Of a stretch of 64,000 nucleotides of DNA, positions 1 to 64,000 are shown in pieces. This stretch comes from an uncultured bacterium. GTDB taxonomy: Bacteria; Babelota; Babeliae; Babelales; Vermiphilaceae. The stretch spans positions 1 to 64,000 of the forward strand of contig OY969699.1 in assembly GCA_963702025.1 (NCBI GenBank). The letters are read 5' to 3'. Under the pieces are notes generated by a model that was not told the origin of the DNA, ran no database searches, and was given only the letters and a program-made list of their open reading frames with translations. Each line of letters begins with the position of its first letter. Within the stretch, counting starts at the first letter, position 1. The translations under genes and the position numbers were made by a program.

Positions 1-1138
1 GCGGCATATACGATAGTTTTTTAATAATCTGATCAATGGCCAGATTTGCTCTTTGTCGGCTTAAAACCGGCAATCCTTCGATTAGCCGGTCGCAGACATC
101 GAACACTTGCTCTTGATCATCAAAAGCTAGCAACATGAGTAATGCCTCAGGATTGGATTCGGCAGCTTTTTCGAGATATTTTTTTGTTGCGCGGGCACGA
201 ATAATTCGGGCACGGGAAACATCAAACTTCTCACTTTCCAATTCATTGATGCCCAAAGTCCCCATGATCATACAAGCTCGTTGTTGTAATTCGGGATAAT
301 CGGACTGGTGTGCAACACGTTCAAGCGCCTTGAGCGCGCCACTTTGCTTGAGATAAGTAAGCGCCGATTTGTTAGATCCATAGAACGCATAAAATTCAGG
401 CCGGCAAGCGATGAGCTCAGCCCAATCGGTTACCTGTTCAAGTGATTGATAGTCATTATTATCAGCATTTTTATTGATAAAATAGCAGCCGGCAGGAACA
501 GATGCCGTGGCAATAGCCTCGTTTTTTATTTGTTCCAGTTGTTCCGGATCATGCTGCGCAAGATTATCAAGCTTTTGGTGATAGAGCTGGCAAAGTTTAT
601 CAGTATGATCTTTATAGTATTGTTCAGCGGTGGCCACAAGCGTGTTATCAATTTCAAATTTATTGTTTTTTACGGTAATTGTCGGCTGCATAGTATTTTT
701 TACGGTAAACAATAATTGATGGGCAAGTAATTCTCGCTGAACGTCATCAATACAAGAATTTTCATGGACAAATTCAGGATTTGTTAATAATGAAGCATGG
801 CTAAACATACACCGTTCGTCACCAAACATTGCTCCTTTAAGCGTAAGATCAAGCGCTTGCGGATCTTTTTCAAGAATTGCTTTTTTTGCTAATTGTTGAA
901 TAGCGGGAAGATAAGGGTTATCATGATTGGTTGCCAGAGCGAGCATAGTGCTCAGTGAATCATCATCGAACATGCCATTTTGCGTTTTTGCGCATGCTTG
1001 ATCAAATAAATCTTGCTGCTGAATATCAAGCGGATACCGTTGCCGATCAATTAACCGCTGCAGCTCCTGATTGGACCGCATTGCGTAGGATGAAACAAAA
1101 GAAAGAACCAAAGATAAAGTTATCAAATAACATTGCAT
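1..1138 (-). CDS. Secreted helical-repeat (Sel1-like) protein, 3' end beyond window
   Basis: Manual translation is open from ATG 1138 to the window edge: MQCYLITLSLVLSFVSSYAMRS... with signal peptide; KKYLEKAAESNPEALLML resembles a Sel1 repeat. Absent from the ORF track because it has no stop in the window. Confidence 0.7.
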   Translation of the reverse strand, partial: MQCYLITLSLVLSFVSSYAMRSNQELQRLIDRQRYPLDIQQQDLFDQACAKTQNGMFDDDSLSTMLALATNHDNPYLPAIQQLAKKAILEKDPQALDLTLKGAMFGDERCMFSHASLLTNPEFVHENSCIDDVQRELLAHQLLFTVKNTMQPTITVKNNKFEIDNTLVATAEQYYKDHTDKLCQLYHQKLDNLAQHDPEQLEQIKNEAIATASVPAGCYFINKNADNNDYQSLEQVTDWAELIACRPEFYAFYGSNKSALTYLKQSGALKALERVAHQSDYPELQQRACMIMGTLGINELESEKFDVSRARIIRARATKKYLEKAAESNPEALLMLLAFDDQEQVFDVCDRLIEGLPVLSRQRANLAIDQIIKKLSYMP

Positions 1139-1214
1139 ACAAAAAATCCCTATTATAAAGAAATAATTGTTGCAATGGTAAGTGCAAATGAGCAAAAATG
1201 CAAGTCTTCTTAGT

Positions 1215-2342
1215 TTATTCTGCCCACCATGATGAAATTTGCTCAATCAAATGTTGCATGGTAGATTTTGCTTCTTGCGTTTTTATATGTTTTTGCAATA
1301 ATTCTTTAATTTGTTTTGCATAGGTGCAGCGCCAGCGCTCAGGGTCATTAATATGATAATATCGCTCGCAATCTTGATTAACAACAGAAACAATATATTC
1401 CCATGCACTCATATTCAAGGCAGAATCTTTTTGCAATGGATCGGCGCCGTTATCTAATAATAACTGAATAATTTTAAGATCAAGCTCCTTAGGAATGTTC
1501 CCATAAAAAGAGGTCAATTGGTCCATTATTGCAAGTACTAATGGCAATCTTCCCTTGGTTGTTGCTTCATTTACATGTGCACCATGCCGTAATAAATAAG
1601 CAACCAAATATGGACTGTGAGTATCGATTGCCCAATGCAATGGAGCAAATCCACTTTCATCTTTTGCTGTATAACTTAGAAAATTTATAGTGGAATAGTT
1701 GAATGCGGTTTTCTTATTTTTCATATCATCAAGCGTTTTGCCAAGATCCAGCAAAACATTGAAAGTATTTGTTGTATCTGCTTTGATGCCCGTAAGTTTA
1801 TCCACACGCGCTTCAATGAGCACATTTATTAATCTTTTTACAAAAGCCGATTTTTTTTCCAACGGTTGTGCCGGATCAGTTATCACTTTTTGAATAATAG
1901 AGTCTAATAATGCTATAATTTTTTCATTGGTTCTAAAATTGTCAATCAACCAAACATAGTTAACAAGCACTTCAAGGTGTCTCTTTTGCAACAAACTCAA
2001 ATCGGGATCTTGTTCAAGCAAAAAAGTAATGATCTTTAATTCTTTTATCTCTTTTTGTTTAACGTAATCTCGAGTGGCGCTGTCCAAATCTTCAAGGGCC
2101 ATTGTTAAAGCTGTTTGCGTACCACCTTCAAAAAGGGTATTAATATCTACCAATCTGTTGCCCTGCGCATCTGGCGTCAGCAACCGAGTTATTTCCGGAA
2201 GATCGGCCCGTTCAATAGCAATATATAACTTGGCAGCATCATCTTCCATCAGGGCAACTACCGGTTGCTCCGGTGGCATTTCCATACTGATAGAATTTGC
2301 CGCATTTATTATAAGCAGCACCAAAAATAATCTTTTAGCCAT
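1215..2342 (-). CDS. Secreted ankyrin-repeat protein
   Basis: GFAPLHWA, GRLPLVLA, LLLDNGADP ankyrin motifs; signal peptide MAKRLFLVLLIINAANSISME. Confidence 0.85.
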   Translation of the reverse strand: MAKRLFLVLLIINAANSISMEMPPEQPVVALMEDDAAKLYIAIERADLPEITRLLTPDAQGNRLVDINTLFEGGTQTALTMALEDLDSATRDYVKQKEIKELKIITFLLEQDPDLSLLQKRHLEVLVNYVWLIDNFRTNEKIIALLDSIIQKVITDPAQPLEKKSAFVKRLINVLIEARVDKLTGIKADTTNTFNVLLDLGKTLDDMKNKKTAFNYSTINFLSYTAKDESGFAPLHWAIDTHSPYLVAYLLRHGAHVNEATTKGRLPLVLAIMDQLTSFYGNIPKELDLKIIQLLLDNGADPLQKDSALNMSAWEYIVSVVNQDCERYYHINDPERWRCTYAKQIKELLQKHIKTQEAKSTMQHLIEQISSWWAE

Positions 2343-2349
2343 AATCTTC

Positions 2350-2559
2350 CTAGGTCTTTGCACAAAGATCGCATACCGTCATACAATCATCTTTACATTC
2401 ATCACAGCAACCGGTTGTTACCTGATTACAATTTCCCGCTCCAGATTTTTTAGCAATCACGCATTCCGACATACACCGGTCTTTACAATGCGGGCATGCC
2501 GTTGCACACACTTCGGTGCAATTTACTTTGGCTATTTCGCCTTCATTTTTCTTTGCCAT
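2350..2559 (-). CDS. Small Cys-rich protein (metallothionein or Csp-like CxxxC/CxxC pattern)
   Basis: 69 aa with two runs of Cys at 3-4 residue spacing; AAGGAG RBS upstream. Confidence 0.7.
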   Translation of the reverse strand: MAKKNEGEIAKVNCTEVCATACPHCKDRCMSECVIAKKSGAGNCNQVTTGCCDECKDDCMTVCDLCAKT

Positions 2560-2681
2560 GATTTTTCTCCTTAATTAATTTAAAAAGAGGGTAAGAAACT
2601 CAACGAAGAAAAGGGAGATTGCGCAATACAATCGCTTTACATTCAAAACCTCTTACCCAACTTAAAGAATGTACTGTTTAA

Positions 2682-2918
2682 TTATTCACAGTTACATTTA
2701 GCTTTTGGGCCATTATGAGCAGCACACCAGCCATGCTTTTTTTGTTCGCCTTGACCTTGTTGCGCTTGACCTTGTTTTTGTTGGCCATGCTTTGGATCTT
2801 GTTGTTGGCCCTGTTTTGGATTTTGACCTTGTTGTTGGCCATGCTTTTCTTGTTTGTTCGGGTTATTTTGATGACCAGCATTTTTTGGGTTATTTGGGTT
2901 ATTATTGTTACCGTTCAT
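2682..2918 (-). CDS. Q/N/G-rich low-complexity small protein with C-terminal C-x2-H...CxC motif
   Basis: KHGQQ repeats; ends WCAAHNGPKAKCNCE; AAGGA RBS. Confidence 0.65.
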   Translation of the reverse strand: MNGNNNNPNNPKNAGHQNNPNKQEKHGQQQGQNPKQGQQQDPKHGQQKQGQAQQGQGEQKKHGWCAAHNGPKAKCNCE

Positions 2919-3146
2919 GACAATCCTTTTTGTTTTGTCTGTGGGTTACTACAATACAAAGGCTGGAATCCCACTGATTCCATCCTACTTCTATACTAAA
3001 TTATTCTGTTTCTAATTGTCAATAATATTAGAAAATGCCTTATTTATGGCATTTTCCATACAAAACTCTTTATTTTTTATAGGGCAATGCGTTAGGCTAT
3101 AACTATAGAGAATAGATGTTCAACCCCCCAAAAAAAGGAGAAAATC

Positions 3147-3329
3147 ATGGCTAAATATGGCAAAGAAGCACAAATAAAAGTAGAAAGAGCAATGCATGAG
3201 ATGAAACGTGGCGAATTGGAAAGTGGCAAATCGCATAAAGCAGTAACCAGCAGAAAACAAGCAATTGCTATCGGATTATCAGAAGCTCGTAAAGAAGGCG
3301 CTAAAGTGCCCCAAAAAGCTAAAAAATAG
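3147..3329 (+). CDS. DUF6496-like small basic protein
   Basis: KVERAMHEMKRGELESGKS..VTSRKQAIAIGLSEARKEG signature; AAGGAG RBS. Confidence 0.8.
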   Translation: MAKYGKEAQIKVERAMHEMKRGELESGKSHKAVTSRKQAIAIGLSEARKEGAKVPQKAKK

Positions 3330-3345
3330 ATATTTTTTGGTAAAG

Positions 3346-3388
3346 TTTAAAGAAGTGCGCTCGTTGTGCACTTCTTTAAATAAAAAAA
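3346..3388. terminator. Intrinsic terminator hairpin
   Basis: tttaaagaagtgcgc-tcgtt-gtgcacttctttaaa inverted repeat. Confidence 0.6.
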
Positions 3389-3396
3389 GGAAAAAA

Positions 3397-3936
3397 ATGA
3401 AAAAATTATTAATACCGCTGTATGTTGCGGCAGCATTATTTCCTTTGAAATTTGTATCAATGGAAAAACCCAAAAAAGTGCACCGATATACGCAAGAATT
3501 AGGAATGCCAATCAAGGAAGAAAAAATCGATTGTAGGGCAAAACTAACTATAAAAAATGAAACCGGCCATACTTGCTTGGTTTTAATTGGTTCTACTGTA
3601 TTTACACTTCCTGCAGGCATAATTGGAGAATTAGGAATCTCGGAAAATCTTTCATTTTACAAAACAACCGCTAATTTGGCATACGCAGAGGCAAAGGTGA
3701 AATATAAACATAGCCAGAAGCCTGACCTGATTTTGAAAATATTTAGAGATGCAACTGAAACACCTATTTATCGAACAGAATTTTCAACGTTCCCCTTTGG
3801 AGAAGAGAAAAATACTCACGCCAAAGAAGTGGAAACTGAGGGCAGCATTGACGTTACAATTATTTTAAGAGGATCAGTGATGCAGGATTCAGTGGTTACG
3901 GCAAATGGGGATAACACTAAATGTACGATTCAATAA
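3397..3936 (+). CDS. Secreted hypothetical protein
   Basis: MKKLLIPLYVAAALFPLKFVSMEK signal peptide; AAGGA RBS. Confidence 0.7.
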   Translation: MKKLLIPLYVAAALFPLKFVSMEKPKKVHRYTQELGMPIKEEKIDCRAKLTIKNETGHTCLVLIGSTVFTLPAGIIGELGISENLSFYKTTANLAYAEAKVKYKHSQKPDLILKIFRDATETPIYRTEFSTFPFGEEKNTHAKEVETEGSIDVTIILRGSVMQDSVVTANGDNTKCTIQ

Positions 3937-3961
3937 AGTGATCTTAATTAATAGAAGATAG

Positions 3962-3997
3962 AAGAGGGACCCAACCAAATGAGTCCCTCTTTTTTTT
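3962..3997. terminator. Bidirectional terminator
   Basis: aagagggac...gtccctctt followed by T-run, between convergent ORFs. Confidence 0.75.
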
Positions 3998-3999
3998 AT

Positions 4000-4041
4000 T
4001 TACTTACACTTACAATCTTTTTTGCCACATTTTTTACACAT
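4000..4041 (-). CDS. 13-aa Cys/Lys mini-peptide MCKKCGKKDCKCK
   Basis: ATG 4041 to TAA 4000; AAGGAG 5 nt upstream; terminator immediately downstream. Confidence 0.6.
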   Translation of the reverse strand: MCKKCGKKDCKCK

Positions 4042-4207
4042 AAAAACTCCTTAATTTTAAAAATTTAATTTAATAGTACCAAGAAAAGGTTAAAAAAAAG
4101 CTGGCTTATTTTTCAAGAGTTTTCAATATGCCTTCGCGTGACTGCATATATTCTTTTTTAAGTGAAAAACCCCAATTAACAGCACCTTTTACAAAATCAT
4201 CAAACTC

Positions 4208-4236
4208 TTGCTTCTAACCCCCCCCCATGCTATATT
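4208..4236 (+). promoter_or_regulatory. Sigma70-type promoter with a C9 tract in the spacer
   Basis: TTGCTT - 17 bp (C9 at 4218-4226) - TATATT, with TG extended -10. Confidence 0.55.
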
Positions 4237-4298
4237 ACAAATAGAAATAGTCTAATAGTTAGACTATAATAATAAGCGATTTTCAAAAAGGAGAAATC

Positions 4299-4763
4299 AT
4301 GAAGAATAATACAAAATTTTTATTAGTCTTGCTTACTGTTTTTGCAGTTGCCCCAATGGCATATTCTATGGAAAAAATAAAGGGAATATTCAAAAGTGAA
4401 AAAGAAAAGAGCCAGGAAAAAGAAGCAAAACTCTATGCCAAAAGACCTCATGCTTCAGAAGAAGTCTATAGGTTTATTGACGGGTCTGCTTGGTATGAAC
4501 GTGGCGCAAATCCTAAAATTAGGTTAAATGACAACTCTACATCTTTTGAAGTCTTAGGGCTTCCTACAAGTGCTACTACAAAACAAATAGAAGAACGATA
4601 TGAACAACTTATCGATTATACATTTAAATTAGGTAGTAATAAAAATAGTTACGAAAGCGAAGAATTAAGACTAGAATATGAATATCTTATCGGCTGGGCC
4701 GCATATCAGGCTAAAAAAGAAGCTGTTGCAATGCAGCTTCGCTCAGCAATACGTCATAAGTAA
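4299..4763 (+). CDS. Secreted protein with degenerate DnaJ-like J domain (no HPD)
   Basis: SFEVLGLPTSATTKQIEERYEQL resembles J-domain helices I-II; signal peptide ending AYS-ME. Confidence 0.65.
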   Translation: MKNNTKFLLVLLTVFAVAPMAYSMEKIKGIFKSEKEKSQEKEAKLYAKRPHASEEVYRFIDGSAWYERGANPKIRLNDNSTSFEVLGLPTSATTKQIEERYEQLIDYTFKLGSNKNSYESEELRLEYEYLIGWAAYQAKKEAVAMQLRSAIRHK

Positions 4764-4771
4764 TTTGATCC

Positions 4772-4802
4772 AAAAAAGGCTCGCCTTTTGTGCGAGCCTT
4801 TT
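4772..4802. terminator. Bidirectional terminator
   Basis: aaaaggctcgc-cttttgt-gcgagcctttt. Confidence 0.75.
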
Positions 4803-5188
4803 CAAATTTCGTTAATTTTATTCTTAACGAATGTTAAAATTTTTTCTGCTTTTTGAATACAAATAAACGCTGTATCCATGCCGGGCACCGAATATCCAGT
4901 ATCTGGATATTGAGTTGCATAATAATACGGGTTAATATACTGCACGTCTTCTCTCAACTGTTCAAAATTAGTATCAAATTTCTTGCATTGCGTTAATAAA
5001 TGTTCAAGATTATGATTACCCGTATTAACTTTAACTTGCTTTGATAACAAGTATGCCTTTAAAGCTTTTTCAGCAGATTGTTGAAAATAATGAAAAATAG
5101 GAGCAAGCGGAGCATTGTTTTGTAAAAAAAATTTACTCAGTTGCAAATCTTTGTCAGCAAACTTTATCCAATCAGTGGGTGTCGACAT
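4802..5188 (-). CDS. HEPN domain protein (stand-alone)
   Basis: W..FADKDL, QQSAEKALKAYLL, HNL..L and Y..TQYP motifs. Confidence 0.8.
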   Translation of the reverse strand: MSTPTDWIKFADKDLQLSKFFLQNNAPLAPIFHYFQQSAEKALKAYLLSKQVKVNTGNHNLEHLLTQCKKFDTNFEQLREDVQYINPYYYATQYPDTGYSVPGMDTAFICIQKAEKILTFVKNKINEI

Positions 5189-5286
5189 AAAAGGCGCCTT
5201 CTCATAGTTCTTATTCCCGAAACTTTTTATTCTGATATGATTCCTCCAAGAAAAGGATACACGTTATCGTTATCATGGTGATTTGC

Positions 5287-5835
5287 ATGTATAAAAAATA
5301 TTTTTTTTTGATTTCGGGGCTCATACCAATTTCTTTAGCCGGAATGCTTGAAGCGCCGCCCGCTGAGGATCTTTTTGAGCAGTTGGACATGATGCCGTAC
5401 AGTTCTTTAAACCTTGCAGCAGCTTATGAAGAAATGGGGTTACCTCCCCCGGATATCATGAAAATCAAATCTGAACCCAATGATAATGGTTTTAATTACG
5501 AGAAAGAAACGCACAAGAAAATAGGAAAAAAACAACTAGATAAAATCTATTTATGCTCGGCACCGGAGTGCCTAAAAATATTCAAAACACCTAAAGAACG
5601 AGCAAATCATTTTGCTCGTTGGCATTGCAAAGAAAAACCATTTATATGCAACTATGGAAACTGCTCAAAAAAATACTCAACCAAATCTTCTTTAAATCTT
5701 CATAACATGCGAATTCACGGCGAAAAAAAATTTCACTGTCTCACTCTTTTATGCGCGGCAAAATATGCGGTCCGAGGTGATTTAACGCAACATATCAAGC
5801 GCAAGCATAAAATAAAAACCCCATCGCGAGTTTAA
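5287..5835 (+). CDS. Secreted protein with three tandem eukaryote-type C2H2 zinc fingers
   Basis: Three C-x4-C-x12-H-x4-H fingers with KEKPF/GEKKF linkers; N-terminal hydrophobic leader. Confidence 0.85.
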   Translation: MYKKYFFLISGLIPISLAGMLEAPPAEDLFEQLDMMPYSSLNLAAAYEEMGLPPPDIMKIKSEPNDNGFNYEKETHKKIGKKQLDKIYLCSAPECLKIFKTPKERANHFARWHCKEKPFICNYGNCSKKYSTKSSLNLHNMRIHGEKKFHCLTLLCAAKYAVRGDLTQHIKRKHKIKTPSRV

Positions 5836-5870
5836 CGATGGGGCAATCAAAAATATACTTAGTTAAAATG

Positions 5871-7833
<1,963 letters not shown>

Positions 7834-7971
7834 TTTGCACACCTTTCATTTGACCATATTAGAGTAATAATTACTTACTTTTTTTTGGATACACTAAATT
7901 AGTATAGAAAAAAATCTTAAAAAAACAATCATTTTATTTGATAGAAACTGACTCAGATTTTATATCAGTTT

Positions 7972-8451
7972 TTAGCAACAGCCACCAATATTATCCTGTG
8001 ATTTACAGCATAATTCATTATCGGGATTTTCTGGTAATTCGCACTCGGTTTGCGAGCAACAAGAGCCGCCATTTTCCATTTTCTCAGCCAAATCACGTAT
8101 TTTTTCCGGGGTTGGTTGATACAAATCTATAATGTTTCCCGAAGGATCCTGAATGCTTGCCATGATGCCATGGGCAGCCTCGGTAGGCTTGTCTAAAAAG
8201 TTAAGGGTTTCTTTTTGGGCCTCATAAAAAGCCTCCAAATCACCCACTTCAAATACAATCCCCGTTCTATTTAATTGAATCTTTTCTTCCGTTGGGCAAA
8301 GACCTATTTGCAGATCATTAATCTTGAATTCTGCCCAGCGATTTTCTAGATGGAATACCAATGTTAAACCAAGTTTTTTATAAAAATCGACTGCTGCTGG
8401 CAGATCATTTTCCATAACAATAACCATAGCAATTTTTTTGACAGCATGCAT
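7972..8451 (-). CDS. VOC/glyoxalase family protein with Cys-rich tail
   Basis: DLPAAVDFYKKLG...IQDPSGNIIDL; tail SCC..C..LCC..GGCC. Confidence 0.8.
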   Translation of the reverse strand: MHAVKKIAMVIVMENDLPAAVDFYKKLGLTLVFHLENRWAEFKINDLQIGLCPTEEKIQLNRTGIVFEVGDLEAFYEAQKETLNFLDKPTEAAHGIMASIQDPSGNIIDLYQPTPEKIRDLAEKMENGGSCCSQTECELPENPDNELCCKSQDNIGGCC

Positions 8452-8583
8452 AAAATATAAACCCCTAGAAATGTGTGTGGAACTACTTTTAATTGTAACA
8501 GCTTTGCTAAAAGCAACAAGCAGAGAAATGGCTAGGAATGTCAGGTCATATCTTGCTAGGGTTAAGATAGCGATATTAAGATC

Positions 8584-8645
8584 CTTCGACGAGCTCAGGA
8601 CGAACGGGGCGCGTGGAAAATCCGTTCGTGCTGAGCCTGTCGAAG
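8584..8645. repeat. GC-rich REP-like palindromic element
   Basis: cttcgacgagctcaggacgaacgg...ccgttcgtgctgagcctgtcgaag; half copy at 51566-51591. Confidence 0.8.
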
Positions 8646-8686
8646 CATGCGAGCGACAAAATCTTAACCCCTGAAGGAGTAAAAAA

Positions 8687-9340
8687 ATGGCCCAAATTTA
8701 TCCCTCACTGCTAGCTGCCAAGCAAGAACACCTAGAAACCCTTGTAAAACAGCTCGAGCCCTATTGCCCCGGTTTTCATATCGATATTATTGATAATGTG
8801 TTTGCCCCCAATACCGGCATTAGTATCGAAAAAACGAATGCAATCGCTCAAAAAACCTATCGCCAATTATGGGTTCATCTCATGGTTGAGGACCCGGAAT
8901 CTTACCTTGAAAAATTACACTTAAAACCGGATAGCATCCTAACATTTCACATAGAATCAAAAAAAGATACTAAGAAGATGATAAATAAAATAATAGAAAA
9001 AAAATTAATTCCCGGCATCGCAATAAATCCAAAAACGGGCATAGACGAAGTTTTTCCATTTTTAGCATTAATTGACCAAGTACTTATCATGTCGGTGAAT
9101 CCCGGCTTTTCCGGCCAGCCATTTTTAGAAGATACGCTCGCCAAGGTGGGCCCTCTTTTAGGATATCGTGACACTAAAAATCTTAATTTCAAAATTGCCA
9201 TGGATGGTGGCCTCAATGAAAAAAATCTTAAAATGGTAACCCAAAAAGGGATCGATGTTCTTGGCATGGGGTCAGCCATCTTTGACGCAAAAGTAGGCCC
9301 GGTGAAGGCCTACCAATTGCTTTCAGAAATTGTGGAGTAA
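8687..9340 (+). CDS. rpe: Ribulose-phosphate 3-epimerase
   Basis: HIDIIDNVFAPN, VHLMV, MSVNPGFSGQPF and DGG motifs. Confidence 0.93.
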   Translation: MAQIYPSLLAAKQEHLETLVKQLEPYCPGFHIDIIDNVFAPNTGISIEKTNAIAQKTYRQLWVHLMVEDPESYLEKLHLKPDSILTFHIESKKDTKKMINKIIEKKLIPGIAINPKTGIDEVFPFLALIDQVLIMSVNPGFSGQPFLEDTLAKVGPLLGYRDTKNLNFKIAMDGGLNEKNLKMVTQKGIDVLGMGSAIFDAKVGPVKAYQLLSEIVE

Positions 9341-9349
9341 GATTTATTT

Positions 9350-9721
9350 TTAACCGTAAGTTGCCGGCCGGGATCTTTGCTTTGGAGCAAAAGCTGGCAT
9401 TGTAGAATCATTTTTTTGCTTGGCAACTAAAACGGCCGAAACTCCTATTATTGTTCCGGCAGCAAGTCCAAATTTTCCTGGATGTCTTTGCACAAGAGCA
9501 TATGCTGCCGATGCACTGTTTTTTAAAGCATTTTTTATATCTTGAGCAGTCAGATTGCTTACACTGCAAGAAAGACGCCCTAATCCAAAGCCGAGTGCAG
9601 CGGTAGTTGCTATTGAAATATAAGGATGTTCTGCAACCAATTCTTCAAAACTACGCTGCATCGCAGTTGAGTGCAAGCTCAATATAATTAAGAATAAACT
9701 TAATGTACTTACTATTTTCAT
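9350..9721 (-). CDS. Small secreted membrane-anchored protein, paralog 1
   Basis: Signal + AMQRSFEE..HPY + Gly/Ala hydrophobic segments. Confidence 0.75.
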   Translation of the reverse strand: MKIVSTLSLFLIILSLHSTAMQRSFEELVAEHPYISIATTAALGFGLGRLSCSVSNLTAQDIKNALKNSASAAYALVQRHPGKFGLAAGTIIGVSAVLVAKQKNDSTMPAFAPKQRSRPATYG

Positions 9722-9761
9722 AATATTTCTTTCAAGTATTTTAAAAATTTTTTTATAAATA

Positions 9762-10016
9762 TTATCCGTCAGAAGGCGGATTTGGTCGTTGAAAAGGAAA
9801 AAATCTTGGCATTGGTGAACTATAAGTAAACTTACTTGCTTTCTTTTTTGAAAGCAGCGTTAACAATTTACTGATACCTAACCCGCCTGTTGTCGCAGTT
9901 ACTATTGTAACATAAGGATGACGCGCAACGAATTCTTCAAAACCACGCTGCATTGCATTCGATCGAATGCTCAGTGTGAGTAATGATAGTAAAGTTATTG
10001 TGCTTAGTATTTTCAT
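9762..10016 (-). CDS. Small secreted membrane-anchored protein, paralog 2
   Basis: SNAMQRGFEEFVARHPY; N-terminus shared with neighbours. Confidence 0.7.
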   Translation of the reverse strand: MKILSTITLLSLLTLSIRSNAMQRGFEEFVARHPYVTIVTATTGGLGISKLLTLLSKKKASKFTYSSPMPRFFPFQRPNPPSDG

Positions 10017-10051
10017 AAATATTTCTCTAAAATAATTGAATATTTTTTAGG

Positions 10052-10453
10052 TTAACCTGCGTTTTGTGTTTCCCATCTTCTCAGTGGTGCTGATCGCGGC
10101 ATTGGTAAAATGTATGAATTTTCTTGAGAAACTATTTTATTGGTAACCATAACTCCTAATGCGCCAAGTAATGTTCCGACAAAAATTCCTGCGATGCCTC
10201 GATTGCTCTGTATCACCGAATGCGCTGCATGTGCGCTTTTACCAATAATATTTTTAATGTCACTAGCAGTTGGCACGATTCCATTTTGATAACAATATAA
10301 TGCCGTTGCGCCGGCAGCTGCTCCGGAAGTTGCTGCGGTGAGTGTTGCAAGGTAAGGTTGACGCTGAACTATTTTTTCAAAACCACGTTGCATTGCATTC
10401 GATTGCATGGTCAGCGTGAGTAAAATCAAACTTATTGTGGAAAATATTTTCAT
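10052..10453 (-). CDS. Small secreted membrane-anchored protein, paralog 3
   Basis: SNAMQRGFEKIVQRQPY. Confidence 0.75.
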   Translation of the reverse strand: MKIFSTISLILLTLTMQSNAMQRGFEKIVQRQPYLATLTAATSGAAAGATALYCYQNGIVPTASDIKNIIGKSAHAAHSVIQSNRGIAGIFVGTLLGALGVMVTNKIVSQENSYILPMPRSAPLRRWETQNAG

Positions 10454-10489
10454 AGTGATTCCTTGACGTTATAATATTTTGCAAAATCG

Positions 10490-10816
10490 TTAAATTAATT
10501 CATATTTTCGAGCATCGAGCTTTCTGCCAACAATAAATAATCCAGCACCAATTAACGTTGTGGGAAGTGACACTCTAAGCACCGCGTCCCTCAATTGTTT
10601 CATCAGAAAATATTCTTTATGCGTAGTGTCTCCAAGAGTGTATGACGCCAAGCCGGCCCACAATAATCCCATGCTGCCAAGAGTTGCACCGAGAATTCCT
10701 GAACACATCAACGAATCGCTGGCAAGTTGCTTTTTGCCTGAATGTTTTGAATCTGCGCAAATCGGTAATGCGAAAAAAGAAACGACACACAGCAGTAATA
10801 CTAATTTAATATTCAT
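10490..10816 (-). CDS. Hypothetical membrane protein
   Basis: Signal peptide plus two hydrophobic segments. Confidence 0.65.
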   Translation of the reverse strand: MNIKLVLLLCVVSFFALPICADSKHSGKKQLASDSLMCSGILGATLGSMGLLWAGLASYTLGDTTHKEYFLMKQLRDAVLRVSLPTTLIGAGLFIVGRKLDARKYELI

Positions 10817-10855
10817 CGATGTTTCCTATTATAAATTTTTTGTTGCTAACTTTTT

Positions 10856-11758
10856 TCAAGCAAAACTCGGCGGATCATCAATTTCATCAGGAGCAGATGA
10901 TGGCGCCTTTGGCCCAAAAATTTTATTTTTTACTGCACTTACTGCCGGCATTAATTTTCCATTTTTATGTGCATACAAGGCTGCCGCAGCGAGTGTGGCC
11001 AAACCACCGATAGCAATAGCCACTTTTTTATTTTCTTTGATGGTGCTGCCCAGTGCATATATCATCCGCATTGGCATGGATGGCAGATTTTTTTTGATTT
11101 CTGCAAGCACTTCTTGATCATTATATTCATTCACTGCAACACCCCATCCATATAAAGTGCTTTGCGCATCTAATTTTCTTTTAATATCATGAAGTGCTTG
11201 CGTACATTTTCGCATCAGCGGATACCGCCATTCAAAATGACAAAACTTGGAAGTTTGTTGGTTAAGCGCTTCTTCAAGCGAGTAGCCTTTGATTAATTTG
11301 TAAAATGCGCATGCAAAACCGGTGCGATCTGCACCTGCCACGCAATGAACTAAGATCGGCTCATTTTTCGGATCACTGAGCACATTGTATATTGCTTTTA
11401 CTTGTTCCTTTGTAGGTAACTTATTACCATTAAGCGTAACAGTAGTAATAATATCTCCGGCAACTGCTTTTTCTGCGTCAAACCAGATCCCATAGCCTTC
11501 GCGTAAATTCAAAATGGTTTTAATCTGTTTTTCATCAATCACCTTTTTCAAATCTTTTGGCGATAATGTTTTTGAACGATACAATGCGCCTTCTTGCACA
11601 GTTGCAAAATTATTATGGAACCAGGTGGCAGGATTTAATGCTGTTGGCATACAATAATGACGAATATAGGAAGGAATATTTTTGAACGTACTCATACCAG
11701 AAGTGGTGGCAGCAACCATGCTGAAGCTGAGAGCAAGAATGCGATACCAATTTTTCAC
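10856..11758 (-). CDS. Secreted dual-specificity/tyrosine phosphatase with C-terminal membrane anchor
   Basis: LVHCVAGADRTG P-loop (CX5R); NFATVQEGALYRS; signal peptide. Confidence 0.88.
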   Translation of the reverse strand: MKNWYRILALSFSMVAATTSGMSTFKNIPSYIRHYCMPTALNPATWFHNNFATVQEGALYRSKTLSPKDLKKVIDEKQIKTILNLREGYGIWFDAEKAVAGDIITTVTLNGNKLPTKEQVKAIYNVLSDPKNEPILVHCVAGADRTGFACAFYKLIKGYSLEEALNQQTSKFCHFEWRYPLMRKCTQALHDIKRKLDAQSTLYGWGVAVNEYNDQEVLAEIKKNLPSMPMRMIYALGSTIKENKKVAIAIGGLATLAAAALYAHKNGKLMPAVSAVKNKIFGPKAPSSAPDEIDDPPSFA

Positions 11759-11767
11759 GGGAAAATC

Positions 11768-12355
11768 CTAGTTATAATTTTGTTTAACAGAATCGACCAC
11801 TTCAGATAGCCCATTAAGACCTGCAGCAAGGGATGCTAATTCATCCTGATTAACTGGCGGGTTAACTACGTAGCTTTGTATAAAGGGCAGATGCGCACGC
11901 AGATCTTGGAAATTCGGATCATCGCAGAGCGCCGGCACATAGGCATCAGGACATCTGGTTATACAATCATTGGTATACAAATCGCCGCCAATGTTTTGTT
12001 TGGTCGCAATCGCATTTTCTATCATAAATTTATCGGTATGGATCGCTTTGCTTAAGTTGGTAAAAAAATCTCTGGTTAATTGCGCAGCTGCTGCCGGAAT
12101 TACTACAATGCTGAGTTGCGCGCCGGCACTATTTACTGGTGAATTATGTGTGCCAAATTTATAGGCACAGATTCCGCCGATAGCTGCAAGGGTGATGGCA
12201 CCGGCTACTCCATAGCGATAAGGATGACGTGCAATTGATGCTTTGAGATCTTGTATTTTTTGACGAGTCCAAGTTGTGGCATTAGATGATTCTTGGCCTT
12301 GCACAGAAATACTTGCAAGACCAAGAATTAAAATGAGATGAATTATAGTTTTCAT
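11768..12355 (-). CDS. Secreted hypothetical protein with HPY-TM motif
   Basis: Signal peptide; IARHPYRYGVAGAITLAAIGG. Confidence 0.7.
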   Translation of the reverse strand: MKTIIHLILILGLASISVQGQESSNATTWTRQKIQDLKASIARHPYRYGVAGAITLAAIGGICAYKFGTHNSPVNSAGAQLSIVVIPAAAAQLTRDFFTNLSKAIHTDKFMIENAIATKQNIGGDLYTNDCITRCPDAYVPALCDDPNFQDLRAHLPFIQSYVVNPPVNQDELASLAAGLNGLSEVVDSVKQNYN

Positions 12356-12417
12356 TCAGAATCCTTTGCAAATTTTTAAAAGCTATAAAAACGATATCTG
12401 AATAAAGTATAGCATGT

Positions 12418-13674
12418 TTAATTGGTTCTACCACAAACATGGTCAACTATATTCCGAATACGGCTCACGCTACGCTTAAATAATTGGCTATTCTGGTATG
12501 CCCTATTATCTTCTAAACTCGTCACTTCTTGCTGTCTGCTTGGTTCACCCATAGAATTTACAAGCGCAGGATCTTCTTCTTCCACATCACTCATTTGTGA
12601 CCCCTGTTTGAATTCTTGAACCCAAGGATGCTTTTCCTGAATGTCTGTTTTTTCAAAATCTTGGACCCACGGATGTGCTTGATTTGCATTATTATTTGTA
12701 TCAGCCACAGGAGGTAACTCTCTCTGAGCAACAAATCCTGAATCAGGAAATTGCTCATTCTTGGTAATTTGGCGTATTAAGTCATCCGATCCTTGGCCTT
12801 GCAAACGTAACGTTTGTTCAATGCTCGGATTATGCTCTGTTATTATTTTTAAACGGTTTTGAGCAGCTGGTGGCATAGTTTGGGGCAAATCAGAAACAGT
12901 AGATGCTGCGTTCTTGGCTGCTGGAAATGCATTATTGAATGCATTCAGCTCATTAGGGCTTAGTGGTTTAAATTCATGGTTAGTAATAACCTGATTATTA
13001 AAATTGTCCATGCGTGTTTGGGCAGGCGCAAATCGTGCTACTTCTTCTTCCATGGCCTCAGCCGCTTGATAGCTATCCCATATTTCATTGAATTCGTCAA
13101 TATTTGAGGTAACGGCATTAGATGCGATTTTTGGAGCGACTGGCGGTTCAATCCTAGGCATCACCGGCAATTGGTCCAATCCATTTACTGATTTAGCACT
13201 CAATGCATTAACTGCAGAAGAAATGCTATTCCAGCCATCACAAACCTTTTTAACGACTTTGGCACCTACTATAGTACCAACAGTGCCACCTACTATGGCT
13301 GCTAGTCCAGCTGCCGTGTGAATAATTGTTTTATTTTCTTCATAGGTCTTTTTACACCATGAGCCGATTTCATTACGCTTTACATACGCGTAACCACCTG
13401 CTACAGCACCCAAGGTAAACCAAGGATTTTTCCGTGCAAAGTCAGCCGTACCTACTGCGACATTCCCAAGAGCATTGGCTGTACCCTTCGCCGCAATGGC
13501 AGCATTTTTTACCAAATGCTCAGTAATTGCTTTTTTAGCTATTGGTTCTTGCGTAACTGCTTTTTCTATTTTTTGAGCAGCGCCCCATGATGGCCAGAAT
13601 GCATACAGGGATCCAAATGGCGACAGCAATGCAAGAGCACTGAGCAGTAAGCTCTGCTTTACATTCAATTTCAT
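12418..13674 (-). CDS. Secreted membrane-anchored protein with WxxxF repeats
   Basis: Signal peptide, two hydrophobic segments, low-complexity C-half with HPWVQDF and HPWVQEF. Confidence 0.75.
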   Translation of the reverse strand: MKLNVKQSLLLSALALLSPFGSLYAFWPSWGAAQKIEKAVTQEPIAKKAITEHLVKNAAIAAKGTANALGNVAVGTADFARKNPWFTLGAVAGGYAYVKRNEIGSWCKKTYEENKTIIHTAAGLAAIVGGTVGTIVGAKVVKKVCDGWNSISSAVNALSAKSVNGLDQLPVMPRIEPPVAPKIASNAVTSNIDEFNEIWDSYQAAEAMEEEVARFAPAQTRMDNFNNQVITNHEFKPLSPNELNAFNNAFPAAKNAASTVSDLPQTMPPAAQNRLKIITEHNPSIEQTLRLQGQGSDDLIRQITKNEQFPDSGFVAQRELPPVADTNNNANQAHPWVQDFEKTDIQEKHPWVQEFKQGSQMSDVEEEDPALVNSMGEPSRQQEVTSLEDNRAYQNSQLFKRSVSRIRNIVDHVCGRTN

Positions 13675-13779
13675 ATTAAATCTCCAGCGTTAATAGAGGT
13701 AGATATTTAAAATCTACCTCTCTATTTTTTCTAAAAATGTGCCCTCTCTTTTGTAGCACAATAATCATAGCGTCAAGAA

Positions 13780-15477
13780 TTAAACACTCTCAATCATTAT
13801 TTCCCAAAGATGTATATGACCTAAGTCGATTGCTAATTCAGCAGCGCTTTTGTTAGCTTTATCTTTAATATCATGAATTAAGCCTCCAACAAGATCGGCA
13901 TTTTTAACAAACGGCTTTAATATATCGCGCACCATTTGCTCATTGTTGGCAATCACTGCTCGATGCAACGCGGTATTGCCATCAGTATCAACAGCAGATT
14001 CTTTCTCAAGCAATTTCTCTATCTGCTCATTTTCGATACTTGGATTTTCCTCCACAAGATGCAACTGATATACCGGCTCTTCAACAATCTTTAATTGGTA
14101 TTCGCTTGATACCGGTAGCACCGTATTTAAGAGCTTGTTATCTTCTCTTTTCGGTGCAGAGTTATTTGTTTTTGCAAAGCGAGTCAATGATTCAACTATT
14201 TTTGAATCAACAGCATTGTCAACGTTCGAATGAGCATTATTATGCGATTGAGCAAAAGTATTAAGGACAAATTGTTCAACCGGCTGATACTGCTGCATAG
14301 GCAACTCTTCATCGCGAGCAAAAGCATATTTCATTGGTTGATCAGCATCTGAGTTTTGCCTATAAATTTCCGTTTCAACAGGCTTAATTTTTGTAAATTT
14401 ATGGGTGGTAGCAAGAGGCTCTGCCCATTTTAACTGCTTTTTGGTGCCTTCTTGTTTCACCTGAATTGGTTCTTCCATATCATTTACTGCGGGAACATTT
14501 TGTTCATCTTTCTGCACTAAATTTGCAGGAGTATAAAATAATGAGGGTGCAAGCGGCGCCGCGGGAGCGGGTCTTGTTTTGGGAGTAAGTATTACCTTTT
14601 TTAGTCTTGCTGGCGCAAGCGGTGCTGAATCGATAGATAATTGAGTATTTATTACTAGACCGTTTTTTTTACTTGCGGGTGCAGGTTTTGTTTTAGGAAC
14701 GAGTATTACCTTTTTTAGTCTTGCTGGTCCTTGAACAATCGGTAATTGCTTTGAATTATTATTTTCTGCAGACGCATTTACTTCAGCTTCAGGTAGTTGA
14801 TAACCAACATACCACATTGGGATGGTATCTGCAGGGGTTGAAAATTCTTCAACTGGCTCTTGAACAACCGCTAATTGTTTTGAATTATTATTTTCTTCTT
14901 GCTCATTCTTTTTAGTGTGAGTTGGTAGGATATCAGTTTGAGGATGGTCATTATTTACAATGCTTTGATTATTGTTATTGCTAGATAAATTGCTATCATC
15001 AAGCCACTTAACTTGAGCAGATTGGGCATTTTGATTATTAATCGCGCCTTGCTCAAAACTCGGCAATGAAGTATTGGTGTCAGTATTTACTACTTCGCGA
15101 ACAAGAGCAGCAGTACCGGCTCCGGCTGCTAGTGCACTAGCAGTACCAAGCATAGCGTTGCTTGATGGCACATAATTGCCCGCTTTACCCAATGCAGCAA
15201 CAGCGTTTTGAGTTTGCTTTTGAATAAAGGGTGAGTTTTGTACGTAGCCCTTAGTTGCATGCATTACAGCTCCTAGTGAAGGGGCTTTTGCAACAGCATT
15301 TGAACCAACCGTTTTAAGTGTTTTCCAGGTTGGCACTTTATTCCACTGATTAAGAGTCCATTCTTTAAGAGCTTTTGTTCCTTGGGACAAGACTGGCAAT
15401 TCCATAGGATAGGTTGCAAAAGGGATTGATAGTAAAAGACCTAACGAGAGTATCTTCATTGATTTACGCATATTCAT
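13780..15477 (-). CDS. Secreted low-complexity protein with internal repeats and C-terminal ankyrin
   Basis: DGNTALHRAV ankyrin motif; PARLKKVIL.PKT.PAPA x2; ENNNSKQL x2. Confidence 0.8.
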   Translation of the reverse strand: MNMRKSMKILSLGLLLSIPFATYPMELPVLSQGTKALKEWTLNQWNKVPTWKTLKTVGSNAVAKAPSLGAVMHATKGYVQNSPFIQKQTQNAVAALGKAGNYVPSSNAMLGTASALAAGAGTAALVREVVNTDTNTSLPSFEQGAINNQNAQSAQVKWLDDSNLSSNNNNQSIVNNDHPQTDILPTHTKKNEQEENNNSKQLAVVQEPVEEFSTPADTIPMWYVGYQLPEAEVNASAENNNSKQLPIVQGPARLKKVILVPKTKPAPASKKNGLVINTQLSIDSAPLAPARLKKVILTPKTRPAPAAPLAPSLFYTPANLVQKDEQNVPAVNDMEEPIQVKQEGTKKQLKWAEPLATTHKFTKIKPVETEIYRQNSDADQPMKYAFARDEELPMQQYQPVEQFVLNTFAQSHNNAHSNVDNAVDSKIVESLTRFAKTNNSAPKREDNKLLNTVLPVSSEYQLKIVEEPVYQLHLVEENPSIENEQIEKLLEKESAVDTDGNTALHRAVIANNEQMVRDILKPFVKNADLVGGLIHDIKDKANKSAAELAIDLGHIHLWEIMIESV

Positions 15478-15630
15478 GCGATTTCCTCCATAGAGATTGA
15501 TTTATAACCTTACATTCTACTCCCTAGATTATAGAAAATAAAAAGACTGTCAAGGATTCTACAGCACTTCTGGGTACTATATTTCTAATAATCAATTTTA
15601 ACCAGGGATACAGAGTTAGTTTATGAGCAA

Positions 15631-15656
15631 AAAAGCCCCCCGGTTAAGGGGGGCTA
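15631..15656 (-). terminator. Intrinsic terminator
   Basis: agcccccc-ggttaa-ggggggct flanked by an A-run (U-tail on the minus strand). Confidence 0.8.
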
Positions 15657-15661
15657 GTTAC

Positions 15662-16180
15662 TTACCAATTCCTGCGAACTAATAATGACGGATTTGGTGC
15701 ATGAGCCTGAATACTGGCTTGTGCGGCATCATCCTCCACTATCTGAGCTAATTCAAAAGGAGTATCACCATTTACATCCTTTGCCTTAAGATCAGCGCCC
15801 TGCTTAATCAGCTTTTCAATTAAAGAGCTTAACTCTAACTGCGCTACATCAATAGCAGTGGTGTTAAAAGGACAACCAATCGATTGCATTTGAGTAAGCA
15901 ATGATTTTTTATCCAGTTCAAGCTGATGCCTTTTTTCGATCACCTCAAAAAGAGCCTTTTCCAGATTGCCATTGGTAGAACGCAGCAAATGAATCATCGC
16001 TTTTAATTCAACGGGAAGCGAATCAATATTAATCTGCCCAAATCTGGCTAATGCCTTTTGGGTCAGCCAAACCAGTGATGGCAATCGCTTATTTGGCACA
16101 ACTTGTGACGGCTTTTCCATCGCAAGCAGGCAAAAGCAGGATAATAACAGAAATACGAAAAATGATTTAAATAATTTCAT
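15662..16180 (-). CDS. Secreted ankyrin protein with N-terminal SOCS-box-like motif
   Basis: LPSLVWLTQKAL...IDSLPVELKAMI; LIKQGADLKAKDVNGDTPFELA. Confidence 0.75.
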   Translation of the reverse strand: MKLFKSFFVFLLLSCFCLLAMEKPSQVVPNKRLPSLVWLTQKALARFGQINIDSLPVELKAMIHLLRSTNGNLEKALFEVIEKRHQLELDKKSLLTQMQSIGCPFNTTAIDVAQLELSSLIEKLIKQGADLKAKDVNGDTPFELAQIVEDDAAQASIQAHAPNPSLLVRRNW

Positions 16181-16272
16181 ATGAATTTCCTTATAAAAAT
16201 AATAATTAACTAATATTTTTTTGATTTATAAGGAAATCGGTGGGCTAATCCCACTGAGGATAAAAGAAAGTT

Positions 16273-16353
16273 TTAATAAGAGTATGGATAAGAGAAGAGA
16301 AGCAGATTAGAGTTGTTTTGAATTCCAACAAATAATGGCGTAACAAAAATCAT
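16273..16353 (-). CDS. Putative 26-aa leader peptide MIFVTPLFVGIQNNSNLLLFSYPYSY
   Basis: GAGG RBS; TTGACA upstream (16421-16426, minus); followed by hairpins covering the next RBS. Confidence 0.4.
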   Translation of the reverse strand: MIFVTPLFVGIQNNSNLLLFSYPYSY

Positions 16354-16434
16354 GATAACCTCATATACTTGATACATAAAAAATACTTACTTATCTTCAG
16401 AATATATAAAATATACAGTTTGTCAATATTAAAA

Positions 16435-17391
16435 TTACTTGTTTTTAAACAGCGCAAGATACCTACCATAGCCCTCTTTTTCAAGATCAGCCACCGGTAT
16501 AAACCTAAGCGCTGCTGAATTAATACAATAACGCAAGCCTGTTGGTGCAGGTCCATCTGGAAAAAGGTGCCCTAAATGGGAATCTGCAGTTTTCCCCCGC
16601 ACTTCAGTGCGAATCATCCCATGACTGTTATCTTCTGTCTCAATAACCTCCCGATCCTCCAGAGGTTTTGTAAAACTTGGCCACCCTGTTCCTGAATCAA
16701 ATTTATCTAATGAACTAAAAAGAGGCACTCCTGAAACTCTATCAACATAGATTCCGGGCTCTTTACTGTTCCAATATTCATTATTGAAAGGAGGCTCTGT
16801 TGCGCTGCATTTGATTACATCATATTGTAAGGGGGTCAGCTTACTTTCATCCGATTTTTTCTCACTAGCCCACGCTTTTGCCAGAAAGTCTGCACGCCCT
16901 GAACCCTTTTTATACCTCTGGTACGATTCGGGGTTCTTCTTATAATATTGCTGATGATACTGCTCGGCGGGGTAAAAGGTGGTAAATGGAATAATGGTAA
17001 CCGCTATTTCTTTGGTAAACCGCCCTGATTCCTGTAATTTCTTCTTTGATTCCTCAGCCTCTTTTTGTTGCTGCCCATCATGATAAAAAATAACAGGCAT
17101 ATATCCTGTACCTCGATCGGCAAACTGCCCACCTGCATCAGTTGGGTCAATCTGGCGCCAATACAGATCAAGAAGGGTTGGATAGCTCACTATCGCTGGA
17201 TCATACGTAACTTGAATCACTTCCGTATATCCCTTTTGGGCATAATCTTGATAGGTGGGATTTGGCTCCGTGCCACCGGCATACCCGGCAATCACCTCTT
17301 TTACGCCAGGAGTATTTTCAAAAGGTTGCACCATACACCAAAAACATCCGCCCCCAAAAGTGGCTTTTTTTTCACTGGATTCTAATATCAT
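16435..17391 (-). CDS. msrAB: Peptide methionine sulfoxide reductase MsrA-MsrB fusion
   Basis: [33 protein letters not shown]. Confidence 0.97.
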
Positions 17392-17467
17392 ATTTTCTCC
17401 ACTAACCTTATTATTTGGACTAAACTATCATATAGAGAACTCAAAATGAAATAGATAGCAGGCATCA

Positions 17468-18529
17468 TTGGCGAAAAGCATAATATACCTCACCCCACCT
17501 CTTTTGCACGATTGTCATATTAAAGAAAAAATAGTCTGCATTCGCGCCCATCGCGAGCGCCTGTTTAATGTGTCAGCACAAAAAATCAATGAAAAACTTA
17601 TTTTCCATAATTATGGGCACGGCGGGGCGGGCTGGACATTTCTTTTTGGCTGCGTTCATGAATCGCTGCGTCAATTTGAGCAACAGCTTTTGTGCAACGA
17701 ACGTTTAAAAAAGAACCGAGTTGCCATTATCGGAGCCGGTTGCTACGGATTATTAACGGCATTGTATCTGGCACGCAAAGGATATGCGGTTCGCATTATT
17801 GCCAAAGATATTGATAATATTCCTTCTTATAAAGCGGCGGGCTTCTTTTTTCCGCGGCCACGCAAATGTTCAACGCCACAAGAAACAACAGTGTTTCATT
17901 CATTGGGCATGGAATCATATGCCACTTATCTTGCAATTGCCACCGGCACGCATCCCTTTATCGGCACGGGTGCCCAACTTTTACCTGCTTATTTTGGTAC
18001 TGATATTGAGCCGGGTTTTGGCCCATATCTTGCACATAAATTAATTGGGGCACCAAAACAGGTTCGCATCGATTTTAATACCGGTAAAATCTACGCTGCG
18101 ATGGCCTACACCACCGTTTTTATTGATGCTGCGGCAATCATGCAAGAGCTGTGGCGTCTTGTAAAAGAATTAGAAATTCCGGTTATCAGAACAGAAATTG
18201 CCACTTTTGATGATATTGAAGAATCGATTATTTTTAACTGCGCCGGGCTTGGTGCAAAAAAATTGACCGCTGATCCGCGCATCGTGCCGGTGCAAGGTCA
18301 TTTAATCATGCTCCAAAATCAGCCGGATATTTCTGTATTACACTATATGATCAACGTAAAAGTTATTCAAAAAGGCCCAAAAGGCATGCGTGATGAATTG
18401 ATCTACTTTGCACCCAAAGATGAGGGCATCTTAGGAATAACCTTTATTCGTGGGCAAGATTCGCCGACCGCTAATCACCATGAATTTGATCGGCTTTTGG
18501 AGCGATGCAAAACTTTTTTTGGCACTTGA
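17468..18529 (+). CDS. FAD-dependent D-amino acid oxidase-like protein, circularly permuted
   Basis: HNYGHGGAGW precedes VAIIGAGCYG; FNCAGLGA..PVQG. Confidence 0.8.
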   Translation: MAKSIIYLTPPLLHDCHIKEKIVCIRAHRERLFNVSAQKINEKLIFHNYGHGGAGWTFLFGCVHESLRQFEQQLLCNERLKKNRVAIIGAGCYGLLTALYLARKGYAVRIIAKDIDNIPSYKAAGFFFPRPRKCSTPQETTVFHSLGMESYATYLAIATGTHPFIGTGAQLLPAYFGTDIEPGFGPYLAHKLIGAPKQVRIDFNTGKIYAAMAYTTVFIDAAAIMQELWRLVKELEIPVIRTEIATFDDIEESIIFNCAGLGAKKLTADPRIVPVQGHLIMLQNQPDISVLHYMINVKVIQKGPKGMRDELIYFAPKDEGILGITFIRGQDSPTANHHEFDRLLERCKTFFGT

Positions 18530-18593
18530 AGATCATTGCCAAACTACTAAAGCAATGATTAAGATATAAGAAAAATAATTGGCTGAGGCTTTA

Positions 18594-19022
18594 ATGAGTA
18601 ATGATGTCGCTGTTAAAAATGGCATTACAATACCCGAACACGAGATAGAAATTTCCACCAGTAGATCTGGCGGTGCTGGCGGTCAACATGTGAATAAAAC
18701 TGAAACGCGGGTCACCGTGCGCTGGAATGTAAAAAATACGAATGCACTTAATGAGCACCAAAAAGAGATTGTTTTACAAAATCTAAGCAATCGCTTATCC
18801 GCGGATGGTGATCTGATTATCCACAATAGCACTTCGCGCAGCCAGCAACATAATAAAGAAATGGCCCTGGCACAGCTTGGCAATGAAATTCGCAAAGCAC
18901 TGCATGTTCCTAAAAAACGGATGAAAACAAAAATATCAAAATCTGCAAAAGAAGCACGCCTGCAATCAAAAAAACAGCGTAGTTTTATTAAAAAAATGCG
19001 AACTAGATTGTATGAGGATTAA
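18594..19022 (+). CDS. arfB: Alternative ribosome-rescue peptidyl-tRNA hydrolase
   Basis: SRSGGAGGQHVNK, RSQ..N and basic C-terminal tail. Confidence 0.93.
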   Translation: MSNDVAVKNGITIPEHEIEISTSRSGGAGGQHVNKTETRVTVRWNVKNTNALNEHQKEIVLQNLSNRLSADGDLIIHNSTSRSQQHNKEMALAQLGNEIRKALHVPKKRMKTKISKSAKEARLQSKKQRSFIKKMRTRLYED

Positions 19023-19978
19023 AAAACTTGTTCACTTTCAGCGAGCCTAGAGAGCCAATTCTTGAGTAATTGATTGCTAAAGGGAACAAACCATCCGCCT
19101 TTGGTGCACGTTCTCCCACTGCCATCGAGCTTATTTAAAGACTCAAGTTGTGCAATTTCATCCGGAGAAAGGGATATTAATTCGCTCTCAACATATTCCT
19201 TAAGATGTTCAGGATTGTTAACCGTTGTTAATATCGCAACCTCTTGCTGAGCCAACCAAGAATAAATAACTCGTGCAGGAGTTGTGCTATGGATTTGAGC
19301 AATTTTTTTTATTGTTGCATCTTCCAGTGCTCTACCTTGGATGATTGGCCGGTATGCCTGCATTGTCATCTGATTTTTCTTGCAAAATTCAAGCAACTCT
19401 TTGCGTTGAAAATAGGGATGGCATTCAACCTGATTCAAGGCAGGAATTTGGCCATTATCTTTTAACACTTGCAAATGCTCAACGTCAAAATTACTGACTC
19501 CCCAGTCTTTTATAAATCCAATTTTCTTCATCGATTCAAGTTCTTGAATAATTGCTACCATGCTAACATCCGGATATGGTCCATGGACGAGAAAAAATTC
19601 AGGAGTTTTACCAATTTTTTTCTTGGAATCGGCAATCGCTTGATAGAGCATTTCTTTATTTTTGAGATTTTCATTAAACAATTTAGTAATTATGATTATT
19701 TCTTGTGGATCAATGCCAGATTCAACAATCCCAGCACCAACCACTTCTTCATTATGATAGGCTTTAGCCGTATCAATCAATCGTAACCCTTTTAATAATC
19801 CGTCGACAATAGGCTTTTTTTCTACAATCTTCATAGTTCCCATACCACATAATGGTATAGTATGCCGCCACGATTCAATCATAAGTTCCTTTTTAGGACT
19901 TTGGCTCGTTTGGCTAGAGGTAGAAACTATCATAAATTGCCCTAAAATTTTTTGATTACATGGCACCAGGTTCATCAC
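19019..19978 (-). CDS. Aldo/keto reductase (start uncertain)
   Basis: IDTAKAYHNE, GVSNF, NQVECHPY. Confidence 0.88.
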   Translation of the reverse strand: MMNLVPCNQKILGQFMIVSTSSQTSQSPKKELMIESWRHTIPLCGMGTMKIVEKKPIVDGLLKGLRLIDTAKAYHNEEVVGAGIVESGIDPQEIIIITKLFNENLKNKEMLYQAIADSKKKIGKTPEFFLVHGPYPDVSMVAIIQELESMKKIGFIKDWGVSNFDVEHLQVLKDNGQIPALNQVECHPYFQRKELLEFCKKNQMTMQAYRPIIQGRALEDATIKKIAQIHSTTPARVIYSWLAQQEVAILTTVNNPEHLKEYVESELISLSPDEIAQLESLNKLDGSGRTCTKGGWFVPFSNQLLKNWLSRLAESEQVF

Positions 19979-20008
19979 TACTAATCTATAATTTTGACTA
20001 AAAATATT

Positions 20009-20872
20009 TTAGATATTTTCAATCTCTTTATTATTTTGCTTTTTCATACGCTCAGGTTTGTTTTGAGATAGAAAGTTTTCTTTTGAAACTACTTTTGATC
20101 CGGTTATTTGCTCAATATCTTTGCGTGTTCGCCCGGCAACTGCACCGCCATCTTTAGCATCATTTTTCAACTTAGCCACTCCTTGCGAGTCTCTTTCTTT
20201 ACTTATTTGAGTGGTGGTAGCCTCTCCCAGCATGGTAACGATAAGTTCCAAATCGGTCATATGATCACGCAAATTTTCTCGACCAAGACCCTTTATTTTC
20301 TTATGTTCGCTTACGTTCAACTCAAAGGCGCCCTGCATAATCTCATTGGTCAAGATTGCATAATCTCTTTCACTTTTTGCGCCCCGTTGATCCCACTCAT
20401 CCGTTAACTTTTCACGAATTGCTATGCCACGTAACCGTTTATCGATCCATTCTTGCGGATAACCCTTTTTTTCATAAAGCTGCTTAGCCCTTTGTATACC
20501 AAGCTCAGGATTTTCAATTTCATCGATCCGTTCTTTACCGACTTTGGCTAACCATTGCTTAAAAGGCTCCGCTTTTGGAGAGGGGATAGACTGTATGATA
20601 CGGAATATTCCTTCGGTAGCTGCACAATCAGTTTCATATTTTTTGCCATCAGAAGCTTCTAATTTCAGTTGTCGACAAATTGTCGACAACTCAGTACCAG
20701 CTTCCTTTTTTTCTCTTACTTTCATTTTATGCCAATAGTCACGAGGCTTCTCGCTATCGGTGAGAAAGGCAATAACGTCAATAACCGAGAACCACCATTC
20801 ATTATCTATGAACATTCTGCGAATTTTAGCGCCATGAAAGAGAGAAACTTTTGTTAATTTATTTTCAGTCAT
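20009..20872 (-). CDS. Bro-N domain protein
   Basis: EWWFSVIDVI, RIIQSIPSPKAEPFKQWLA, ENLRDHMTDLEL. Confidence 0.88.
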   Translation of the reverse strand: MTENKLTKVSLFHGAKIRRMFIDNEWWFSVIDVIAFLTDSEKPRDYWHKMKVREKKEAGTELSTICRQLKLEASDGKKYETDCAATEGIFRIIQSIPSPKAEPFKQWLAKVGKERIDEIENPELGIQRAKQLYEKKGYPQEWIDKRLRGIAIREKLTDEWDQRGAKSERDYAILTNEIMQGAFELNVSEHKKIKGLGRENLRDHMTDLELIVTMLGEATTTQISKERDSQGVAKLKNDAKDGGAVAGRTRKDIEQITGSKVVSKENFLSQNKPERMKKQNNKEIENI

Positions 20873-21101
20873 AATATTAGTCCTCAAGCTGAAATATGCA
20901 ATATTGAAATTGGTTATGTACTATTGTATCAATTTTTTTAATGAATTAATTTATCTTAAATATTACGCCAATATGCTTACCAGAGCAACTTTTTACAACA
21001 ATTTTTTTCGCAAAAAATGGACCGTTGACGTTATTACCCTTATTTATGGTAAGGTGGCACTAAGTAAAAAATAATAAACCTTAACCAAAAGAGAATAAAC
21101 T

Positions 21102-21692
21102 ATGGTATATGCGAATCGAGCAACCTTCTTTGCGCTCACCTGTGCAACTTTACTCTCAATGTATGGCCGTGATTGTATTTTAGAATTCAAGGGAGCCTAT
21201 TTTAGACCAACAAGTCATCTATTTAAAAAGATCTATCGTGGTGGCGCTATTTACGGACCCGAAGTAACCGTGGAAATATGTAACAATTGGTATGGATTTT
21301 TTAGCGCTGATTTTTTTAACAAAAGAGGTAGGTCGATCGGTTTACATACGCCAACAAAAGTAAATATCGTTGATATTGGCATTGGGCTTAAATATTTCGT
21401 GCCATTCTGCTACGGTGATTTTTACGTTGGGTTAGGCGCACTGCCAACGCGATTACATACCCACGATGAATCGCCCTATGTAATTCAATATCGTACAAAA
21501 TGGGCATGCGGCGGCATTGCAAAAGTCGGGGCTTATTTTGATTTGCCTCATTGCTTCACCCTTGATATTTTCTTTAATTATTCATTTGTAAAAGTTGGAT
21601 TTAAGAATCCGCCAAATCCGCCCACGCAATCGCATTCGGCTCGCTTGAATGGGTGGTGGGTTGGCGCTGGCCTTGGCTACCGATTTAATTAA
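21102..21692 (+). CDS. Small outer-membrane beta-barrel protein
   Basis: Amphipathic strands; ends GAGLGYRFN; paralog of 27269-27871. Confidence 0.75.
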   Translation: MVYANRATFFALTCATLLSMYGRDCILEFKGAYFRPTSHLFKKIYRGGAIYGPEVTVEICNNWYGFFSADFFNKRGRSIGLHTPTKVNIVDIGIGLKYFVPFCYGDFYVGLGALPTRLHTHDESPYVIQYRTKWACGGIAKVGAYFDLPHCFTLDIFFNYSFVKVGFKNPPNPPTQSHSARLNGWWVGAGLGYRFN

Positions 21693-21732
21693 GCGATTAC
21701 ATCAAAGGAATGCCTGGGCTATTTCAAGGGTA

Positions 21733-22089
21733 TTACGGCAATGTAACCCATATAAGCAGTCCAGCCATTACCAACAATGGTAATACGATAACTATCAATC
21801 CGAATGGCGAACTCTTATAACTTTTCGCGACAACGAGCTTTTTGTGCATTTTTTTATAATCGATTGATGCCAAAACAATGAGTAAAATTCCCCAGAGAAT
21901 AAGCAGTTCACCAATAATATGCGCAACTATTCTATGAGTTTCTGTTTTAAAACTGATCAATCGTAAAATTGCAACACCACCAGCAATCGCGGCAAGTGCT
22001 GTTCTTAACCATGCAGAAAATGTACGCTCCGCAGCAAGTAACGTTCTTTCTTCAGAAAGTGTATCCATTGTTATTTCTTGATTCTTCAT
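21733..22089 (-). CDS. DUF202 (YidH-like) membrane protein
   Basis: ERTLLAAERTFSAWLRT + 3 TM segments. Confidence 0.88.
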   Translation of the reverse strand: MKNQEITMDTLSEERTLLAAERTFSAWLRTALAAIAGGVAILRLISFKTETHRIVAHIIGELLILWGILLIVLASIDYKKMHKKLVVAKSYKSSPFGLIVIVLPLLVMAGLLIWVTLP

Positions 22090-22164
22090 TTTTAACCCAC
22101 TTCGTTATTACAGTAAAGTAAACGCTTTACTTTCAAGTGTAACGTATAAACCAGGACAAAAGTA

Positions 22165-23058
22165 ATGAAATATAGAATGCAAAGATGGTTATTATTTTTT
22201 ATATTGCTACAGCATGTGCATCTATTGCCAATATCAATGGTCTATAACTTTCGAATTGCGCAAATTACCAAGCAACCGATAGTTGAAAAATCGCATAGAC
22301 ACAATAGGATTATTGCGTTGCTGTTTGATCAATATCGTAAAAAGTACAATGGTATTTTTCAAAATTTTATAGGTGGGTTGGGTTCTTATATTTATGATTT
22401 TGATTCATACTATTTTCGAACCGATTTTGCCGCATCGCATATAAAAGAAATTACTGACCATGTTACCACTTTTTCCGGTACTGAGACGGATGATATCCTT
22501 TTTACTGGTGGCCGCAATTTTATTATCAACGATCGAACCACTATGACATTCTCGGGATTGTTCGGCGTTCCGACTCATAGAATTTTTAGACTACAGCACG
22601 TTGACTTTGGCTATAGCCAAATTGGTTTGGGCCTTCAATGGGATGGCTCCTACTTATTAAATGATACGAGTGCTCTTTTGTATGGAGCACGCTACATCTA
22701 TTTTGTGCCAAGAACTGCGCTCGATGATTTAGAAGAAAAACACAGATTCACTATTGGCAATATTGGAGATTTGCTGCTTGCTTATAAAAATAACTGGGAT
22801 TTCCATCATGGCATTGAATTTGGTTATACCGCACGCTTTCGCTTTGGCGCTCATATTTATCCCAACCTTGATGATATTGTAAAAAAAACCAACTATATTC
22901 GAAGTAACTTTTACGGGGTTTATAAATATAAATTTATTGTTAATGATATCTCACATCGATTGTTATTCTATCTCTCATACGGCTTTGACCATACGCCAAA
23001 AATTTACGGCAATAAATATATTGTTACGTTGTGGGCATCATGGAATATTGGTTTTTAA
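22165..23058 (+). CDS. Putative outer-membrane beta-barrel protein
   Basis: Signal peptide, aromatic-rich strands, terminal Phe (WNIGF). Confidence 0.6.
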   Translation: MKYRMQRWLLFFILLQHVHLLPISMVYNFRIAQITKQPIVEKSHRHNRIIALLFDQYRKKYNGIFQNFIGGLGSYIYDFDSYYFRTDFAASHIKEITDHVTTFSGTETDDILFTGGRNFIINDRTTMTFSGLFGVPTHRIFRLQHVDFGYSQIGLGLQWDGSYLLNDTSALLYGARYIYFVPRTALDDLEEKHRFTIGNIGDLLLAYKNNWDFHHGIEFGYTARFRFGAHIYPNLDDIVKKTNYIRSNFYGVYKYKFIVNDISHRLLFYLSYGFDHTPKIYGNKYIVTLWASWNIGF

Positions 23059-23412
23059 ATCTAGCTCTACTTTTTCGCACTCATTATTTGAATTTGATTG
23101 CTCTCTTAATAACTTCATGCAATTCGGCAATATTTCTAGCAAATAAACATAGTCCACATCATGCACAGTTTTAGTTTGCTTACTCATTAAAATTCTTCCT
23201 TGATTTTAGAATTATTATCCTTCTTTATATACTTAATTTTATTCTTCATTGTGAACGGTTTTTAAAAAGATATTCACATCAGTGTCAGATGAAAGTTCGT
23301 AGAAGAAAACGAGCGCTCAGTGGTCAAATGATGAGTACAAATGGTCTTGACAAAGAAGAATGCTGTAGTGCAAAGTAATGAAGAAGTTATTCATTTAAAA
23401 AAGGAACTTCTT

Positions 23413-24291
23413 ATGTTTTTAATTTTTTTAATGTATGCATTAACTACATTACCACTCTCCAAGTTATTAATTTTGCAAACGCAGCCATTTATTTTAATAA
23501 GTTTACGCATGTTTGCAGCAGGTGCTTTGCTACTCGGATATCATTTTGCACGGTCTCGATCCTTTTCGATCGCCAAAAATCATATCAAAGATTTTGCCCT
23601 TGTTATTATTTTTGCAATTGTAATGCCCTATTTTTTGCGCTATTGGGGCCTTAGCCATTCTGGGGGCAACATGGTAGATCTTCTGTGCTATTGCGGTCCG
23701 CTTATTACATACTTACTTACCGGTTTTTTGAACATAGAAACATTCTCGCGCGTAAAAGAACTTGCGCTTATAATTGGTTATGGTGGCTTACTTATGCTTG
23801 GCGGTATTCCTCACTTTTCATTCGGGTTGCCTGAGTTTGCAATTATAGTTTCAGTCTTCAGTTTTGCCTATGGGTGGATTATTATGCGGCGCTTGGTGGT
23901 GGATTATGAGTATAATCCAATCTTTATTAATGGGTGCACCATGTTTGGAGCCGGCTGCATAGCATTTGTACTTTCAGCACTTACTGAACCAATGAATATC
24001 ACCGGTGATGTTACACAATTTGCCTTGCTACTCGCGGCAATTATTGTGATTGGTAATATTACAGCGCACACGTTGTATATTGGATTATTAAAAAAATATA
24101 GCCTCACATTGATCCAGCTATGCAGCTTTATTACCCCGGTATGCATTGAATATCGGAATATTGTATTTGGAATTAAGGGAATTTCAGCACAATTTCTTTG
24201 TGCTACGTTGTTGATTCTGATCAGTATTTTATTCTTTCGTTTTGCACAGAAAGAATGGAATCCTGGATGCTCTACTGTTTCAGAAAAATAA
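23413..24291 (+). CDS. DMT/EamA family transporter
   Basis: About 10 TM segments; PFILISLRMFAAG motif. Confidence 0.85.
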   Translation: MFLIFLMYALTTLPLSKLLILQTQPFILISLRMFAAGALLLGYHFARSRSFSIAKNHIKDFALVIIFAIVMPYFLRYWGLSHSGGNMVDLLCYCGPLITYLLTGFLNIETFSRVKELALIIGYGGLLMLGGIPHFSFGLPEFAIIVSVFSFAYGWIIMRRLVVDYEYNPIFINGCTMFGAGCIAFVLSALTEPMNITGDVTQFALLLAAIIVIGNITAHTLYIGLLKKYSLTLIQLCSFITPVCIEYRNIVFGIKGISAQFLCATLLILISILFFRFAQKEWNPGCSTVSEK

Positions 24292-24413
24292 ATAAGAAAA
24301 ATTCTATCATAAGAAATCAAGGAACATCTAATTATGGCTAAACATTAAAAAGTATTGCACCTGCTTGAAAGTACTCGCATTAATTAAGATATTCATGATT
24401 AAAGTATTTTTTT

Positions 24414-24725
24414 CTAATGAGCCAAATATTTTTCAATAGCTGCCTTAAGATCATTTTGAGTCATCTCGCCGATAACTCGTCCCATGTCCTGTTTGTTTTT
24501 TATGAAAATAAAAGTTGGAAGTGAACTAATATTAAATTCTTGAACGAACTCTGGAGACTGATCTGTATCAAATTCGGCGAATGTATATTTATTGTTCAAT
24601 TCTTTTTCAAGCTTTTCAAAAATTGGGCTCATTTTCGCGCAATGCGGGCACCACGTTGCAAATGCCTTTATAACGATCGGTTTACTTGATTCTTTGATAA
24701 GATTTTGTGTTGCTTGCACAACCAT
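24414..24725 (-). CDS. Thioredoxin
   Basis: FATWCPHC; ISSLPTF. Confidence 0.92.
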   Translation of the reverse strand: MVVQATQNLIKESSKPIVIKAFATWCPHCAKMSPIFEKLEKELNNKYTFAEFDTDQSPEFVQEFNISSLPTFIFIKNKQDMGRVIGEMTQNDLKAAIEKYLAH

Positions 24726-24761
24726 TTAAAATCTCCTCTTTCTATATTTTTATTAAACCAT

Positions 24762-25262
24762 TTACAACACTTCAACCAAAAGCGCTTCAAGCTTTTTATC
24801 CACAATTTCAGCAACGCGAGAAACTTCCGTATTATGAAACTGGGAAAGTATTGAAGAGAAACGATCGTAAACGATGACAGTTCTCATCGCATTATCCTCA
24901 TACACCAGCAGCTTAAATGGCGCATATAATGCTACTGGCAAAAGATGTTTTGTCATTCGAACTGCAAGCAACGGATTCCCGATTGTATATTGAATTGCTT
25001 TGTTAGATTTTCCTGCAACAGAAAGCAAAAGTCCATGCTCTATCTTCCCAAAAATGGCTAAGCCGCTTTTGCCAACCACCTTTTCAATCGCTTGTGTTAT
25101 TTGCTCCCAAGACGCCCTCTCTGCTTCCAATTGTAAGAGAAGTTTATCAACACCCTCGGCCATACCCAATCTCGCTTCAAGCGCCGATATAACCTTTTCA
25201 AACGGCTTATCCGATGTTGTAACAATATGCTCGATAGTTATAGTTGTCACTTCATTATTCAT
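24762..25262 (-). CDS. DUF302 domain protein
   Basis: YTIGNPLLA..M, ALYAPFKLLVYE. Confidence 0.85.
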   Translation of the reverse strand: MNNEVTTITIEHIVTTSDKPFEKVISALEARLGMAEGVDKLLLQLEAERASWEQITQAIEKVVGKSGLAIFGKIEHGLLLSVAGKSNKAIQYTIGNPLLAVRMTKHLLPVALYAPFKLLVYEDNAMRTVIVYDRFSSILSQFHNTEVSRVAEIVDKKLEALLVEVL

Positions 25263-25302
25263 TATCTGAGAATCCTCTAAAATTTCTGCTCAAAAACAAA
25301 TG

Positions 25303-26310
25303 TCATGATACAATCTCGACGATTTTTTCTTCTTCAATAACAGTTGTATGCAACGTCTCTCCATTCGGTTGTGAGGTGCACTCATGGACGTTTGATGCTG
25401 GCGTCCGATCGATCAGGAGGCTGAGCAGTTCTGGACGGCTATAGTGCCCTCGCGAGTCCATGATTTGCTTGCGAGAATCGATTAGTGCAAAGTCAAGATC
25501 AGCAATTACTTCACCTTCGCCAGATTTGAGTGGTTCGCCCAGAATCTGTCCATCGGGATTAACAATCGCGGTAAAACAGCCGCCAGAAATCGGCTCGATA
25601 GAGCAACCAGTGTCTTTCATAATCTGCGTCTGCTGATCGGCATTGAGCCACGCCGTCGCATTAACTACAAAGCAAGCGGATTCGAGGGCATGATTGCGGA
25701 TGGAAACTTCTGTTTGCTCCGTGAACAACTGGCCGAAGATCGATCCGGGATGCATCGCCGAGTGAATTTGCTCACCATCGGCAATTAGTGCATAACGCGC
25801 TAGCGGCATATAGTGCTCCCAGCATGCTAGCTGTCCAATGCGACCAACTTTGCTCTCAACAGCACGCAGGCTGCTGGCGTCGCCTTGGCCCCAAATCATT
25901 TTCTCGTGATAGGTTGGCATTATCTTACGGCGCCGCTGGATGAGCGTACCATCCGCATCGAAGAGTAGCTGAGCATTATAAATTGAGCCGCCATCGCGCT
26001 CATTAACGCCGATTGAGACGACCATGTGCGCTTCTTTGGCAGCCTCTCCAATCACAAGAATCTCGGCTGAGGGGATGGTGACCGACTCGTCTAGTAAATG
26101 CTGACACTCTTTACCAGCCCTCATATCGAATGCTGACTGGACGAATGAGAAATAAGGATAGTATGGAACGATGGTTTCGGGGAAAGTAGCAAATTGGACG
26201 CCTTTTTTGCCGAGCTCGCGGATTTTCTTTATGATTTTCTCGACGGTAGCTTGGCGGCTGTATAGCACGGGGCTAATCTGCACGGCCGCAGCTTTAACGA
26301 TGGTACTCAC
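25303..26310 (-). CDS. Nitrilase (carbon-nitrogen hydrolase)
   Basis: FPE, RRKIMPT, LACWEH (E-K-C triad); GHYSRPE. Confidence 0.93.
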   Translation of the reverse strand: MSTIVKAAAVQISPVLYSRQATVEKIIKKIRELGKKGVQFATFPETIVPYYPYFSFVQSAFDMRAGKECQHLLDESVTIPSAEILVIGEAAKEAHMVVSIGVNERDGGSIYNAQLLFDADGTLIQRRRKIMPTYHEKMIWGQGDASSLRAVESKVGRIGQLACWEHYMPLARYALIADGEQIHSAMHPGSIFGQLFTEQTEVSIRNHALESACFVVNATAWLNADQQTQIMKDTGCSIEPISGGCFTAIVNPDGQILGEPLKSGEGEVIADLDFALIDSRKQIMDSRGHYSRPELLSLLIDRTPASNVHECTSQPNGETLHTTVIEEEKIVEIVS

Positions 26311-26342
26311 CGGTTTTCCTTAAAATGTTTTACAGTTGCATT

Positions 26343-26402
26343 CATACTTTTTCCTTTTCAAGCTGTTCAAAAATTGGCCTCATTTTAGCGCAATGGTGGC
26401 AA
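26343..26402 (-). pseudogene. Thioredoxin fragment
   Basis: Reads CHHCAKMRPIFEQLEKEKV*, matching CPHCAKMSPIFEKLEKEL of the thioredoxin at 24414. Confidence 0.7.
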
Positions 26403-26417
26403 ATTCACTCGTCTTAA

Positions 26418-27218
26418 CTAAATTTTATTTTTCCAAGCATCTGCTTGTGTTTTTTTAATAAAATCTTCAATATCTTTTGGTACAACATTACGGAACTTTC
26501 CTGAATCTGCAGGAATAATTGCAATCATTGCTTTTATCATTTCTTCAGGATCCATCTGATCCTCGAAAGCGCCTTTAAGATATTTCTGCACCACAGCTTT
26601 TTTGGTAAAATTTTTCTTATCATCCATCCAATGAAGGGCTGATTCGGCCATGGCATCATTAAATCCAGTAAGATATGCACCAGGGTTGATTGTTTGCACT
26701 TGAATCTTGAATGGTTTTAATTCACTTTGCATTGTTTCAGCTATGCATTCAAGCGCATGCTTAGTTGCAGAGTAAGGGCCAAGATACGGTGTTGAAAATA
26801 AGCCGGCTATTGAACTGGTAAATACAATTTTTCCTGGACGTTTCTCATCAACAAATTTGCGGATAAACTTTTGCGCAAGATTGAGACCGGCAAAAACATT
26901 TGTCTGAAAAATATCATACAGAAGATCTAATGGAATTTCAGCGAGCGGCCCGCTGTAGCCAATTGCAGCATTGTTGACAAGAATATCAATATCCCATTTC
27001 AATGCATTCTCCACATCGTAAGCATCCAAGATATCAAGCTTCTCAATATGCAAATTTTTAAGTCCAAGTGATTTTGCTTTTTTGCGCATTCTGGTTGCCT
27101 GAGGCCATATATGCGTGCCAGCAATTACTTCGTGTCCATTCTGCGCAAGACCAATCGCGGTCCCTTCACCAAAACCTGAACCGGCACCGGTAATCAAAAT
27201 TCTTTTTTTCTTATTCAT
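26418..27218 (-). CDS. Short-chain dehydrogenase/reductase
   Basis: TGAGSGFG, NNA, YSATK. Confidence 0.93.
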   Translation of the reverse strand: MNKKKRILITGAGSGFGEGTAIGLAQNGHEVIAGTHIWPQATRMRKKAKSLGLKNLHIEKLDILDAYDVENALKWDIDILVNNAAIGYSGPLAEIPLDLLYDIFQTNVFAGLNLAQKFIRKFVDEKRPGKIVFTSSIAGLFSTPYLGPYSATKHALECIAETMQSELKPFKIQVQTINPGAYLTGFNDAMAESALHWMDDKKNFTKKAVVQKYLKGAFEDQMDPEEMIKAMIAIIPADSGKFRNVVPKDIEDFIKKTQADAWKNKI

Positions 27219-27268
27219 TTTCTATCTTTTTTTTATTCGTTATATAGAAAGAATCAGATAGCAATAAT

Positions 27269-27871
27269 TCAGAAACGGTATCCCAAACCGGCACCAACAA
27301 TAAAACCACTAATATTTGCCTTCAGGGGAACCACCGGACCGGTAGGCGCAACCGCTTCATGTGATCTAACATGCGCAAAAGAATAGGCCAAAAATAAATC
27401 TAGGAAAAAATTACATGAAAAAGTTACTAATGCGCCGCCCTTTACAATGCCGCCTAATGCCCATTTGGTAATCTTTGGAATTACAAATGGGGAAAAATCA
27501 TGCGTATGTACTCGAACCGGTTGAAAGCCGAGGCCTACGTAAAAATCAGTATTATCGCACCAACAAGCAGGTGTGAAATATTTTACACCGATGCCTATTG
27601 GCAATAAGGTTACTTTGGTGGGATTATTCAAACCGATCGAATGATCCTTTTTGCGATAATAATCTACACTAAAAAATCCATACCAATGTTCATTGCATTC
27701 CGATAATTGCACGCTCAGCTCAGGCCCGTATAAAGCACTACCTTTATAAATATGTTTAAAGTGTTTGCCTGTCGGTTTAAAATAAGCACCTTTGAATTCA
27801 AGCAAAATATCGCGCGCCGCTAACCCTGAAAACAAAAACAATATCGAGAGCAATGTTATTTTTTTCATCAT
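27269..27871 (-). CDS. Small outer-membrane beta-barrel protein
   Basis: RDILLEFKGAYF...GAGLGYRF; directly downstream of two YVTN genes. Confidence 0.75.
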   Translation of the reverse strand: MMKKITLLSILFLFSGLAARDILLEFKGAYFKPTGKHFKHIYKGSALYGPELSVQLSECNEHWYGFFSVDYYRKKDHSIGLNNPTKVTLLPIGIGVKYFTPACWCDNTDFYVGLGFQPVRVHTHDFSPFVIPKITKWALGGIVKGGALVTFSCNFFLDLFLAYSFAHVRSHEAVAPTGPVVPLKANISGFIVGAGLGYRF

Positions 27872-27888
27872 GTACATTCCTTTTTTTA

Positions 27889-29187
27889 TTAACAGTTTTG
27901 ACTCACCGTTACGCAAGCCGGTGAAGATGCATTATTTTGTGCATCAACAGATACTATGCAATAACTATAATTAACATTTGGGATACGATTGTGAGCAATA
28001 TATTTTAATGGGCCTGATGCTGAAACTGTGGCAACTAATTGTGACAAGCCAGTATTTGAATAAATATTATAGCTTGCAGGAGTAGTTCCGGCAGTTGGCG
28101 AATTCCAATTTAAAATATTAATTAGATCTTTTTGCAGCAGAAAAATATCTTGTGATTTACATCCAGTAACATTAACCGGTGGTAAAATGGATACCATAAT
28201 AGAAATAGTATTATTATTATTAGCTATGTAACCAGTTGCTCCATTTGGTGTAATCGTCTCTACTAAAGGATTATCAATTGTATCATTAGGATCACTTACT
28301 ATTCCCGTCACCAAATTTGTTGCAGTATTAAGAATGCTTACGGTTGATGCGCCATAATTGCCTACGTATAATGTTTGTCCATCGGGACTCATGGTAATTC
28401 CAAAGGGCTCATTAAAAGTTGAATCTGATACTGTTTCAATTGAGGTATTAGTCGCAACATCAACAATTGTTATGGTATCTAAATTATAATTTGCAACATA
28501 CAGTTTTGAGCCATCCGGAGTTATTGCTAAGCCATAGGGATAATTAAATGTTCCGGTAACCGGGCTAACAACAAGAGTGGATAAATTGAGTGCATACACA
28601 CCGGTATTAAAGTTACTTACAAATGCCTTAGAACCATCAGGAGTAATAACAATATTTCCAAGTTCTGTAGAACCTACTGTTATGTTTTGTATTGTTGCAT
28701 TGGTTGATAGATTTACTTGTGTTACAAATGCCCCGCCACTATTAGCAACATAACCGCGTGTTCCATCGGGAGTTATAACCATATATGCGGGGAATGATAC
28801 TGCTGCAGCACTCTGATTTATTGTTCCCGTTACCGTATCTGTAGCAACATTTATAATACTAATACTGGGAGCATTGTAATTCATAACATATGCAGTAGTT
28901 CCATCGGGTGTAAAAACAGTGCCATAAGGGCCATTAAAGGTATTACTCGAATCAGTAACTAAACCCGTTACGGTATTCGTTGCTACGTTTACAATGCTTA
29001 CCGTATTGGTATTGTAATTAGCAACATACATTTTTTGACCGTTAGGAGAAATGACCATAGCATATGGTCCATTTATAGTTGATGAACTATCGTTCACAAG
29101 ACCGACCACCATATTTGGATTTCCAAACATAGAATATGGCATCATCAAAAAGATAAAATAAATATATTTTAATGAATAGTTAAGCAT
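27889..29187 (-). CDS. YncE/YVTN beta-propeller protein with FN3-like C-terminal domain
   Basis: About 7 repeats of P..I.ITPDG...YVAN...TVSI; signal peptide. Confidence 0.88.
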   Translation of the reverse strand: MLNYSLKYIYFIFLMMPYSMFGNPNMVVGLVNDSSSTINGPYAMVISPNGQKMYVANYNTNTVSIVNVATNTVTGLVTDSSNTFNGPYGTVFTPDGTTAYVMNYNAPSISIINVATDTVTGTINQSAAAVSFPAYMVITPDGTRGYVANSGGAFVTQVNLSTNATIQNITVGSTELGNIVITPDGSKAFVSNFNTGVYALNLSTLVVSPVTGTFNYPYGLAITPDGSKLYVANYNLDTITIVDVATNTSIETVSDSTFNEPFGITMSPDGQTLYVGNYGASTVSILNTATNLVTGIVSDPNDTIDNPLVETITPNGATGYIANNNNTISIMVSILPPVNVTGCKSQDIFLLQKDLINILNWNSPTAGTTPASYNIYSNTGLSQLVATVSASGPLKYIAHNRIPNVNYSYCIVSVDAQNNASSPACVTVSQNC

Positions 29188-29201
29188 TATTTGCTCCCTT
29201 T

Positions 29202-30587
29202 TTATGAACAGCTTTGATTGATCGCTACTTGTACCGGATTTGAACTCGTGCCTACCGAATTAGTACCTACTATGAAATAAACTCCAGTAGTATTTGGCAA
29301 TTGATTATGATCTAAAAATTGTAATGGTCCGCTTGCAGAAATAGTCACGATTAAATCAGTTAATCCTGCATCGCGGTAAATACTATAACTTAATGGTAAT
29401 GAAGGGCCAGTTGCATTCCAGGTGAGTTTATTAATCAAATCTTCTTGAAAAAGAAATCTGTCTTGCGTTTTGCATCCGGTTGCTGCAATTTGGAACGATG
29501 GTAACGCAATAACATTAACCGTATTGGAAATATAGTTTGATACATAGGCAAATTGCCCGTTTGGAGAAATTGCAACGTTGGCAGGAGATTGATCAACTGC
29601 AATGATCGGCGGGATAACTGTGTTTGTTGCAGTATCAATAATGTTTATGGTTCCTTGTCCGGGAGTTAAATCAGCAAATTGGGGCGCCCCAACGGCATAC
29701 AATGTATTGTAATTACTTGCATATGCTAAACGCCCATCGGGGGTGATCGCTAAACCGGAAGGCTGTATGCCTAGATTAATTGTCGCAATTATTGTATCGC
29801 TACTTAAATCAACAACGCTCACCGTGGTGCCATAAGGCGCAAAATTATTGCTGCCAAAATTGGTAACATAGGCATAATTGCCATCAGGCGTTATTGCTAT
29901 TGCAAATGGCCCGGAAAAGCCGCTTATAGTATCGATTACCGTATTGTTACTCGTTTGTATTACACTTATTGTCCCATGGCCAGGATTACCATCAACATAA
30001 TTAATTACGTAGACATAAGCCCCATCAGGAGTTATCGCCAATGATGCAGGGGCAAGACCAACGTTAATTAGCCCAACAATAGTATTTGTATTCAGATCAA
30101 CAACGTTCACGGTGCTTGCAAGACCACTGTCACCATCCGCACCATAATTATTCACGTATGCGGTAGTTCCATCGGGAGTTATCACAAAACCTGATGGCCC
30201 ATTAAATCCGTCGATTACCCCCGATACGGTATTAGTGGCTATATCTATAATTGTTACCGTTGTACCATAACTATTGGTCACATAGGCCAGAGTTCCGGCA
30301 GCATTAATGGTCACGGTATACGGCTCACTAAAACTAGGATCATTAATGGTTTGCTGCAGAGTATTATTTGTTAGATTTAACACGCTCACAGAATCTGAAC
30401 CGGGAATCCCATAATTATTATTGTTCGCAACATAGGCAAAAAGATTGTCAGGAGTAACGGCAAGCCCGGCAGGAGTAACGCCCACAGGAATAGTTGCTAT
30501 CACTGTATTGGGGTTCACGGCATGTACAAATGATGAAAGTGAAAATAGTACAAAAGTTAACAGGTGACGCAAAAATAACTGAGGCAT
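29202..30587 (-). CDS. YncE/YVTN beta-propeller protein with FN3-like C-terminal domain
   Basis: AITPDG..AYVTN repeats; signal peptide. Confidence 0.88.
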   Translation of the reverse strand: MPQLFLRHLLTFVLFSLSSFVHAVNPNTVIATIPVGVTPAGLAVTPDNLFAYVANNNNYGIPGSDSVSVLNLTNNTLQQTINDPSFSEPYTVTINAAGTLAYVTNSYGTTVTIIDIATNTVSGVIDGFNGPSGFVITPDGTTAYVNNYGADGDSGLASTVNVVDLNTNTIVGLINVGLAPASLAITPDGAYVYVINYVDGNPGHGTISVIQTSNNTVIDTISGFSGPFAIAITPDGNYAYVTNFGSNNFAPYGTTVSVVDLSSDTIIATINLGIQPSGLAITPDGRLAYASNYNTLYAVGAPQFADLTPGQGTINIIDTATNTVIPPIIAVDQSPANVAISPNGQFAYVSNYISNTVNVIALPSFQIAATGCKTQDRFLFQEDLINKLTWNATGPSLPLSYSIYRDAGLTDLIVTISASGPLQFLDHNQLPNTTGVYFIVGTNSVGTSSNPVQVAINQSCS

Positions 30588-30787
30588 TATTATCTCTCCT
30601 AGGTAATATAACCAATCTACCTAGACGATAAAACTACTACCTAAGAAAACGCAAGAAAAAAAAGTGCTCCAACTAAGATATGGCATTGATCTACTCTCAG
30701 AACTCATTGCACAATTTATTGTTATTGATAACTTTGAAATTGGAGAAATAAAATTAGGTCAATATTTTTCAAAAAAGAGAGAATAAC

Positions 30788-31432
30788 ATGAAAAATATAT
30801 TAATATTTGCGCTTATCTTATCGGCAAGTAATGATTGTTTAGTTGCAATGAATTCGCAAGAGGGAAAAATGCAAACTTTAGCAGATTCTTCTTCAGAGGA
30901 ACTCACCGCAACTGAGCAGGCTTGCTACGATTGGTTCAAGAAACAACAAAAAACTCTTCCTTCATCTTTTCAAAAATTATCCCCAGAAGATCTTCAAACC
31001 TTTGAGAAACAGGTAAAATATAACGATAATCCCCAAGCAGTGATACTGTCGCGCCACCATTTTGCTGAAATCTTTTATGAAGCAGCACAAACAGCCGGAT
31101 TAGAATTACCGTATGATAAAGAACTACTAAAAAATACGTTTGTGAAGATGAAAAAAATAATGGATTCTCCCACTATGGCAAAACCAAAAGATCTGCTCTC
31201 TGCACGCATGTACGCATTTTCAATGCTAAGCGAAGACGAAAAAAAAGCTTACTCACAAGAAAATTATTGGAAAAATCCTGATGCAACTAAAATCGTAATT
31301 AGCAAATGGAGCCAGCTTGTTTGCAACGAACTTATTAAAATTAAGCAGTTGGATAGCACTTTAAAAGATCAAAAAGAACAAGAATTATTCAATGAAAAAA
31401 TAGAAACTTTTGAAAATACTTACAAAAAGTAA
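30788..31432 (+). CDS. Secreted hypothetical protein
   Basis: MKNILIFALILSASNDCLVAMN signal peptide. Confidence 0.7.
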   Translation: MKNILIFALILSASNDCLVAMNSQEGKMQTLADSSSEELTATEQACYDWFKKQQKTLPSSFQKLSPEDLQTFEKQVKYNDNPQAVILSRHHFAEIFYEAAQTAGLELPYDKELLKNTFVKMKKIMDSPTMAKPKDLLSARMYAFSMLSEDEKKAYSQENYWKNPDATKIVISKWSQLVCNELIKIKQLDSTLKDQKEQELFNEKIETFENTYKK

Positions 31433-31605
31433 GCTATCATAAGATTGAGATGGTTCATCGAGCAGCAAAGCCTTAGTGAAGATATTTGGCCAATGGCCAT
31501 AAGGAATAAACTGATATAAATTCCAAACGTAACTCTTGCTTACCGTATCACGTACCCGGTATCGTAAAAATAGGGCTAAAAAGATTTATTTTAAAAAGGC
31601 CGAAC

Positions 31606-32308
31606 GTGAAGCGAATTGCTTTAATCGCATGCATCATCATCACAAGTTTGATTGGAGCAGCATTTAGTTTGTTCTACTATTTTAAACTTCCTCCATTCGA
31701 ATCTCCAGTACCTTTTGACCATTTACAAATCCTTCATAAAGCTGGAGAGCCAGAAAATACACTCAAAGCAATTATAGCTTCTCATGATAAAGGGGGTAAA
31801 AGCGGTTGATGAAATCCGTAAAAAAAATATTCTTTCTCGCAATGAAGTTATGCACGATTCAGTAGAATATCTTGAGAATGTTTTAATAAATGAGACTGAT
31901 ATTTTGCATGAATATTTCATACCACGAAAAAATTTTATACCCTACATAAATCAAGTGCGCACACTCTTACAAAAAAGCAAAGTCCCGGTACCCAATGCGT
32001 CAGTACGCATTGTTAATAAAGAATCTAATACGCTTAATTATGCACCGCAAGATATGTTTGCTATTGTACTCTATGTAAACCAAAGAGTTGATAAGAGCTC
32101 ATTGCAAGCAATGGAAAAATTAACGAGCAATTTAATTGATTTAGCACTTAAGTTTGATGGAACGTTTTTCTTACCATATCAATTATATTATACGCGCGAG
32201 CAACTCCAAAAAGCCTATCCTAATATTGATGCCTTTTTTGCGCTTAAAAGAAAATATGATCCGTCACTTTTATTCATGAACAATTTTTATGCGAAATACG
32301 CCGACTGA
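31606..32308 (+). pseudogene. Deletion remnant: GDPD-like N-terminus joined to FAD-linked oxidase C-terminus
   Basis: HKAGEPENTLKA resembles GDPD HRG..PENTL; LHEYFIP, GTFFLPYQ, LKRKYDP..LF.N.F are FAD-oxidase C-terminal motifs; the FAD-binding domain is missing. Confidence 0.6.
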
Positions 32309-32468
32309 TAAAACCCGAACTTATCAAAGAGTCAAGAAATGCGCAGCTTCTTCAAAGCACTCAAGATTCGGCCAATTATTATTTTTAAGGTTTTTTTATT
32401 GACTTATTGATCCATAAGCAACTACCATGAAACATGAATTTTATAAATGTTTATTAACAAAGGAAAAT

Positions 32469-33767
32469 ATGTTCAAAAAAAGTTTATTGGCTATTGCTCT
32501 TTTTTCGTTTCATGGTCTCTACGCTTATGTATCAAATACCATTATAGATAATATACCGATACCCAACTCCGGAGTTCCTTTATCTGTTGCGGTAACCCCG
32601 AATGGAGAGTTTGTCTATCTTATTAATCTAGGCAATAATAGTGCAAATGTAATAGCTACCGCAACTAATACGGTATTATCGACACCGCAGCTCAATAATA
32701 TTTTCAACGTTCCACAATCATTGGCAATAACTCCTAATGGCGAGTTTGTTTATGTTGCAAGTGCAGGCAATGGGAGTGTAGTGGTGATAGAAACTGCAGG
32801 CAACACTGTGATATCAACACCAAATTTCGTTTCTGCATTTGATTATCCTCAATCGATTGCAATAACCCCCAATGGCAGTTTTGCCTATGTTGCTAACGAG
32901 ATCGTGAATGTTTTAAATATTTCTAATAACACAATCCTCACAACACCAGGACTTGATAGTGGCTTTGCTGCTCCAGTTTTTATAGCAATAACTCCTGATG
33001 GCAACTTTGCATATGTAGCCAATCTCTTTTCGCCTGCGGTTACCGTGATAGATACGGCCACTAATACGATAATACCTGCGCCAGGATTATCTGATGGCTT
33101 TTTCTTTCCCCAATCAATCACTATTACGCCGAATGGTGCTTTTGCCTATGTTACTAATGGGCTCACCAGCAATACGGTTGTGGTAATAGATATAGCAACT
33201 AATACGATTTTATCTACCCCAGGACTCACTGGTGTCTTTGCGTCTCCAGTTTCGATTGCCTTTAGTCCAGATAGTAGTTATGGATATGTTTCAAATTCGG
33301 GAGGAAACACAGTGAGTGTCATTGATACGGCAAGCAATACCGTAATCAATACTATTACTGGGTTCGATAGCCCACAGACAATCGCGATTACGCCTAACGG
33401 ACAGTATGCCTATGTTGCTAACGCAGGCAGTAAAACTGTCAGCGTTGTTTTTATTGGTGTTCATACACCAACACTTTTCACCGGCTGCAAAGGAAAGAAT
33501 ATTTTCTTAACCCAAACTGAGCATTACAATAATTTAACCTGGTCTGCGCCTGCGGGGGGAAGTACTCCAGTCTCATACGCGATTTATAGCGACGCTGCGT
33601 TAACTCAATTGGTTGCAATAGTTCCGGCATCCGGACCATTGCAATACGTTGTTAATAATACAAATCAAAACTTAGATTATACCTATTACCTTGTAGCCGT
33701 AGATGCCTCAGGAAACATTTCATCGCCCGCAGTTACCACCGTTACTCAGTTTTGTAAAAGAAACTAA
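32469..33767 (+). CDS. YncE/YVTN beta-propeller protein with FN3-like C-terminal domain
   Basis: AITPNG.FAYV repeats; signal peptide. Confidence 0.88.
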   Translation: MFKKSLLAIALFSFHGLYAYVSNTIIDNIPIPNSGVPLSVAVTPNGEFVYLINLGNNSANVIATATNTVLSTPQLNNIFNVPQSLAITPNGEFVYVASAGNGSVVVIETAGNTVISTPNFVSAFDYPQSIAITPNGSFAYVANEIVNVLNISNNTILTTPGLDSGFAAPVFIAITPDGNFAYVANLFSPAVTVIDTATNTIIPAPGLSDGFFFPQSITITPNGAFAYVTNGLTSNTVVVIDIATNTILSTPGLTGVFASPVSIAFSPDSSYGYVSNSGGNTVSVIDTASNTVINTITGFDSPQTIAITPNGQYAYVANAGSKTVSVVFIGVHTPTLFTGCKGKNIFLTQTEHYNNLTWSAPAGGSTPVSYAIYSDAALTQLVAIVPASGPLQYVVNNTNQNLDYTYYLVAVDASGNISSPAVTTVTQFCKRN

Positions 33768-33857
33768 AGAAAAAGAATATTGACTTGTTGATTTATGAAC
33801 AAATACCATTGAACTATAAATTTTATGAATCGATATTTTTTTTAACAGAGGAAAAAA

Positions 33858-35129
33858 ATGTACAAAAATAAATTATTGGGTATTGCTCTTTTTTCGTTTC
33901 ATTTACTATGCGCGTATGAATCAAATACCATTATAGAGAATATATCCGGCTTTACTGTTCCTTTATCACTTGCAGTAACCCCAAATGGAGAGTTTGTCTA
34001 TGTTATTAATGTGGGCAATAACAGTGCGAATGTAATAGCTACTTCAACAAATACTCTATTATCCACACCGCAGCTTAATAATATTTTCAATGTTCCACAA
34101 TCCGTAGCCATAACTCCTAATGGCGAGTTTGTTTATGTTGCAAGTGCAGGCAATGGGAGTGTAGTGGTGATAGAAACTGCAAGCAACACGGTGATATCAA
34201 CACCAAATTTTGTTTCCGCATTTAATTATCCTGAATCAATCGCAATAACACCGAATGGCAACTTTGGATATGTAGCTACCGATGCTGTGAATGTTATAAA
34301 TATTGCAAACAATACTATTCTTACAACGCCAGGACTTGATAGTGGCTTTGCTGCCCCAGATTTTATCGCAATAACTCCCGATAGTAACTTTGCTTATGTA
34401 ACTAATCTCTTTTCGCCAGCAGTTACCGTGATAGATACGGCAAGTAATACTATAATTCCTACGCCAGGATTGTCTTCAGGCTTTTTATTTCCCCAATCGA
34501 TCACTATTACGCCGAATGGTGCGTTTGCCTATGTTACCAATGGACTTTCGAGCAATAGCGTTGTGGTAATAGATATAGCCACTAATACCATTTTATCCAC
34601 ACCAGGACTTAGTGGCATCTTTGGATCTCCGGTTTCGATTGCCTTCACTCCCGATAGTAAATACGGCTATGTCTCAGATTCAGGAAGTAACACCGTGAGT
34701 ATCATTGATACGGCAACCAATACCGTAATTGATACCATCGCAGGATTTGCTTCACCACAGTCAATAGTAATCACGCCTAATGGGCAGTATGCCTATGTTG
34801 CTAACTCTGGCAACAACACCGTAAGTGTTATTTTTATTGGCGTGCACATACCATCAAATTTTAAAGGCTGCAAAAGAAAAACCCAAAATGAATATTCCAA
34901 TTACTTACACTGGGCCGCTCCTGCAGGGGGAAACAAGCCAGTAGCATATGCGATTTATAGTGATGCTGCCTTAACGCAATTGGTTGCAACAGTTCCGGCA
35001 TATGGGTGTTTACAGTATTTTGATCATAATATAAATCCAAATACATCATACACCTATTACCTGGTAGCTATCGATGCTGCGGGAAATATTTCATCGCCGG
35101 CAGTTACTACCGTTACGCAGAATTGTTAA
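33858..35129 (+). CDS. YncE/YVTN beta-propeller protein, tandem paralog of the previous gene
   Basis: Long identical stretches with 32469-33767; upstream region also duplicated. Confidence 0.88.
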   Translation: MYKNKLLGIALFSFHLLCAYESNTIIENISGFTVPLSLAVTPNGEFVYVINVGNNSANVIATSTNTLLSTPQLNNIFNVPQSVAITPNGEFVYVASAGNGSVVVIETASNTVISTPNFVSAFNYPESIAITPNGNFGYVATDAVNVINIANNTILTTPGLDSGFAAPDFIAITPDSNFAYVTNLFSPAVTVIDTASNTIIPTPGLSSGFLFPQSITITPNGAFAYVTNGLSSNSVVVIDIATNTILSTPGLSGIFGSPVSIAFTPDSKYGYVSDSGSNTVSIIDTATNTVIDTIAGFASPQSIVITPNGQYAYVANSGNNTVSVIFIGVHIPSNFKGCKRKTQNEYSNYLHWAAPAGGNKPVAYAIYSDAALTQLVATVPAYGCLQYFDHNINPNTSYTYYLVAIDAAGNISSPAVTTVTQNC

Positions 35130-35234
35130 GAAACTAAAAAAAATGGATTAAGTTTCGATATTGCGCAATTTATTGGTATTGATAACTTTGGAAACTAGAG
35201 AAAGTAAATCTTGTTCTATGTTTGCCAGAAAAAA

Positions 35235-35903
35235 TCAAAAATACAATTCTTTTGGCAAATCAGTTTTTAAAATCGCATAAAGCTTTGAACTCCAATATCC
35301 ATTTTTGCCGTAAGCACATTCTCTTAGCGTTCCCTCATGTTGCATGCCACTTTTCTCCATTACCCGTGCACTTCGAACATTTGCTAGAAGACAATATCCT
35401 TCTATTCGATTTAATTTAATATCATGGAAGCCACATTCGATAATTCTCTTAAGCGCTTCAGGTGCAAATCCTTGATGCCAATACGGCTTTAAAATAGCAT
35501 ACATTGTCATTGCCGTACCTATTTCATCCACTGAAGTAAAACCGCCTAGTCCAATTAATTTATTATTTGCTTTGAGTATATAAGCCCATAAATTTGGTTG
35601 CCCCAACGCAGCTCGATGTGCTAATTTTTCGATGTATTCTTGAGTATCTTTTTCGGTTTGATGACTCTTTAAAAGCAGGCAACTTGTAATTTCTTCATCT
35701 GATAAAAGTTGATTGAGACTTGCAATATCATCCGGTTGCACCTTTCGCAGAAAAAGCCGCTGGGTTTCAAGCGTAGGTAAATTTTTAAAAATCTCAATAG
35801 TAATTTCTGTTTTTTTTGCTTCTCTAAAACCAATCATTGGAAAAATAGTATTTCCAAGAATTATCAATAAGAAAAATAGATACATCTGCCGATAGTTGCA
35901 CAT
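35235..35903 (-). CDS. GNAT (RimJ/RimL-like) N-acetyltransferase with hydrophobic leader
   Basis: LETQRLFLR, YWHQGFAPEA, NVRSARVMEKSGM; the ORF track N-terminal extension belongs to the upstream pseudogene. Confidence 0.85.
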   Translation of the reverse strand: MCNYRQMYLFFLLIILGNTIFPMIGFREAKKTEITIEIFKNLPTLETQRLFLRKVQPDDIASLNQLLSDEEITSCLLLKSHQTEKDTQEYIEKLAHRAALGQPNLWAYILKANNKLIGLGGFTSVDEIGTAMTMYAILKPYWHQGFAPEALKRIIECGFHDIKLNRIEGYCLLANVRSARVMEKSGMQHEGTLRECAYGKNGYWSSKLYAILKTDLPKELYF

Positions 35904-35919
35904 AATCATCGTTCTCTCA

Positions 35920-36280
35920 CATTTTTTTAAAAACTGATGCATCGATAGGCCAGTTCTTTTTTCAAGGATCTTATCATTAATCGGCCAGTTATTTTTCAAA
36001 AAAAAGTGTGTATCAAAAATATCGCGATTCGCCTCACCCATGCGCTCAAGCATGGCTACCATTTTATGAGCCGTTTCATATCTTCCCTAATCATTACTTT
36101 CATAGAAATGCCAAGATAAGATTTTACTTCATATTTTGATCCGTAGTCTCTCTGATTAACTCTGATTAACTTCAACTTTAATATTCTGAAGTTTGTCCCT
36201 GTAGGAGATCCTAAAAAAAAGAGTATATCTTTTTTCGAAAAATTCTTTAATAACACCAGAAACCAAAACGGCCTGCGCAA
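35920..36280 (-). pseudogene. AbiEii/AbiGii-like nucleotidyltransferase toxin remnant
   Basis: Across frameshifts: NIKVEVN / YEVKSYLGISMKVM / AHKMVAMLER..NRDIFD; 10-bp tandem duplication tctgattaac at 36151-36170. Confidence 0.6.
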
Positions 36281-36356
36281 AAACGCAGGCACGCTCTTTT
36301 ATTCATGATATCTTTAAGGTGCAGAATATAATTAATCATAGCAGGCTATAATTGTT

Positions 36357-36608
36357 TTATCTTGCGCCTCTAATAACTGCAGCTCTGGCTACCGGACGTG
36401 CTCCACCACGATAAGAGGCCGGATAATTGTTTACTGTACCAGATTGTCCTTCATTATATCTTGAGACAGCGGCTGCTCGTGCAACAGGTCTTCCTGCAAC
36501 ACCGGGTCTACCTACACCTACGCCACCACCTACGCCTACGCGTGCATATGAAATACTACACATGCTGGCTATACTCATTAATGCTAAAACTGCTAATAAT
36601 TTCTTCAT
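36357..36608 (-). CDS. Small secreted Gly/Arg/Ala-rich protein
   Basis: Signal peptide; RPVARAA repeated twice; AGGAG RBS. Confidence 0.65.
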   Translation of the reverse strand: MKKLLAVLALMSIASMCSISYARVGVGGGVGVGRPGVAGRPVARAAAVSRYNEGQSGTVNNYPASYRGGARPVARAAVIRGAR

Positions 36609-36767
36609 TGTTCTTTCTCCTAATTTAGGTTTAAAAATACTATACTATACCTTATATTCTAATAGTAACAATTTTAAAACCTTAAAATCAAGATATTTAC
36701 AATGTTCGCATGAAACACATAATATCTAGTACCTAAGCATCAATAACCCTTAAATAGGGCCTTTTCT

Positions 36768-36990
36768 AGGGTCGCCATACCTATACATTCCAGGAACCTT
36801 GAAACTGAGATTGATATATGTTTAAGCCACATTCAGATGGTGTTTGCATCATTTTTTAGAATTAAACTATAAGAATTAACTTTTTAATACCAAAAAGAGC
36901 CAAAGCGCTTTGCAAATAAATCTAGCCCGTTCTTGCACTCGTATTTTATGCTCCTCAAAGATAGGCTGGTGTTCATATATTTCCGGCTCT
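36768..36990. pseudogene. Orphan recombinase C-terminal tail (+) abutting the 3' remnant of gene X (-)
   Basis: Similar to 39610-39815; RNLETEIDICLSHIQMVFASF on +, QPIFEEHKIRVQE/GLDLFAKRFGSFWY on -. Confidence 0.7.
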
Positions 36991-36998
36991 CGTGGTCG

Positions 36999-37553
36999 TT
37001 ACTTTTTCTTTAGTACTTCCGCAAACATCTCTATCATCGCGGTGTTATACACAGGTATGTCCGCCGGCCATCTGCTCGTTACCAAAAGGCCATCTCTAAC
37101 TACAGGCTTATCCACCCATTTTGCTCCCGCATTCTCGAGATCGATTTTAATCGAAGGCCATGAGGTGACAGTTTTTCCTTTTAGGCCACCTGCATTACTT
37201 AGTGTCCACGGCCCATGGCAAATTGCAGCAATTGGCTTTTTAGCATCGATAAATGCTTTAATAAAAGCAATTGCCGAATCGAATCTGCGTAATTTATCAG
37301 GATTGATTACCCCACCCGGAAGATGTAGCGCATCAAAATCATCCGGATTTGCATTATTTAAATCGAGGTCGACAGGAAATTCATCTCTCCATTGGTCATC
37401 AATCCATCCCCTTATTTTTCCATACACAGGAGAAATAAGCACTGTTTTTGCGCCGGCTTCATCTAATGCTTTTCTAGGCTCTGTCATCTCATTTTGTTCA
37501 AAGCCAGTATCGCAAAGGATCGCGACTTTAAGTCCTTCTAATTGTTTTTTCAT
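36999..37553 (-). CDS. PfpI/DJ-1 family type 1 glutamine amidotransferase-like protein
   Basis: GFEQNE, LPGG..NPDKLR, AAICHGPW. Confidence 0.93.
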   Translation of the reverse strand: MKKQLEGLKVAILCDTGFEQNEMTEPRKALDEAGAKTVLISPVYGKIRGWIDDQWRDEFPVDLDLNNANPDDFDALHLPGGVINPDKLRRFDSAIAFIKAFIDAKKPIAAICHGPWTLSNAGGLKGKTVTSWPSIKIDLENAGAKWVDKPVVRDGLLVTSRWPADIPVYNTAMIEMFAEVLKKK

Positions 37554-37692
37554 GTAAACTCCTCGGTAAATATTTTCTATAGCTTATATATATTTTGAGG
37601 TAAAAAATAAAGAGTTTTTATGAATGGCGCTAAAACGGTGAAGTTGAGTAATTATGTCCCTTAGAAATAGGACATGTCAAATTTAAAAAGAG

Positions 37693-37802
37693 TTGTGTGC
37701 CCGCTAAACATGTTCAGGAACCATGAAATAGAATTCGGCATTAGCTTAAGCCACATTCAAACGGTATTTATAACTTTTGGGATTGAATTGAAAATTCAAT
37801 AA
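37693..37802 (+). other. Orphan recombinase C-terminal tail / att scar
   Basis: CPLNMFRNHEIEFGISLSHIQTVFITFGIELKIQ*, similar to the tail at 39608-39724. Confidence 0.65.
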
Positions 37803-37955
37803 AATCAAAAACTACTTTATGGATTCAAATGGGATTTAACACTTATTTTATCTAATGGATCCCAGTTTAGATCAAAGACTTTAAAAATAGTCTTTAGTTG
37901 TAAAATTGGCTATTGCTCGCTCTATCACTAATAATTTGAATCATTAAAAATCCAC

Positions 37956-38240
37956 CTACTGAAATCTAATCTCCAAATCTTTACCCAAAGCTAGAGCGGC
38001 TCTATAAAGAGTCAAGAGGGTAACTGAATAGTTTTCCGGATTAAGCAAACGCATTAAAGCAGCTCGACTTGTGCCAATCCGTTTTGCCATTTCTGTTTGT
38101 GAGATTTTCTTCTTTTTCATTTCTTTAGTAACTTGTTCAGCTATAACCTTTTTTATAGCAGCAAGCTCAGCTGCTTCTAATGTACCTTCTTCTTTCAAAA
38201 GTTCATCAAAGCTTGATCCAATGTATTTATTCTTTGACAT
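37956..38240 (-). CDS. XRE HTH antitoxin-like protein
   Basis: IGSSFDELLKEEG, SQTEMAKRIGTSR, VTLLTL. Confidence 0.85.
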   Translation of the reverse strand: MSKNKYIGSSFDELLKEEGTLEAAELAAIKKVIAEQVTKEMKKKKISQTEMAKRIGTSRAALMRLLNPENYSVTLLTLYRAALALGKDLEIRFQ

Positions 38241-38241
38241 T

Positions 38242-38517
38242 TTATTTCTTTAAGTCTCGATAAAAATTTTCATGAGAGCCCAATGCTAGCAAGATTAGTT
38301 CTTGCTTGTGCGCATTATAATCATAAGCAAGCAAAGTAAGTTGATTTACCATTTTAAATTTATACACCTGGACTCCATTTAAATCACCTTTTTTCAAATC
38401 ACCAATAGTAGGATTTTTAATAATTGCCTTTACGGCTTCATCCAATTCTTTTTTTTGGTTTTTATGTAATTTCTTTATTTGCTTCGAAAAGGTTGTAGTT
38501 TGCTGAATATTCATCAT
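38242..38517 (-). CDS. RelE/ParE family toxin
   Basis: GDLKKGDLNGVQVYKF, LLAY, GSHENFYRDLK. Confidence 0.88.
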   Translation of the reverse strand: MMNIQQTTTFSKQIKKLHKNQKKELDEAVKAIIKNPTIGDLKKGDLNGVQVYKFKMVNQLTLLAYDYNAHKQELILLALGSHENFYRDLKK

Positions 38518-38741
38518 TACTTCTCATCAAAACGATAGGCCTTTAATTTTCCCGCTTCAGCTTCTTCTTGTGCAATTAGAACGTTTTTGATGAATTCATA
38601 ACTTAAATCAGGATTTTCTTCGGCAATTTTCCCTATCCTAGCCCAATGTTCAATTTGCCCTGCAAGAGATCTATTAAGAGCTTTAGATATGATTTTAGCT
38701 TCAGAGACAATATGTTCTGACAATTTAACTGCAGTCGCCAT
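38517..38741 (-). CDS. ParD-like antitoxin
   Basis: AVKLS..RSLAGQIEHWARIGK.AEENPDL; overlaps the toxin start. Confidence 0.88.
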   Translation of the reverse strand: MATAVKLSEHIVSEAKIISKALNRSLAGQIEHWARIGKIAEENPDLSYEFIKNVLIAQEEAEAGKLKAYRFDEK

Positions 38742-38893
38742 TTGTATTCCTCTTAGACTTAGAATTATAGAGCTTAGAATCAATTTATATTATAACCCAT
38801 TTGGTTGCATTTTGAAACCTTATGAAAATTTTTTTGTTGCACCAAGGTGAAAATTTCCTCTTTTCACCAAAGTAATAATTTCCGCTTTTTTGT

Positions 38894-39136
38894 CTACTTA
38901 AATAACCTCCATTTGCCTTCAACTAAGTGCAAAGTTTGTTTTAATGATTGATTCCAAGGATGATTTGCAGCCGGTTTGTGCGGGACGCGATCGATGCATT
39001 TTGGTGCAGCGAGAGGCTTTGGATCGCGTCCATTGCGAAAGTTTAAATATAATCCCTTTAATGAAAGTAAAATTTTGCCATTAAGCAATTGACTAACGGT
39101 AATGCTATTTTTGGGCTGAATTTTTACCGGTTGCAT
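38894..39136 (-). pseudogene. Transposase C-terminal remnant (ISNCY/IS1202-like)
   Basis: KPAANHPW motif as at the end of these transposases; abuts the truncated recombinase. Confidence 0.45.
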
Positions 39137-39145
39137 TCGATCTAA

Positions 39146-39724
39146 TTGAAAGATTTCCCCTCCGTATTGAATTGTAAAATCATCGCTGATTCATTAAACC
39201 AACTGCATTTAGATAAGATTGAATTTCACAACAAACATTATGGCAAGCTCATAAATCAACAACAGCAGATTACCAAAATGCTGGATAATTTATATATCGA
39301 TAAAGTGAAAGGGAGAATTACTGAGAGCGAATATGAAAAATTCTACATTTCATTTTATGATGAAGCGGCAGAAATAAAATCCCAACTTGATAAATTAGGG
39401 GAAGCTCAAGACAACTACTTTATTACCGCAAAATACGTACTAGATCTGGTTAACCGAGCTCACGAATTATTTGAAAGTTCTGAAGTTGAGGAAAAGAGAC
39501 AATTAATCAAGCTTGTACTTCAGAACCTAAGACTTGAAGATGATAAGTTGCTCTGGGACGCTGTTAAACCCTTTGATACACTCTTAAATGTGTCCGATAG
39601 TCAAGGATGGTGTGGCCTGCCTAATGCATTCAGAAACAAAGAAGCAACCATGGGATTCACCTTGCAGCATATCCAGACGATATATTCATCATTTAGAATT
39701 GAACTTCAAGAATTAATTTTTTAA
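39146..39724 (+). pseudogene. 3' remnant of a large serine recombinase
   Basis: Closely similar to 46850-47280 (KMLDNLY.DK.KGRITESEY, SSEVEEKRQL); no catalytic domain. Confidence 0.88.
39600..39620 (+). repeat. Candidate att site (left), direct repeat with 47256-47276
   Basis: GTCAAGGATGGTGTGGCCTGC vs GTCAAGGATGGTGTAGCCTGC (20/21). Confidence 0.6.
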
Positions 39725-40281
39725 TACCAAAAAGAACCAAAGTGTTTTGCAAACAAGTCTAATCCTTCTTGTACTCTTTTTTTATGCTCATCAAAGATAG
39801 GCTGATATTTATCATATAGGGGTCCACATATTTTTATTCTTTCTTCCATTTCATAGCTGCGATATCCCAGCTTATTGGGATTGGTTTCCAGCTCTTCTAT
39901 TTCGCGCATTTGAGTTTGATAAGTCTTTCTAATCTTTCGGCATTCTTTAAACATCTCTTTTTGAGCTGGACCATCCCAATCTATTGAATTATCTGAAAGC
40001 GCTTTGAATGAATAGACGATTTTATCAAGAATTGAAATCCATTTTTGTAAGCACTGTGCTTCATCTTCTTCTGACATATCATATGGGTTGTTAATATCCT
40101 CAGTCATAGTCATTGGAAAACCGGCGCTAGTTCCCTTCTTATCATATCTGGCGCGATATTTTTTAAAAAGAGGATACAGAACACGCGCTATAGTTTGATC
40201 CATATCCATAAGATCCATCCAGGTTGCTGACACTTTTACTTTATCTTTTCCTTTTTTTGGATATTCGATTAATACTTTCAT
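39721..40281 (-). CDS. Phage-type conserved hypothetical protein (gene X)
   Basis: D.TIARVLYP.F..GFP..W..ILDKI..SF..VQEGLDLF pattern; second remnant copy at 36884. Confidence 0.65.
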   Translation of the reverse strand: MKVLIEYPKKGKDKVKVSATWMDLMDMDQTIARVLYPLFKKYRARYDKKGTSAGFPMTMTEDINNPYDMSEEDEAQCLQKWISILDKIVYSFKALSDNSIDWDGPAQKEMFKECRKIRKTYQTQMREIEELETNPNKLGYRSYEMEERIKICGPLYDKYQPIFDEHKKRVQEGLDLFAKHFGSFWY

Positions 40282-41401
40282 GCTGTTTTCGTTTTTCTTT
40301 TATATTTTTTTCTGCTAACAATTCTTGCTTTTCCAACTCTGCTTCTATTTCTTTAACCGTTGGTAAACTTCCTTTGAGATCTTTTGGCAATGATTCAACT
40401 ATCTTAGCCTGATAACTTGCAACTCCTATAGGCTTAGAGCTTGCTTGCAGCGCATATTCAACAGTGAGACTATCTTTATCTTTGCAAAGAATAAGACCTA
40501 TTGTTGGCTTATCTCCTGGATGCCGCATTTCATTATCAACTGCTGATAAATAAAAGCCTATCTGACCCGTATCGCGTACATCAAATTCTCTTGCCTTAAG
40601 CTCTACAATAATAAAGCAACGTAATTTAAGATGATAAAATAGAAGATCTATATAATAATCTTTATTGCCGATATGCAAATGGACTTGTCTTCCAATAAAC
40701 GCAAAGCCCTGGCCAAGCTCCAAGAGAAACTTTTGAATATGATCAGTTAATCCTTGCTCCACATCTCTTTCATTATGTTCAGTATGAAGCGTTAAAAAAT
40801 CAAACAAATAGGGATCTTTTAATGATTGATGAGCCATATCAGAATGAGGTTTGGGGAGCTTTACTTCAAAATTGGTAATGGCTTTGCCTTGCCTACCATA
40901 AAGATCGGATTCAATCCAAGATTCAAGCATGCTACGGCTCCAACCATTTTCTATGGCTTTTTGAGCATACCAAAAGCGCACCTTATTCTCTTTCAGTTTT
41001 TCTAGTAATACCGCATTATGACCCCATGGAATTCTAAAAATGGGCAAATTTTCAATTTGTCCCACAGCTGTGGGATTTTTAGAATAGGCAGTAAAGAAAG
41101 CTTTCATTCTAAAGATATTAGATCTTGAAAATCCAGCTATCCCTGGAAAAGCGGCTTGTAGATCATGAGCAAGTTTTTCAACAAAATTTGTTCCCCAGCC
41201 ACTTTTTTCTTGCTTTTCAGTGATAATATTTCCAATTGCCCAATAAAGCATAGTAAGCTCTTGACCGGCAGCAATAGCAGCTTTAATTTGAGATTCTTGA
41301 ATTTTATTCTTAATATCCGCAAGTGTTTGCGCATATTCTTTGGTAGACATTTTTATAACAGTAGCTTTATTTTTCTTTGCAATATTACTTTTCTTTGCCA
41401 T
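40241..41401 (-). CDS. YhcG/DUF1016 PD-(D/E)XK nuclease domain protein
   Basis: LYW.IG, KDPYLFDFL, FLLELGQGFAF, IDLLFYH, IVELK. Confidence 0.93.
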   Translation of the reverse strand: MAKKSNIAKKNKATVIKMSTKEYAQTLADIKNKIQESQIKAAIAAGQELTMLYWAIGNIITEKQEKSGWGTNFVEKLAHDLQAAFPGIAGFSRSNIFRMKAFFTAYSKNPTAVGQIENLPIFRIPWGHNAVLLEKLKENKVRFWYAQKAIENGWSRSMLESWIESDLYGRQGKAITNFEVKLPKPHSDMAHQSLKDPYLFDFLTLHTEHNERDVEQGLTDHIQKFLLELGQGFAFIGRQVHLHIGNKDYYIDLLFYHLKLRCFIIVELKAREFDVRDTGQIGFYLSAVDNEMRHPGDKPTIGLILCKDKDSLTVEYALQASSKPIGVASYQAKIVESLPKDLKGSLPTVKEIEAELEKQELLAEKNIKEKRKQHESINRISKKRKR

Positions 41402-41429
41402 TACTAATTTCCCTTTTTTGTATTTCTAT

Positions 41430-41831
41430 TTAAGCAAGCAACTTTTTATACTGATATAATAAATAATCAATTTCTCTTACTTCTTGTTCAAGAATATTTC
41501 GTCGTTCATAGAATTCACCTAATTTCTTAAATTCATCAAAGGGAATAACTCTAGCAGGTTGCACATCTAATGGGACAAGAGCGGCTAAAGGTTGTGATTT
41601 CTCCGCTGCTTCATTCAGCTCTTTGTGTGTTTGCCTAGACAGCTTCTCTAATCTTTCAACCTCTGTCATAAAAAAGACACGAATCGACTCGCAAATGAGT
41701 TCTGATTTATCTTTTTTATTATTTTGTTTAATAGTGGTTGCATAGAGCTGCATTAACATTTCATATTCTTGGCTGCTCAGATAATGCGTTACTTTTACTT
41801 TTTTATCTGCATTATTTTTTTTGATTTCCAT
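41430..41831 (-). CDS. Hypothetical protein, possible ribbon-helix-helix regulator
   Basis: KVTHYLS..EYEML...KSELICESIR pattern. Confidence 0.55.
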   Translation of the reverse strand: MEIKKNNADKKVKVTHYLSSQEYEMLMQLYATTIKQNNKKDKSELICESIRVFFMTEVERLEKLSRQTHKELNEAAEKSQPLAALVPLDVQPARVIPFDEFKKLGEFYERRNILEQEVREIDYLLYQYKKLLA

Positions 41832-42354
41832 AAGATTCCCTTAATTACAAAAAAAAGACAATTAAAATGGTATTTCCTTGGCCCGCCAATGTCAAATAAA
41901 TTTTTTTTCTAAATTTACCATCATGCCATCAATAGTATTTTAGGAATTAAATAAATGTCTTTGCTTGCCTTTCTCAAAAATCGCATTTATAATCACCCAC
42001 AATAATAAAGCATCCGTCTTCGTTCTCTAAACTACGCCGGACAAGTCATTGCATCAAAGGATGAGCAGCATGAAACACTTCATATACATCAGATTATTAT
42101 ATCTGAGTCAAATCACCCAGGATGGGGAATGTTGCGAGCAGAATCAATTAAGTTGGCTCGGGACTAAATAAGCCCCATCTATCTAAATAAATAATATTAT
42201 TAATTTAAGCTGAATTTCAGCATCGATGATACTGATGAGCAGTATCGGATCGAGCCTGTTCTTCGTCCTTCGAGACGCATCTAGCGATGCCCTCAGGATG
42301 AGCGGAAGGCGCGTTTACTCCCAAGCAAAGTCGAGGGATCAAAAGCGAAGTAGA

Positions 42355-42606
42355 ATGTATATGTTGTTCAAAAATTCTCGTGTGCGCCGCCGATTGGTTG
42401 TGCGCAATCCTATGACTATCAAAATTGCTCTTCCTTTGGATGATCATCGTAAGCTTGAGGCCTTTGTTGCATTGTTGGCACAAATAGATAAGCGCAATAA
42501 AGCAAACGGCAAAGACACCAAATCAAGAGATCCAACCAAAGCTAAAGATGCCTTCTTAAGGCAATATAGAAAAGGCTCACCTTTAAGTGGGCCTATTTTT
42601 TTTTAA
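42355..42606 (+). CDS. Small hypothetical protein (start uncertain)
   Basis: ORF track; LEAFVALLAQIDKR helix. Confidence 0.4.
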   Translation: MYMLFKNSRVRRRLVVRNPMTIKIALPLDDHRKLEAFVALLAQIDKRNKANGKDTKSRDPTKAKDAFLRQYRKGSPLSGPIFF

Positions 42607-42663
42607 CAATTGTTATACTGTTTTAAAAGTTTTACTCAACTCTACATATGTAAAGGAATCATC

Positions 42664-43314
42664 ATGAATAAATATATTGCTCCCCTACTTTTAATTTGTT
42701 GCACTTCAACAAACTTTTGTATGGAATCACTTAAGTATGCATATCCTTTATGCCAAGCAGCAAGTCAAAATGATGTAACAAAAGCACGAGAACTCATAGG
42801 ATTGGGAGCGCATCCTGATAGAATACCTGGCGGTGATGATCGCACACCATTATGGTATTCAGCGGTTAATGGGCATGTTGAAATGATTAAATATTTGCAT
42901 TCTATAGGCGTAGCTCTTAATGGATATTCTGGAGGAGCCACGGCATTATATGCCGCAGCCATGAAAAATCATGTACAAGCAGCTCGCGCTTTAGTTGATG
43001 CGGGTGCAGATGTGAATGCTGGATTTCCTAATGATAAACCAATTTTAGTTGCTGCATCATCAGGAAGTATTGATGTGATAAAATATCTTATTAGTTTGCC
43101 TAAGGTTAACATCAATCAAAGAGATAATGGCAGCTATACCCCTCTTTGGTATGCCTCATTTAAAGGACACTTGACAGTAGTACAAGCTTTAGTTGAAGCA
43201 AAAGCGGATTTAACTATAAAAGGTTTTGATGGTAACACACCATTAAGCATTGCCAAAGAAAAAAAACATGAAGCCATCGCTCAATATTTAGAACAAAAGC
43301 TTCTATCTGAATAG
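42664..43314 (+). CDS. Secreted ankyrin-repeat protein
   Basis: 5-6 ankyrin repeats (TPLWYSA, TALYAAA, TPLSIA); signal peptide ending NFC-ME. Confidence 0.92.
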   Translation: MNKYIAPLLLICCTSTNFCMESLKYAYPLCQAASQNDVTKARELIGLGAHPDRIPGGDDRTPLWYSAVNGHVEMIKYLHSIGVALNGYSGGATALYAAAMKNHVQAARALVDAGADVNAGFPNDKPILVAASSGSIDVIKYLISLPKVNINQRDNGSYTPLWYASFKGHLTVVQALVEAKADLTIKGFDGNTPLSIAKEKKHEAIAQYLEQKLLSE

Positions 43315-43433
43315 CGTTAAAATTTTCTGAAAGTATAAAGAAAAAGGCTCACTTTTAAGTGGGCCCTTTCTTTTCTTAATAAATAAACTATCCTGCATTA
43401 TTGATCTTATAATCTTCAGCTTGGTATATACAT

Positions 43434-44624
43434 ATGATCGATACGGTAGTTCTTCTTCTTCCTCCAGATACATTCACTATTAGCAATCCAGATAAATTTG
43501 TGCCATCCTACTTCGCCAAGGCTACGAAGGACGGGTCCGCACGAAATAATTCCTATTATATGCATGGTATGCATGCAAAGCAGAACCCCACTAAGAAAGA
43601 ATTAGCCGCTGGCATATATAAGCCCAGGCTAACTTTGTTTTATAGTTTTCCCCACAAACAGGTAATGTTGAAAATCGAACTCTCACTACCCAAGCTCTTT
43701 TATGGCAATAATTTTCAAGAGCTTAAAGGGAAAGATCTGCAGCCTATTTTACAAAAGCTTTCATCAATTTTAGGCCAAATGGAGGTTATTGCGGATCTTA
43801 AAGAGCTGAGCAAAGCTCAAGTAAGTAGCGTTCATTATTCCAAGAATATTGCCCTCACCGATGGATCAACTCCTTATCACTATATTCAAAAGATCAAAGA
43901 GTCGAATATCAAGATGAGCCTTGATGTAAATCAAACCGATTATCGCAATGAAGGCCATAGCTATAAATGGCACTGCAATTCATATGAGGTGGTCTTTTAT
44001 GATAAGATTAAGGATCTTGAAAAAGCAAAACAAAGCGATAAACGAACAATAGAAAAAGATAGTGCATTGCAATTGAATTTATTCCCAAAGTTTGGGCAAC
44101 GTGGATTCGGCGGGCTCACCATGAAACGGAAACTGGAAATCTTACGCATGGAAGTGCGATTAAATAAGCGGCAAAAAATTAAACAGCTTTTCAATAAGCT
44201 GGGCATTAGATCAGACTTATCTTTTAAAAGCCTTTTTAAGCCCGCTATCTCAAAGAAGATCCTGCTTCATTATCTTTATGAATTAGAAAGCAAACGGCCA
44301 GCCCTGCTTGATTATAAAATATCTAGCGATAAGGGATTGCTCACTGATCTTATATTAAATAACCCCGAACTAGGATCAAAAAGAATTTTGCAAATATATG
44401 GGCTGGCCAAAGCACTGCAGATAGTTAATCTGCGTGAATTAAGAGCTATGTTTGCAGGAAGATGGCGCAGCCAAACGAAGCTCCGCAGGAGCGAAGACTG
44501 GTATCGGCTAATGGCTAATGCGAAAGGGGTAAAACTACCGGGAATTCGAAGCCCTTTTGGGGCAATTAGGGATCACATAGCAAAATTTAAGCCTTTAAAG
44601 ATTAATCAAAGCCTAAAGAGCTAA
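43434..44624 (+). CDS. Rolling-circle-type replication initiator (gpII/CRI-like)
   Basis: MIDTV start, IELSLPKLFYGNN, VHYSKNI, VFYDKIKDL and LRMEVRL motifs. Confidence 0.65.
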   Translation: MIDTVVLLLPPDTFTISNPDKFVPSYFAKATKDGSARNNSYYMHGMHAKQNPTKKELAAGIYKPRLTLFYSFPHKQVMLKIELSLPKLFYGNNFQELKGKDLQPILQKLSSILGQMEVIADLKELSKAQVSSVHYSKNIALTDGSTPYHYIQKIKESNIKMSLDVNQTDYRNEGHSYKWHCNSYEVVFYDKIKDLEKAKQSDKRTIEKDSALQLNLFPKFGQRGFGGLTMKRKLEILRMEVRLNKRQKIKQLFNKLGIRSDLSFKSLFKPAISKKILLHYLYELESKRPALLDYKISSDKGLLTDLILNNPELGSKRILQIYGLAKALQIVNLRELRAMFAGRWRSQTKLRRSEDWYRLMANAKGVKLPGIRSPFGAIRDHIAKFKPLKINQSLKS

Positions 44625-44722
44625 TGGAGCCATTTTCAAGCAGTCTTGACTTTCATTGGAATTATGCCAAACTGAATAATAACATAAAGAATTATACGCC
44701 TAATTGTCTAAATGGAGAATTT

Positions 44723-45595
44723 GTGAAAAAGCTTTTATTTTTTTTACTTATAACAACTTCTTTTACACCAATATATACAATGCAAAAAACTACAATTCCA
44801 TCCTGTATTGGGTATACAATTGCAGGTACCCAACTCTTAAAGGACAGCATAGGCCACTACTTGTCCTGTGATTCTCTGTTAAAACAACCTAAACCAGACA
44901 AAACAGTATCCGACTTTTTAGAATCATATATTCCAGCAACAGGATATACAGAACCTCTTCATATTAGATTATATTTTTGGCTTTCAGGACCCCAAATGGG
45001 ATCATTTAAGGGGAACATTATTATAATATCAAATTATGCGCACAATGATATACGCTCACTGTTAGAAAAACAACAAAAAGTAGCCCCTGTAGCTGAATTA
45101 TCAGAAATTCAAAAACAGCTTGATGGTTATGGTGCTCTATTTCAGCATGAAATAGGCCATCTAAAAAACAACGATGTACACAAAAGAGTATATTTAACAC
45201 TCGCAGTATCACTCAGCTCTTTAGGCATTTCTCATCTTTTAAATCAATGCCTATTTAAAAAGCAAATTACTACGCTGTCGGGCAATGTTGTATGGGGTAT
45301 CTGCATAACTCTTATTAATTTTCTTATCACCAAAGAAATTAATAAAAAACTTGAATTGCAAGCAGATAAAAGCATACCCGCAAATAAAAAAGTACTAGAA
45401 GGTTTTAGAAAATTCATGGCGCAATTGGATGAGCGAGAAAAATCGGTAATAGCAGCAATAGGAAAAAACAATTCTCCCTTTATTGCTCAACTCAAAAGAA
45501 ACACATTGAAATTCATAATTGATTGCTTCGAGGATCATCCCTCGTACGAAGATCGAATAGCCCGCATTGATGAACGACTCGGAAGCATTAAATGA
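44723..45595 (+). CDS. Secreted M48-like zinc peptidase
   Basis: HEIGH, ELQAD, DHPS...RI; GTG start after GGAG. Confidence 0.8.
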   Translation: MKKLLFFLLITTSFTPIYTMQKTTIPSCIGYTIAGTQLLKDSIGHYLSCDSLLKQPKPDKTVSDFLESYIPATGYTEPLHIRLYFWLSGPQMGSFKGNIIIISNYAHNDIRSLLEKQQKVAPVAELSEIQKQLDGYGALFQHEIGHLKNNDVHKRVYLTLAVSLSSLGISHLLNQCLFKKQITTLSGNVVWGICITLINFLITKEINKKLELQADKSIPANKKVLEGFRKFMAQLDEREKSVIAAIGKNNSPFIAQLKRNTLKFIIDCFEDHPSYEDRIARIDERLGSIK

Positions 45596-45818
45596 GCTCT
45601 ATAAGTGCAAAGCATTTACTCTTTATGATTTAAACATTTGAGTTTTCATATTAATTAAGTGTCGCACCATAAGGAAATACAATATTAATGCGTTATTAGG
45701 CACTTGGTAATGCAGGTAAAAGACCGTCTAAGGCTCGTAAAGACATAGAAATATTTTGCTTTCCCTTTAAACTGCTACCTGGTTCTGAACACTTCAACCA
45801 TCCAGCAGGTATACATTC

Positions 45819-47353
45819 ATGAAAGCAATTCTCATCGCACGTGTAAGCACGGAAGAACAAAAAGAAGCCGGCAATTCATTACCAGCTCAAGTGATGCGAC
45901 TGGAGCGCTACTGCCAAAATAAAGGCTTTGCAATCATTAAAACATGCAGTTTTGGTGAAAGTGCTTATTCAGATAATCGCGATGAGTTTGATCGCATTCT
46001 TGATTTCATTATTGAGCAAAAAGAAAAGATTGTAGTCTGTTGTGATAAAGTTGATCGCTTAACTCGAAATGTATTTGATAAGCGTGTTTCGTTTCTTTAT
46101 GAAAAAGCACTCAAGGATGAACTTGAATTACATTTTGTATCCGATGGACAGATTGTAAATAGCAGAATCTCTGCCGTTGAAAAATTCCAATTTAATATCA
46201 GCTTAGGATTGGCACGTTATTATTCAGATGCCATTAGCGATAATATTAAGCGCGCCATTGAACAAAAGCTCCGCAAAGGAGAATGGCCCGCCAAAGCATC
46301 TTTTGGCTATCGCAATATCACGCGTGAAGATGCAAGAAAGATATCATTGTGGATGAATTTCAAGCAGCTATTGTGCAAAAGGTATTTGAACTCTATGCAT
46401 CGCGAGCATTTTCCATGGAATTACTGCGCGTTAAATTAAATAAAGATCATGGCTTAAAGTGGTCCAAAGGATTTACCGATAAGCTGCTTAAAGATAATTT
46501 TTATCATGGCATCATGGTATGGAATGGCAAAAGCCATCCACATCGCTATCCTCCTATTATCTCCAAACAACTTTTTGATCAGGTGCAAGCTGTGAAAACA
46601 GGATTTAATAAAAAGAAATTTAAATATGCAGGCAAGCCATATATCTATCGTGGCATGATTCGCTGCGCCGATTGTGGCATGTCTATTGCCCCTGAAAAAC
46701 ACAAGGGCTTTGTGTATTACCATTGCACGCAATACAATGGCAAGCATGATGCGAAATGGCTACGAGAAGAAGAGATTATCCGCCAAATAAGCGCTATCTT
46801 TAAGCGTCTTGAGATTCCCAAGGATGTGCTTAAACAAGTAACAGAAACGATAAACCAGACCAATCAAGATCAAATAGACTTTCATAATACCCACTATGAT
46901 AAGCTCATATCAAAGCAACGAGATCTATCTAAAATGCTCGATAATTTATACCTGGATAAATTGAAAGGGAGAATTACTGAGAGCGAATATGACAAATTTT
47001 ACACATCATTATATGCAGATGCCCAAGAAGTTACTACCCAACTTGCTCAATTACAACAGGCAGAAAATGATTATTATATCACTGCAAAATACGTTCTGGA
47101 TCTAGTAAGCCGAGCTCACGAACTTTTTATGAGTTCTGAAGTGGAAGAAAAGAGGCAGTTATTGAGGCTCGTACTTCAGAACCTAAGGCTTGAAGGTGAA
47201 AACCTGCTCTACGACGCAATAAAACCGTTTGATTTACTACTGGAATGTTCTGATCGTCAAGGATGGTGTAGCCTGCAGGACTATTTCCGCAACACTATCA
47301 TTGAAGATAGCATAGTATTTGATATCAGCCCATTTCTAACCGCATGCGCATAA
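45819..47353 (+). pseudogene. Large serine recombinase, single frameshift near 46332
   Basis: ARVSTEEQ, DKVDRLTRN, GYRN, Zn ribbon RCADCG..YYHC; restoring one base gives REDGKKDIIVDEF. Confidence 0.88.
47256..47276 (+). repeat. Candidate att site (right)
   Basis: Direct repeat of 39600-39620; similarity falls off after it. Confidence 0.6.
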
Positions 47354-47404
47354 AACGATTATAAAAATAAAAAAAATAACATCGTGAAAATAAGTATTGA
47401 CTTG

Positions 47405-47422
47405 TTAACCAAATTTAGTAAA
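47405..47422. promoter_or_regulatory. Palindromic operator next to TTGACT -35
   Basis: ttaaccaaatttagtaaa; second copy at 48513-48530. Confidence 0.65.
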
Positions 47423-47453
47423 TTTACTACCCGATACCTAAGGAGTAAGGACT

Positions 47454-47756
47454 ATGGATAGATTATCATTCGGCGAAACGGTTCAAGATCTTCGAAGAAA
47501 AAAACGATGGACTGTTAAAAATTTTATTGAGCATCTTGATCTGGATGTTTCACCTGCCTATATTACCAAGATTGAAATTCATGGCGAAATACCGAATCCC
47601 AATATTATTTGCAAGATAGCTGATGCATTTGATATGGATTATGAAGATCTTTTATCTACTGCCAAAACAGATAAAGTGAAATATTTTAAAGAATCTTTAG
47701 AAAAAAAATATGTACGAGCTGCGGGCTTATATCGAATACAACGGGAGATCAAATGA
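47454..47756 (+). CDS. XRE/Cro-C1 HTH repressor
   Basis: FGETVQDLRR, VSPAYITKIE..P. Confidence 0.88.
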   Translation: MDRLSFGETVQDLRRKKRWTVKNFIEHLDLDVSPAYITKIEIHGEIPNPNIICKIADAFDMDYEDLLSTAKTDKVKYFKESLEKKYVRAAGLYRIQREIK

Positions 47757-48490
47757 ACCATAATCATATTGCTAAAATCGCTTCTGCTTTTTTTGCAGAT
47801 CAGTGTTTTGAAATTTATAAACACGCAATGGGTTGGCAAAACCCGGAAGAAATGATCGTAAATGTTATGGAGATATATGACAATGTTATTTATCCCGAAT
47901 ACGAATTCTCTTTAGATATGAGTACTGATCTTGGCGAATATGAGAACCAAAAAGTATTAGGCAAAACAATGCCAAAAGAAAAGATCATCGCCATTGACCC
48001 GTCAATAGCACCTGCAACTAATGATCCACGATTTCCATTTACCATGGCACATGAAATAGGCCATGCGCTTCTTCATCAAAGCGAAAATATGCCATTGTGT
48101 CGGACCACCGCAAGCACTTTTGCCAATAAGCATGACCCACTTGAACGAGAAGCTAATGCCTTTGCTGTGCAATTATTAATGCCTTCTGATCTTGTACAGC
48201 ATCGGTTTCAAGAATATTATGGAAGACGATCATATCCATATGTAGGCCCACGAATGTATTGGATAAACGGAGAGAAAGTTTATATTCGCTCCCTGCTTCA
48301 TTTATGCCTTAAATTAGCAGCGCCATTAACACGTTATTTTTCGAACGTTTCTAAGGCAAGCCTTGCCTATACTTTACACAACATCGGGCTTATTGCTAAC
48401 CAAAAGAATGAAAAAATTGGGCCAAACGTTCTTTTCCTTCCAGAATCTTTTCTGAGCCCTGATTGCCATGATTTTTGCGATACAGAATGA
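47753..48490 (+). CDS. ImmA/IrrE family metallopeptidase
   Basis: FTMAHEIGHALLH, EREANAFA..LLMP; ATGA overlap with the HTH gene. Confidence 0.9.
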   Translation: MNHNHIAKIASAFFADQCFEIYKHAMGWQNPEEMIVNVMEIYDNVIYPEYEFSLDMSTDLGEYENQKVLGKTMPKEKIIAIDPSIAPATNDPRFPFTMAHEIGHALLHQSENMPLCRTTASTFANKHDPLEREANAFAVQLLMPSDLVQHRFQEYYGRRSYPYVGPRMYWINGEKVYIRSLLHLCLKLAAPLTRYFSNVSKASLAYTLHNIGLIANQKNEKIGPNVLFLPESFLSPDCHDFCDTE

Positions 48491-48512
48491 AATATATTTT
48501 TTTGTCAACTTA

Positions 48513-48530
48513 TTAACCAAATTTAGTTAA
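48513..48530. promoter_or_regulatory. Second operator copy
   Basis: ttaaccaaatttagttaa imperfect palindrome. Confidence 0.65.
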
Positions 48531-48542
48531 AAGGGTGTACTT

Positions 48543-48695
48543 TTGAAATACGATGCAGCAAAGAAAAATATTATAATCAATCATAATGAAATACCATTTT
48601 ATATCACCTACGAAGGAACCGATGGAAAAAAGGAGTACGTACTAAAGCCAAACAGCAAACGCTCAAAACTATCACTCAATAAAAAAGAATACTAA
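48543..48695 (+). CDS. 50-aa small protein
   Basis: TTG start after AAGGG; MKYDAAKKNIIINHNEIPFYITYEGTDGKKEYVLKPNSKRSKLSLNKKEY. Confidence 0.5.
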   Translation: MKYDAAKKNIIINHNEIPFYITYEGTDGKKEYVLKPNSKRSKLSLNKKEY

Positions 48696-48795
48696 GTAAA
48701 GCCAGCCAGCAAACGATTACGCGTTAATCAAGTAGCCAGCGAGCCAGCGATTGATCCTTACGGATTTAAAGCTGGCTTTATTTTTTGGTAATGAG

Positions 48796-48966
48796 ATGCC
48801 AACAAAAAACAATCACCAAACAACATTCCCAAGCAATTTTCCATCACAAGTAGATACCAGGCCGCTTATTGATCTATTTGCGCTCCTGCTTGAATGGGAA
48901 ATGAACGAAAAAGAAGAAACCGAACAGGAGCAGCCAAGCATTGTTGAAAGGAGCCAGAACCATTGA
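48796..48966 (+). CDS. Small hypothetical protein
   Basis: ORF track; LIDLFALLLEWE helix. Confidence 0.4.
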   Translation: MPTKNNHQTTFPSNFPSQVDTRPLIDLFALLLEWEMNEKEETEQEQPSIVERSQNH

Positions 48967-49061
48967 GATTAACACGCAGTCTTAGAAAACAAGCAAAAAT
49001 AAATTAATAAAAAAGCCACTTAGGCGTTGAAGCTAAGTGGCTCAAAATAGAGAGTTTTATT

Positions 49062-51455
49062 ATGACTAATTATAGCGTAAAAAGCCGCGATTTAAAAGCA
49101 GAATGTGCGCAACATATGGCAGAAAATGGCTTGCCAATAACTGAGCCAATTATTGCTGATGATAAGATTCATCGCTATTCAGCAGACAACAAAAAGAATG
49201 AAAGAGATGAATGGTATATTGCGCATGAGGGGATTTCAACAAAAGGCAATCCCTATTTAGTATGCTCATATGGCTCATGGAGCGCGGGTTCTAAGCATGA
49301 ATTTAAATCATTCAATCAATCCAACCCATTCGATGAGCATGAGCAAAAAGAATTACATACCTGGGTAAAAAGAAAAAAAGAAGAAGCTGAAAATCAATTA
49401 AAAGACGCACAGAATGATGCGGCAGCAGTAGCCACTATCATATGGCAAAAATCGGCTGATACGCCTCTTTATGATGAATGTTTGGATTATGCAAAAGCAA
49501 AAGGGATTACTCCCGGCAAAATAAAATATGGGACCAATCCCAATGGATTCCCGGCAATAATTATCGATATAAGAAATACAGCAAATGAAATACGTTCGTT
49601 GCAATTTATTTCGATGGGCAGCGATAACAAATCATATAAAACATTTTTAAGCGAGGGAGAGAAAAGGGGCAATTTCCACATTATTGGAGAAGCTCTTGAT
49701 GGAGCACCAATTTATCTTGTTGAAGGCTATGCAACCGGCGCAAGCGTTTATGCAGCTACAAATATGGCAACCGTTGTAGCCTTTGATGCGGGCAACATAG
49801 ATCCCGTTGTGGAAAATATAAAAAAGAAGTTTCCAAACAGCGCAATAACAATTGCCGGAGATGCGGATGAAATTGGCAGAAAAAAAGCATCTGAAGCAGC
49901 AAAAAAATTTGGATGCCGTATTGCTTTCCCAGAATTTCCTGAAGATAAAAAGAAAGACCATACCGGCAAAGATTACAAAGATTTTAATGATTTGCATCAG
50001 ATGTGTGGACTCAATGAAGTTCATGAACAACTTCAAAAAGCAGTTCCCATCATCACTGCGCAAGATGAACTAAGAGCATTAGCAGATACCTTAACGGAAA
50101 AAGAAGATCCGTGTGCATATTTTAATGTATCGGATCTTCCCGAGCCATTGAGAGATTATATCGCGACGCTCTGTCAAACCACTGATGCGCATCCAATCAT
50201 GATAACCTGCTCGGTATTAGCAACCGTCTCGGGATTTTTAGGAACGCGCGTATACATTCCAAAAGGATCTTATTATCAAACACTCTATCCCAATTTGTGG
50301 TTGCTCTGCGTCGCAAAAAGCGGCCAGCATAAAACTACTTCTTTAAATAATGGCGGTGAAATTGCATTTGAAAAGCAAGCGCAGATATTTGATGTCATCA
50401 AGTTTCTTGAATCGGAGCTTAAAGAGACTGATGATCAAGCAAGAAGAAGTGAATTGATGCAAGCAATACTCAATGAATCTTTAAAGAGTGTCATATTGCC
50501 AACCAGAACATCCGTGGAAGGATTAATCCAGCATCTGGCTAAAGGCCATCAGGGCATAATTTTTGCCAGTGAATTTGGCGCATGGCTTCAAAATTTGGCA
50601 AAAAATCACAACACTGATTTAAAGGGGATTCTCACCGATTTTTTTGATGTCCCCACAAGTTGGCGCAATCTCACAAAAACACAAGGTGATGATATTGTAT
50701 GCAGGCCATATCTTTCCATTTGTGGGGTTTCAACGCTGGCATGGTTAAGGGGCAATCTTGATCCAACAGATGTAGCAACTGGTTTTTTTGCGCGCTTTCT
50801 CATTTTTGCGCCGCCTCATTTTGATTCAATCCCATCGGGCTTGCCCAAGCCCACTCAAATGGCACAGCAGACTGCCAAAGATAATTTTAAAAATGTTCTG
50901 GATACTATCTTACAAGCGATTGGGCAAGAGCGAAGATTGATTCTATCCGAGGATGCTCAGATAGTTTTTGACAATCCCGTTGATAACAAAGGATTGCATC
51001 AAAAGATCTATGTTATTGCCAAATCATATGATGATAAGTGCCAAGAAATATTAGCCCCGTATCTGAAGCGATGGAGCCCTTATTTACTTAAACTGGCAAT
51101 AATCATGCAACTTTTTGATGACCCCGAATCAACTGAAATAGAACCCAAAGCACTTTTGGCAGCTCTATCTATTCTGGTTCCTGCAATAAAATCAACCGCC
51201 TTTCTCTGGGCAAGTGAACTAGGAGAATCGGAACATCAGCGCAAATGCCGCATTGTTCTTGAGTGGATATGTCAAAAAGTTAAAGATACCGGCAATCCAA
51301 TTAAAAGGCAGAGCATCCTCGCATCAAAAAAATTAGCCGGCGGGGTTACCGAATATGATTATGTATTATCGTCTTTGGTTGAGCAAGGGAAGCTTAAATA
51401 CGATGAGCAAAAACCAAAAAATGAATCGTTATATAGCCCAAAAGAAAATAGTTGA
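49062..51455 (+). CDS. TOPRIM primase fused to DUF3987 (helicase-like) domain
   Basis: LVEGYATG, VAFDAGN, AGDAD, DFNDL; AKSGQHKT P-loop variant, SEFGAWL, GFFARFL. Confidence 0.88.
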   Translation: MTNYSVKSRDLKAECAQHMAENGLPITEPIIADDKIHRYSADNKKNERDEWYIAHEGISTKGNPYLVCSYGSWSAGSKHEFKSFNQSNPFDEHEQKELHTWVKRKKEEAENQLKDAQNDAAAVATIIWQKSADTPLYDECLDYAKAKGITPGKIKYGTNPNGFPAIIIDIRNTANEIRSLQFISMGSDNKSYKTFLSEGEKRGNFHIIGEALDGAPIYLVEGYATGASVYAATNMATVVAFDAGNIDPVVENIKKKFPNSAITIAGDADEIGRKKASEAAKKFGCRIAFPEFPEDKKKDHTGKDYKDFNDLHQMCGLNEVHEQLQKAVPIITAQDELRALADTLTEKEDPCAYFNVSDLPEPLRDYIATLCQTTDAHPIMITCSVLATVSGFLGTRVYIPKGSYYQTLYPNLWLLCVAKSGQHKTTSLNNGGEIAFEKQAQIFDVIKFLESELKETDDQARRSELMQAILNESLKSVILPTRTSVEGLIQHLAKGHQGIIFASEFGAWLQNLAKNHNTDLKGILTDFFDVPTSWRNLTKTQGDDIVCRPYLSICGVSTLAWLRGNLDPTDVATGFFARFLIFAPPHFDSIPSGLPKPTQMAQQTAKDNFKNVLDTILQAIGQERRLILSEDAQIVFDNPVDNKGLHQKIYVIAKSYDDKCQEILAPYLKRWSPYLLKLAIIMQLFDDPESTEIEPKALLAALSILVPAIKSTAFLWASELGESEHQRKCRIVLEWICQKVKDTGNPIKRQSILASKKLAGGVTEYDYVLSSLVEQGKLKYDEQKPKNESLYSPKENS

Positions 51456-51726
51456 AACAGTTGAAAAGAGTTGAAACAAGAATCAACTTTCAAAGCGCCG
51501 ATCTGAAGCGCATTAATAACAATTTTAATAGGAAGTTGAAAAATTGAAAGAAGAGGAAGGCGAAACCGCTCGCCCTGAGCTGGTCGAAGGGTGTGAGCCA
51601 AATAAAAATCAGAGCCCGGATTTCTTCAACTTTTCAATCGCTATCAATTCTATATGCCGGACATTCGATCAAAAGCACCAATTAAGCGGTTGAATGATCA
51701 CCCAACTATCTTCAATCGTTTCAACT
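51451..51726. repeat. Iteron-like GTTGAA direct and inverted repeats (candidate origin)
   Basis: GTTGAAA at 51451, 51460, 51470, 51535; inverted TTCAAC copies near 51625 and 51720. Confidence 0.6.
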
Positions 51727-51738
51727 AAGGAGAACCAA

Positions 51739-52224
51739 ATGAGCACTCTTAAAGAACATACAAGAAACTTTGATAAAGCATTCTTTTTGGAATCATTTCC
51801 CGATAACAATAAGCTCAAACCAGCTGTAAAAAGACCGCCTTCCATTCCTGCTAAAATTGATAATCAAATCAAAGCACCTACTATTGTTAAACTTGCGCCT
51901 GTAATCCCCGCAAAACGAGAAGACTCAGCTCTTGAAACACAATCAAAATGGAGCACAGAAGATCAAGCCTTAATTGATTTGTTCCACAAAAATAAAAGCC
52001 GTTTGCCGCTTAAGCCCTATATCTTAACATATAAAGATGGGTATCTTGAATTCCCTTTACATGTGAATTATCCGGCCGAATGGTACACTAAGCTTGAAGA
52101 ACAAATTACGCAAGGGCCTCAAGGAGATCGCGTACAAAATGGGCTTTTGCAAAGAGATTTAAAAAAATTAACAGAGCATTTAGGATTGCTCAAAAATTCG
52201 GAGGTAATCAATGAGCGAAAATAA
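51739..52224 (+). CDS. Hypothetical protein
   Basis: AAGGAG RBS; overlaps the next gene. Confidence 0.6.
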   Translation: MSTLKEHTRNFDKAFFLESFPDNNKLKPAVKRPPSIPAKIDNQIKAPTIVKLAPVIPAKREDSALETQSKWSTEDQALIDLFHKNKSRLPLKPYILTYKDGYLEFPLHVNYPAEWYTKLEEQITQGPQGDRVQNGLLQRDLKKLTEHLGLLKNSEVINERK

Positions 52225-52864
52225 AATCACAACTAAAACTACAATAGAACAAGCATGCCGAGAGAAGTGGCAAGAGCGTAAAACTGTTAATTCTATCACA
52301 AAAGAAAAAAATATAACAAAAAGATGGAATCCTCTTCTAGGAAATTCTTGGCGCGACAATAAACCGCATCCTGACGCACTAAAAGATCTGGCAAAGAGAA
52401 TGCGTGCATGGGCACAAAAAGATACATCGTTACGATTTGACGATTTCCTTGATGAAGAGAATGTTCCGACAAGTACCTATTATACGTGGCGCGATGAATG
52501 CCGAGAATTAAAGGATGCGCATGAATTTGCAATTCGCAGACTAGCGTCACGCCGTGAGAAGTTGGCTTTCTTTAAGCAGGCTGACAAAGAAATATTTTTG
52601 AAAACGCAACATATGTATGATCCGAAATGGGATAAAGAAGTTAATCAATATGCTAAGAGTCTGCGACTTGAGGAAGACGTTACTCCTGGTAAGACAAAGT
52701 TCATCGTAGTACATTCTAATGTGTGGGCACCAGAAAATATAGAAAATGCTCCAAAATATCTCTCTGATAATTTGGATGCCGAAGGAAAAGAATATTTGCG
52801 TGAAACTGGCATGGATAAAGATATTGGGGATCTTAGTGATTTCAGAAAACCAAAAAATATTTAA
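52211..52864 (+). CDS. Putative terminase small subunit-like protein
   Basis: HTH-like F.DEENVPTSTYYTW..ELKDA, helical middle and IFLK motif; position after primase and ori. Confidence 0.45.
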   Translation: MSENKITTKTTIEQACREKWQERKTVNSITKEKNITKRWNPLLGNSWRDNKPHPDALKDLAKRMRAWAQKDTSLRFDDFLDEENVPTSTYYTWRDECRELKDAHEFAIRRLASRREKLAFFKQADKEIFLKTQHMYDPKWDKEVNQYAKSLRLEEDVTPGKTKFIVVHSNVWAPENIENAPKYLSDNLDAEGKEYLRETGMDKDIGDLSDFRKPKNI

Positions 52865-52942
52865 TAACCACTAAAGTTATCATGAACAGCTACTCTAAAA
52901 ATCTCATATACTATCCAAAATATTGATTTAGAAGGGAAATTA

Positions 52943-53836
52943 TTGAAGTTACCGCAACCATTTATAGAAAATATAATAAGAATATGGGGCGATCAAGGTT
53001 CTGTATGGCTCAAAGAGTTGCCTGATCTCATAAAATTTTTTTCTATCCAATGGCAACTGAATGACGTAAAGACATTTGATAATCTCAGCTTTAATTACGT
53101 AGCAAAAGCTTATAGCAATTACTATAACCAACCAGTGGTGCTTAAAATTGGTATCCCATCGCCCGAATTTCTCAATGAAGCCCTGGCAGTTGAATATTAT
53201 GGCGGGAATGGCTGCGTTAGATTACTTAAATTCGATCAACAAAAGAGCGCTATGCTTTTGGAGTTAATACAACCGGGAACTACTGTGCAATCATGGTTCC
53301 CCGCTGATGATGATAAGGCGGTAGAAATTGCCAGCCAAGTGATGAAAAAATTGCACTCACGGGCGATTACTGATCCTTCAGATTTTCAAACCATAGATCA
53401 GTGGTTTTCACTATTTGACACCTTAGAAGTTCCTGAAGATCTTAAAAAGCATATAACAAAAGCTCGTTTACTTGCAGATGAATTAAAGCAGACTGTTCAA
53501 GTGCATTATTTGTTACATGGTGATCTGCATCATGATAATATTCTGCTCGATTCCAAAGGGAATGGCATCGCTATCGATCCTAAAGGAGTCGTTGGCGAAC
53601 AAGCATATGAGGTCGGTGCTTTTATGTGTAACCCAGCAGAATTATCAGCGCAGTCTGATTATCCTGCAATTATTGCTCGTCGGTTAGATTTGTTCTCAAC
53701 ATTCTTATCTATTGATAGAAACAGACTTGCAAATGCCTGCTATGTACGCGTCATTCTATCTGCATGTTGGTCTGTGCAAGATAAAGGAGATTGGCGCGAT
53801 GATGTTCGCTTTGCTGAATTAATTCTACAATCTTGA
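52943..53836 (+). CDS. Aminoglycoside/hydroxyurea kinase (APH(6)-like)
   Basis: VVLKIG, LLHGDLHHDNIL, AIDPKG. Confidence 0.88.
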   Translation: MKLPQPFIENIIRIWGDQGSVWLKELPDLIKFFSIQWQLNDVKTFDNLSFNYVAKAYSNYYNQPVVLKIGIPSPEFLNEALAVEYYGGNGCVRLLKFDQQKSAMLLELIQPGTTVQSWFPADDDKAVEIASQVMKKLHSRAITDPSDFQTIDQWFSLFDTLEVPEDLKKHITKARLLADELKQTVQVHYLLHGDLHHDNILLDSKGNGIAIDPKGVVGEQAYEVGAFMCNPAELSAQSDYPAIIARRLDLFSTFLSIDRNRLANACYVRVILSACWSVQDKGDWRDDVRFAELILQS

Positions 53837-53887
53837 TTCTTCTTCTCAAATACTGATAATTTCATAGAAAAAACTGTGAGGAAGAGA

Positions 53888-54721
53888 ATGGTATTCAAAA
53901 AGAAGCTGCTTTTTAATCTACTAATCATAGCAATTCCAAATGTATGCTTATCAATGACCTCCGAGAATGCTGCAATAAGAAAAAAGGCGATAATTATTGG
54001 CGCAAGTTCAGGGATGGGTAGAGAAGTTGCAAAACTATTAAGCAAAGATGGGTATGAAGTGGGGCTCGTTGCTCGGCGCACAGAATTACTCAAATCCTTG
54101 CAATCAGAGTTACCAACAACTTCACATATCAAACAAATTGATATTGCCAGTTCTCATGCGCGCGAACAATTACAAGAATTAATAACTCATATGAAGGGCC
54201 TTGATCTTTGCGTCATCAGCATTAGCGCAAATTGTGATAATCAAAATGAAGGCGCAGATCATTGGGCAAGCAAAGAAAGAACTATTAATGTTGATGGAAA
54301 AGGATTTATTGCGCTTGCAGATTTAGTATTAGAGTATTTTAAAAAGCAAAATCATGGGCATTTAGTAGGCATTTCATCCACCAGTGGCCTGCGCGGCTCT
54401 GCCGCAACTCCGGTTTATTCAGCAATGAAATCCGGCATATCTTGCTATATGGAAGCGCAATGGAATTATATGGCTCAAAATAACTATAATATCCACATAA
54501 CCAGTGTGGTCCCCGGTTGGGTCGCCATTGAATACGCTCCGATGGGAACCGATCCGGCAGCTTATTGGGAAATTTCGGTTGAACAGGCCGGCAGAGAAAT
54601 TATGGCAGGTATTAAAGCACAAGAAAAGATGGTGTATGTGCCGCGCAAAGTCTGGCTTGTTGCATTACTTCTTAAATACTTGCCCGATTGGGTTTATAAC
54701 AAGTATTTAAATTGGTTGTAA
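53888..54721 (+). CDS. SDR family oxidoreductase with N-terminal leader
   Basis: IIGASSGMG, YSAMK. Confidence 0.9.
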   Translation: MVFKKKLLFNLLIIAIPNVCLSMTSENAAIRKKAIIIGASSGMGREVAKLLSKDGYEVGLVARRTELLKSLQSELPTTSHIKQIDIASSHAREQLQELITHMKGLDLCVISISANCDNQNEGADHWASKERTINVDGKGFIALADLVLEYFKKQNHGHLVGISSTSGLRGSAATPVYSAMKSGISCYMEAQWNYMAQNNYNIHITSVVPGWVAIEYAPMGTDPAAYWEISVEQAGREIMAGIKAQEKMVYVPRKVWLVALLLKYLPDWVYNKYLNWL

Positions 54722-54730
54722 TATGGCTTT

Positions 54731-55789
54731 TCATTTCCAGAAATTATTTAACTGATATACCACAAATATTGCACTATGATCCGATGCAAATAATCGTTTA
54801 TGCGGTTGTTTGCAAGAGCCAAGAGGCAGCAGTTGTAAATCCGTAGAATATTCTCCTATATGCGAAACCCACAAATTACTTTTCATCATATTTGGATTAT
54901 GGAAAATTACATCCAGATAATAGGCCTTCTCAAAATCACCATCAGCAGTGATTGGATTTACGCGGGGATGATCCTCATATCCCATAAATGTGGTGATGGA
55001 GCCTGCAGTTTGGGTATTTTTACGCGAATCGCACACATAAACAGCCGCATCATATATCGCATAGGCATTTAAATCTCGCGGATAGTGGAAATTTCTATCG
55101 CCTGCTGATATCCAATACCCGTTTATTTGTTGTAATAAACTGAGCTCTAATTGGCTCGATAACAAACGAGGATTAATAATTCCTGTCGGATCCTCATCAT
55201 GTGCAAAATGGCTATTAAAAATTGCAATTTCTTTGTTGTTGGCAAGAAAAATAAGTGTTGCTCGTTGTAATGCTTTGGGAAATGCACTTTTCCAAGCGCC
55301 CCACGTTTGGGAAGGAACAACTGGCGTATCAGAATACCAGAGCATATCAGTTGATTTAAGAGCAAAAGCATCTTTTATAAAACCGATCACCAACCCCTCT
55401 TGAATATTAGATGCGTTATTTTCAAGATTATCCCCGGTTACGGTGTTAAATCCAACAATAGTATAATTGACAAGCATATTCTGCAAATCGAGTAATTGCT
55501 CGTGAGTTATTTCTTGCACTGCAAAAGCATCTGCACAAGAAAGCAACTTGCTCACTGCATATTTTCTATCTTTCCAAAGATGATTTTCATTATCAAGACC
55601 GCTTAATTGAATGTTGTAGCTAAGAAATTTGATTTGCTGGTTAACAGAATAATGATTGTCAAACTCTGTTTGTTGTTCTAACTGATTTCGTACTATCTTA
55701 GGGAATTTACTATGATTTGTTATATGAGCAGTGCTTGCAAAATTAAATGTGCTGAATAGAAAGAATCCAGTAATGAATTTATTTTTCAT
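54731..55789 (-). CDS. Secreted endonuclease/exonuclease/phosphatase family protein
   Basis: SYNI, VQE, NSHF, GDRN, SDH. Confidence 0.85.
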   Translation of the reverse strand: MKNKFITGFFLFSTFNFASTAHITNHSKFPKIVRNQLEQQTEFDNHYSVNQQIKFLSYNIQLSGLDNENHLWKDRKYAVSKLLSCADAFAVQEITHEQLLDLQNMLVNYTIVGFNTVTGDNLENNASNIQEGLVIGFIKDAFALKSTDMLWYSDTPVVPSQTWGAWKSAFPKALQRATLIFLANNKEIAIFNSHFAHDEDPTGIINPRLLSSQLELSLLQQINGYWISAGDRNFHYPRDLNAYAIYDAAVYVCDSRKNTQTAGSITTFMGYEDHPRVNPITADGDFEKAYYLDVIFHNPNMMKSNLWVSHIGEYSTDLQLLPLGSCKQPHKRLFASDHSAIFVVYQLNNFWK

Positions 55790-55804
55790 AAAAAACCTGT
55801 TGTT

Positions 55805-56638
55805 TTAATTTATTAATTTTATTCGGCATAATGGACATGAAGAATGAGTTTCAAACCATTTGTTAAGACATTCATTACAAAATGAATGATTACAAGTAGT
55901 AGTTATTTCCGGTTTTGTATCGTAGCAAATAGGACATTCAGAAGTTTCTTGTTTCTGGTCCTGTTGCTTTCCAGTGAAAATTTTATCGTGATATTTCGCA
56001 TCAAGTGCAAAATTTATTTGTTGTAGGTATTCAGGAATTGTTACTTTTTGCTGTTGTCGACCATTATGCTTTTCATTCAAATCAACACCCGCTTGTAAAA
56101 TCATATCTATAATTTCTTGCTCACCGTTTTTTAATGCTAAAACTAACGGATGATCTTCTATATAGAAAGAAAATATGCCTTTTTTCAAAGCGCCTGCATT
56201 CAGAAATAGCTTTGCCATATCATTATTTTTACGATTGAGCGCAGATGTCACATGCAGACTCCCGCATTCATTTCCTTGAGAAAGAAAAAATGCGACAGCT
56301 TTTTCTTTGTTCTCTATTGTTGCACACCATAGTGGAAGCTTACCTTCCGCCAAAGCACTTTGCATTGCGCAAACGACTTCAAACCCGGTTTGATCATGGG
56401 TATCTTGCGCTTGTAGTTCAAGAGCTTCTAATAAAATCTCTTTTTTCTTTGTTTCTAAGCTTGATTTGCCAATAAGATAAGATTTATGGGAAAGAGTGCC
56501 ATTACAACTTTTTGTTGTATCTATAATACTCATTACAGCGTCGACGCTCCGCATGAGAGGTAAGGGCTTTCGCATGTTCATTGTTATCATATTGAGTGGA
56601 CAGAAGAAGAAGAAAATTACTAACAGATTAATGTACAT
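55805..56638 (-). CDS. Secreted ankyrin + C3HC4 RING finger protein
   Basis: CPICYD...CNHSFCNECLNKW....CPLCR; ankyrin-like repeats; leader peptide. Confidence 0.88.
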   Translation of the reverse strand: MYINLLVIFFFFCPLNMITMNMRKPLPLMRSVDAVMSIIDTTKSCNGTLSHKSYLIGKSSLETKKKEILLEALELQAQDTHDQTGFEVVCAMQSALAEGKLPLWCATIENKEKAVAFFLSQGNECGSLHVTSALNRKNNDMAKLFLNAGALKKGIFSFYIEDHPLVLALKNGEQEIIDMILQAGVDLNEKHNGRQQQKVTIPEYLQQINFALDAKYHDKIFTGKQQDQKQETSECPICYDTKPEITTTCNHSFCNECLNKWFETHSSCPLCRIKLIN

Positions 56639-56673
56639 TCCGATCCTTAAGATAATATAAAGTCCTAATAAAT

Positions 56674-57855
56674 TTATTCTTGAATGAGTGGTTTGTCGGT
56701 GAAAAACAATGATAAACGATCAGTGAGCTTTTTGAATTCTCTCTTATCAAGTTCTTCTAATTCTTGCGCAGTCATTGCTGGATCAAGCGGCAAAAATGTT
56801 CCTCCAAGCGTTGCATAAGAAGCAACTCCTTGAGGGTAATCAGAGGAAACTGCGAGCGATTTTGGAAACATAAGCACAATCTCTTCTGCATTATTCTGTT
56901 TTACTTTTGCATAAAACATGTAATCCATATGTTCTTTGCCAGCATCCTCATTCAACACAATAAGATGCCCTCGTATAGGAATCATACTTGCATCGCTATT
57001 AAGCTCTTCGCTGCCCATGCCGGTACAATTAAAAATAATATCTTCTTTCATTTCATTAAATGAAGATACATTTCCTATTTCAATGGCAATGCCAAGCCGT
57101 GCAACTTCATCATGCAATTGCTGCATAAGCTTTGCAGTATCCATAAAATATGTCATGAATTTTACAAAGTTCTCATGCCGCACACTATTGCCAAAATCAA
57201 GAACAACCGTTTCGCGTGGTGGGATTATGCCTTCTTCTTCAAGTCCTTCAAAACCAGAATACATACCATCCATGCAATATATTGGCAAAAATCTTACCGA
57301 CCCTTGCCTAAGATAAGGATGAGTGCCAGCATCAACGGATTGGTAGATTTTAAACGTTTCAAATACCATTTTCTTGTGTTGTTCTTTTTCTGTACCTGCC
57401 ATAGTGGTGCTATCAAGCGCAAAACAGCCTGGTGCGCGCCATGAAGGAAGATCATAAAGATCTTTGGTTATAATTTTACTTACTGAATAACCGCGACGAG
57501 CTAATTCAATTGCTACTGTCAACCCCATGCAGCCAGAACCAATAACACAAATTGGTTTGTTCAAGACTTGAGCATGATTTTCTAAAAGCTTAATGGCATG
57601 ATTGATCGAACTGAATAACGTTGACCAACCAAATCCTGCATGCCCATAACAATGTATAATCCGCTTTTGGTTAATTTGTTCAAAAGAAATATTTACACCA
57701 TCATGCCGTTTTGGGCGTGTGCAGGTGATATACTGCAAAATAGTCTTTTCAGAAATGATCGGCGGTTTTAAATAAGCAATTTGATCAGTGCAGAATAATT
57801 CCATGGTGGTCAGTAGTCCAAAAAATAATATGCGATTAAAAATACCGAAATTCAA
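56674..57855 (-). CDS. Circularly permuted D-amino acid oxidase-like protein, secreted
   Basis: HCYGHAGFGW before VIGSGCMG; FNCTGMGS; PIRG. Confidence 0.8.
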   Translation of the reverse strand: MNFGIFNRILFFGLLTTMELFCTDQIAYLKPPIISEKTILQYITCTRPKRHDGVNISFEQINQKRIIHCYGHAGFGWSTLFSSINHAIKLLENHAQVLNKPICVIGSGCMGLTVAIELARRGYSVSKIITKDLYDLPSWRAPGCFALDSTTMAGTEKEQHKKMVFETFKIYQSVDAGTHPYLRQGSVRFLPIYCMDGMYSGFEGLEEEGIIPPRETVVLDFGNSVRHENFVKFMTYFMDTAKLMQQLHDEVARLGIAIEIGNVSSFNEMKEDIIFNCTGMGSEELNSDASMIPIRGHLIVLNEDAGKEHMDYMFYAKVKQNNAEEIVLMFPKSLAVSSDYPQGVASYATLGGTFLPLDPAMTAQELEELDKREFKKLTDRLSLFFTDKPLIQE

Positions 57856-57869
57856 GACGGACCTCTCTT

Positions 57870-58454
57870 TTAATCAGGATGGTTGATCAAGTGAGCAATA
57901 CCTTTTTCTTCGGGCAGAAATGCGCTTGCTGGAGAATGTTGAGTTTGGCTATTGCTTTTATATGCTGCATTTAAGAACGCGGCTCGATTGGGATAGTCGT
58001 ATGATTGCCCATCCAAATTTCCTGGTTTGATATTGTCATTCATAGGAGCATGCATTTGCATCATGCTCGATGGCTGGCCTAAATATATCGGTATATCCTC
58101 TCCTTCCCATTTCTTCTTGGAAACTATTGGATAACCTGTTCGTACGCCTCGCTTACTCATCAACAAATTAAACAATCGTTCACTTTCTTGATGATCTAAA
58201 TCAATTGATATTTCAGAATCTGCATGTTTCACAAAGATTTCTGCATGGGTTGGCTTTAATCGATTTTTATGAATCTTTATTATTTTTTCAGGGCTAGCCT
58301 CTTGAATCACTGCTGTTAATTCAGTACCATTCTCATGCTCCTGAACTTCGATTTTTTTTGCCTGATCAAGTAATTCAACGAGAGTGAATCCTTGTATGTA
58401 AAAAGGAGAAAGGAGAAGAATGGTAGCTAATATTACTTGTTTTTTTTGATTCAT
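57870..58454 (-). CDS. Secreted hypothetical protein
   Basis: Signal-like N-terminus; lies in a co-directional run. Confidence 0.55.
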   Translation of the reverse strand: MNQKKQVILATILLLSPFYIQGFTLVELLDQAKKIEVQEHENGTELTAVIQEASPEKIIKIHKNRLKPTHAEIFVKHADSEISIDLDHQESERLFNLLMSKRGVRTGYPIVSKKKWEGEDIPIYLGQPSSMMQMHAPMNDNIKPGNLDGQSYDYPNRAAFLNAAYKSNSQTQHSPASAFLPEEKGIAHLINHPD

Positions 58455-58464
58455 AGATATGTCC

Positions 58465-59382
58465 TTATGCAATTTGCTGAGCTATAAAATTTAAAGATTT
58501 TAATCCTTCACGTTTAATATTCTCATCTTCAGATTTGTGCCCATAAAGAACTAACACGCTGCTATGGTATACTGCGCGCAATCGAGCAAGTGCCCATGTT
58601 TCTTTTGGAATATCGCCATATGCATTTCTAAATGTAGCATGTGCGCTTGAAGGCAAGAGAGTGTGCGCAATGGCAAGATCTACTGCAGAATCGCCAATAT
58701 GAATATCGCCCCAATCAATTACTCCACTTATTTGATGATTATCATCTAATAGAAGATGGCGTATATAAAAATCTCCATGGACTAAAGCATTACTTTTTGC
58801 TTCTTGAAGTTGATGAGCAGTATTCAAAATTTCCAGAAGTCTATTTTTGTGCTGCAGCAAATGAAGCGATTCTAGTTCCTGTAGATTTTGCTCAATTTTC
58901 GAAATGAGTTTAGCGATGTTAAGTCTTCCAATAGTATCGAATGGCAAAATATGTTTGAATTGCTCGATGGGAGTTGCATGAAGTTTTCTCAAAAATTTTG
59001 CTATTGGAATTGCCAATTCTTTTCGCTCTTCATCTGAAAGATTCGCTTGATCGGCAGTTATTCCTGACAAGATACGGTAGCCAGTAAAAAGCCATGGAAA
59101 TTTATCCGATGGATTTCCCGCCCATTCTGGAACCGGTATTGGCAATGGGAGGTGAGCGGCTATTTTAGGCAAAGCTAGAAGCTCATTTTGCAATAAATTA
59201 ACCGCGATTGCTCTGCGAGGGAATCTAAAAACATATAAATCATTAATGATATAGGCAGAGTTATCCCAACCAATACCTAATAGTTGTATTGTTTGCGCAT
59301 TAAGATCTTTAAATTGATCCTGAATAATCGATAAAGCCACACCAGGCTCAATACTATGTTCTGCATCCCAAATGTTTGCCAT
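58465..59382 (-). CDS. APH-family phosphotransferase
   Basis: GWDN, VFRFPR, LVHGDF, GVIDWGD. Confidence 0.9.
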   Translation of the reverse strand: MANIWDAEHSIEPGVALSIIQDQFKDLNAQTIQLLGIGWDNSAYIINDLYVFRFPRRAIAVNLLQNELLALPKIAAHLPLPIPVPEWAGNPSDKFPWLFTGYRILSGITADQANLSDEERKELAIPIAKFLRKLHATPIEQFKHILPFDTIGRLNIAKLISKIEQNLQELESLHLLQHKNRLLEILNTAHQLQEAKSNALVHGDFYIRHLLLDDNHQISGVIDWGDIHIGDSAVDLAIAHTLLPSSAHATFRNAYGDIPKETWALARLRAVYHSSVLVLYGHKSEDENIKREGLKSLNFIAQQIA

Positions 59383-59409
59383 GCTATCCACTTCCTAAAT
59401 TATCGTGGG

Positions 59410-60156
59410 TTATTTTTGCAAGCTATTCTTAAGTTCATTAGCATAGTTTTCAAATAAACTTGCAAATGGCGCCCAGAACTGCTCACCATTTTTAAAATCA
59501 TCTTTGATGGTTGTATCAATCGACGAAAGAGCTTGAATAGCTGCTTCTTTATTCTGAGTTTTTTCGATAGTCATTTGAATAATATGCATATCATGCTTTG
59601 CTCCAAAATACTGGATTGCTTTAGTTTGCAACGCATTAAGAAATGCGAGGTTGCTTGCAAAGACTATTGCATAGGCTATTGCTGCGCGCACCCATTTATT
59701 TTGTATGCAATTAGTTTTGCCCAGAAGCCAATACAAAAGAAGCATGAGTCCAATGGTTAGAAAAATGAATAAGAAGGGAATTACTTTTACTGAAAGCGGT
59801 TGGACCCCATTTTTAAGCATTAAAAAATTGCGGCCAAGCAAAAAAGTTTGTTGATCAGGGCTCAAAGTTTTAAACCACTCTTCGTTGATTATAAAAAATG
59901 GATTTTTAGTTTGTGGATTAATGCCTGCGGCGATGAATTTATTCCACGGATTAATTTGTAACCCGGCTTTTTTAGGCGCTGCAACTTCATATGCTTGCTC
60001 AAAGTCAAAAAGTTTTGCAGCATTTTCAGCCAATGCGATAATTTCTGGGGAAGCTGGCATTAAATAACCATCTTCAATGAAATCTATTGTTTTTGAAGGC
60101 GCATTATAGCTGATAAGCATGCAAAAAATAAGAGCACAATTTTTTAAAATATTCAT
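59410..60156 (-). CDS. Catalytically degenerate M48-like paralog
   Basis: LSPDQQTFLLGRNFL aligns with LSSEEQRFLIGHEMVH of the neighbour. Confidence 0.6.
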   Translation of the reverse strand: MNILKNCALIFCMLISYNAPSKTIDFIEDGYLMPASPEIIALAENAAKLFDFEQAYEVAAPKKAGLQINPWNKFIAAGINPQTKNPFFIINEEWFKTLSPDQQTFLLGRNFLMLKNGVQPLSVKVIPFLFIFLTIGLMLLLYWLLGKTNCIQNKWVRAAIAYAIVFASNLAFLNALQTKAIQYFGAKHDMHIIQMTIEKTQNKEAAIQALSSIDTTIKDDFKNGEQFWAPFASLFENYANELKNSLQK

Positions 60157-60965
60157 ATCGTTTCCTTTGAGTTGTTTTGCATTTCTTTGCAATATAGTTT
60201 TCGTTCTTCGCATGAGGGGTGATCTGAGAATAAGCCATAACAAGGATTATGAGCAGGTAAATTAAATTCCTTCTGCCAGCGAGTTACCAGCTTTGTGCAG
60301 CCTTCATAACTTTTAAGTATTTTTAAAGACTGGCAGTCGGCCACTTTTTCAATATGCTTGCGATACGCAAGGCCGATTATGTTTGGGATGGAGAGGCAGA
60401 TGAAGACAAGCACGCCTGATATTCCGCCCATAATATATTTCTGATAGTGCAGACCTTGTCCAAGTCTTTGAATTTTTTTGGTTAAAAAATATGCAAGGGC
60501 AACCATTAATAAAAAGAGCGAATGTAAAACTAAATTTAAATAAAGTGTATGCCGTTCTTTGATATGTACCATTTCATGGCCAATGAGAAAGCGTTGCTCT
60601 TCGGATGATAAATCCTCCAAAAAGCCTTCACTTATGAATAAGTAGGGGGCACTGTTGGTAGGAATGAACGTAAGCAGCAAAGGAAAATAGGCGAATGCAT
60701 TATGATATCCAAAAGTAATCATAGCCTTCTGATTCATTTTGCGGATGATAATCGGTTCAGAGATGCCCATTTCTGCTGCAATACTTTTAATCTTTACTTC
60801 TTGATCAGCGTTAAGAGACTGGCACCCTAATTCCTGTTGGGTTGTTCGAGCAACATATGAATTGATTTTCTGGCTCAGATAATTTCGTGCAAAGAATATC
60901 CCAGTTCCACCAACAAAAACCAGTACAAGAATGTATAAAAATAGTCGTAATTTTAAAGTCATCAT
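60153..60965 (-). CDS. M48 family metallopeptidase
   Basis: GHEMVH, EKVAD, SDHPS. Confidence 0.85.
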   Translation of the reverse strand: MMTLKLRLFLYILVLVFVGGTGIFFARNYLSQKINSYVARTTQQELGCQSLNADQEVKIKSIAAEMGISEPIIIRKMNQKAMITFGYHNAFAYFPLLLTFIPTNSAPYLFISEGFLEDLSSEEQRFLIGHEMVHIKERHTLYLNLVLHSLFLLMVALAYFLTKKIQRLGQGLHYQKYIMGGISGVLVFICLSIPNIIGLAYRKHIEKVADCQSLKILKSYEGCTKLVTRWQKEFNLPAHNPCYGLFSDHPSCEERKLYCKEMQNNSKETI

Positions 60966-61137
60966 TATTCCTAAAGGACAGGGCAAGTTACTAATCAATA
61001 GTATATAGAAACTTAAAAAACGAGCAATTTAACAGGGTTTTTTGGCAATCAAAGTGATTTTACCTCCAACTTGCTTCCTTCAGGAAGATAATCCAATAGA
61101 CATTAGAATGCCTATTGGATTATGCAAATAGTAATTT

Positions 61138-61650
61138 TTATAACTTCTTCTTCATATAATAGCGTTGATGGCCAGGAGGGCAATCATCCAACGTCCCAAA
61201 TATTTCATAGCCATGCTTGATATAAAAATCTTTAGCCTGAAAATCAAAGGTATCCAAGTGCACCAATGTGGCCCCCATTTCTCGTGCTTCTTGTTCTACT
61301 TTTTCAAGTAACGCACTTCCTAATCCTTTCCCTCGGTAGTCCGGTTCCAAATAAAGTACTTCGATGTATAGAATCTTCCAATGATAGATATCAGCTTTGA
61401 TTCCTGCAATAATTTTTCCCTGATCTTTAATTATATAATTTTTTAAAATTAGATTTTCTTTTTGCGTAAACGGAACTTGTACATTCATGTGTTGAGCAAG
61501 TTGATTATCAATAAAATCAGCCTCTTGTATGGTCGCAGGAACTATAGTGAATGATAATTCTTTAGGCATATTCATTTTTTTCAAGAAAAAAATTACGGTT
61601 GCTATACCAATAATTACGCTCAGCAAGTATAAGAAATGATTCAGTTTCAT
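61138..61650 (-). CDS. GNAT N-acetyltransferase
   Basis: YRGKGLGSALL, LDTFDFQAKDFY. Confidence 0.9.
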   Translation of the reverse strand: MKLNHFLYLLSVIIGIATVIFFLKKMNMPKELSFTIVPATIQEADFIDNQLAQHMNVQVPFTQKENLILKNYIIKDQGKIIAGIKADIYHWKILYIEVLYLEPDYRGKGLGSALLEKVEQEAREMGATLVHLDTFDFQAKDFYIKHGYEIFGTLDDCPPGHQRYYMKKKL

Positions 61651-62252
61651 CGCCAGCCTACTTCTTTAAGAAAGATATCCCAATAGGCATCATAGCGCGC
61701 TAATTCTTCTGCGGTGGCAAATCCGCCTTCGCCGGCTCCACATGCTTGCTTATTTTCAAGAAAACTCGATAGTCCAAGGGCCTTCCGGCGCTCGTCCACA
61801 TGTTCCGGGTCATAAAGATCCCAAGCAACCCACCCGGTTGGACTTGGGGCGAATTGAGTACCATAGACTTGTTGGTGTCCTTCATAAAGAGCAATGCGAT
61901 CATAGAACTTAGTATATTTATTAGCTACCGGCTCCCCAGCCTTCAAAGCTTCTTCAAGTATTTGTAAAACTTTTCTCAAAAGAGCTGGCTTTGAAATGGC
62001 ATGAATTGCGATCATCCAAGCTGCTTCATGGATTTCTTTGCCGTATTTAGAAGGATATGGCCATCCGTAATGATCTAAGAAATCTTCAAGAAATTCCGCA
62101 TTTTCTTCGTGGATTGCGCGCATTTGAGGATGATAACCTTCATTTAAGAGACCAGCTTCTTCTAGTTCTGCACGAAATTTCATATCATGCGCAAGTGCAT
62201 CGATTAACTGTTGGCATGCTTGTTGGAGATTATCATTGAGCTGCATATTCAT
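61647..62252 (-). CDS. DUF6624-like protein
   Basis: YGWP, AAWMIAIHA, DR..Q.YGTQF, VDERRKALGL. Confidence 0.8.
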   Translation of the reverse strand: MNMQLNDNLQQACQQLIDALAHDMKFRAELEEAGLLNEGYHPQMRAIHEENAEFLEDFLDHYGWPYPSKYGKEIHEAAWMIAIHAISKPALLRKVLQILEEALKAGEPVANKYTKFYDRIALYEGHQQVYGTQFAPSPTGWVAWDLYDPEHVDERRKALGLSSFLENKQACGAGEGGFATAEELARYDAYWDIFLKEVGWR

Positions 62253-63421
62253 CTCTCTGCATTGTTTGACTGATTCAAAAGAATCGTTGCCAAATCATGA
62301 GCTATTTTTTCAGTTTGAACGTATCCAAAATTACTTAGCACTGCCACGCAGATGCTCCCGTCAACGGAATGTATTAACGTTGAACGGAATCCGCTCATAC
62401 CACCAATGCAGCACACAACTTTTTGACCGCAGATTATTTCAGCGGTACATCCATAGCAATAATTATCTTTATAAGATGTGAACATTGTGTCTATAGATTC
62501 TTTTTTTAAGAAATTTCCTGATGCTAATGCACGATGAAATTTGAATAAGTCTTCTACGGTTGAATAGAGCCCACCAGCACCCGTAAGCAGTGACATATCT
62601 CTATAAGGAGCATTTTTTAGCGTATTTTTATCGTCTTGTATATATCCTGAAGCACGATTCTTTAAAATGATACTTTGATCATCATATCCTGTGTCTTGCA
62701 TTGCCAGAGGGTTAAAAATATTTTTCTGTAAATATTCTGAGTAACTCATACCAGTTACTTTTTCAATAATATAGGTCAAAACTGTATAACCAGAATTACT
62801 GTAAGAAAATTTTTCACCCGGAGTGAAATCGAGTTGCTTATTCTGTATAATCGTAATTATTTTTTCTGGGGTGGTTGGCCTTATTTTAAGTTCTTCATAT
62901 TCAGGCAATGCAGTGTAATTTACTATGCCAGAGGTATGGGTTAGCAGATGATGGATTGTAATCTCTTGTGCCCGCGGGAAATTAGGAATAAATTTTGACA
63001 GCGGATCAGTAAGCGAAAGCAAGCCTTTTTCAACAAGCTGCATAATCGCAGTAGCCGTAAATAATTTTGTCAGGGAAGCAATTCTAAATTTAGTTGTTGG
63101 CGTATTATATATTTCTAATTCATAATTGCTAAAACCAAAGCCTTTGCCAAATCTAATATCATCTTCGCCCTTGGCAACCAAAACGGCCCCACTCAATTGG
63201 CCCGATTCTTTTAATGATTCAAGGTAATCACAGATTTGTCTTATGGTAGCAACTTGATTATTGCCCTTTTGCTTATCATCAGTTTCATCTTGTTTTATCT
63301 CGGTAGTTTTATCTTTCATGAGCAATTTTACAACATTTTCTGCATTGGCAATCAAAGGAGATAATGCCAATGCCAAGCCCATAAATATTTTTTTGCCATT
63401 TATGTTTGAAAAAAATTTCAT
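62249..63421 (-). CDS. Serine hydrolase, beta-lactamase class C-like
   Basis: SLTK, LLTHTSG, YSN; signal peptide. Confidence 0.9.
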   Translation of the reverse strand: MKFFSNINGKKIFMGLALALSPLIANAENVVKLLMKDKTTEIKQDETDDKQKGNNQVATIRQICDYLESLKESGQLSGAVLVAKGEDDIRFGKGFGFSNYELEIYNTPTTKFRIASLTKLFTATAIMQLVEKGLLSLTDPLSKFIPNFPRAQEITIHHLLTHTSGIVNYTALPEYEELKIRPTTPEKIITIIQNKQLDFTPGEKFSYSNSGYTVLTYIIEKVTGMSYSEYLQKNIFNPLAMQDTGYDDQSIILKNRASGYIQDDKNTLKNAPYRDMSLLTGAGGLYSTVEDLFKFHRALASGNFLKKESIDTMFTSYKDNYCYGCTAEIICGQKVVCCIGGMSGFRSTLIHSVDGSICVAVLSNFGYVQTEKIAHDLATILLNQSNNAER

Positions 63422-64000
63422 CTATTACACCTCAAATGTTGTTTTAGAAATCCAAGCGCCTCATTCCACGCTACTATACTTGCATGAGCATTATCTTGCG
63501 GTATACCCCCCATGGTGCACCATAATTTTACGACAGGATGAAAATACGGGTGAGTAGTACATGCAGGCGCATAAGGCAATTCAAAATAATGCCCTGCACC
63601 TTGAAAGTGAATATGTTTTCTTTCAATCAATGATCGCTTTTGATCCAAGCGTTGAATAATACGATTGGCGTATAAAGTAGAAGGCCATAGTTTATCATCT
63701 TCTCCCGTTAAAAGAAGGAGCGGAGAACGAATATTCTCGACAGGTATTGCAGACTTATCAATGAACTCAGAAAACTTATTCAATCCATATAAATAAAGCT
63801 GTGTAGGTTCCTGGGGATCTTCTACCGTTCCCATATGAAAAGGAACCTTGCCCTCTTTTACTGCGCTTAATAATTCTTCAGTTGTTGGCATTGGCATAAA
63901 TGAAAGAGGCTGATTCTTAAATGTCCATGCAGGTTTATTAAAATTCGGAATTCCACCATACACTAAATTACTGGGAACATACGCAACTATGGCGTTTATT
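63418..64000 (-). CDS. Acyl-CoA thioesterase/BAAT C-terminal domain protein, 5' end beyond window
   Basis: IPVENI, GEDDKLWPS, GAGH, MGG. Confidence 0.8.
   Translation of the reverse strand, partial: INAIVAYVPSNLVYGGIPNFNKPAWTFKNQPLSFMPMPTTEELLSAVKEGKVPFHMGTVEDPQEPTQLYLYGLNKFSEFIDKSAIPVENIRSPLLLLTGEDDKLWPSTLYANRIIQRLDQKRSLIERKHIHFQGAGHYFELPYAPACTTHPYFHPVVKLWCTMGGIPQDNAHASIVAWNEALGFLKQHLRCNR

Follow-up and report, generated by a model that had tools for sequence, protein, structure and literature searches.

A methionine at the predicted +1 position of eukaryote-like signal-peptide proteins in a Dependentiae genome

In the genome of a bacterium that is likely a Dependentiae parasite of protists (G000), we identified a large class of proteins in which a Sec leader is followed directly by Met at the predicted signal peptidase I (SPase I) cleavage site. 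The Met at +1 is confirmed as a real and genome-wide feature: translation begins at the leader, the Met lies at a -3/-1 site, and the motif is carried by eukaryote-like, lineage-specific cargos and not by envelope proteins. The class comprises roughly 260-315 proteins, most of them without a Pfam match, and includes the members described below from the window, the whole stretch of 64,000 nucleotides that was analysed. We found no account of a Met-first rule in the literature searched.

Cleavage sites throughout are heuristic predictions made without SignalP, using a rule score that is blind to the +1 residue. By this score Met occupies +1 in 264 of the 717 signal-peptide-like proteins of G000, with 7 at +2, 36 at +3, and only 5-13 at each offset from +4 to +12, which upholds the proposal of the initial annotation that Met is enriched at this position. 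A Met is present within residues 16-28 in 379/717 of these proteins, compared with 109/717 for residues 46-58; among proteins without signal peptides the corresponding counts are 201/792 and 177/792. An EM matrix over -13 to -1, trained on 304 Met-free leaders, placed Met at +1 in 159 of the 717 proteins, at +2 in 40, at +3 in 71, and at +6 to +10 in 6-13. Because this matrix is noisy on single proteins, the rule score was adopted. A method artefact is ruled out, as Met was scored at +1 in none of the 68 leaders from Chlamydiae-side outgroups.

The consensus, [A/G/S]↓M-[E/Q]-K-P, is spread over 220 unrelated clusters, of which 181 are singletons, and the logo is unchanged with one representative of each; paralogue expansion is thereby ruled out as the cause. 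The leaders have the features of Sec/SPase I substrates, namely a basic n-region, a hydrophobic h-region, a length within 15-30 aa and an upstream start with a ribosome-binding site (RBS). They are 17-23 aa long (median 19.5 aa), with small residues at -1 (A35 G20 S17 in the unselected logo) and -3 that resemble those of non-Met leaders, -3 being frequently Leu or Ile besides Ala or Ser.

The internal ATG could instead be the true start, or a second start giving a cytoplasmic isoform, with the leader incidental. Public gene calls often begin at the internal ATG (P0001), the gene caller used here also began some genes there, and in the genome G151 clustered ankyrin genes that lack a leader begin with Met-Gln/Glu. 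However, Shine-Dalgarno sequences are present at 256 of 315 leader starts, which were picked partly by RBS score, and at 1 of 315 internal Mets. The RBS score at the internal Mets is below that of random internal Mets (p=3e-14), and the leaders are in frame, with the lengths and -3/-1 residues given above. The RBS comparison rules out the internal start codon and makes this reading extremely improbable; the leader starts assumed in the initial annotation survive. Gene callers frequently start Met-class genes at the internal ATG, and the leader is then lost.

All 15 window leaders listed in the initial annotation have a small-residue-Met junction. Thirteen are in the gene-caller set and were rule-scored, while those starting at 1138 and 10016 were read directly; Met is the best-scoring site in 12 of the 13. 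At the beginning of the window, on the minus strand, are an ORF without a Pfam match that is open to the window edge (1-1138), with a 19-aa leader and then Met-Arg (Met codon 1081-1079), and an ankyrin protein (1215-2342) with Met-Glu (2285-2283). On the plus strand, two unknown proteins have Met-Glu-Lys-Pro (3397-3936; Met codon 3460-3462) and Met-Glu-Lys (4299-4763; 4368-4370), and a C2H2 zinc-finger protein, identified by a weak Pfam match, has Met-Leu-Glu (5287-5835; 5344-5346). The leaders of three small minus-strand paralogues (9350-10453; starts 9721, 10016 and 10453) are each followed by Met-Gln-Arg. Also on the minus strand are a tyrosine/dual-specificity phosphatase with a GTG start and Met-Ser (10856-11758; 11695-11693), a long protein of low complexity with Met-Glu-Leu-Pro and, at its C-terminus, a weak ankyrin match (13780-15477; 15405-15403), for which a related-locus search found no relative, and an unknown protein with Met-Glu-Lys-Pro (15662-16180; 16120-16118). 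Further plus-strand members are an unknown protein with Met-Asn (30788-31432; 30848-30850), an ankyrin protein with Met-Glu whose cut site is ambiguous by score (42664-43314; 42721-42723), and an M48 peptidase with a GTG start and Met-Gln-Lys (44723-45595; 44780-44782).

Two genes call for correction, the second being the ORF with which the range given in the initial annotation ends. An SDR oxidoreductase with Met-Thr (53888-54721, plus strand; Met codon 53954-53956) is a weak member and a local case, with Met at +1 in 4 of 98 leader-bearing homologues. A DAO-family oxidase (56674-57855, minus strand) has a TTG-started leader with the Met inside it and is not a member; its leader-bearing homologues likewise place Met within the leader, and none of the 42 has it at +1. 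An ankyrin and RING protein (55805-56638, minus strand) that had not been listed has a probable Met-Asn (56581-56579), and a protein with no family match (22165-23058, plus strand) has Met-Val (22237-22239), an atypical +2 that may be an exception. Four YVTN-type beta-propeller genes (27889-35129), which serve as negative controls, have leaders without Met at +1, and by the rule score two barrel-like paralogues (21102 and 27871) also lack it, in agreement with what had been said of the window's barrels and YVTN proteins.

The same division between cargo classes was found in the genome as a whole, as had been suggested from the window: Met is at +1 in 56 of 73 eukaryote-like cargos and 1 of 26 envelope proteins (Fisher p=3e-11). 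It is carried by 81-99 of 124 ankyrin proteins, leaving about a fifth without it. Only 3 of 15 secreted hydrolases and oxidases carry the Met, which is therefore the mark of a cytosol-type subset rather than of secreted proteins in general. NLS-like basic clusters occur in 59/315 Met-class proteins versus 38/402.

The residues after the Met are also distinctive. As proposed earlier, +2 is mostly of the NatB type, being E, D, N or Q in 191 of 262 Met-class ends (73%), whereas these four follow native starts in 27% and internal Met in 19%. Other kinds are rarer than at those sites, in accord with host N-terminal rules, with small, MetAP-cleavable residues in 35/262 (13%; 33% after native starts, 38% after internal Met) and bulky hydrophobic residues in 13/262 (5%; 21% and 26%). 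Glu greatly exceeds Asp at +2 (56% vs 4%), and two further preferences are position-specific, Lys at +3 in 25% and Pro at +4 in 31%. At the predicted sites of non-Met leaders, 254 of 388 would expose an Arg/N-degron residue; 8% of these leaders have Gln at +1.

A single SPase I gene was found in G000 (PF10502/TIGR02227), intact-looking and with visible Ser and Lys motifs, which rules out a second, Met-specific signal peptidase. The genome encodes type II secretion components GspC, D, E, L and M and pseudopilins, most of them below NCBIfam cut-offs and one GspE above. Because TolC, FHIPEP and VirB4 were looked for in G000 and not found, we infer that the Met cargos pass through the type II secretin. 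Seven GNATs with leaders, considered as candidates for a self-encoded N-terminal acetylase, score below the RimI cut-off at best, two of them having no RimI match.

The initial annotation took the regenerated Met to be an effector-sorting tag or a protection in the host, an interpretation that as a whole is partly supported. The best reading, to which we give about an even chance, is that the SPase I cut yields a Met-Glu end that is untrimmed by the host and is not an N-degron. Sec would export the leader-bearing cargos, SPase I would cut directly before the Met, and the cut cargo would cross the type II secretin and then reach the host cytosol. Beginning there like a native eukaryotic cytosolic protein, it would likely escape the host N-degron pathways. 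In the relevant passages of PMC11441550, destabilising N-termini are R, K, H, L, F, Y, W, I, Met-bulky-hydrophobic, N, Q, D and E, MetAP cleaves only ahead of small residues, and Nt-Asp/Glu made by signal peptidase on ER proteins can be arginylated. Ordinary signal-peptidase cuts would presumably expose residues that eukaryotes treat as degrons, and Met would be safe when followed by a residue whose size prevents removal by MetAP but which is not bulky hydrophobic. Basic residues near the mature start are disfavoured by Sec export. The MetAP, hydrophobic and Sec limits therefore leave E, Q, D, N and H at +2, which is the observed set. Acetylation by host NatB may add protection; as NatB is described as co-translational in the relevant passages of PMC8761761, protection need not involve it.

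Host stability alone leaves Lys at +3, Pro at +4 and the preference for Glu over Asp unaccounted for. Ten of 17 Met-lacking ankyrin proteins have a destabilising residue at their best-scoring site, some of these sites being mispredicted, and these proteins count against the host-stability reading. So do two other Dependentiae genomes: G068 (family f12) has 34 leader-bearing ankyrins, with Met at +1 in 3 of 46 signal-peptide proteins, and in G067 (f6) the ankyrins have Met mostly at -3.

These exported ankyrins also argue against a sorting tag, a possible but doubtful alternative in which the mature M-[E/Q]-x-P end is read by a chaperone, a vacuole-membrane translocon or a component of type II secretion acting as receptor, so that effectors bound for the host are set apart from proteins of the periplasm and vacuole lumen, perhaps together with host stability. 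The four-position consensus, present also in the sister genome G006, would fit such a tag, as would the use of one common outer-membrane route by about 700 leader-bearing proteins and the presence of two GspD secretins, two GspE-like ATPases and a PDZ-bearing GspC. Babela is described as growing in a vacuole with type II secretion only (PMC4378268, in part), and Plasmodium mature N-termini provide a precedent. However, no receptor was found, +2 to +4 are degenerate, and the Met is gained and lost between homologues: of 19 Met-class pairs, 6 retain it according to the automatic call and about 8 when inspected. It is rather unlikely, in our estimation, that Dependentiae send hundreds of effectors via Sec and type II secretion with Met-Glu-x-Pro as a linear address, read by a dedicated secretin or vacuole translocon and taken as self by the host. 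If true, type II secretion would have its first linear sorting signal, and Plasmodium mature-N-terminus export would have a bacterial counterpart.

The Met could also be a historical by-product, with little or no selection on it, of leaders fused to old start codons or of a reused ancestral leader-MEKP cassette, Glu merely aiding Sec export or cleavage. The cargos are young (13 of 234 have a homologue in sampled relatives, versus 62 of 381 non-Met leaders), one trio of unrelated cargos has a common leader with 67-70% DNA identity, and 8-14% of non-Met leaders also have Glu at +2. Native starts, though, have a +2 composition (K14 N11 S10 I9 A9 E6) unlike that of the Met class (E50 Q13), and among 34,039 unrelated pairs DNA identity is above 65% in only 3. 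On these two results, neither a relic of an old start codon nor a common DNA cassette can be the sole cause. Mean DNA identity over the unrelated pairs equals that of a column-shuffled null (0.377), +2 codons follow genome usage, and the motif recurs in its 220 clusters and in distant families, leaving the by-product reading improbable. A cut after the Met, exposing Glu or Gln for pyroglutamate formation, is ruled out: -3 would then be F/Q/S/H/Y, and the glutaminyl cyclase families PF05096 and PF04389 were not found in G000 (95% complete).

Met at +1 occurs in several Dependentiae families and barely in some. Pro is at +4 in 33% in G006. Across 161 genomes, motif excess increases with the load of ankyrins (Spearman 0.48, falling to 0.27 once genome size is taken into account), although related genomes are not independent. 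A DNA pattern is non-diagnostic at low ratios; because four outgroup genomes reach 1.44 by it (137 vs 95), families near or below about 1.8 were not called positive. The rule does not hold throughout the phylum, which weakens a strict sorting role. If the host-stability reading is true, host N-degron rules shape a bacterial secretion signal over much of the phylum. In a phylum that lacks genetics, the Met rule offers an easy way to predict candidate host-directed proteins. It also opens to testing how ankyrin, LRR, WD40 and ubiquitin-ligase effectors are made to work in the eukaryotic cytosol by bacteria that have only Sec and type II secretion.

The Met rule parallels the Bacteroidetes Q-rule, in which SPase I substrates carry a +1 Gln that is cyclised to pyroglutamate (PMC5837995, PMC10653852); both are lineage-specific +1 residues after ordinary Sec/SPase I leaders in many exports, with protein stability as a proposed role. 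It is a separate system, having Met in place of Gln, a +2 to +4 consensus and no glutaminyl cyclase family found in G000, and being confined to eukaryote-like cargos, with the host cytosol as the proposed site. In Plasmodium, the PEXEL element has an RxL motif and an acidic or Gln second residue, and is processed by a protease of its own, downstream of the hydrophobic region. There a cleavage-exposed N-terminus separates host-bound from resident proteins of a vacuole-dwelling parasite, as the Met end may do here, and signal-peptidase cleavage suffices for the export N-terminus (PMC10653839, in part). Unlike PEXEL, the present motif is bacterial, lacks RxL and homology, needs no extra maturation protease and has no identified translocon; the logo has no Arg enrichment upstream of the Met, which indicates an SPase I site and not a PEXEL-type element. 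The predicted mature ends resemble eukaryotic NatB-class N-termini (MD, ME, MN, MQ) and avoid MetAP-cleavable and Met-hydrophobic starts, in keeping with the Arg/N-degron rules as given in parts of PMC8761761 and PMC11441550, although here the Met would come from proteolysis in the bacterial periplasm, away from host ribosomes. The n-h-c leader, small -3/-1 residues, leader-bearing ankyrins and type II secretion as sole system agree with what is described for Dependentiae in PMC4378268 and PMC6561590, the main texts of which, in the passages searched, do not mention the +1 residue (no hits for "methionine"), and the 47% of G000 proteins that bear leaders is close to the 44% reported there for Chromulinavorax.

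The genome is a single contig of 1,596,033 bases, of which the window covers bases 1-64000; it is 95% complete, rich in ankyrin proteins and with matches to the ATP/ADP translocase. "Candidatus Dependentiae" is the sole named taxon among the best 120 homologues of its signal peptidase I (SPase I; 54% identity), and its SDR homologues bear Dependentiae or TM6 names; from these matches we infer that its phylum is Dependentiae (Babelota). Gene starts were picked from ribosome binding site, codon score and start codon, with the leader not used, and the resulting set has 1,536 proteins with a length of 70 residues or more. A basic-plus-hydrophobic leader heuristic was passed by 717 (47%) of them, some falsely (GroEL and SecA, for example).

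All 15 leaders named in the initial annotation were found in place; in every one, a hydrophobic segment and a small residue precede an internal Met. Genome-wide, Met frequency in leader proteins is highest at residues 18-24. Met occurs within residues 16-28 of 379/717 leader proteins and within residues 46-58 of 109/717; the corresponding counts for non-leader proteins are 201/792 and 177/792. Cleavage was predicted in two ways, both blind to the +1 residue. With 304 Met-free leaders as its training set, an EM matrix placed Met at +1 in 159/717 proteins (17 at -1, 40 at +2, 71 at +3, and 6-13 at +6 to +10). A fixed -3/-1 rule score, its weights set after logo inspection and with a penalty for Met at -1, placed it there in 264/717 (7 at +2, 36 at +3, and 5-13 at +4 to +12). 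The two predictors agree on Met at +1, bearing out the proposed enrichment over other offsets. By the rule score the following residues are E56 and Q13 at +2, K25 at +3 and P31 at +4. The working Met class for cargo counts comprises 315 proteins; because 53 of these were added using their -1 and +2 residues, +2 statistics are restricted to 262.

The initial annotation had raised the possibility that the internal Met is the real start codon. This is ruled out: a Shine-Dalgarno core lies upstream of 256/315 leader starts vs 1/315 internal Mets, where it is rarer than at random internal Mets. The +2 residues after native starts (K14, N11, S10, I9, A9, E6) also differ from those of the Met class. 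Descent from one family is likewise ruled out, as the class falls in 220 of 518 sequence clusters, 181 of the 220 being singletons, and the logo is unchanged with one representative per cluster. A shared leader DNA cassette is rejected too as the sole cause; 34,039 unrelated pairs equal the column-shuffled null, and three pairs, all from one trio, exceed 65% identity. That trio (g1415, g1416 and g1440, at 1420831-1446487 of the genome) has a common leader at 67-70% DNA identity in genes without BLAST similarity, and is a candidate case of leader reuse.

Cargo was assessed by a Pfam scan of leader proteins encoded within the initial 864 kb, 54% of the genome (first 420 residues each; E cut-offs of 1e-5 for one part and 1e-7 for the other). 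GroEL and 15 proteins across locus borders were excluded, a profile built for this analysis served to count the ankyrins of 464-864 kb, and categories were assigned by hand. So counted, 56/73 eukaryote-like cargos (ankyrin, LRR, WD40, RING/IBR, zinc finger, phosphatase, DOT1, PLA2_B) belong to the Met class vs 1/26 envelope/periplasmic proteins, four YVTN-type propellers among the 26 (p=3e-11). The cargo bias claimed in the initial annotation, with Met on most eukaryote-like cargos, holds in this region. Secreted hydrolases and oxidases gave 3/15, two PLA2_B proteins being counted in the eukaryote-like set as well. Ankyrin proteins genome-wide are in the Met class in 81/124 cases by automatic call, 99/124 by a permissive leader-aware scan and 70/102 by best rule site. 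Homologues in sampled relatives were found for 13/234 Met-class proteins, and for 62/381 and 316/770 in the other classes; by this count Met-class proteins are young.

Two examples from the window fared less well. Homologues of the DAO at 57855 place its Met inside the leader (0/42 with Met at +1), and it fails as an example; the SDR at 53888 keeps its leader and internal Met as a weak example, with Met at +1 in 4/98 homologues. The DAO leader is common to Chlamydiae homologues. A second DAO-like gene in the window (17468-18529) resembles the leader-bearing one (56674-57855) in its N-terminal domain and has no leader. Leaders also occur on many normally cytoplasmic enzyme types, mostly without +1 Met (window 53888-57855; loci L004, L006, L091, L093, L095, L101 and L102): SDRs, the DAO oxidase, NDK, UDP-glucose dehydrogenase, peroxiredoxin and seven GNAT acetyltransferases. 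Two neighbouring Met-class proteins at L001:9511-12496 carry IBR domains alongside ankyrin and are RBR-type E3 ligase-like. An integrated element (39146-52864 of the window) encloses the ankyrin gene at 42664 as well as the M48 gene at 44723; its other contents, as labelled by sequence reading, are resolvase-like recombinase genes, genes of HTH and toxin-antitoxin-like type and, at 49062, a large primase-like ORF.

For relatives, the rule score on sampled DNA gave Met at +1 in 48/135 leaders of G006, 7/25 of G001, 17/52 of G021, 5/34 of G016, 3/16 of G009, 6/23 of G034, 5/19 of G039, 0/29 of G036 and 1/21 of G029. Regions chosen for ankyrins gave 6/12 in G154, 4/15 in G151, 6/10 in G041 and G073 together, 4/33 in G067, 3/46 in G068 and 0/1 in G166, where start correction yielded leader plus Met in 5/7 ankyrins. 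Outgroups G173-G175 (titled Chlamydiae) and G176 had Met at +1 in 0/68 leaders. A DNA pattern tuned on the window's genome was compared with its swapped control. It gave 4,748 vs 2,142 matches over 161 phylum genomes, exceeding the control in 147 (59 individually at p<0.01). Because four outgroup genomes gave 137 vs 95, only ratios clearly above that level count: 2.5, 2.2, 2.4 and 3.3 in genome families f1, f3, f5 and f11. Five further families, each with no more than two genomes (f8, f10, f16, f19, f20), count as well, with ratios of 2.1-4.3; in f2, f4, f6, f7 and f17 the ratios are 1.05-1.5. Genomes with more ankyrin candidates have a larger excess (rho 0.48, partial 0.27); a correlation of 0.28 is seen for the control too, and kin are not independent. 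The Met rule is thus widespread yet variable.

Ankyrins of G068 mostly have other first residues, often Ala or Ser, and in those of G067 the Met sits at -3. Their junctions are stereotyped, ALPA then Ala/Ser (L130-L134, G068) and YA then Ala-Gln (L142-L143, G067), and could be other ways of answering one constraint that the Met also answers. At L140:6453-18234 (G151), tandem ankyrin genes are leaderless, 7/10 starting directly with Met-Gln or Met-Glu, possibly through leader loss.

One SPase I was found in the genome, together with a gspC-D-L-M-D locus, two GspE-like ATPases and pilin-type leaders; a search there for the TolC, FHIPEP and VirB4 families found none. This resembles Babela, for which PMC4378268 describes type II secretion as the sole system and growth in a vacuole. 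The locus (L016:1535-9997; 365.5-374 kb) encodes a PDZ-bearing GspC and two GspD secretins, one with a lipobox-like leader. The ATPase genes lie away from it, at 420 kb and at 835 kb, and one of them seems to have been separated from its N-terminal domain. The paired secretins and ATPases may represent two channels for two cargo classes.

What might the Met do? PMC11441550 lists R, K, H, L, F, Y, W, I, N, Q, D and E as destabilising N-termini in eukaryotes, as is Met before a bulky hydrophobic residue, and states that MetAP removes Met when the next residue is small. A destabilising residue is predicted to be exposed in 254/388 non-Met leaders. In the Met class (n=262), +2 is E/D/N/Q in 73%, small in 13% and bulky hydrophobic in 5%; the class avoids both traps. 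MD, ME, MN and MQ make up the NatB set, but PMC8761761 describes NatB as co-translational. Predicted cleavage before Met would leave a mature end compatible with host N-terminal rules, and such compatibility may well explain the Met rule, with belief and doubt evenly weighted. A sorting tag is a more tentative explanation. Position-specific Lys and Pro after the Met and a Plasmodium precedent (PMC10653839) speak for it; lineages and homologues without the Met speak against it. From the +2 profile and destabilising-residue counts, host-compatible N-termini therefore rank above the tag; the two can act together. Cleavage before Met, delivery, stability and sorting are all steps that we infer.

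Literature searches covering main texts and abstracts found no account of a Met rule, and an earlier mention is possible. The word "methionine" is absent from the main text of PMC6561590, of PMC4378268 and of PMC12172432. The closest known system is the Bacteroidetes Q-rule, as outlined in PMC5837995 and PMC10653852. Both fix a residue at +1, but our genome has no Gln dominance there and no cyclase family was found in it; the Met rule is not a member of the Q-rule system. It is real, strong and lineage-specific, with a putative function, and its nearest likeness is a rule that also fixes the first mature residue.

Follow-up and report, generated by a model that had tools for sequence, protein, structure and literature searches.

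A leader-bearing protein with three C2H2 fingers from a Babelota bacterium: a predicted exported DNA binder within a phylum-wide finger family

The window analysed here is 64,000 nucleotides long and begins a single contig of 1,596,033 bases, in a genome that is 95% complete. The probe TM6_681 for Babelota and the primer TM6-V5-F2, which overlaps with it, fit the 16S gene of this genome with 0 mismatches (oligo sequences from the accessible part of PMC12172432), while a taxonomic comparison by GroEL had yielded matches of 62-71% only, in other phyla. The genome (G000) carries three ATP/ADP-translocase genes, and an ankyrin-like motif occurs in 48 of its open frames. The gene of interest (Table 1) is an intact open reading frame of 182 codons without introns, as the initial annotation had it; a second in-frame ATG at 5275 is an alternative start. 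Its GC3 of 0.355 compares with a genome mean of 0.350 (sd 0.047, 638 long ORFs), and the mature form of the protein would comprise about 163 residues and 18.9 kDa. The convergent neighbour is presumably groEL, a name we assigned by recognising its translation. A terminator-like hairpin that overlaps the 3′ end of the finger gene probably closes the convergent groES-groEL operon, in a scan that found 2 such sites against 1.4 expected in shuffled sequence. A promoter scan at the finger gene gave signal at chance level only, and an Rfam search of the window returned no match. Divergent from the finger gene lies a HEPN-domain gene (PF05168, E 4.9e-20; 4802-5188, minus strand), with no nucleotidyltransferase partner seen directly beside it.

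Table 1. Position of the finger gene, its parts and its convergent neighbour in the window.
Feature	Position	Strand	Basis or remark
Finger gene, 182 aa, predicted export leader and three C2H2 fingers	5287..5835	+	ORF list, finger pattern, GC3
Predicted Sec signal peptide, aa 1-19	5287..5343	+	Leader matrix score
Acidic, hydrophobic, Pro-rich segment, aa 20-58, predicted activation-domain-like	5344..5460	+	Charge/composition, activation predictor
Basic patch K77-K82, just upstream of finger 1	5515..5532	+	Sequence; without K[KR]x[KR] match
C2H2 finger 1, aa 90-113	5554..5625	+	-1 T, 3 E, 6 N invariant in 4 orthologs
C2H2 finger 2, aa 121-144	5647..5718	+	-1 T, 2 S, 3 S, 6 L invariant in 4 orthologs
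C2H2 finger 3, aa 151-174	5737..5808	+	2 G, 3 D, 6 Q invariant in 4 orthologs
Terminator-like hairpin, overlapping the 3′ end of the finger gene	5818..5844	-	2 sites found vs 1.4 expected in shuffles (weak)
groEL (presumed), convergent neighbour of the finger gene	5871..7550	-	Conserved locus marker in the genus

Elsewhere in the window, a run of leader-bearing orphan genes (9350-16180) is a candidate effector cluster; it includes a gene for a tyrosine/dual-specificity phosphatase-like protein (Pfam) with an N-terminal leader (10856-11758, minus strand). A further protein (55805-56638, minus strand) carries a leader, segments that resemble ankyrin repeats and, at the C-terminus, a Cys/His pattern of RING type, and is a candidate secreted ubiquitin ligase. 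Four proteins (27889-30587, minus strand, and 32427-35129, plus strand) we take to be paralogous, leader-bearing YVTN beta-propeller-like repeat proteins with a C-terminal Ig/Fn3-like domain. The region 39146-52864 is a probable integrated mobile element, with what we assume to be a serine-recombinase-like ORF in two frames (45819-47353), a partial second copy of it (39146-39724), and primase-like (49062-51455), ImmA-like (47753-48490) and YhcG-like (40241-41401) ORFs. By their look, the genes at 52943-53836, 58465-59391 and 62249-63421 presumably encode two aminoglycoside-phosphotransferase-family kinases and one serine-hydrolase/beta-lactamase-family protein.

The initial annotation had read three tandem C2H2 fingers in the finger protein, and these were borne out. 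Tested against the classical pattern C-x2-4-C-x12-H-x3-5-H with an aromatic residue before the helix, all three fingers conform, with the spacing C-x4-C-x12-H-x4-H, and their zinc ligands are invariant in four orthologs. The Pfam check gave a match to zf-C2H2 (PF00096) at E 4.3e-5, although its 24.2 bits fall under the curated cut-off of 25.2; NCBIfam held no family match for the protein. The linkers had been described as TGEKP-like, which applies to them in part (CKEKP, GEKK), but the orthologs keep the length of the linkers and not the TGEKP sequence, and the conserved TGEKP (H/C) linker of Kruppel-type arrays is absent from the source protein itself.

Comparison with solved structures placed the fingers among classical C2H2 domains. 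The best PDB sequence match was GLI (2gli, E 4e-14), followed by WT1 and ZNF410, among 118 sequences at E<=0.1, and identity to solved C2H2 chains was about 25-35%. AlphaFold2 predicted the finger region as three beta-beta-alpha hairpin-helix units with a mean pLDDT of 85, and the top Foldseek matches were DNA complexes of ZFP91, WT1 and KLF4, with a probability of 1.0 to C2H2-DNA complexes; TFIIIA and a WT1-RNA complex were also among the structural matches of the array. An Atlas search with the whole protein returned zf-C2H2 clusters, with one IDD cluster at rank 16. Membership of the plant BIRD/IDD family was rejected: the match to the BIRD-IDD finger model is weak (13.7 bits against a cut-off of 27, E 0.053) and covers finger 3 only, and the fingers here are C2H2 whereas the IDD set contains C2HC.

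The leader peptide proposed earlier was recovered with a heuristic matrix (not SignalP) trained on 164 other leaders of the genome, the finger protein being excluded. Its score of 12.3 equals the median of the 164 leaders, and 1 of 4488 internal controls scored as high. The predicted cleavage site precedes Met20, which is the usual pattern of the lineage: many leaders of the genome show a small residue and then Met. The next residue is Glu in 164 of 414 proteins and an acidic residue or its amide (Glu, Gln, Asp, Asn) in 230. Proteins that begin Met-Glu, Met-Gln, Met-Asp or Met-Asn are substrates of eukaryotic NatB, and these N-termini could be an export signal or mimic a stable host protein.

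As for the route of export, the genome has two secretins, and searches of this 95%-complete genome found no match for FHIPEP, the type III export gate, and none for VirB4. DsbB likewise had no match, and one VKOR gene is present, so that the Cys residues of the protein could be oxidised in the periplasm, which counts against the model set out below. According to the accessible parts of PMC6561590, PMC4378268 and PMC4776705, the Babelota described so far live as parasites inside protist cells, use Sec and type II export, and have many effectors that bear a signal. In Chromulinavorax, signal peptides are reported in 44% of proteins, replication takes place in the host cytoplasm, the host mitochondrion is remodelled and the nucleus is degraded late (PMC6561590, in part).

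The acidic, proline-rich segment between leader and fingers is as previously described: the tile aa 20-58 has a net charge of -8, and its W, F and L residues together number 7. Its reading as an activation domain is less certain. By the equations set out in the available part of PMC10550315, the tile passes equation 3 (improved) but fails equation 1 (original, stricter), and among the four orthologs the source protein alone passes the improved predictor, the other three passing neither. Residues 20-52 are unchanged (33/33) in a relative with 82% identity; across the genus the N-terminal regions diverge without conservation, and an Atlas search with aa 20-88 returned nothing. The nuclear localization signal (NLS) that had been proposed at the C-terminus, IKRKHKIK, had to be abandoned, as the stretch overlaps finger 3 and contains the last zinc-binding His of that finger. 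The classical NLS consensus, K[KR]x[KR], is absent from the source protein and from the regions outside the fingers in its orthologs. The basic patch K77-K82 may possibly serve as a non-canonical nuclear-import or phosphate-contact element. An IKSE motif at aa 60-63, spotted by the SUMO-site consensus, was set aside because it is lost in the closest relative.

A profile search identified true orthologs in four of the eight genomes of the genus and none elsewhere among 261 genomes of the phylum; the four orthologs that built the profile scored E 1e-41 or better, and the remainder 5e-18 or weaker. They share 40-47% identity, and those of three congeners (G002, G004, G006) adjoin groEL. Counting finger genes in general, the groEL neighbourhood is occupied in the source genome and in G002, G004, G006 and G007, that is in five of the six genus genomes in which groEL was located; in G001 the finger gene was absent within about 1.5 kb of groEL, and the groEL query found no groEL in G003 and G005.

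Alignment of the four orthologs revealed where the array has been held constant. At the helix positions -1, 2, 3 and 6, which in C2H2 fingers contact bases, 10 of 12 columns are invariant, as opposed to 0 of 15 at the interleaved helix-surface positions (-2, 1, 5, 8, 9) and 7 of 63 among the other gap-free non-ligand columns. The difference between contact and surface columns has a nominal Fisher p of about 1e-5, obtained on four sequences that are themselves related. All four orthologs carry Arg at position 10 of every finger, and the 82%-identical relative has five changes in finger 1, none of them at -1, 2, 3 or 6. Conservation of this kind would fit a protein that recognises a single, unchanging DNA site, and a protein interface would explain a conserved helix face equally well. 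What speaks against the DNA-reading view is that Arg is missing at -1 and 6 among the invariant contact residues, where high-affinity binders of G-rich DNA carry it.

The closest relatives, a cluster of four proteins with 82% identity (P0003-P0006), all end inside finger 2, and the cluster representative is present on 11 contigs. Judged by protein letters only, their tail seems to come from another reading frame behind a Lys-Lys (A-rich) stretch, so that the truncation looks frameshifted and may represent a pseudogene, a slippage site or a recurring error. As these proteins stop within finger 2, the full array may be dispensable there, which likewise counts against the reading of one fixed DNA site.

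The source gene is one genus-level conserved member of a family expanded across the phylum, an aspect absent from the initial annotation. Of 261 Babelota genomes, 81 had PF00096 matches, which cover 49 of the 145 genera and lie above the curated cut-off in 59 genomes; 180 genomes gave no match. In two control phyla the same search, which scored at most about 31 candidates per genome, yielded matches in 4 of 261 genomes for the phylum to which a Desulfovibrio belongs and in 1 of 261 for that of a Roseibacillus, at one or two per genome. The source genome itself has 12 plausible multi-finger ORFs, 11 of them with a leader; two further finger-pattern matches look like shadow frames. For the family we sampled 77 loci, which are the best-scoring matches and hence biased, and whose genomes and kin are not independent. 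They gave 93 multi-finger frames, of which 90 were kept after removal of three antisense shadows. By the leader matrix, a leader is present in 72 of 76 5′-complete family proteins; among 400 control stretches, 64 score as leaders. Inter-finger gaps matched [TS]G[EQK][KR]P in 88 of 236 cases (set of 68 family proteins).

Motifs that the source protein lacks or shows faintly are enriched in the family. We compared 63 leader-bearing proteins, picked by a looser heuristic that 669 of 1057 long frames pass, with length-matched controls drawn from 204 secreted non-finger proteins of the source genome alone. The motif K[KR]x[KR] occurred outside the fingers in 36 of the 63 (control mean 9.5, max 19); upstream motifs mostly lay 5-23 residues before finger 1, with 21 of 29 within 23 residues of it. 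The improved activation predictor was passed by 18 of the 63 (control mean 1.9, max 6) and the original by 9 (control 0.7).

The family also appears to vary at the positions that the source gene has kept. Within 71 recently duplicated finger pairs from 28 proteins, which are not independent pairs, the two amino acids are different in 50% of cases at contact positions and in 26% elsewhere on the surface. Variation is greatest at 6, 3 and -1, and position 3 showed 37 amino-acid changes and 0 synonymous-only changes. Within the 65 proteins with at least four fingers, -1, 3 and 6 vary more than -2, 1 and 5 in 45, less in 17, and equally in 3. PRDM9 and KRAB fingers diversify in a comparable manner. 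Tandem clusters of leader-bearing multi-finger genes were seen at G053:C1:234000-241500 (L100, L135, L148, L152, L155, L156), at G064:C1:1022000-1032000, and on G093:C2 and G094:C28; their genes have up to 12 fingers each, in minisatellite-like finger repeats. Another locus (L139 472-2271, G052) combines a leader, an unrecognised N-terminal domain of about 280 residues and a finger array with an in-frame stop.

Relative to classical C2H2 factors (PF00096), the source protein shares the beta-beta-alpha fingers, the 12-residue C-to-H spacing, a near-canonical linker register and an acidic low-complexity segment; it differs in being bacterial, in its export leader and in linkers that are not TGEKP in its subfamily. 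The Ros/MucR proteins likewise bind zinc through Cys2His2 in bacteria, but are described in the accessible part of PMC9779718 as cytoplasmic, with a single finger, a 9-residue spacer and a larger globular domain. Membership of that group was ruled out by the 12-residue spacers, the three fingers and the leader, and no ROS_MUCR match was found in Pfam or NCBIfam. With TAL effectors and Pantoea HsvG/HsvB the source protein shares a proposed logic, namely a delivered modular DNA-binding array whose variable residues set specificity; TAL-type nucleomodulins mimic host transcription factors by means of an NLS and host gene activation (PMC7819608, in part). It differs from the TAL effectors of Xanthomonas and Ralstonia by an unrelated fold, a Sec leader in place of type III delivery and a protist instead of a plant host. 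Membership was excluded here too, given no TALE Pfam match and no FHIPEP match in the genome, and by analogy the protein most likely works like a TAL-effector-type transcription-factor mimic outside that family.

Two further groups come closer in domain type. Magnaporthe oryzae MoHTR1/2 combine a signal peptide with a C2H2 finger, enter the host nucleus and bind promoters there (PMC7672089, in part); they offer a functional precedent in fungi, by analogy, and MoHTR3 is described as a further secreted C2H2 nuclear effector of this species. They are made by a fungus and modelled as single-finger GAGA-like repressors, whereas the Babelota arrays are multi-finger and have acidic segments. Among bacteria, the host-associated Endozoicomonadaceae (Kistimonas, Endozoicomonas, Ca. 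Endonucleibacter) have many PF00096 counts, up to 205 zf-C2H2 in one genome in Supplementary Data 5 of PMC12491435, so that Babelota are not the only host-associated bacteria in which C2H2 fingers have expanded. The same data list 45 and 18 counts for the intranuclear parasite Ca. Endonucleibacter. This group belongs to another phylum and has animal hosts, and PMC12491435, in its accessible parts, notes the enrichment of zinc fingers in Kistimonas with a possible role in host interaction and gives counts, without an analysis of export, NLS or recognition residues.

No eukaryotic donor family stood out in a representative search, which was dominated by giant multi-finger proteins. The best single stretch of eukaryotic multi-finger proteins reached 55.7 bits against 134.7 for an ortholog, and the three helix signatures of the source protein were found 1, 3 and 0 times among 4377 fingers. 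None of 50 candidates from a search of longer proteins reached E<=0.001, a result of little weight, and two loci from a metagenome scan were rejected as long eukaryote-like arrays, not orthologs. The GLI match and the weak IDD signals are leads only as regards origin.

The secreted C2H2 family of Babelota is apparently undescribed in print. We found no description of it in the full-text literature, a scope outside which most subscription journals fall. The main texts of PMC6561590, PMC4378268, PMC4776705 and PMC12172432, as far as accessible, contain no C2H2 discussion, the passages of PMC10117894 that bring together Dependentiae and zinc fingers are unrelated to the finger family, and "C2H2" is absent from the supplements of the Babela paper. 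Table S5 of PMC4776705 lists eight C2H2-annotated genes in SOIL31, SOIL82 and Babela, in singleton rows. For bacterial effectors in the role of a host transcription factor, the accessible part of the nucleomodulin review PMC7819608 gives chiefly the TAL effectors and HsvG/B, from plant pathogens, and the Ehrlichia TRP proteins; C2H2 arrays are not among these or the other nucleomodulins that it names.

The initial annotation had proposed a secreted eukaryote-style transcription factor. The export-class leader, the conserved base-contacting residues, the intracellular-parasite phylum and the enrichment of NLS and activation motifs in the family speak for this proposal; it is weakened by an NLS that turned out to be part of finger 3 and by the single ortholog of four that passes an activation predictor. 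With modest confidence, we favour a model in which the predicted-exported three-finger protein enters the nucleus of a protist host, binds specific host DNA and changes, probably raises, expression. The protein would be exported by Sec with predicted cleavage before Met20, and would then pass the outer membrane, most likely through a type II system, as the two secretins and the lack of type III export-gate and VirB4 matches suggest. Its fingers would be reduced and loaded with zinc in the reducing cytosol of the host. Entry into the nucleus would occur at about 19 kDa by diffusion, for which an 18.9-kDa protein is small enough, or by way of the basic residues around the fingers. There, helix positions -1, 2, 3 and 6 would read about 9-10 bp in the major groove, which we infer from the fold together with the selective conservation, and the acidic N-terminal segment would recruit a coactivator. 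This last step is the weakest, since the source protein passes the relaxed predictor only and its three orthologs pass neither.

That weakness leaves room for an exported, specific host-DNA binder that acts as a competitor or repressor by occluding the sites of host factors, with the acidic segment a mere spacer. We consider this unlikely, even though the failure of three of the four orthologs at the activation predictor, and of the source protein at the stricter version, agrees with it, as do N-termini that diverge across the genus and, from the accessible text of PMC7672089, the repression of targets by MoHTR1/2 without intrinsic repressor activity. The acidic tile does, however, clear the improved predictor; the family contains about ten times as many such tiles as the controls, and the 82% relative carries the segment unchanged.

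It is rather unlikely that the fingers of an exported effector bind a host protein or RNA instead of DNA. Some classical C2H2 fingers do behave in this way, and the absence of a classical NLS, the non-canonical linkers, the Arg-poor contact residues, the TFIIIA and WT1-RNA structures among the matches and the weak, below-cut-off BIRD-IDD match of finger 3 (E 0.053) would be compatible with it. What tells against such a partner is that conservation falls on exactly -1, 2, 3 and 6 in three fingers and not on the interleaved positions, that linker lengths are kept, and that duplicated fingers of the family diversify at the same contact positions.

An exported DNA binder might also act outside the nucleus, on host mitochondrial DNA or conceivably, as we infer, on the cytoplasmic genomes of co-infecting giant viruses, which we regard as improbable. 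Against it stand the over-represented NLS motifs and activation-like tiles of the family, and mitochondrial presequences are unlike acidic N-termini such as that of the source protein. For action on non-nuclear DNA speak the lack of a classical NLS in the source protein and the mitochondrial remodelling by Chromulinavorax described in part in PMC6561590. Least credible is a Ros/MucR-like regulator of the bacterium itself, a decaying relic of horizontal acquisition or an assembly contaminant: Met20 is usable as an internal start, close relatives look frameshifted and the promoter signal is at chance, but the leader is of the export class of the lineage, the C-to-H spacing is 12 residues against the 9 of Ros (PMC9779718, in part), finger genes adjoin groEL in five of six genus genomes, and eukaryotic contamination is unlikely for an intronless gene that adjoins groEL on a single 1.6-Mb Babelota contig with genome-typical GC3.

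Returning to the favoured model of an exported, nuclear host-DNA binder, a broader proposal, which we hold to be evenly balanced, is that Babelota may have arrived on their own at a zinc-finger equivalent of TAL effectors: a phylum-wide set of arrays of 2-12 fingers that grows by tandem expansion, bears NLS motifs and acidic activation segments, is exported by Sec and type II systems and diversifies in its base-reading residues towards chosen promoters in protists, with the source gene locked on one long-standing site. The claim is tempered by the C2H2 annotations already tabulated for TM6 and Endozoicomonadaceae and by a function that is predicted only. If true, protist parasites would possess a programmable-effector system of independent origin, the second of its kind, built on the main DNA-reading module of eukaryotes. 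C2H2 specificity is readable by microarray or SELEX, so that the question of which host genes Babelota control becomes testable; finger specificities may point to the hosts of uncultured lineages, and the family would be a natural source of new finger specificities.

Follow-up and report, generated by a model that had tools for sequence, protein, structure and literature searches.

Our data indicate that positions 36768-71571 of this chromosome, likely that of a member of the Babeliae, very probably hold a 35-kb stack of four likely mobile units that ends at a tRNA-Arg(TCT) gene, a judgement that covers anatomy and history jointly. The tRNA site lies 7.6 kb beyond the end of the window, the 64-kb stretch of DNA analysed here (Table 1). 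We found that the four related segments described in an earlier note (at 36768, 37693, 39608, and 47264), with positions and translations as quoted there, are severed C-terminal tails of large serine recombinases (LSRs). Two of them (tails 3 and 4) are fused in frame to recombinase bodies while two (tails 1 and 2) are orphans, as that note had read them. Our whole explanation, in which attP lies inside the recombinase gene, insertion severs the tail, units stack at tRNA-Arg, and the tail acts as a regulator, is probably correct; for the regulatory role of the tail taken separately, we consider the case evenly balanced.

Table 1. Features of the array, in the numbering of the window (rows marked "past window" continue the same numbering)
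Feature	Position	Strand	Basis or remark
Tail 1, orphan clade-A LSR tail, core decayed	36768-36872	+	25.9 bits A, 0.2 bits B; distal array end
Gene X 3' stump	36884-36985	-	Geometry matches tail 3 plus gene X
PfpI/DJ-1 gene	36999-37553	-	Domain match
Tail 2, orphan clade-A tail, start of unit 2	37692-37802	+	53.1 bits
Toxin-antitoxin genes HTH_37, ParE-like, ParD-like (unit 2 cargo)	37956-38783	-	Domain search
Clade-A LSR body 3' remnant (unit 2), 5' part deleted	39176-39607	+	Sequence comparison
Core TGGTGT plus tail 3 (clade A), start of unit 3	39608-39724	+	42.9 bits; in frame with unit-2 body
Gene X (phrog_11543, unknown function) plus YhcG/DUF1016 nuclease	39721-41401	-	Domain/profile matches
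Rep-like gene (unit 3)	43434-44624	+	Lead: Phage_CRI PF05144 in 26% of nearest Atlas cluster
Clade-A LSR body of unit 3, frameshifted	45819-47263	+	Frameshift near 46334-46339, codon 173-174
Core TGGTGT plus tail 4 (clade B), start of unit 4	47264-47353	+	23.1 bits B, 12.4 bits A
Unit 4 backbone: HTH repressor, IrrE/ImmA-like peptidase, Toprim-DUF3987 primase, two unknown ORFs	47454-52864	+	Domain search
Unit 4 accessory cargo, window part	52943-64000		Domain search
Clade-B LSR body, intact (unit 4)	70111-71580	+	Past window; reads into tRNA-Arg(TCT) at 71566 through TGGTGT
Target tRNA-Arg(TCT)	71566-71642	-	Past window; core TGGTGT at 71566-71571

ARAGORN found zero tRNA genes in the 64-kb window, and tRNA-Arg(TCT) was located (c71566-71642) by a tRNA run on the whole genome. 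The shared core is 6 bp, TGGTGT, the antisense of the tRNA ACACCA end. The 21-bp repeat reported earlier is real, with 20/21 bases identical between its copies, but only these 6 bp are common to the host tRNA, and the 8 bp to their left come from the ends of two clade-A bodies that are paralogues (identity left 8, right 6). The suggestion that the repeat resembles a reversed tRNA 3' end was right in kind, since tRNA-Arg(TCT) matches the quoted 17-mer at 12/17 bases, although the contiguous match is the first 6 alone. Growth of the array by successive insertions is supported, but the array does not end at 47353; it runs to tRNA-Arg at 71.6 kb, so what was presumed to be a satellite is a unit of 24.3 kb that carries an LSR of its own. 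Left-flank genes lie approximately 40 kb from tRNA-Arg here, compared to 4-9 kb in G001, G005, G006, and G007, and a DNA search of 7 same-genus genomes found no synteny for the 47.3-64 kb block. Several units on one target site, decayed inner units, and chimeric att junctions are all present in the array.

Unit 1 (tail 1, gene X stump, and PfpI) has no recombinase end before tail 2 and is thus, instead of a complete element, a remnant or a passive cassette. Gene X, which is convergent, does adjoin both tail 1 and tail 3 with its 3' end (86% over 76 nt). PfpI, its upstream region, and tail 2 are 88.7% identical to G005; other genes shared with G005 are at 68-77%. A promoter-like site upstream of PfpI (37680-37651, 11/12 match) is a consensus match only, and the promoter scan showed no enrichment (44 sites versus 42.4 expected). 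The core has decayed in tails 1 and 2, and tail 2 shows a 1-nt deletion relative to the intact G005 copy. A longer core, drawn from a 9-bp match of tail 2 to tRNA-Arg, was rejected because the match arises by deletion relative to G005. Judged by sequence, the body remnant at 39176 likely has tail 2 as its cognate: for tail 2 as for the unit-2 body, the closest sequence is that of G001 (0.85 and 0.82, versus 0.74 between the two window bodies). The HTH gene of unit 2 also adjoins a tail at tRNA-Arg in G006.

The ORF at 39146-39724 joins tail 3 in frame to an LSR body, and the ORF at 46349-47353, with Pfam Recombinase and Zn_ribbon_recom domains, does the same for tail 4. Tails 1-3 belong to clade A and tail 4, by a call that rests on a profile of 7 tails, to clade B, so that at the 47264 junction a clade-A body meets a clade-B LSR tail. 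This tail belongs with the LSR at 70111, which is 30% identical to the clade-A body and groups with tRNA-Arg B bodies. Both window clade-A bodies group (99/98) with the tRNA-Arg A bodies of G005 and G001, and P0002, an intact homologue 94% identical to the unit-3 body, ends directly on tRNA-Arg antisense. The frameshift in the unit-3 LSR may be an assembly error; none of the read pieces listed spans it. Since the two tail-fused bodies here are both broken, no full-length chimeric enzyme is encoded in the array. Homologues of the unit-3 Rep-like gene are present in other clade-A islands. The accessory cargo of unit 4 within the window includes APH-like kinases, SDR, DAO, RING-ankyrin, M48, GNAT, beta-lactamase-fold hydrolases, and alpha/beta hydrolases, and it extends past the window to 70034.

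Tail profiles were trained on other loci only and then scored on the four window tails, whose scores (Table 1) exceed chance; L080 and L065 (likely chance), L070 (a tail on another clade's body), and L083 (clade mis-called) were dropped before the profiles were rebuilt. When the whole genome was scanned at a threshold of 13 bits, 7 hits were obtained, namely the four window tails, the tail of the tRNA-Asp island (part of the training set), the tail of the tRNA-Gln island, and one likely chance hit. Elsewhere in the genome, one LSR ends at tRNA-Asp and another at tRNA-Gln, and a tail of the matching clade lies upstream of each. Among relatives, a tRNA marks the end of 26/29 LSR loci, and tails of the matching lineage stand kilobases upstream behind the same core. 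These data bear out the earlier proposals that attP lies inside the recombinase gene and that units begin with their own tail. The exact core plus tail motif was found upstream of 24/44 tRNA-ended bodies (22/33 where at least 15 kb was available), and the DNA examined around the other 20 contained no exact-core tail. Overall, the tail motif is on 37/234 cores versus 60/8919 genome-wide. A body stands on the left side at only 6/75 tail junctions, so most orphan tails, including tail 2, need later deletions or another route.

The array recombinases contain Resolvase, Recombinase, and zinc-ribbon domains in order with the catalytic Ser motif; their N-terminal RVS motif aligns with TP901-1 and their fold matches solved serine integrases. 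Homology to A118 extends to profile position 465 and stops short of the junction Trp, which is residue 483 in P0049, and all canonical LSR domains lie wholly before the junction, leaving the tail beyond the canonical fold. AlphaFold2 predicts tail helices at 484-491 and 501-510 (pLDDT 85-88; model pTM 0.47). Codons 11-26 of 11 clade-A tails gave a pN of 0.42 and a pS of 0.71 in frame, versus 0.48/0.41 and 0.47/0.42 off frame, while constraint was weaker in clade-B tails, at 0.61/0.79 versus 0.65/0.69 and 0.66/0.66 (9 rows, 2 probably not cognate). Both sets keep L080, L065, L070, and L083; an estimate from profile-selected tails was set aside as circular. Arm symmetry in clade A is best at core bases 5-6 (7.5/16, next 5.7), and in clade B the centre is ambiguous (6.1 at 5, 6.6 at 10). 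Identity between tail arm and tRNA arm peaks at shifts 0 and 5, and a shift of 5 is what a zinc-domain motif would be expected to give (PMC3783163).

We propose that an element's LSR gene spans its own attP. Since the LSR gene runs into the insertion site, each insertion likely severs the C-terminal tail of the enzyme, which would leave the body facing the tRNA and the last 29-38 codons at the far end of the element. Crossover probably occurs at core bases 5-6, in which case the discriminator base and CCA would come from the element. A later element likely enters between the resident body and the tRNA, and its own tail would then be fused to that body; the junctions at 39608 (clade A on A) and 47264 (clade-B tail, clade-A body) are very probably such fusion products. 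The two-helix tail would be carried solely by enzyme made from a circle or a tandem junction, where it likely raises activity or steers direction, and tail-less enzyme from the integrated copy would be damped. An intact tail-fused chromosomal gene would be unstable, so that mainly broken ones would persist. Intact bodies make up 1/7 of tail-fused but 31/43 of tRNA-abutting bodies (Fisher p=0.006), a comparison confounded by age (inner units are older) and relatedness. Four intact full-length body-plus-tail proteins of unknown context (P0015, P0037, P0049, and P0070) occur among the 120 homologues. Reads, available as low-depth contigs of four runs (share 0.05-0.14), contained no circle or empty-site junction; one read contig is identical to 36747-36983 with zero differences. 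A read joint of 39520 to 47243 (24-base side) was rejected as a circle, as it fits paralogous body sequence.

A bolder extension, which we offer as speculation and would sooner doubt than believe, is that these LSRs dispense with a separate directionality factor. Their two-helix tail, gained or lost by recombination, would itself be the switch and tRNA arrays would be a tail-exchange platform, in which cross-clade hybrids (A body, B tail) remobilise inner units and body-less cassettes, an integron-like capture by serine recombinases.

We weighed whether the repeats might stem from coding conservation between paralogues, without any recombination site, a reading to which 8/21 repeat bases conform, being paralogous body sequence. 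We regard it as refuted, since bodies switch abruptly at the Trp codon to tRNA antisense or tails (102/120 homologues end within 5 residues of the junction Trp or in tRNA antisense), and tails without bodies stand behind the same core. Body-less units such as unit 1 might instead be true mobile gene cassettes moved in trans by an LSR, integron-like, rather than decayed islands. At least two tails occur in 17/42 tail-bearing loci, hairpin-type left arms in 22/75 tails versus a 0.2% background, and G040 has six arms spaced 0.7-0.85 kb apart with toxin-antitoxin genes between them; PfpI and tail 2 are moreover common to G005. We nevertheless find this unlikely: in the window, the unit 2 body remnant and the gene X stump of unit 1 are scars of deletion and neither tail 1 nor tail 2 has a hairpin arm before it, and different stumps, read by eye, precede PfpI in G000 and G005.

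Other alternatives keep the anatomy and change the role of the tail. The tail might be no switch but an attP arm and a convenient, mildly stabilising end, with both forms recombining alike under a separate directionality factor. The tail-less body retains every canonical LSR domain and is usually intact, and the first 10 tail codons serve also as a DNA arm, with the two identity peaks given above. Against this, clade-A codons beyond the arm are constrained as protein, frames stay open for 26-48 codons in 19/20 tails, tails covary with body clade, and in body-less arrays tails decay after approximately codon 14 while the arm stays conserved; we consider a tail without switch function improbable. 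Less probable still is that the tail is a degradation tag that makes the circle-encoded enzyme short-lived, as on the repressor of phage BPs (PMC4557955). Tail 4 ends in Ala, as do 3/11 other B tails versus 6% of long ORFs, and Ala is also the last residue of both tmRNA tags of the genome, but Ala ends only 1/29 A tails, conservation is internal, and the tail is predicted to be ordered. A tail that regulates recombination is the reading we retain.

Serine integrases are major tools of genome engineering, and how their directionality is controlled is the central question about them. If true, a recombinase family able to edit its own C-terminus by recombining would provide both a self-contained switch and integrases of broad host range, as the target is the universally conserved tRNA CCA end and the other host arm tolerates almost any sequence. 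The locus provides natural tail and body pairs, and in one genome it shows the tandem hybrid state modelled, not observed, for archaeal suicidal integrases. Our explanation also accounts for the pile-up of accessory genes at tRNAs in Babeliae, which are protist-infecting bacteria. Caution is needed since the annotated C-termini of most such recombinases derive from tRNA antisense.

Close precedents are in print, namely Dehalococcoides DsiB, phage Mx8, and SSV-type hybrids. The Mx8 integrase is a tyrosine recombinase, and the large serine integrases of phages (A118/LI, SPbeta, phiC31, Bxb1) have attP outside the gene. These phage enzymes share domain order, fold, and probably the 5-bp shifted attP/attB arm motif with the enzymes here; a separate RDF governs their direction and packs with its C-terminal helix at the zinc domain and the coiled-coil hinge (PMC11722253). 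IMEs and CIMEs likewise accrete in tandem by integration, decay, and new target-proximal integration, with distantly related integrases on one tRNA site and chimeric att junctions, but exchange of recombinase C-termini at junctions is not described in that text (PMC5704250). In phage BPs, attP is also in a gene and integration removes a 33-residue C-terminal tail, but the gene is a repressor and the tail a degron (PMC4557955), a signal that is weak here. Integrons use the tyrosine recombinase IntI with attI/attC, whereas the array ORFs scanned include serine recombinases only and the junctions are tRNA-end cores. In the Dehalococcoides islands (McMurdie 2011, PMC3146451), the 3' end of the recombinase overlaps attL and islands stand in tandem, with an ssrA target, a 20-bp repeat, and a dsiA-containing module of their own; the C-terminal part of DsiB is called divergent and that text defines no conserved tail. 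Here, by contrast, the targets are several tRNAs, the core measures 6 bp, the tails are conserved and specific to a clade, fused junctions are present, one of them cross-clade, and the dsiA, parB, mom module is absent among the array ORFs scanned. Mx8 has attP inside int, and integration gives a new 3' end and, according to a review (PMC6070905), alters specificity without inactivating the enzyme, but in a single prophage without a tail-stacking array. SSV-type suicidal integrases also carry att inside the gene and use tRNA targets; in their model, tandem insertion of related elements yields hybrid integrases and reconstituted intact genes are predicted to excise fast, but splitting leaves these tyrosine enzymes as two inactive pieces, and no tandem was ever observed in that account (Badel 2020, PMC7253208). 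Unlike them, the enzymes here belong to the serine family, keep all canonical domains on the body, and stand in the tandem hybrid state in the chromosome.

The large serine recombinase (LSR) closing the array is intact and runs in frame into the 3' end of a tRNA-Arg(TCT) gene, which a whole-genome tRNA search placed beyond the window; the search within the 64-kb window found no tRNA. The Trp codon at this junction, where the recombinase body ends, is the complement of CCA, and the TGGTGT core to which it belongs has exact copies at the starts of units 3 and 4. Four further TGGTGT copies lie between 36600 and 71600, and no tail (the severed C-terminal segment) begins at any of them. Rechecking of sequence and translation bore out what an earlier note had described: four tail segments, a 21-bp repeat (20/21 identical) and a common gene X end met by tails 1 and 3. 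Its reading of the locus as an array of successive insertions was largely correct, with the core being 6 bp rather than 21 bp and the array reaching the tRNA-Arg(TCT) outside the window. The genome is a single contig of 1.596 Mb, and named homologues of the window recombinase carry the labels Babeliaceae, Babeliales or TM6, which makes membership in the Babeliae likely; Babeliae are described as protist-infecting in the available text of PMC6561590.

Units of the tRNA-Arg array and other features of the locus and genome (contig numbering, continuing past 64000)
Feature	Position	Content
Unit 1	36768-37691	Decayed tail 1, gene X stump, PfpI/DJ-1 gene (36999..37553, minus strand); without body
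Unit 2	37692-39607	Tail 2, toxin-antitoxin genes, body remnant
Unit 3	39608-47263	A tail (tail 3), gene X (39721 onward, minus strand), YhcG, candidate Rep-like gene, A body
Unit 4	47264-71571 (24.3 kb)	B tail (tail 4), repressor, IrrE-like peptidase, primase, accessory cargo, B body
Intact LSR	70111-71580	
tRNA-Arg(TCT)	c71566-71642	
Unit 4 cargo	52943-63421	APH-like kinases and beta-lactamase-fold proteins (family-level assignments)
Unit 4 piece	52.3-53.8 kb	83% identity to the tRNA-Gln island of relative G004
Left flank	27889-35129	Four paralogous repeat proteins resembling YVTN beta-propellers; two seem to have been duplicated recently (90% over 300 nt)
Dispersed repeats	42264-42340; 51563-51608	Copies of the former often near tRNA genes, here and in related genomes
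Two different tmRNA genes	182482-182838; 192053-192477	9.6 kb apart, tags differ; possibly island-borne

We found a recombinase homologue in 34 of the 61 genomes searched. The search returned 29 other loci, and at 26 of these the body terminates on the 3' end of a tRNA (Arg, Asp, Glu, Gln, Asn). An exact 6-bp core with a W-x6-F-R-N-like motif lies upstream of 24 of 44 tRNA-ended bodies, while the other 20 have none within the DNA fetched; the tail motif follows 37 of 234 cores compared to 60 of 8919 genome-wide. Two additional LSRs of this type in the same genome, at tRNA-Asp and tRNA-Gln, have their tails 7.5 and 32.7 kb upstream. The 120 database homologues comprise 62 that end no more than 5 residues from the junction, 40 that continue as tRNA antisense, 6 with an A, B or Q tail (the window's own included) and 12 with other ends. 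In a tree of 39 rows, which excluded bodies with stops within the last 150 codons and whose bootstrap is not fully settled, the bodies separate with good support into clades A, B and Q; each of the three has a tail type of its own. Tail profiles built from other loci (10 A, 7 B and 3 Q tails, after removal of four doubtful rows) place tails 1-3 in clade A and tail 4 in clade B; no additional tail scored inside unit 4.

The A body of unit 3 is frameshifted near codon 173-174, and an intact database homologue 94% identical to it (P0002) terminates in tRNA-Arg antisense. Because P0002 ends in this way, tail 4 is not native to the unit 3 body, and the junction at 47264 is a cross-clade hybrid between two LSRs that are approximately 30% identical. 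The closest match of both tail 2 and the unit 2 body remnant is the tRNA-Arg element of relative G001. PfpI and tail 2 share 88.7% identity with relative G005, compared to 68-77% for other genes common to both, so that the two probably travelled together. The distance between tRNA-Arg and the left-flank genes is about 40 kb here and 4-9 kb in four genomes of the same genus; right-flank genes are matched in G002, G003 and G006, and the 47.3-64 kb block has scattered pieces as its sole matches in seven same-genus genomes.

A body is fused at 6 of the 75 tail junctions in 65 loci, and a seventh is known from a separate junction comparison. Only 1 of these 7 tail-fused bodies is intact, versus 31 of 43 tRNA-abutting bodies. 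The rarity of such fusions and the excess of broken ones fit the instability model of PMC7253208, in which reconstituted intact genes are expected to excise quickly, with age as a confounder and intact tailed proteins present among homologues.

Body-tRNA fusions, distal clade-matched tails and fused internal junctions were seen directly. In the circular form, body, core and tail would be joined in a single gene, and a new element would enter at the tRNA-proximal junction by crossover at core bases 5-6. Arm symmetry at these bases is 7.5 of 16 in clade A, with other positions at or below 5.7 and clade B ambiguous. Identity between tail arm and tRNA arm peaks at shifts 0 and 5; since these peaks partly match the 5-bp zinc-domain motif shift given in the available text of PMC3783163, the first 10 tail codons appear to be dual-use.

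Past these codons, protein-level constraint is evident in A tails (pN 0.42, pS 0.71; ratios exceed 1 off frame) and weak in B tails; the body-less array of relative G040 keeps a conserved arm beside a decayed tail. A118 homology stops before the junction, and therefore a tail-less body retains the canonical fold. The AlphaFold2 model of P0049, a natural protein that joins an A body to an A tail, matches solved serine integrases in fold and predicts two ordered helices in the tail. It is plausible by analogy that the tail acts as a switch: in the accessible part of PMC11722253 an RDF helix packs against the zinc domain and hinge of SPbeta integrase, and a title cited there (Abe 2021) raises the possibility of a toggle at the extreme C-terminus of SprA. 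The tail might conceivably be a degron, in clade B only.

Related loci show further arrangements. The G040 array (L050:1447-5420) contains six att arms spaced 0.7-0.85 kb with toxin-antitoxin genes in between. Five clade-B tails spaced about 2.5-3 kb occur in G020 (L068:10495-18890 and L125:1560-1649), with at least three units each holding one large and one small gene, pairs that may resemble toxin-immunity pairs. At L120 (G006:C1:107217-107738), a tRNA-Arg without encoded CCA precedes a 0.5-kb unit that consists of just an HTH antitoxin gene, matching window 37956 at 91%, and a tail resembling tail 3. Tails at L057 (G013) and L135 (G041) lie on the strand opposite a nearby body or tail and possibly belong to the array of a neighbouring tRNA. 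By eye, a hairpin repeat of about 35 bp abuts the tRNA CCA end at 7 of 30 tRNA-Arg loci (L100, L101, L103, L107, L108, L109 and L111); it also lies 5' of 22 of 75 tails, versus a 0.2% background, and may be a host arm or a cassette arm.

In the available text of PMC3146451, the serine recombinase gene dsiB overlaps attL in tandem ssrA islands, and circle-only and adjacent-fragment ideas are proposed for it; that of PMC12884075 does not mention the design. Our literature search, whose scope excluded most subscription journals and all supplements, found no account of LSRs that target tRNAs and whose severed tails are conserved. The remaining pieces of the design are, in the source text available, already covered by Mx8, SSV-type integrases, BPs and IME/CIME accretion. 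To these systems the locus adds a cross-clade hybrid junction and a bias to broken tail-fused bodies.
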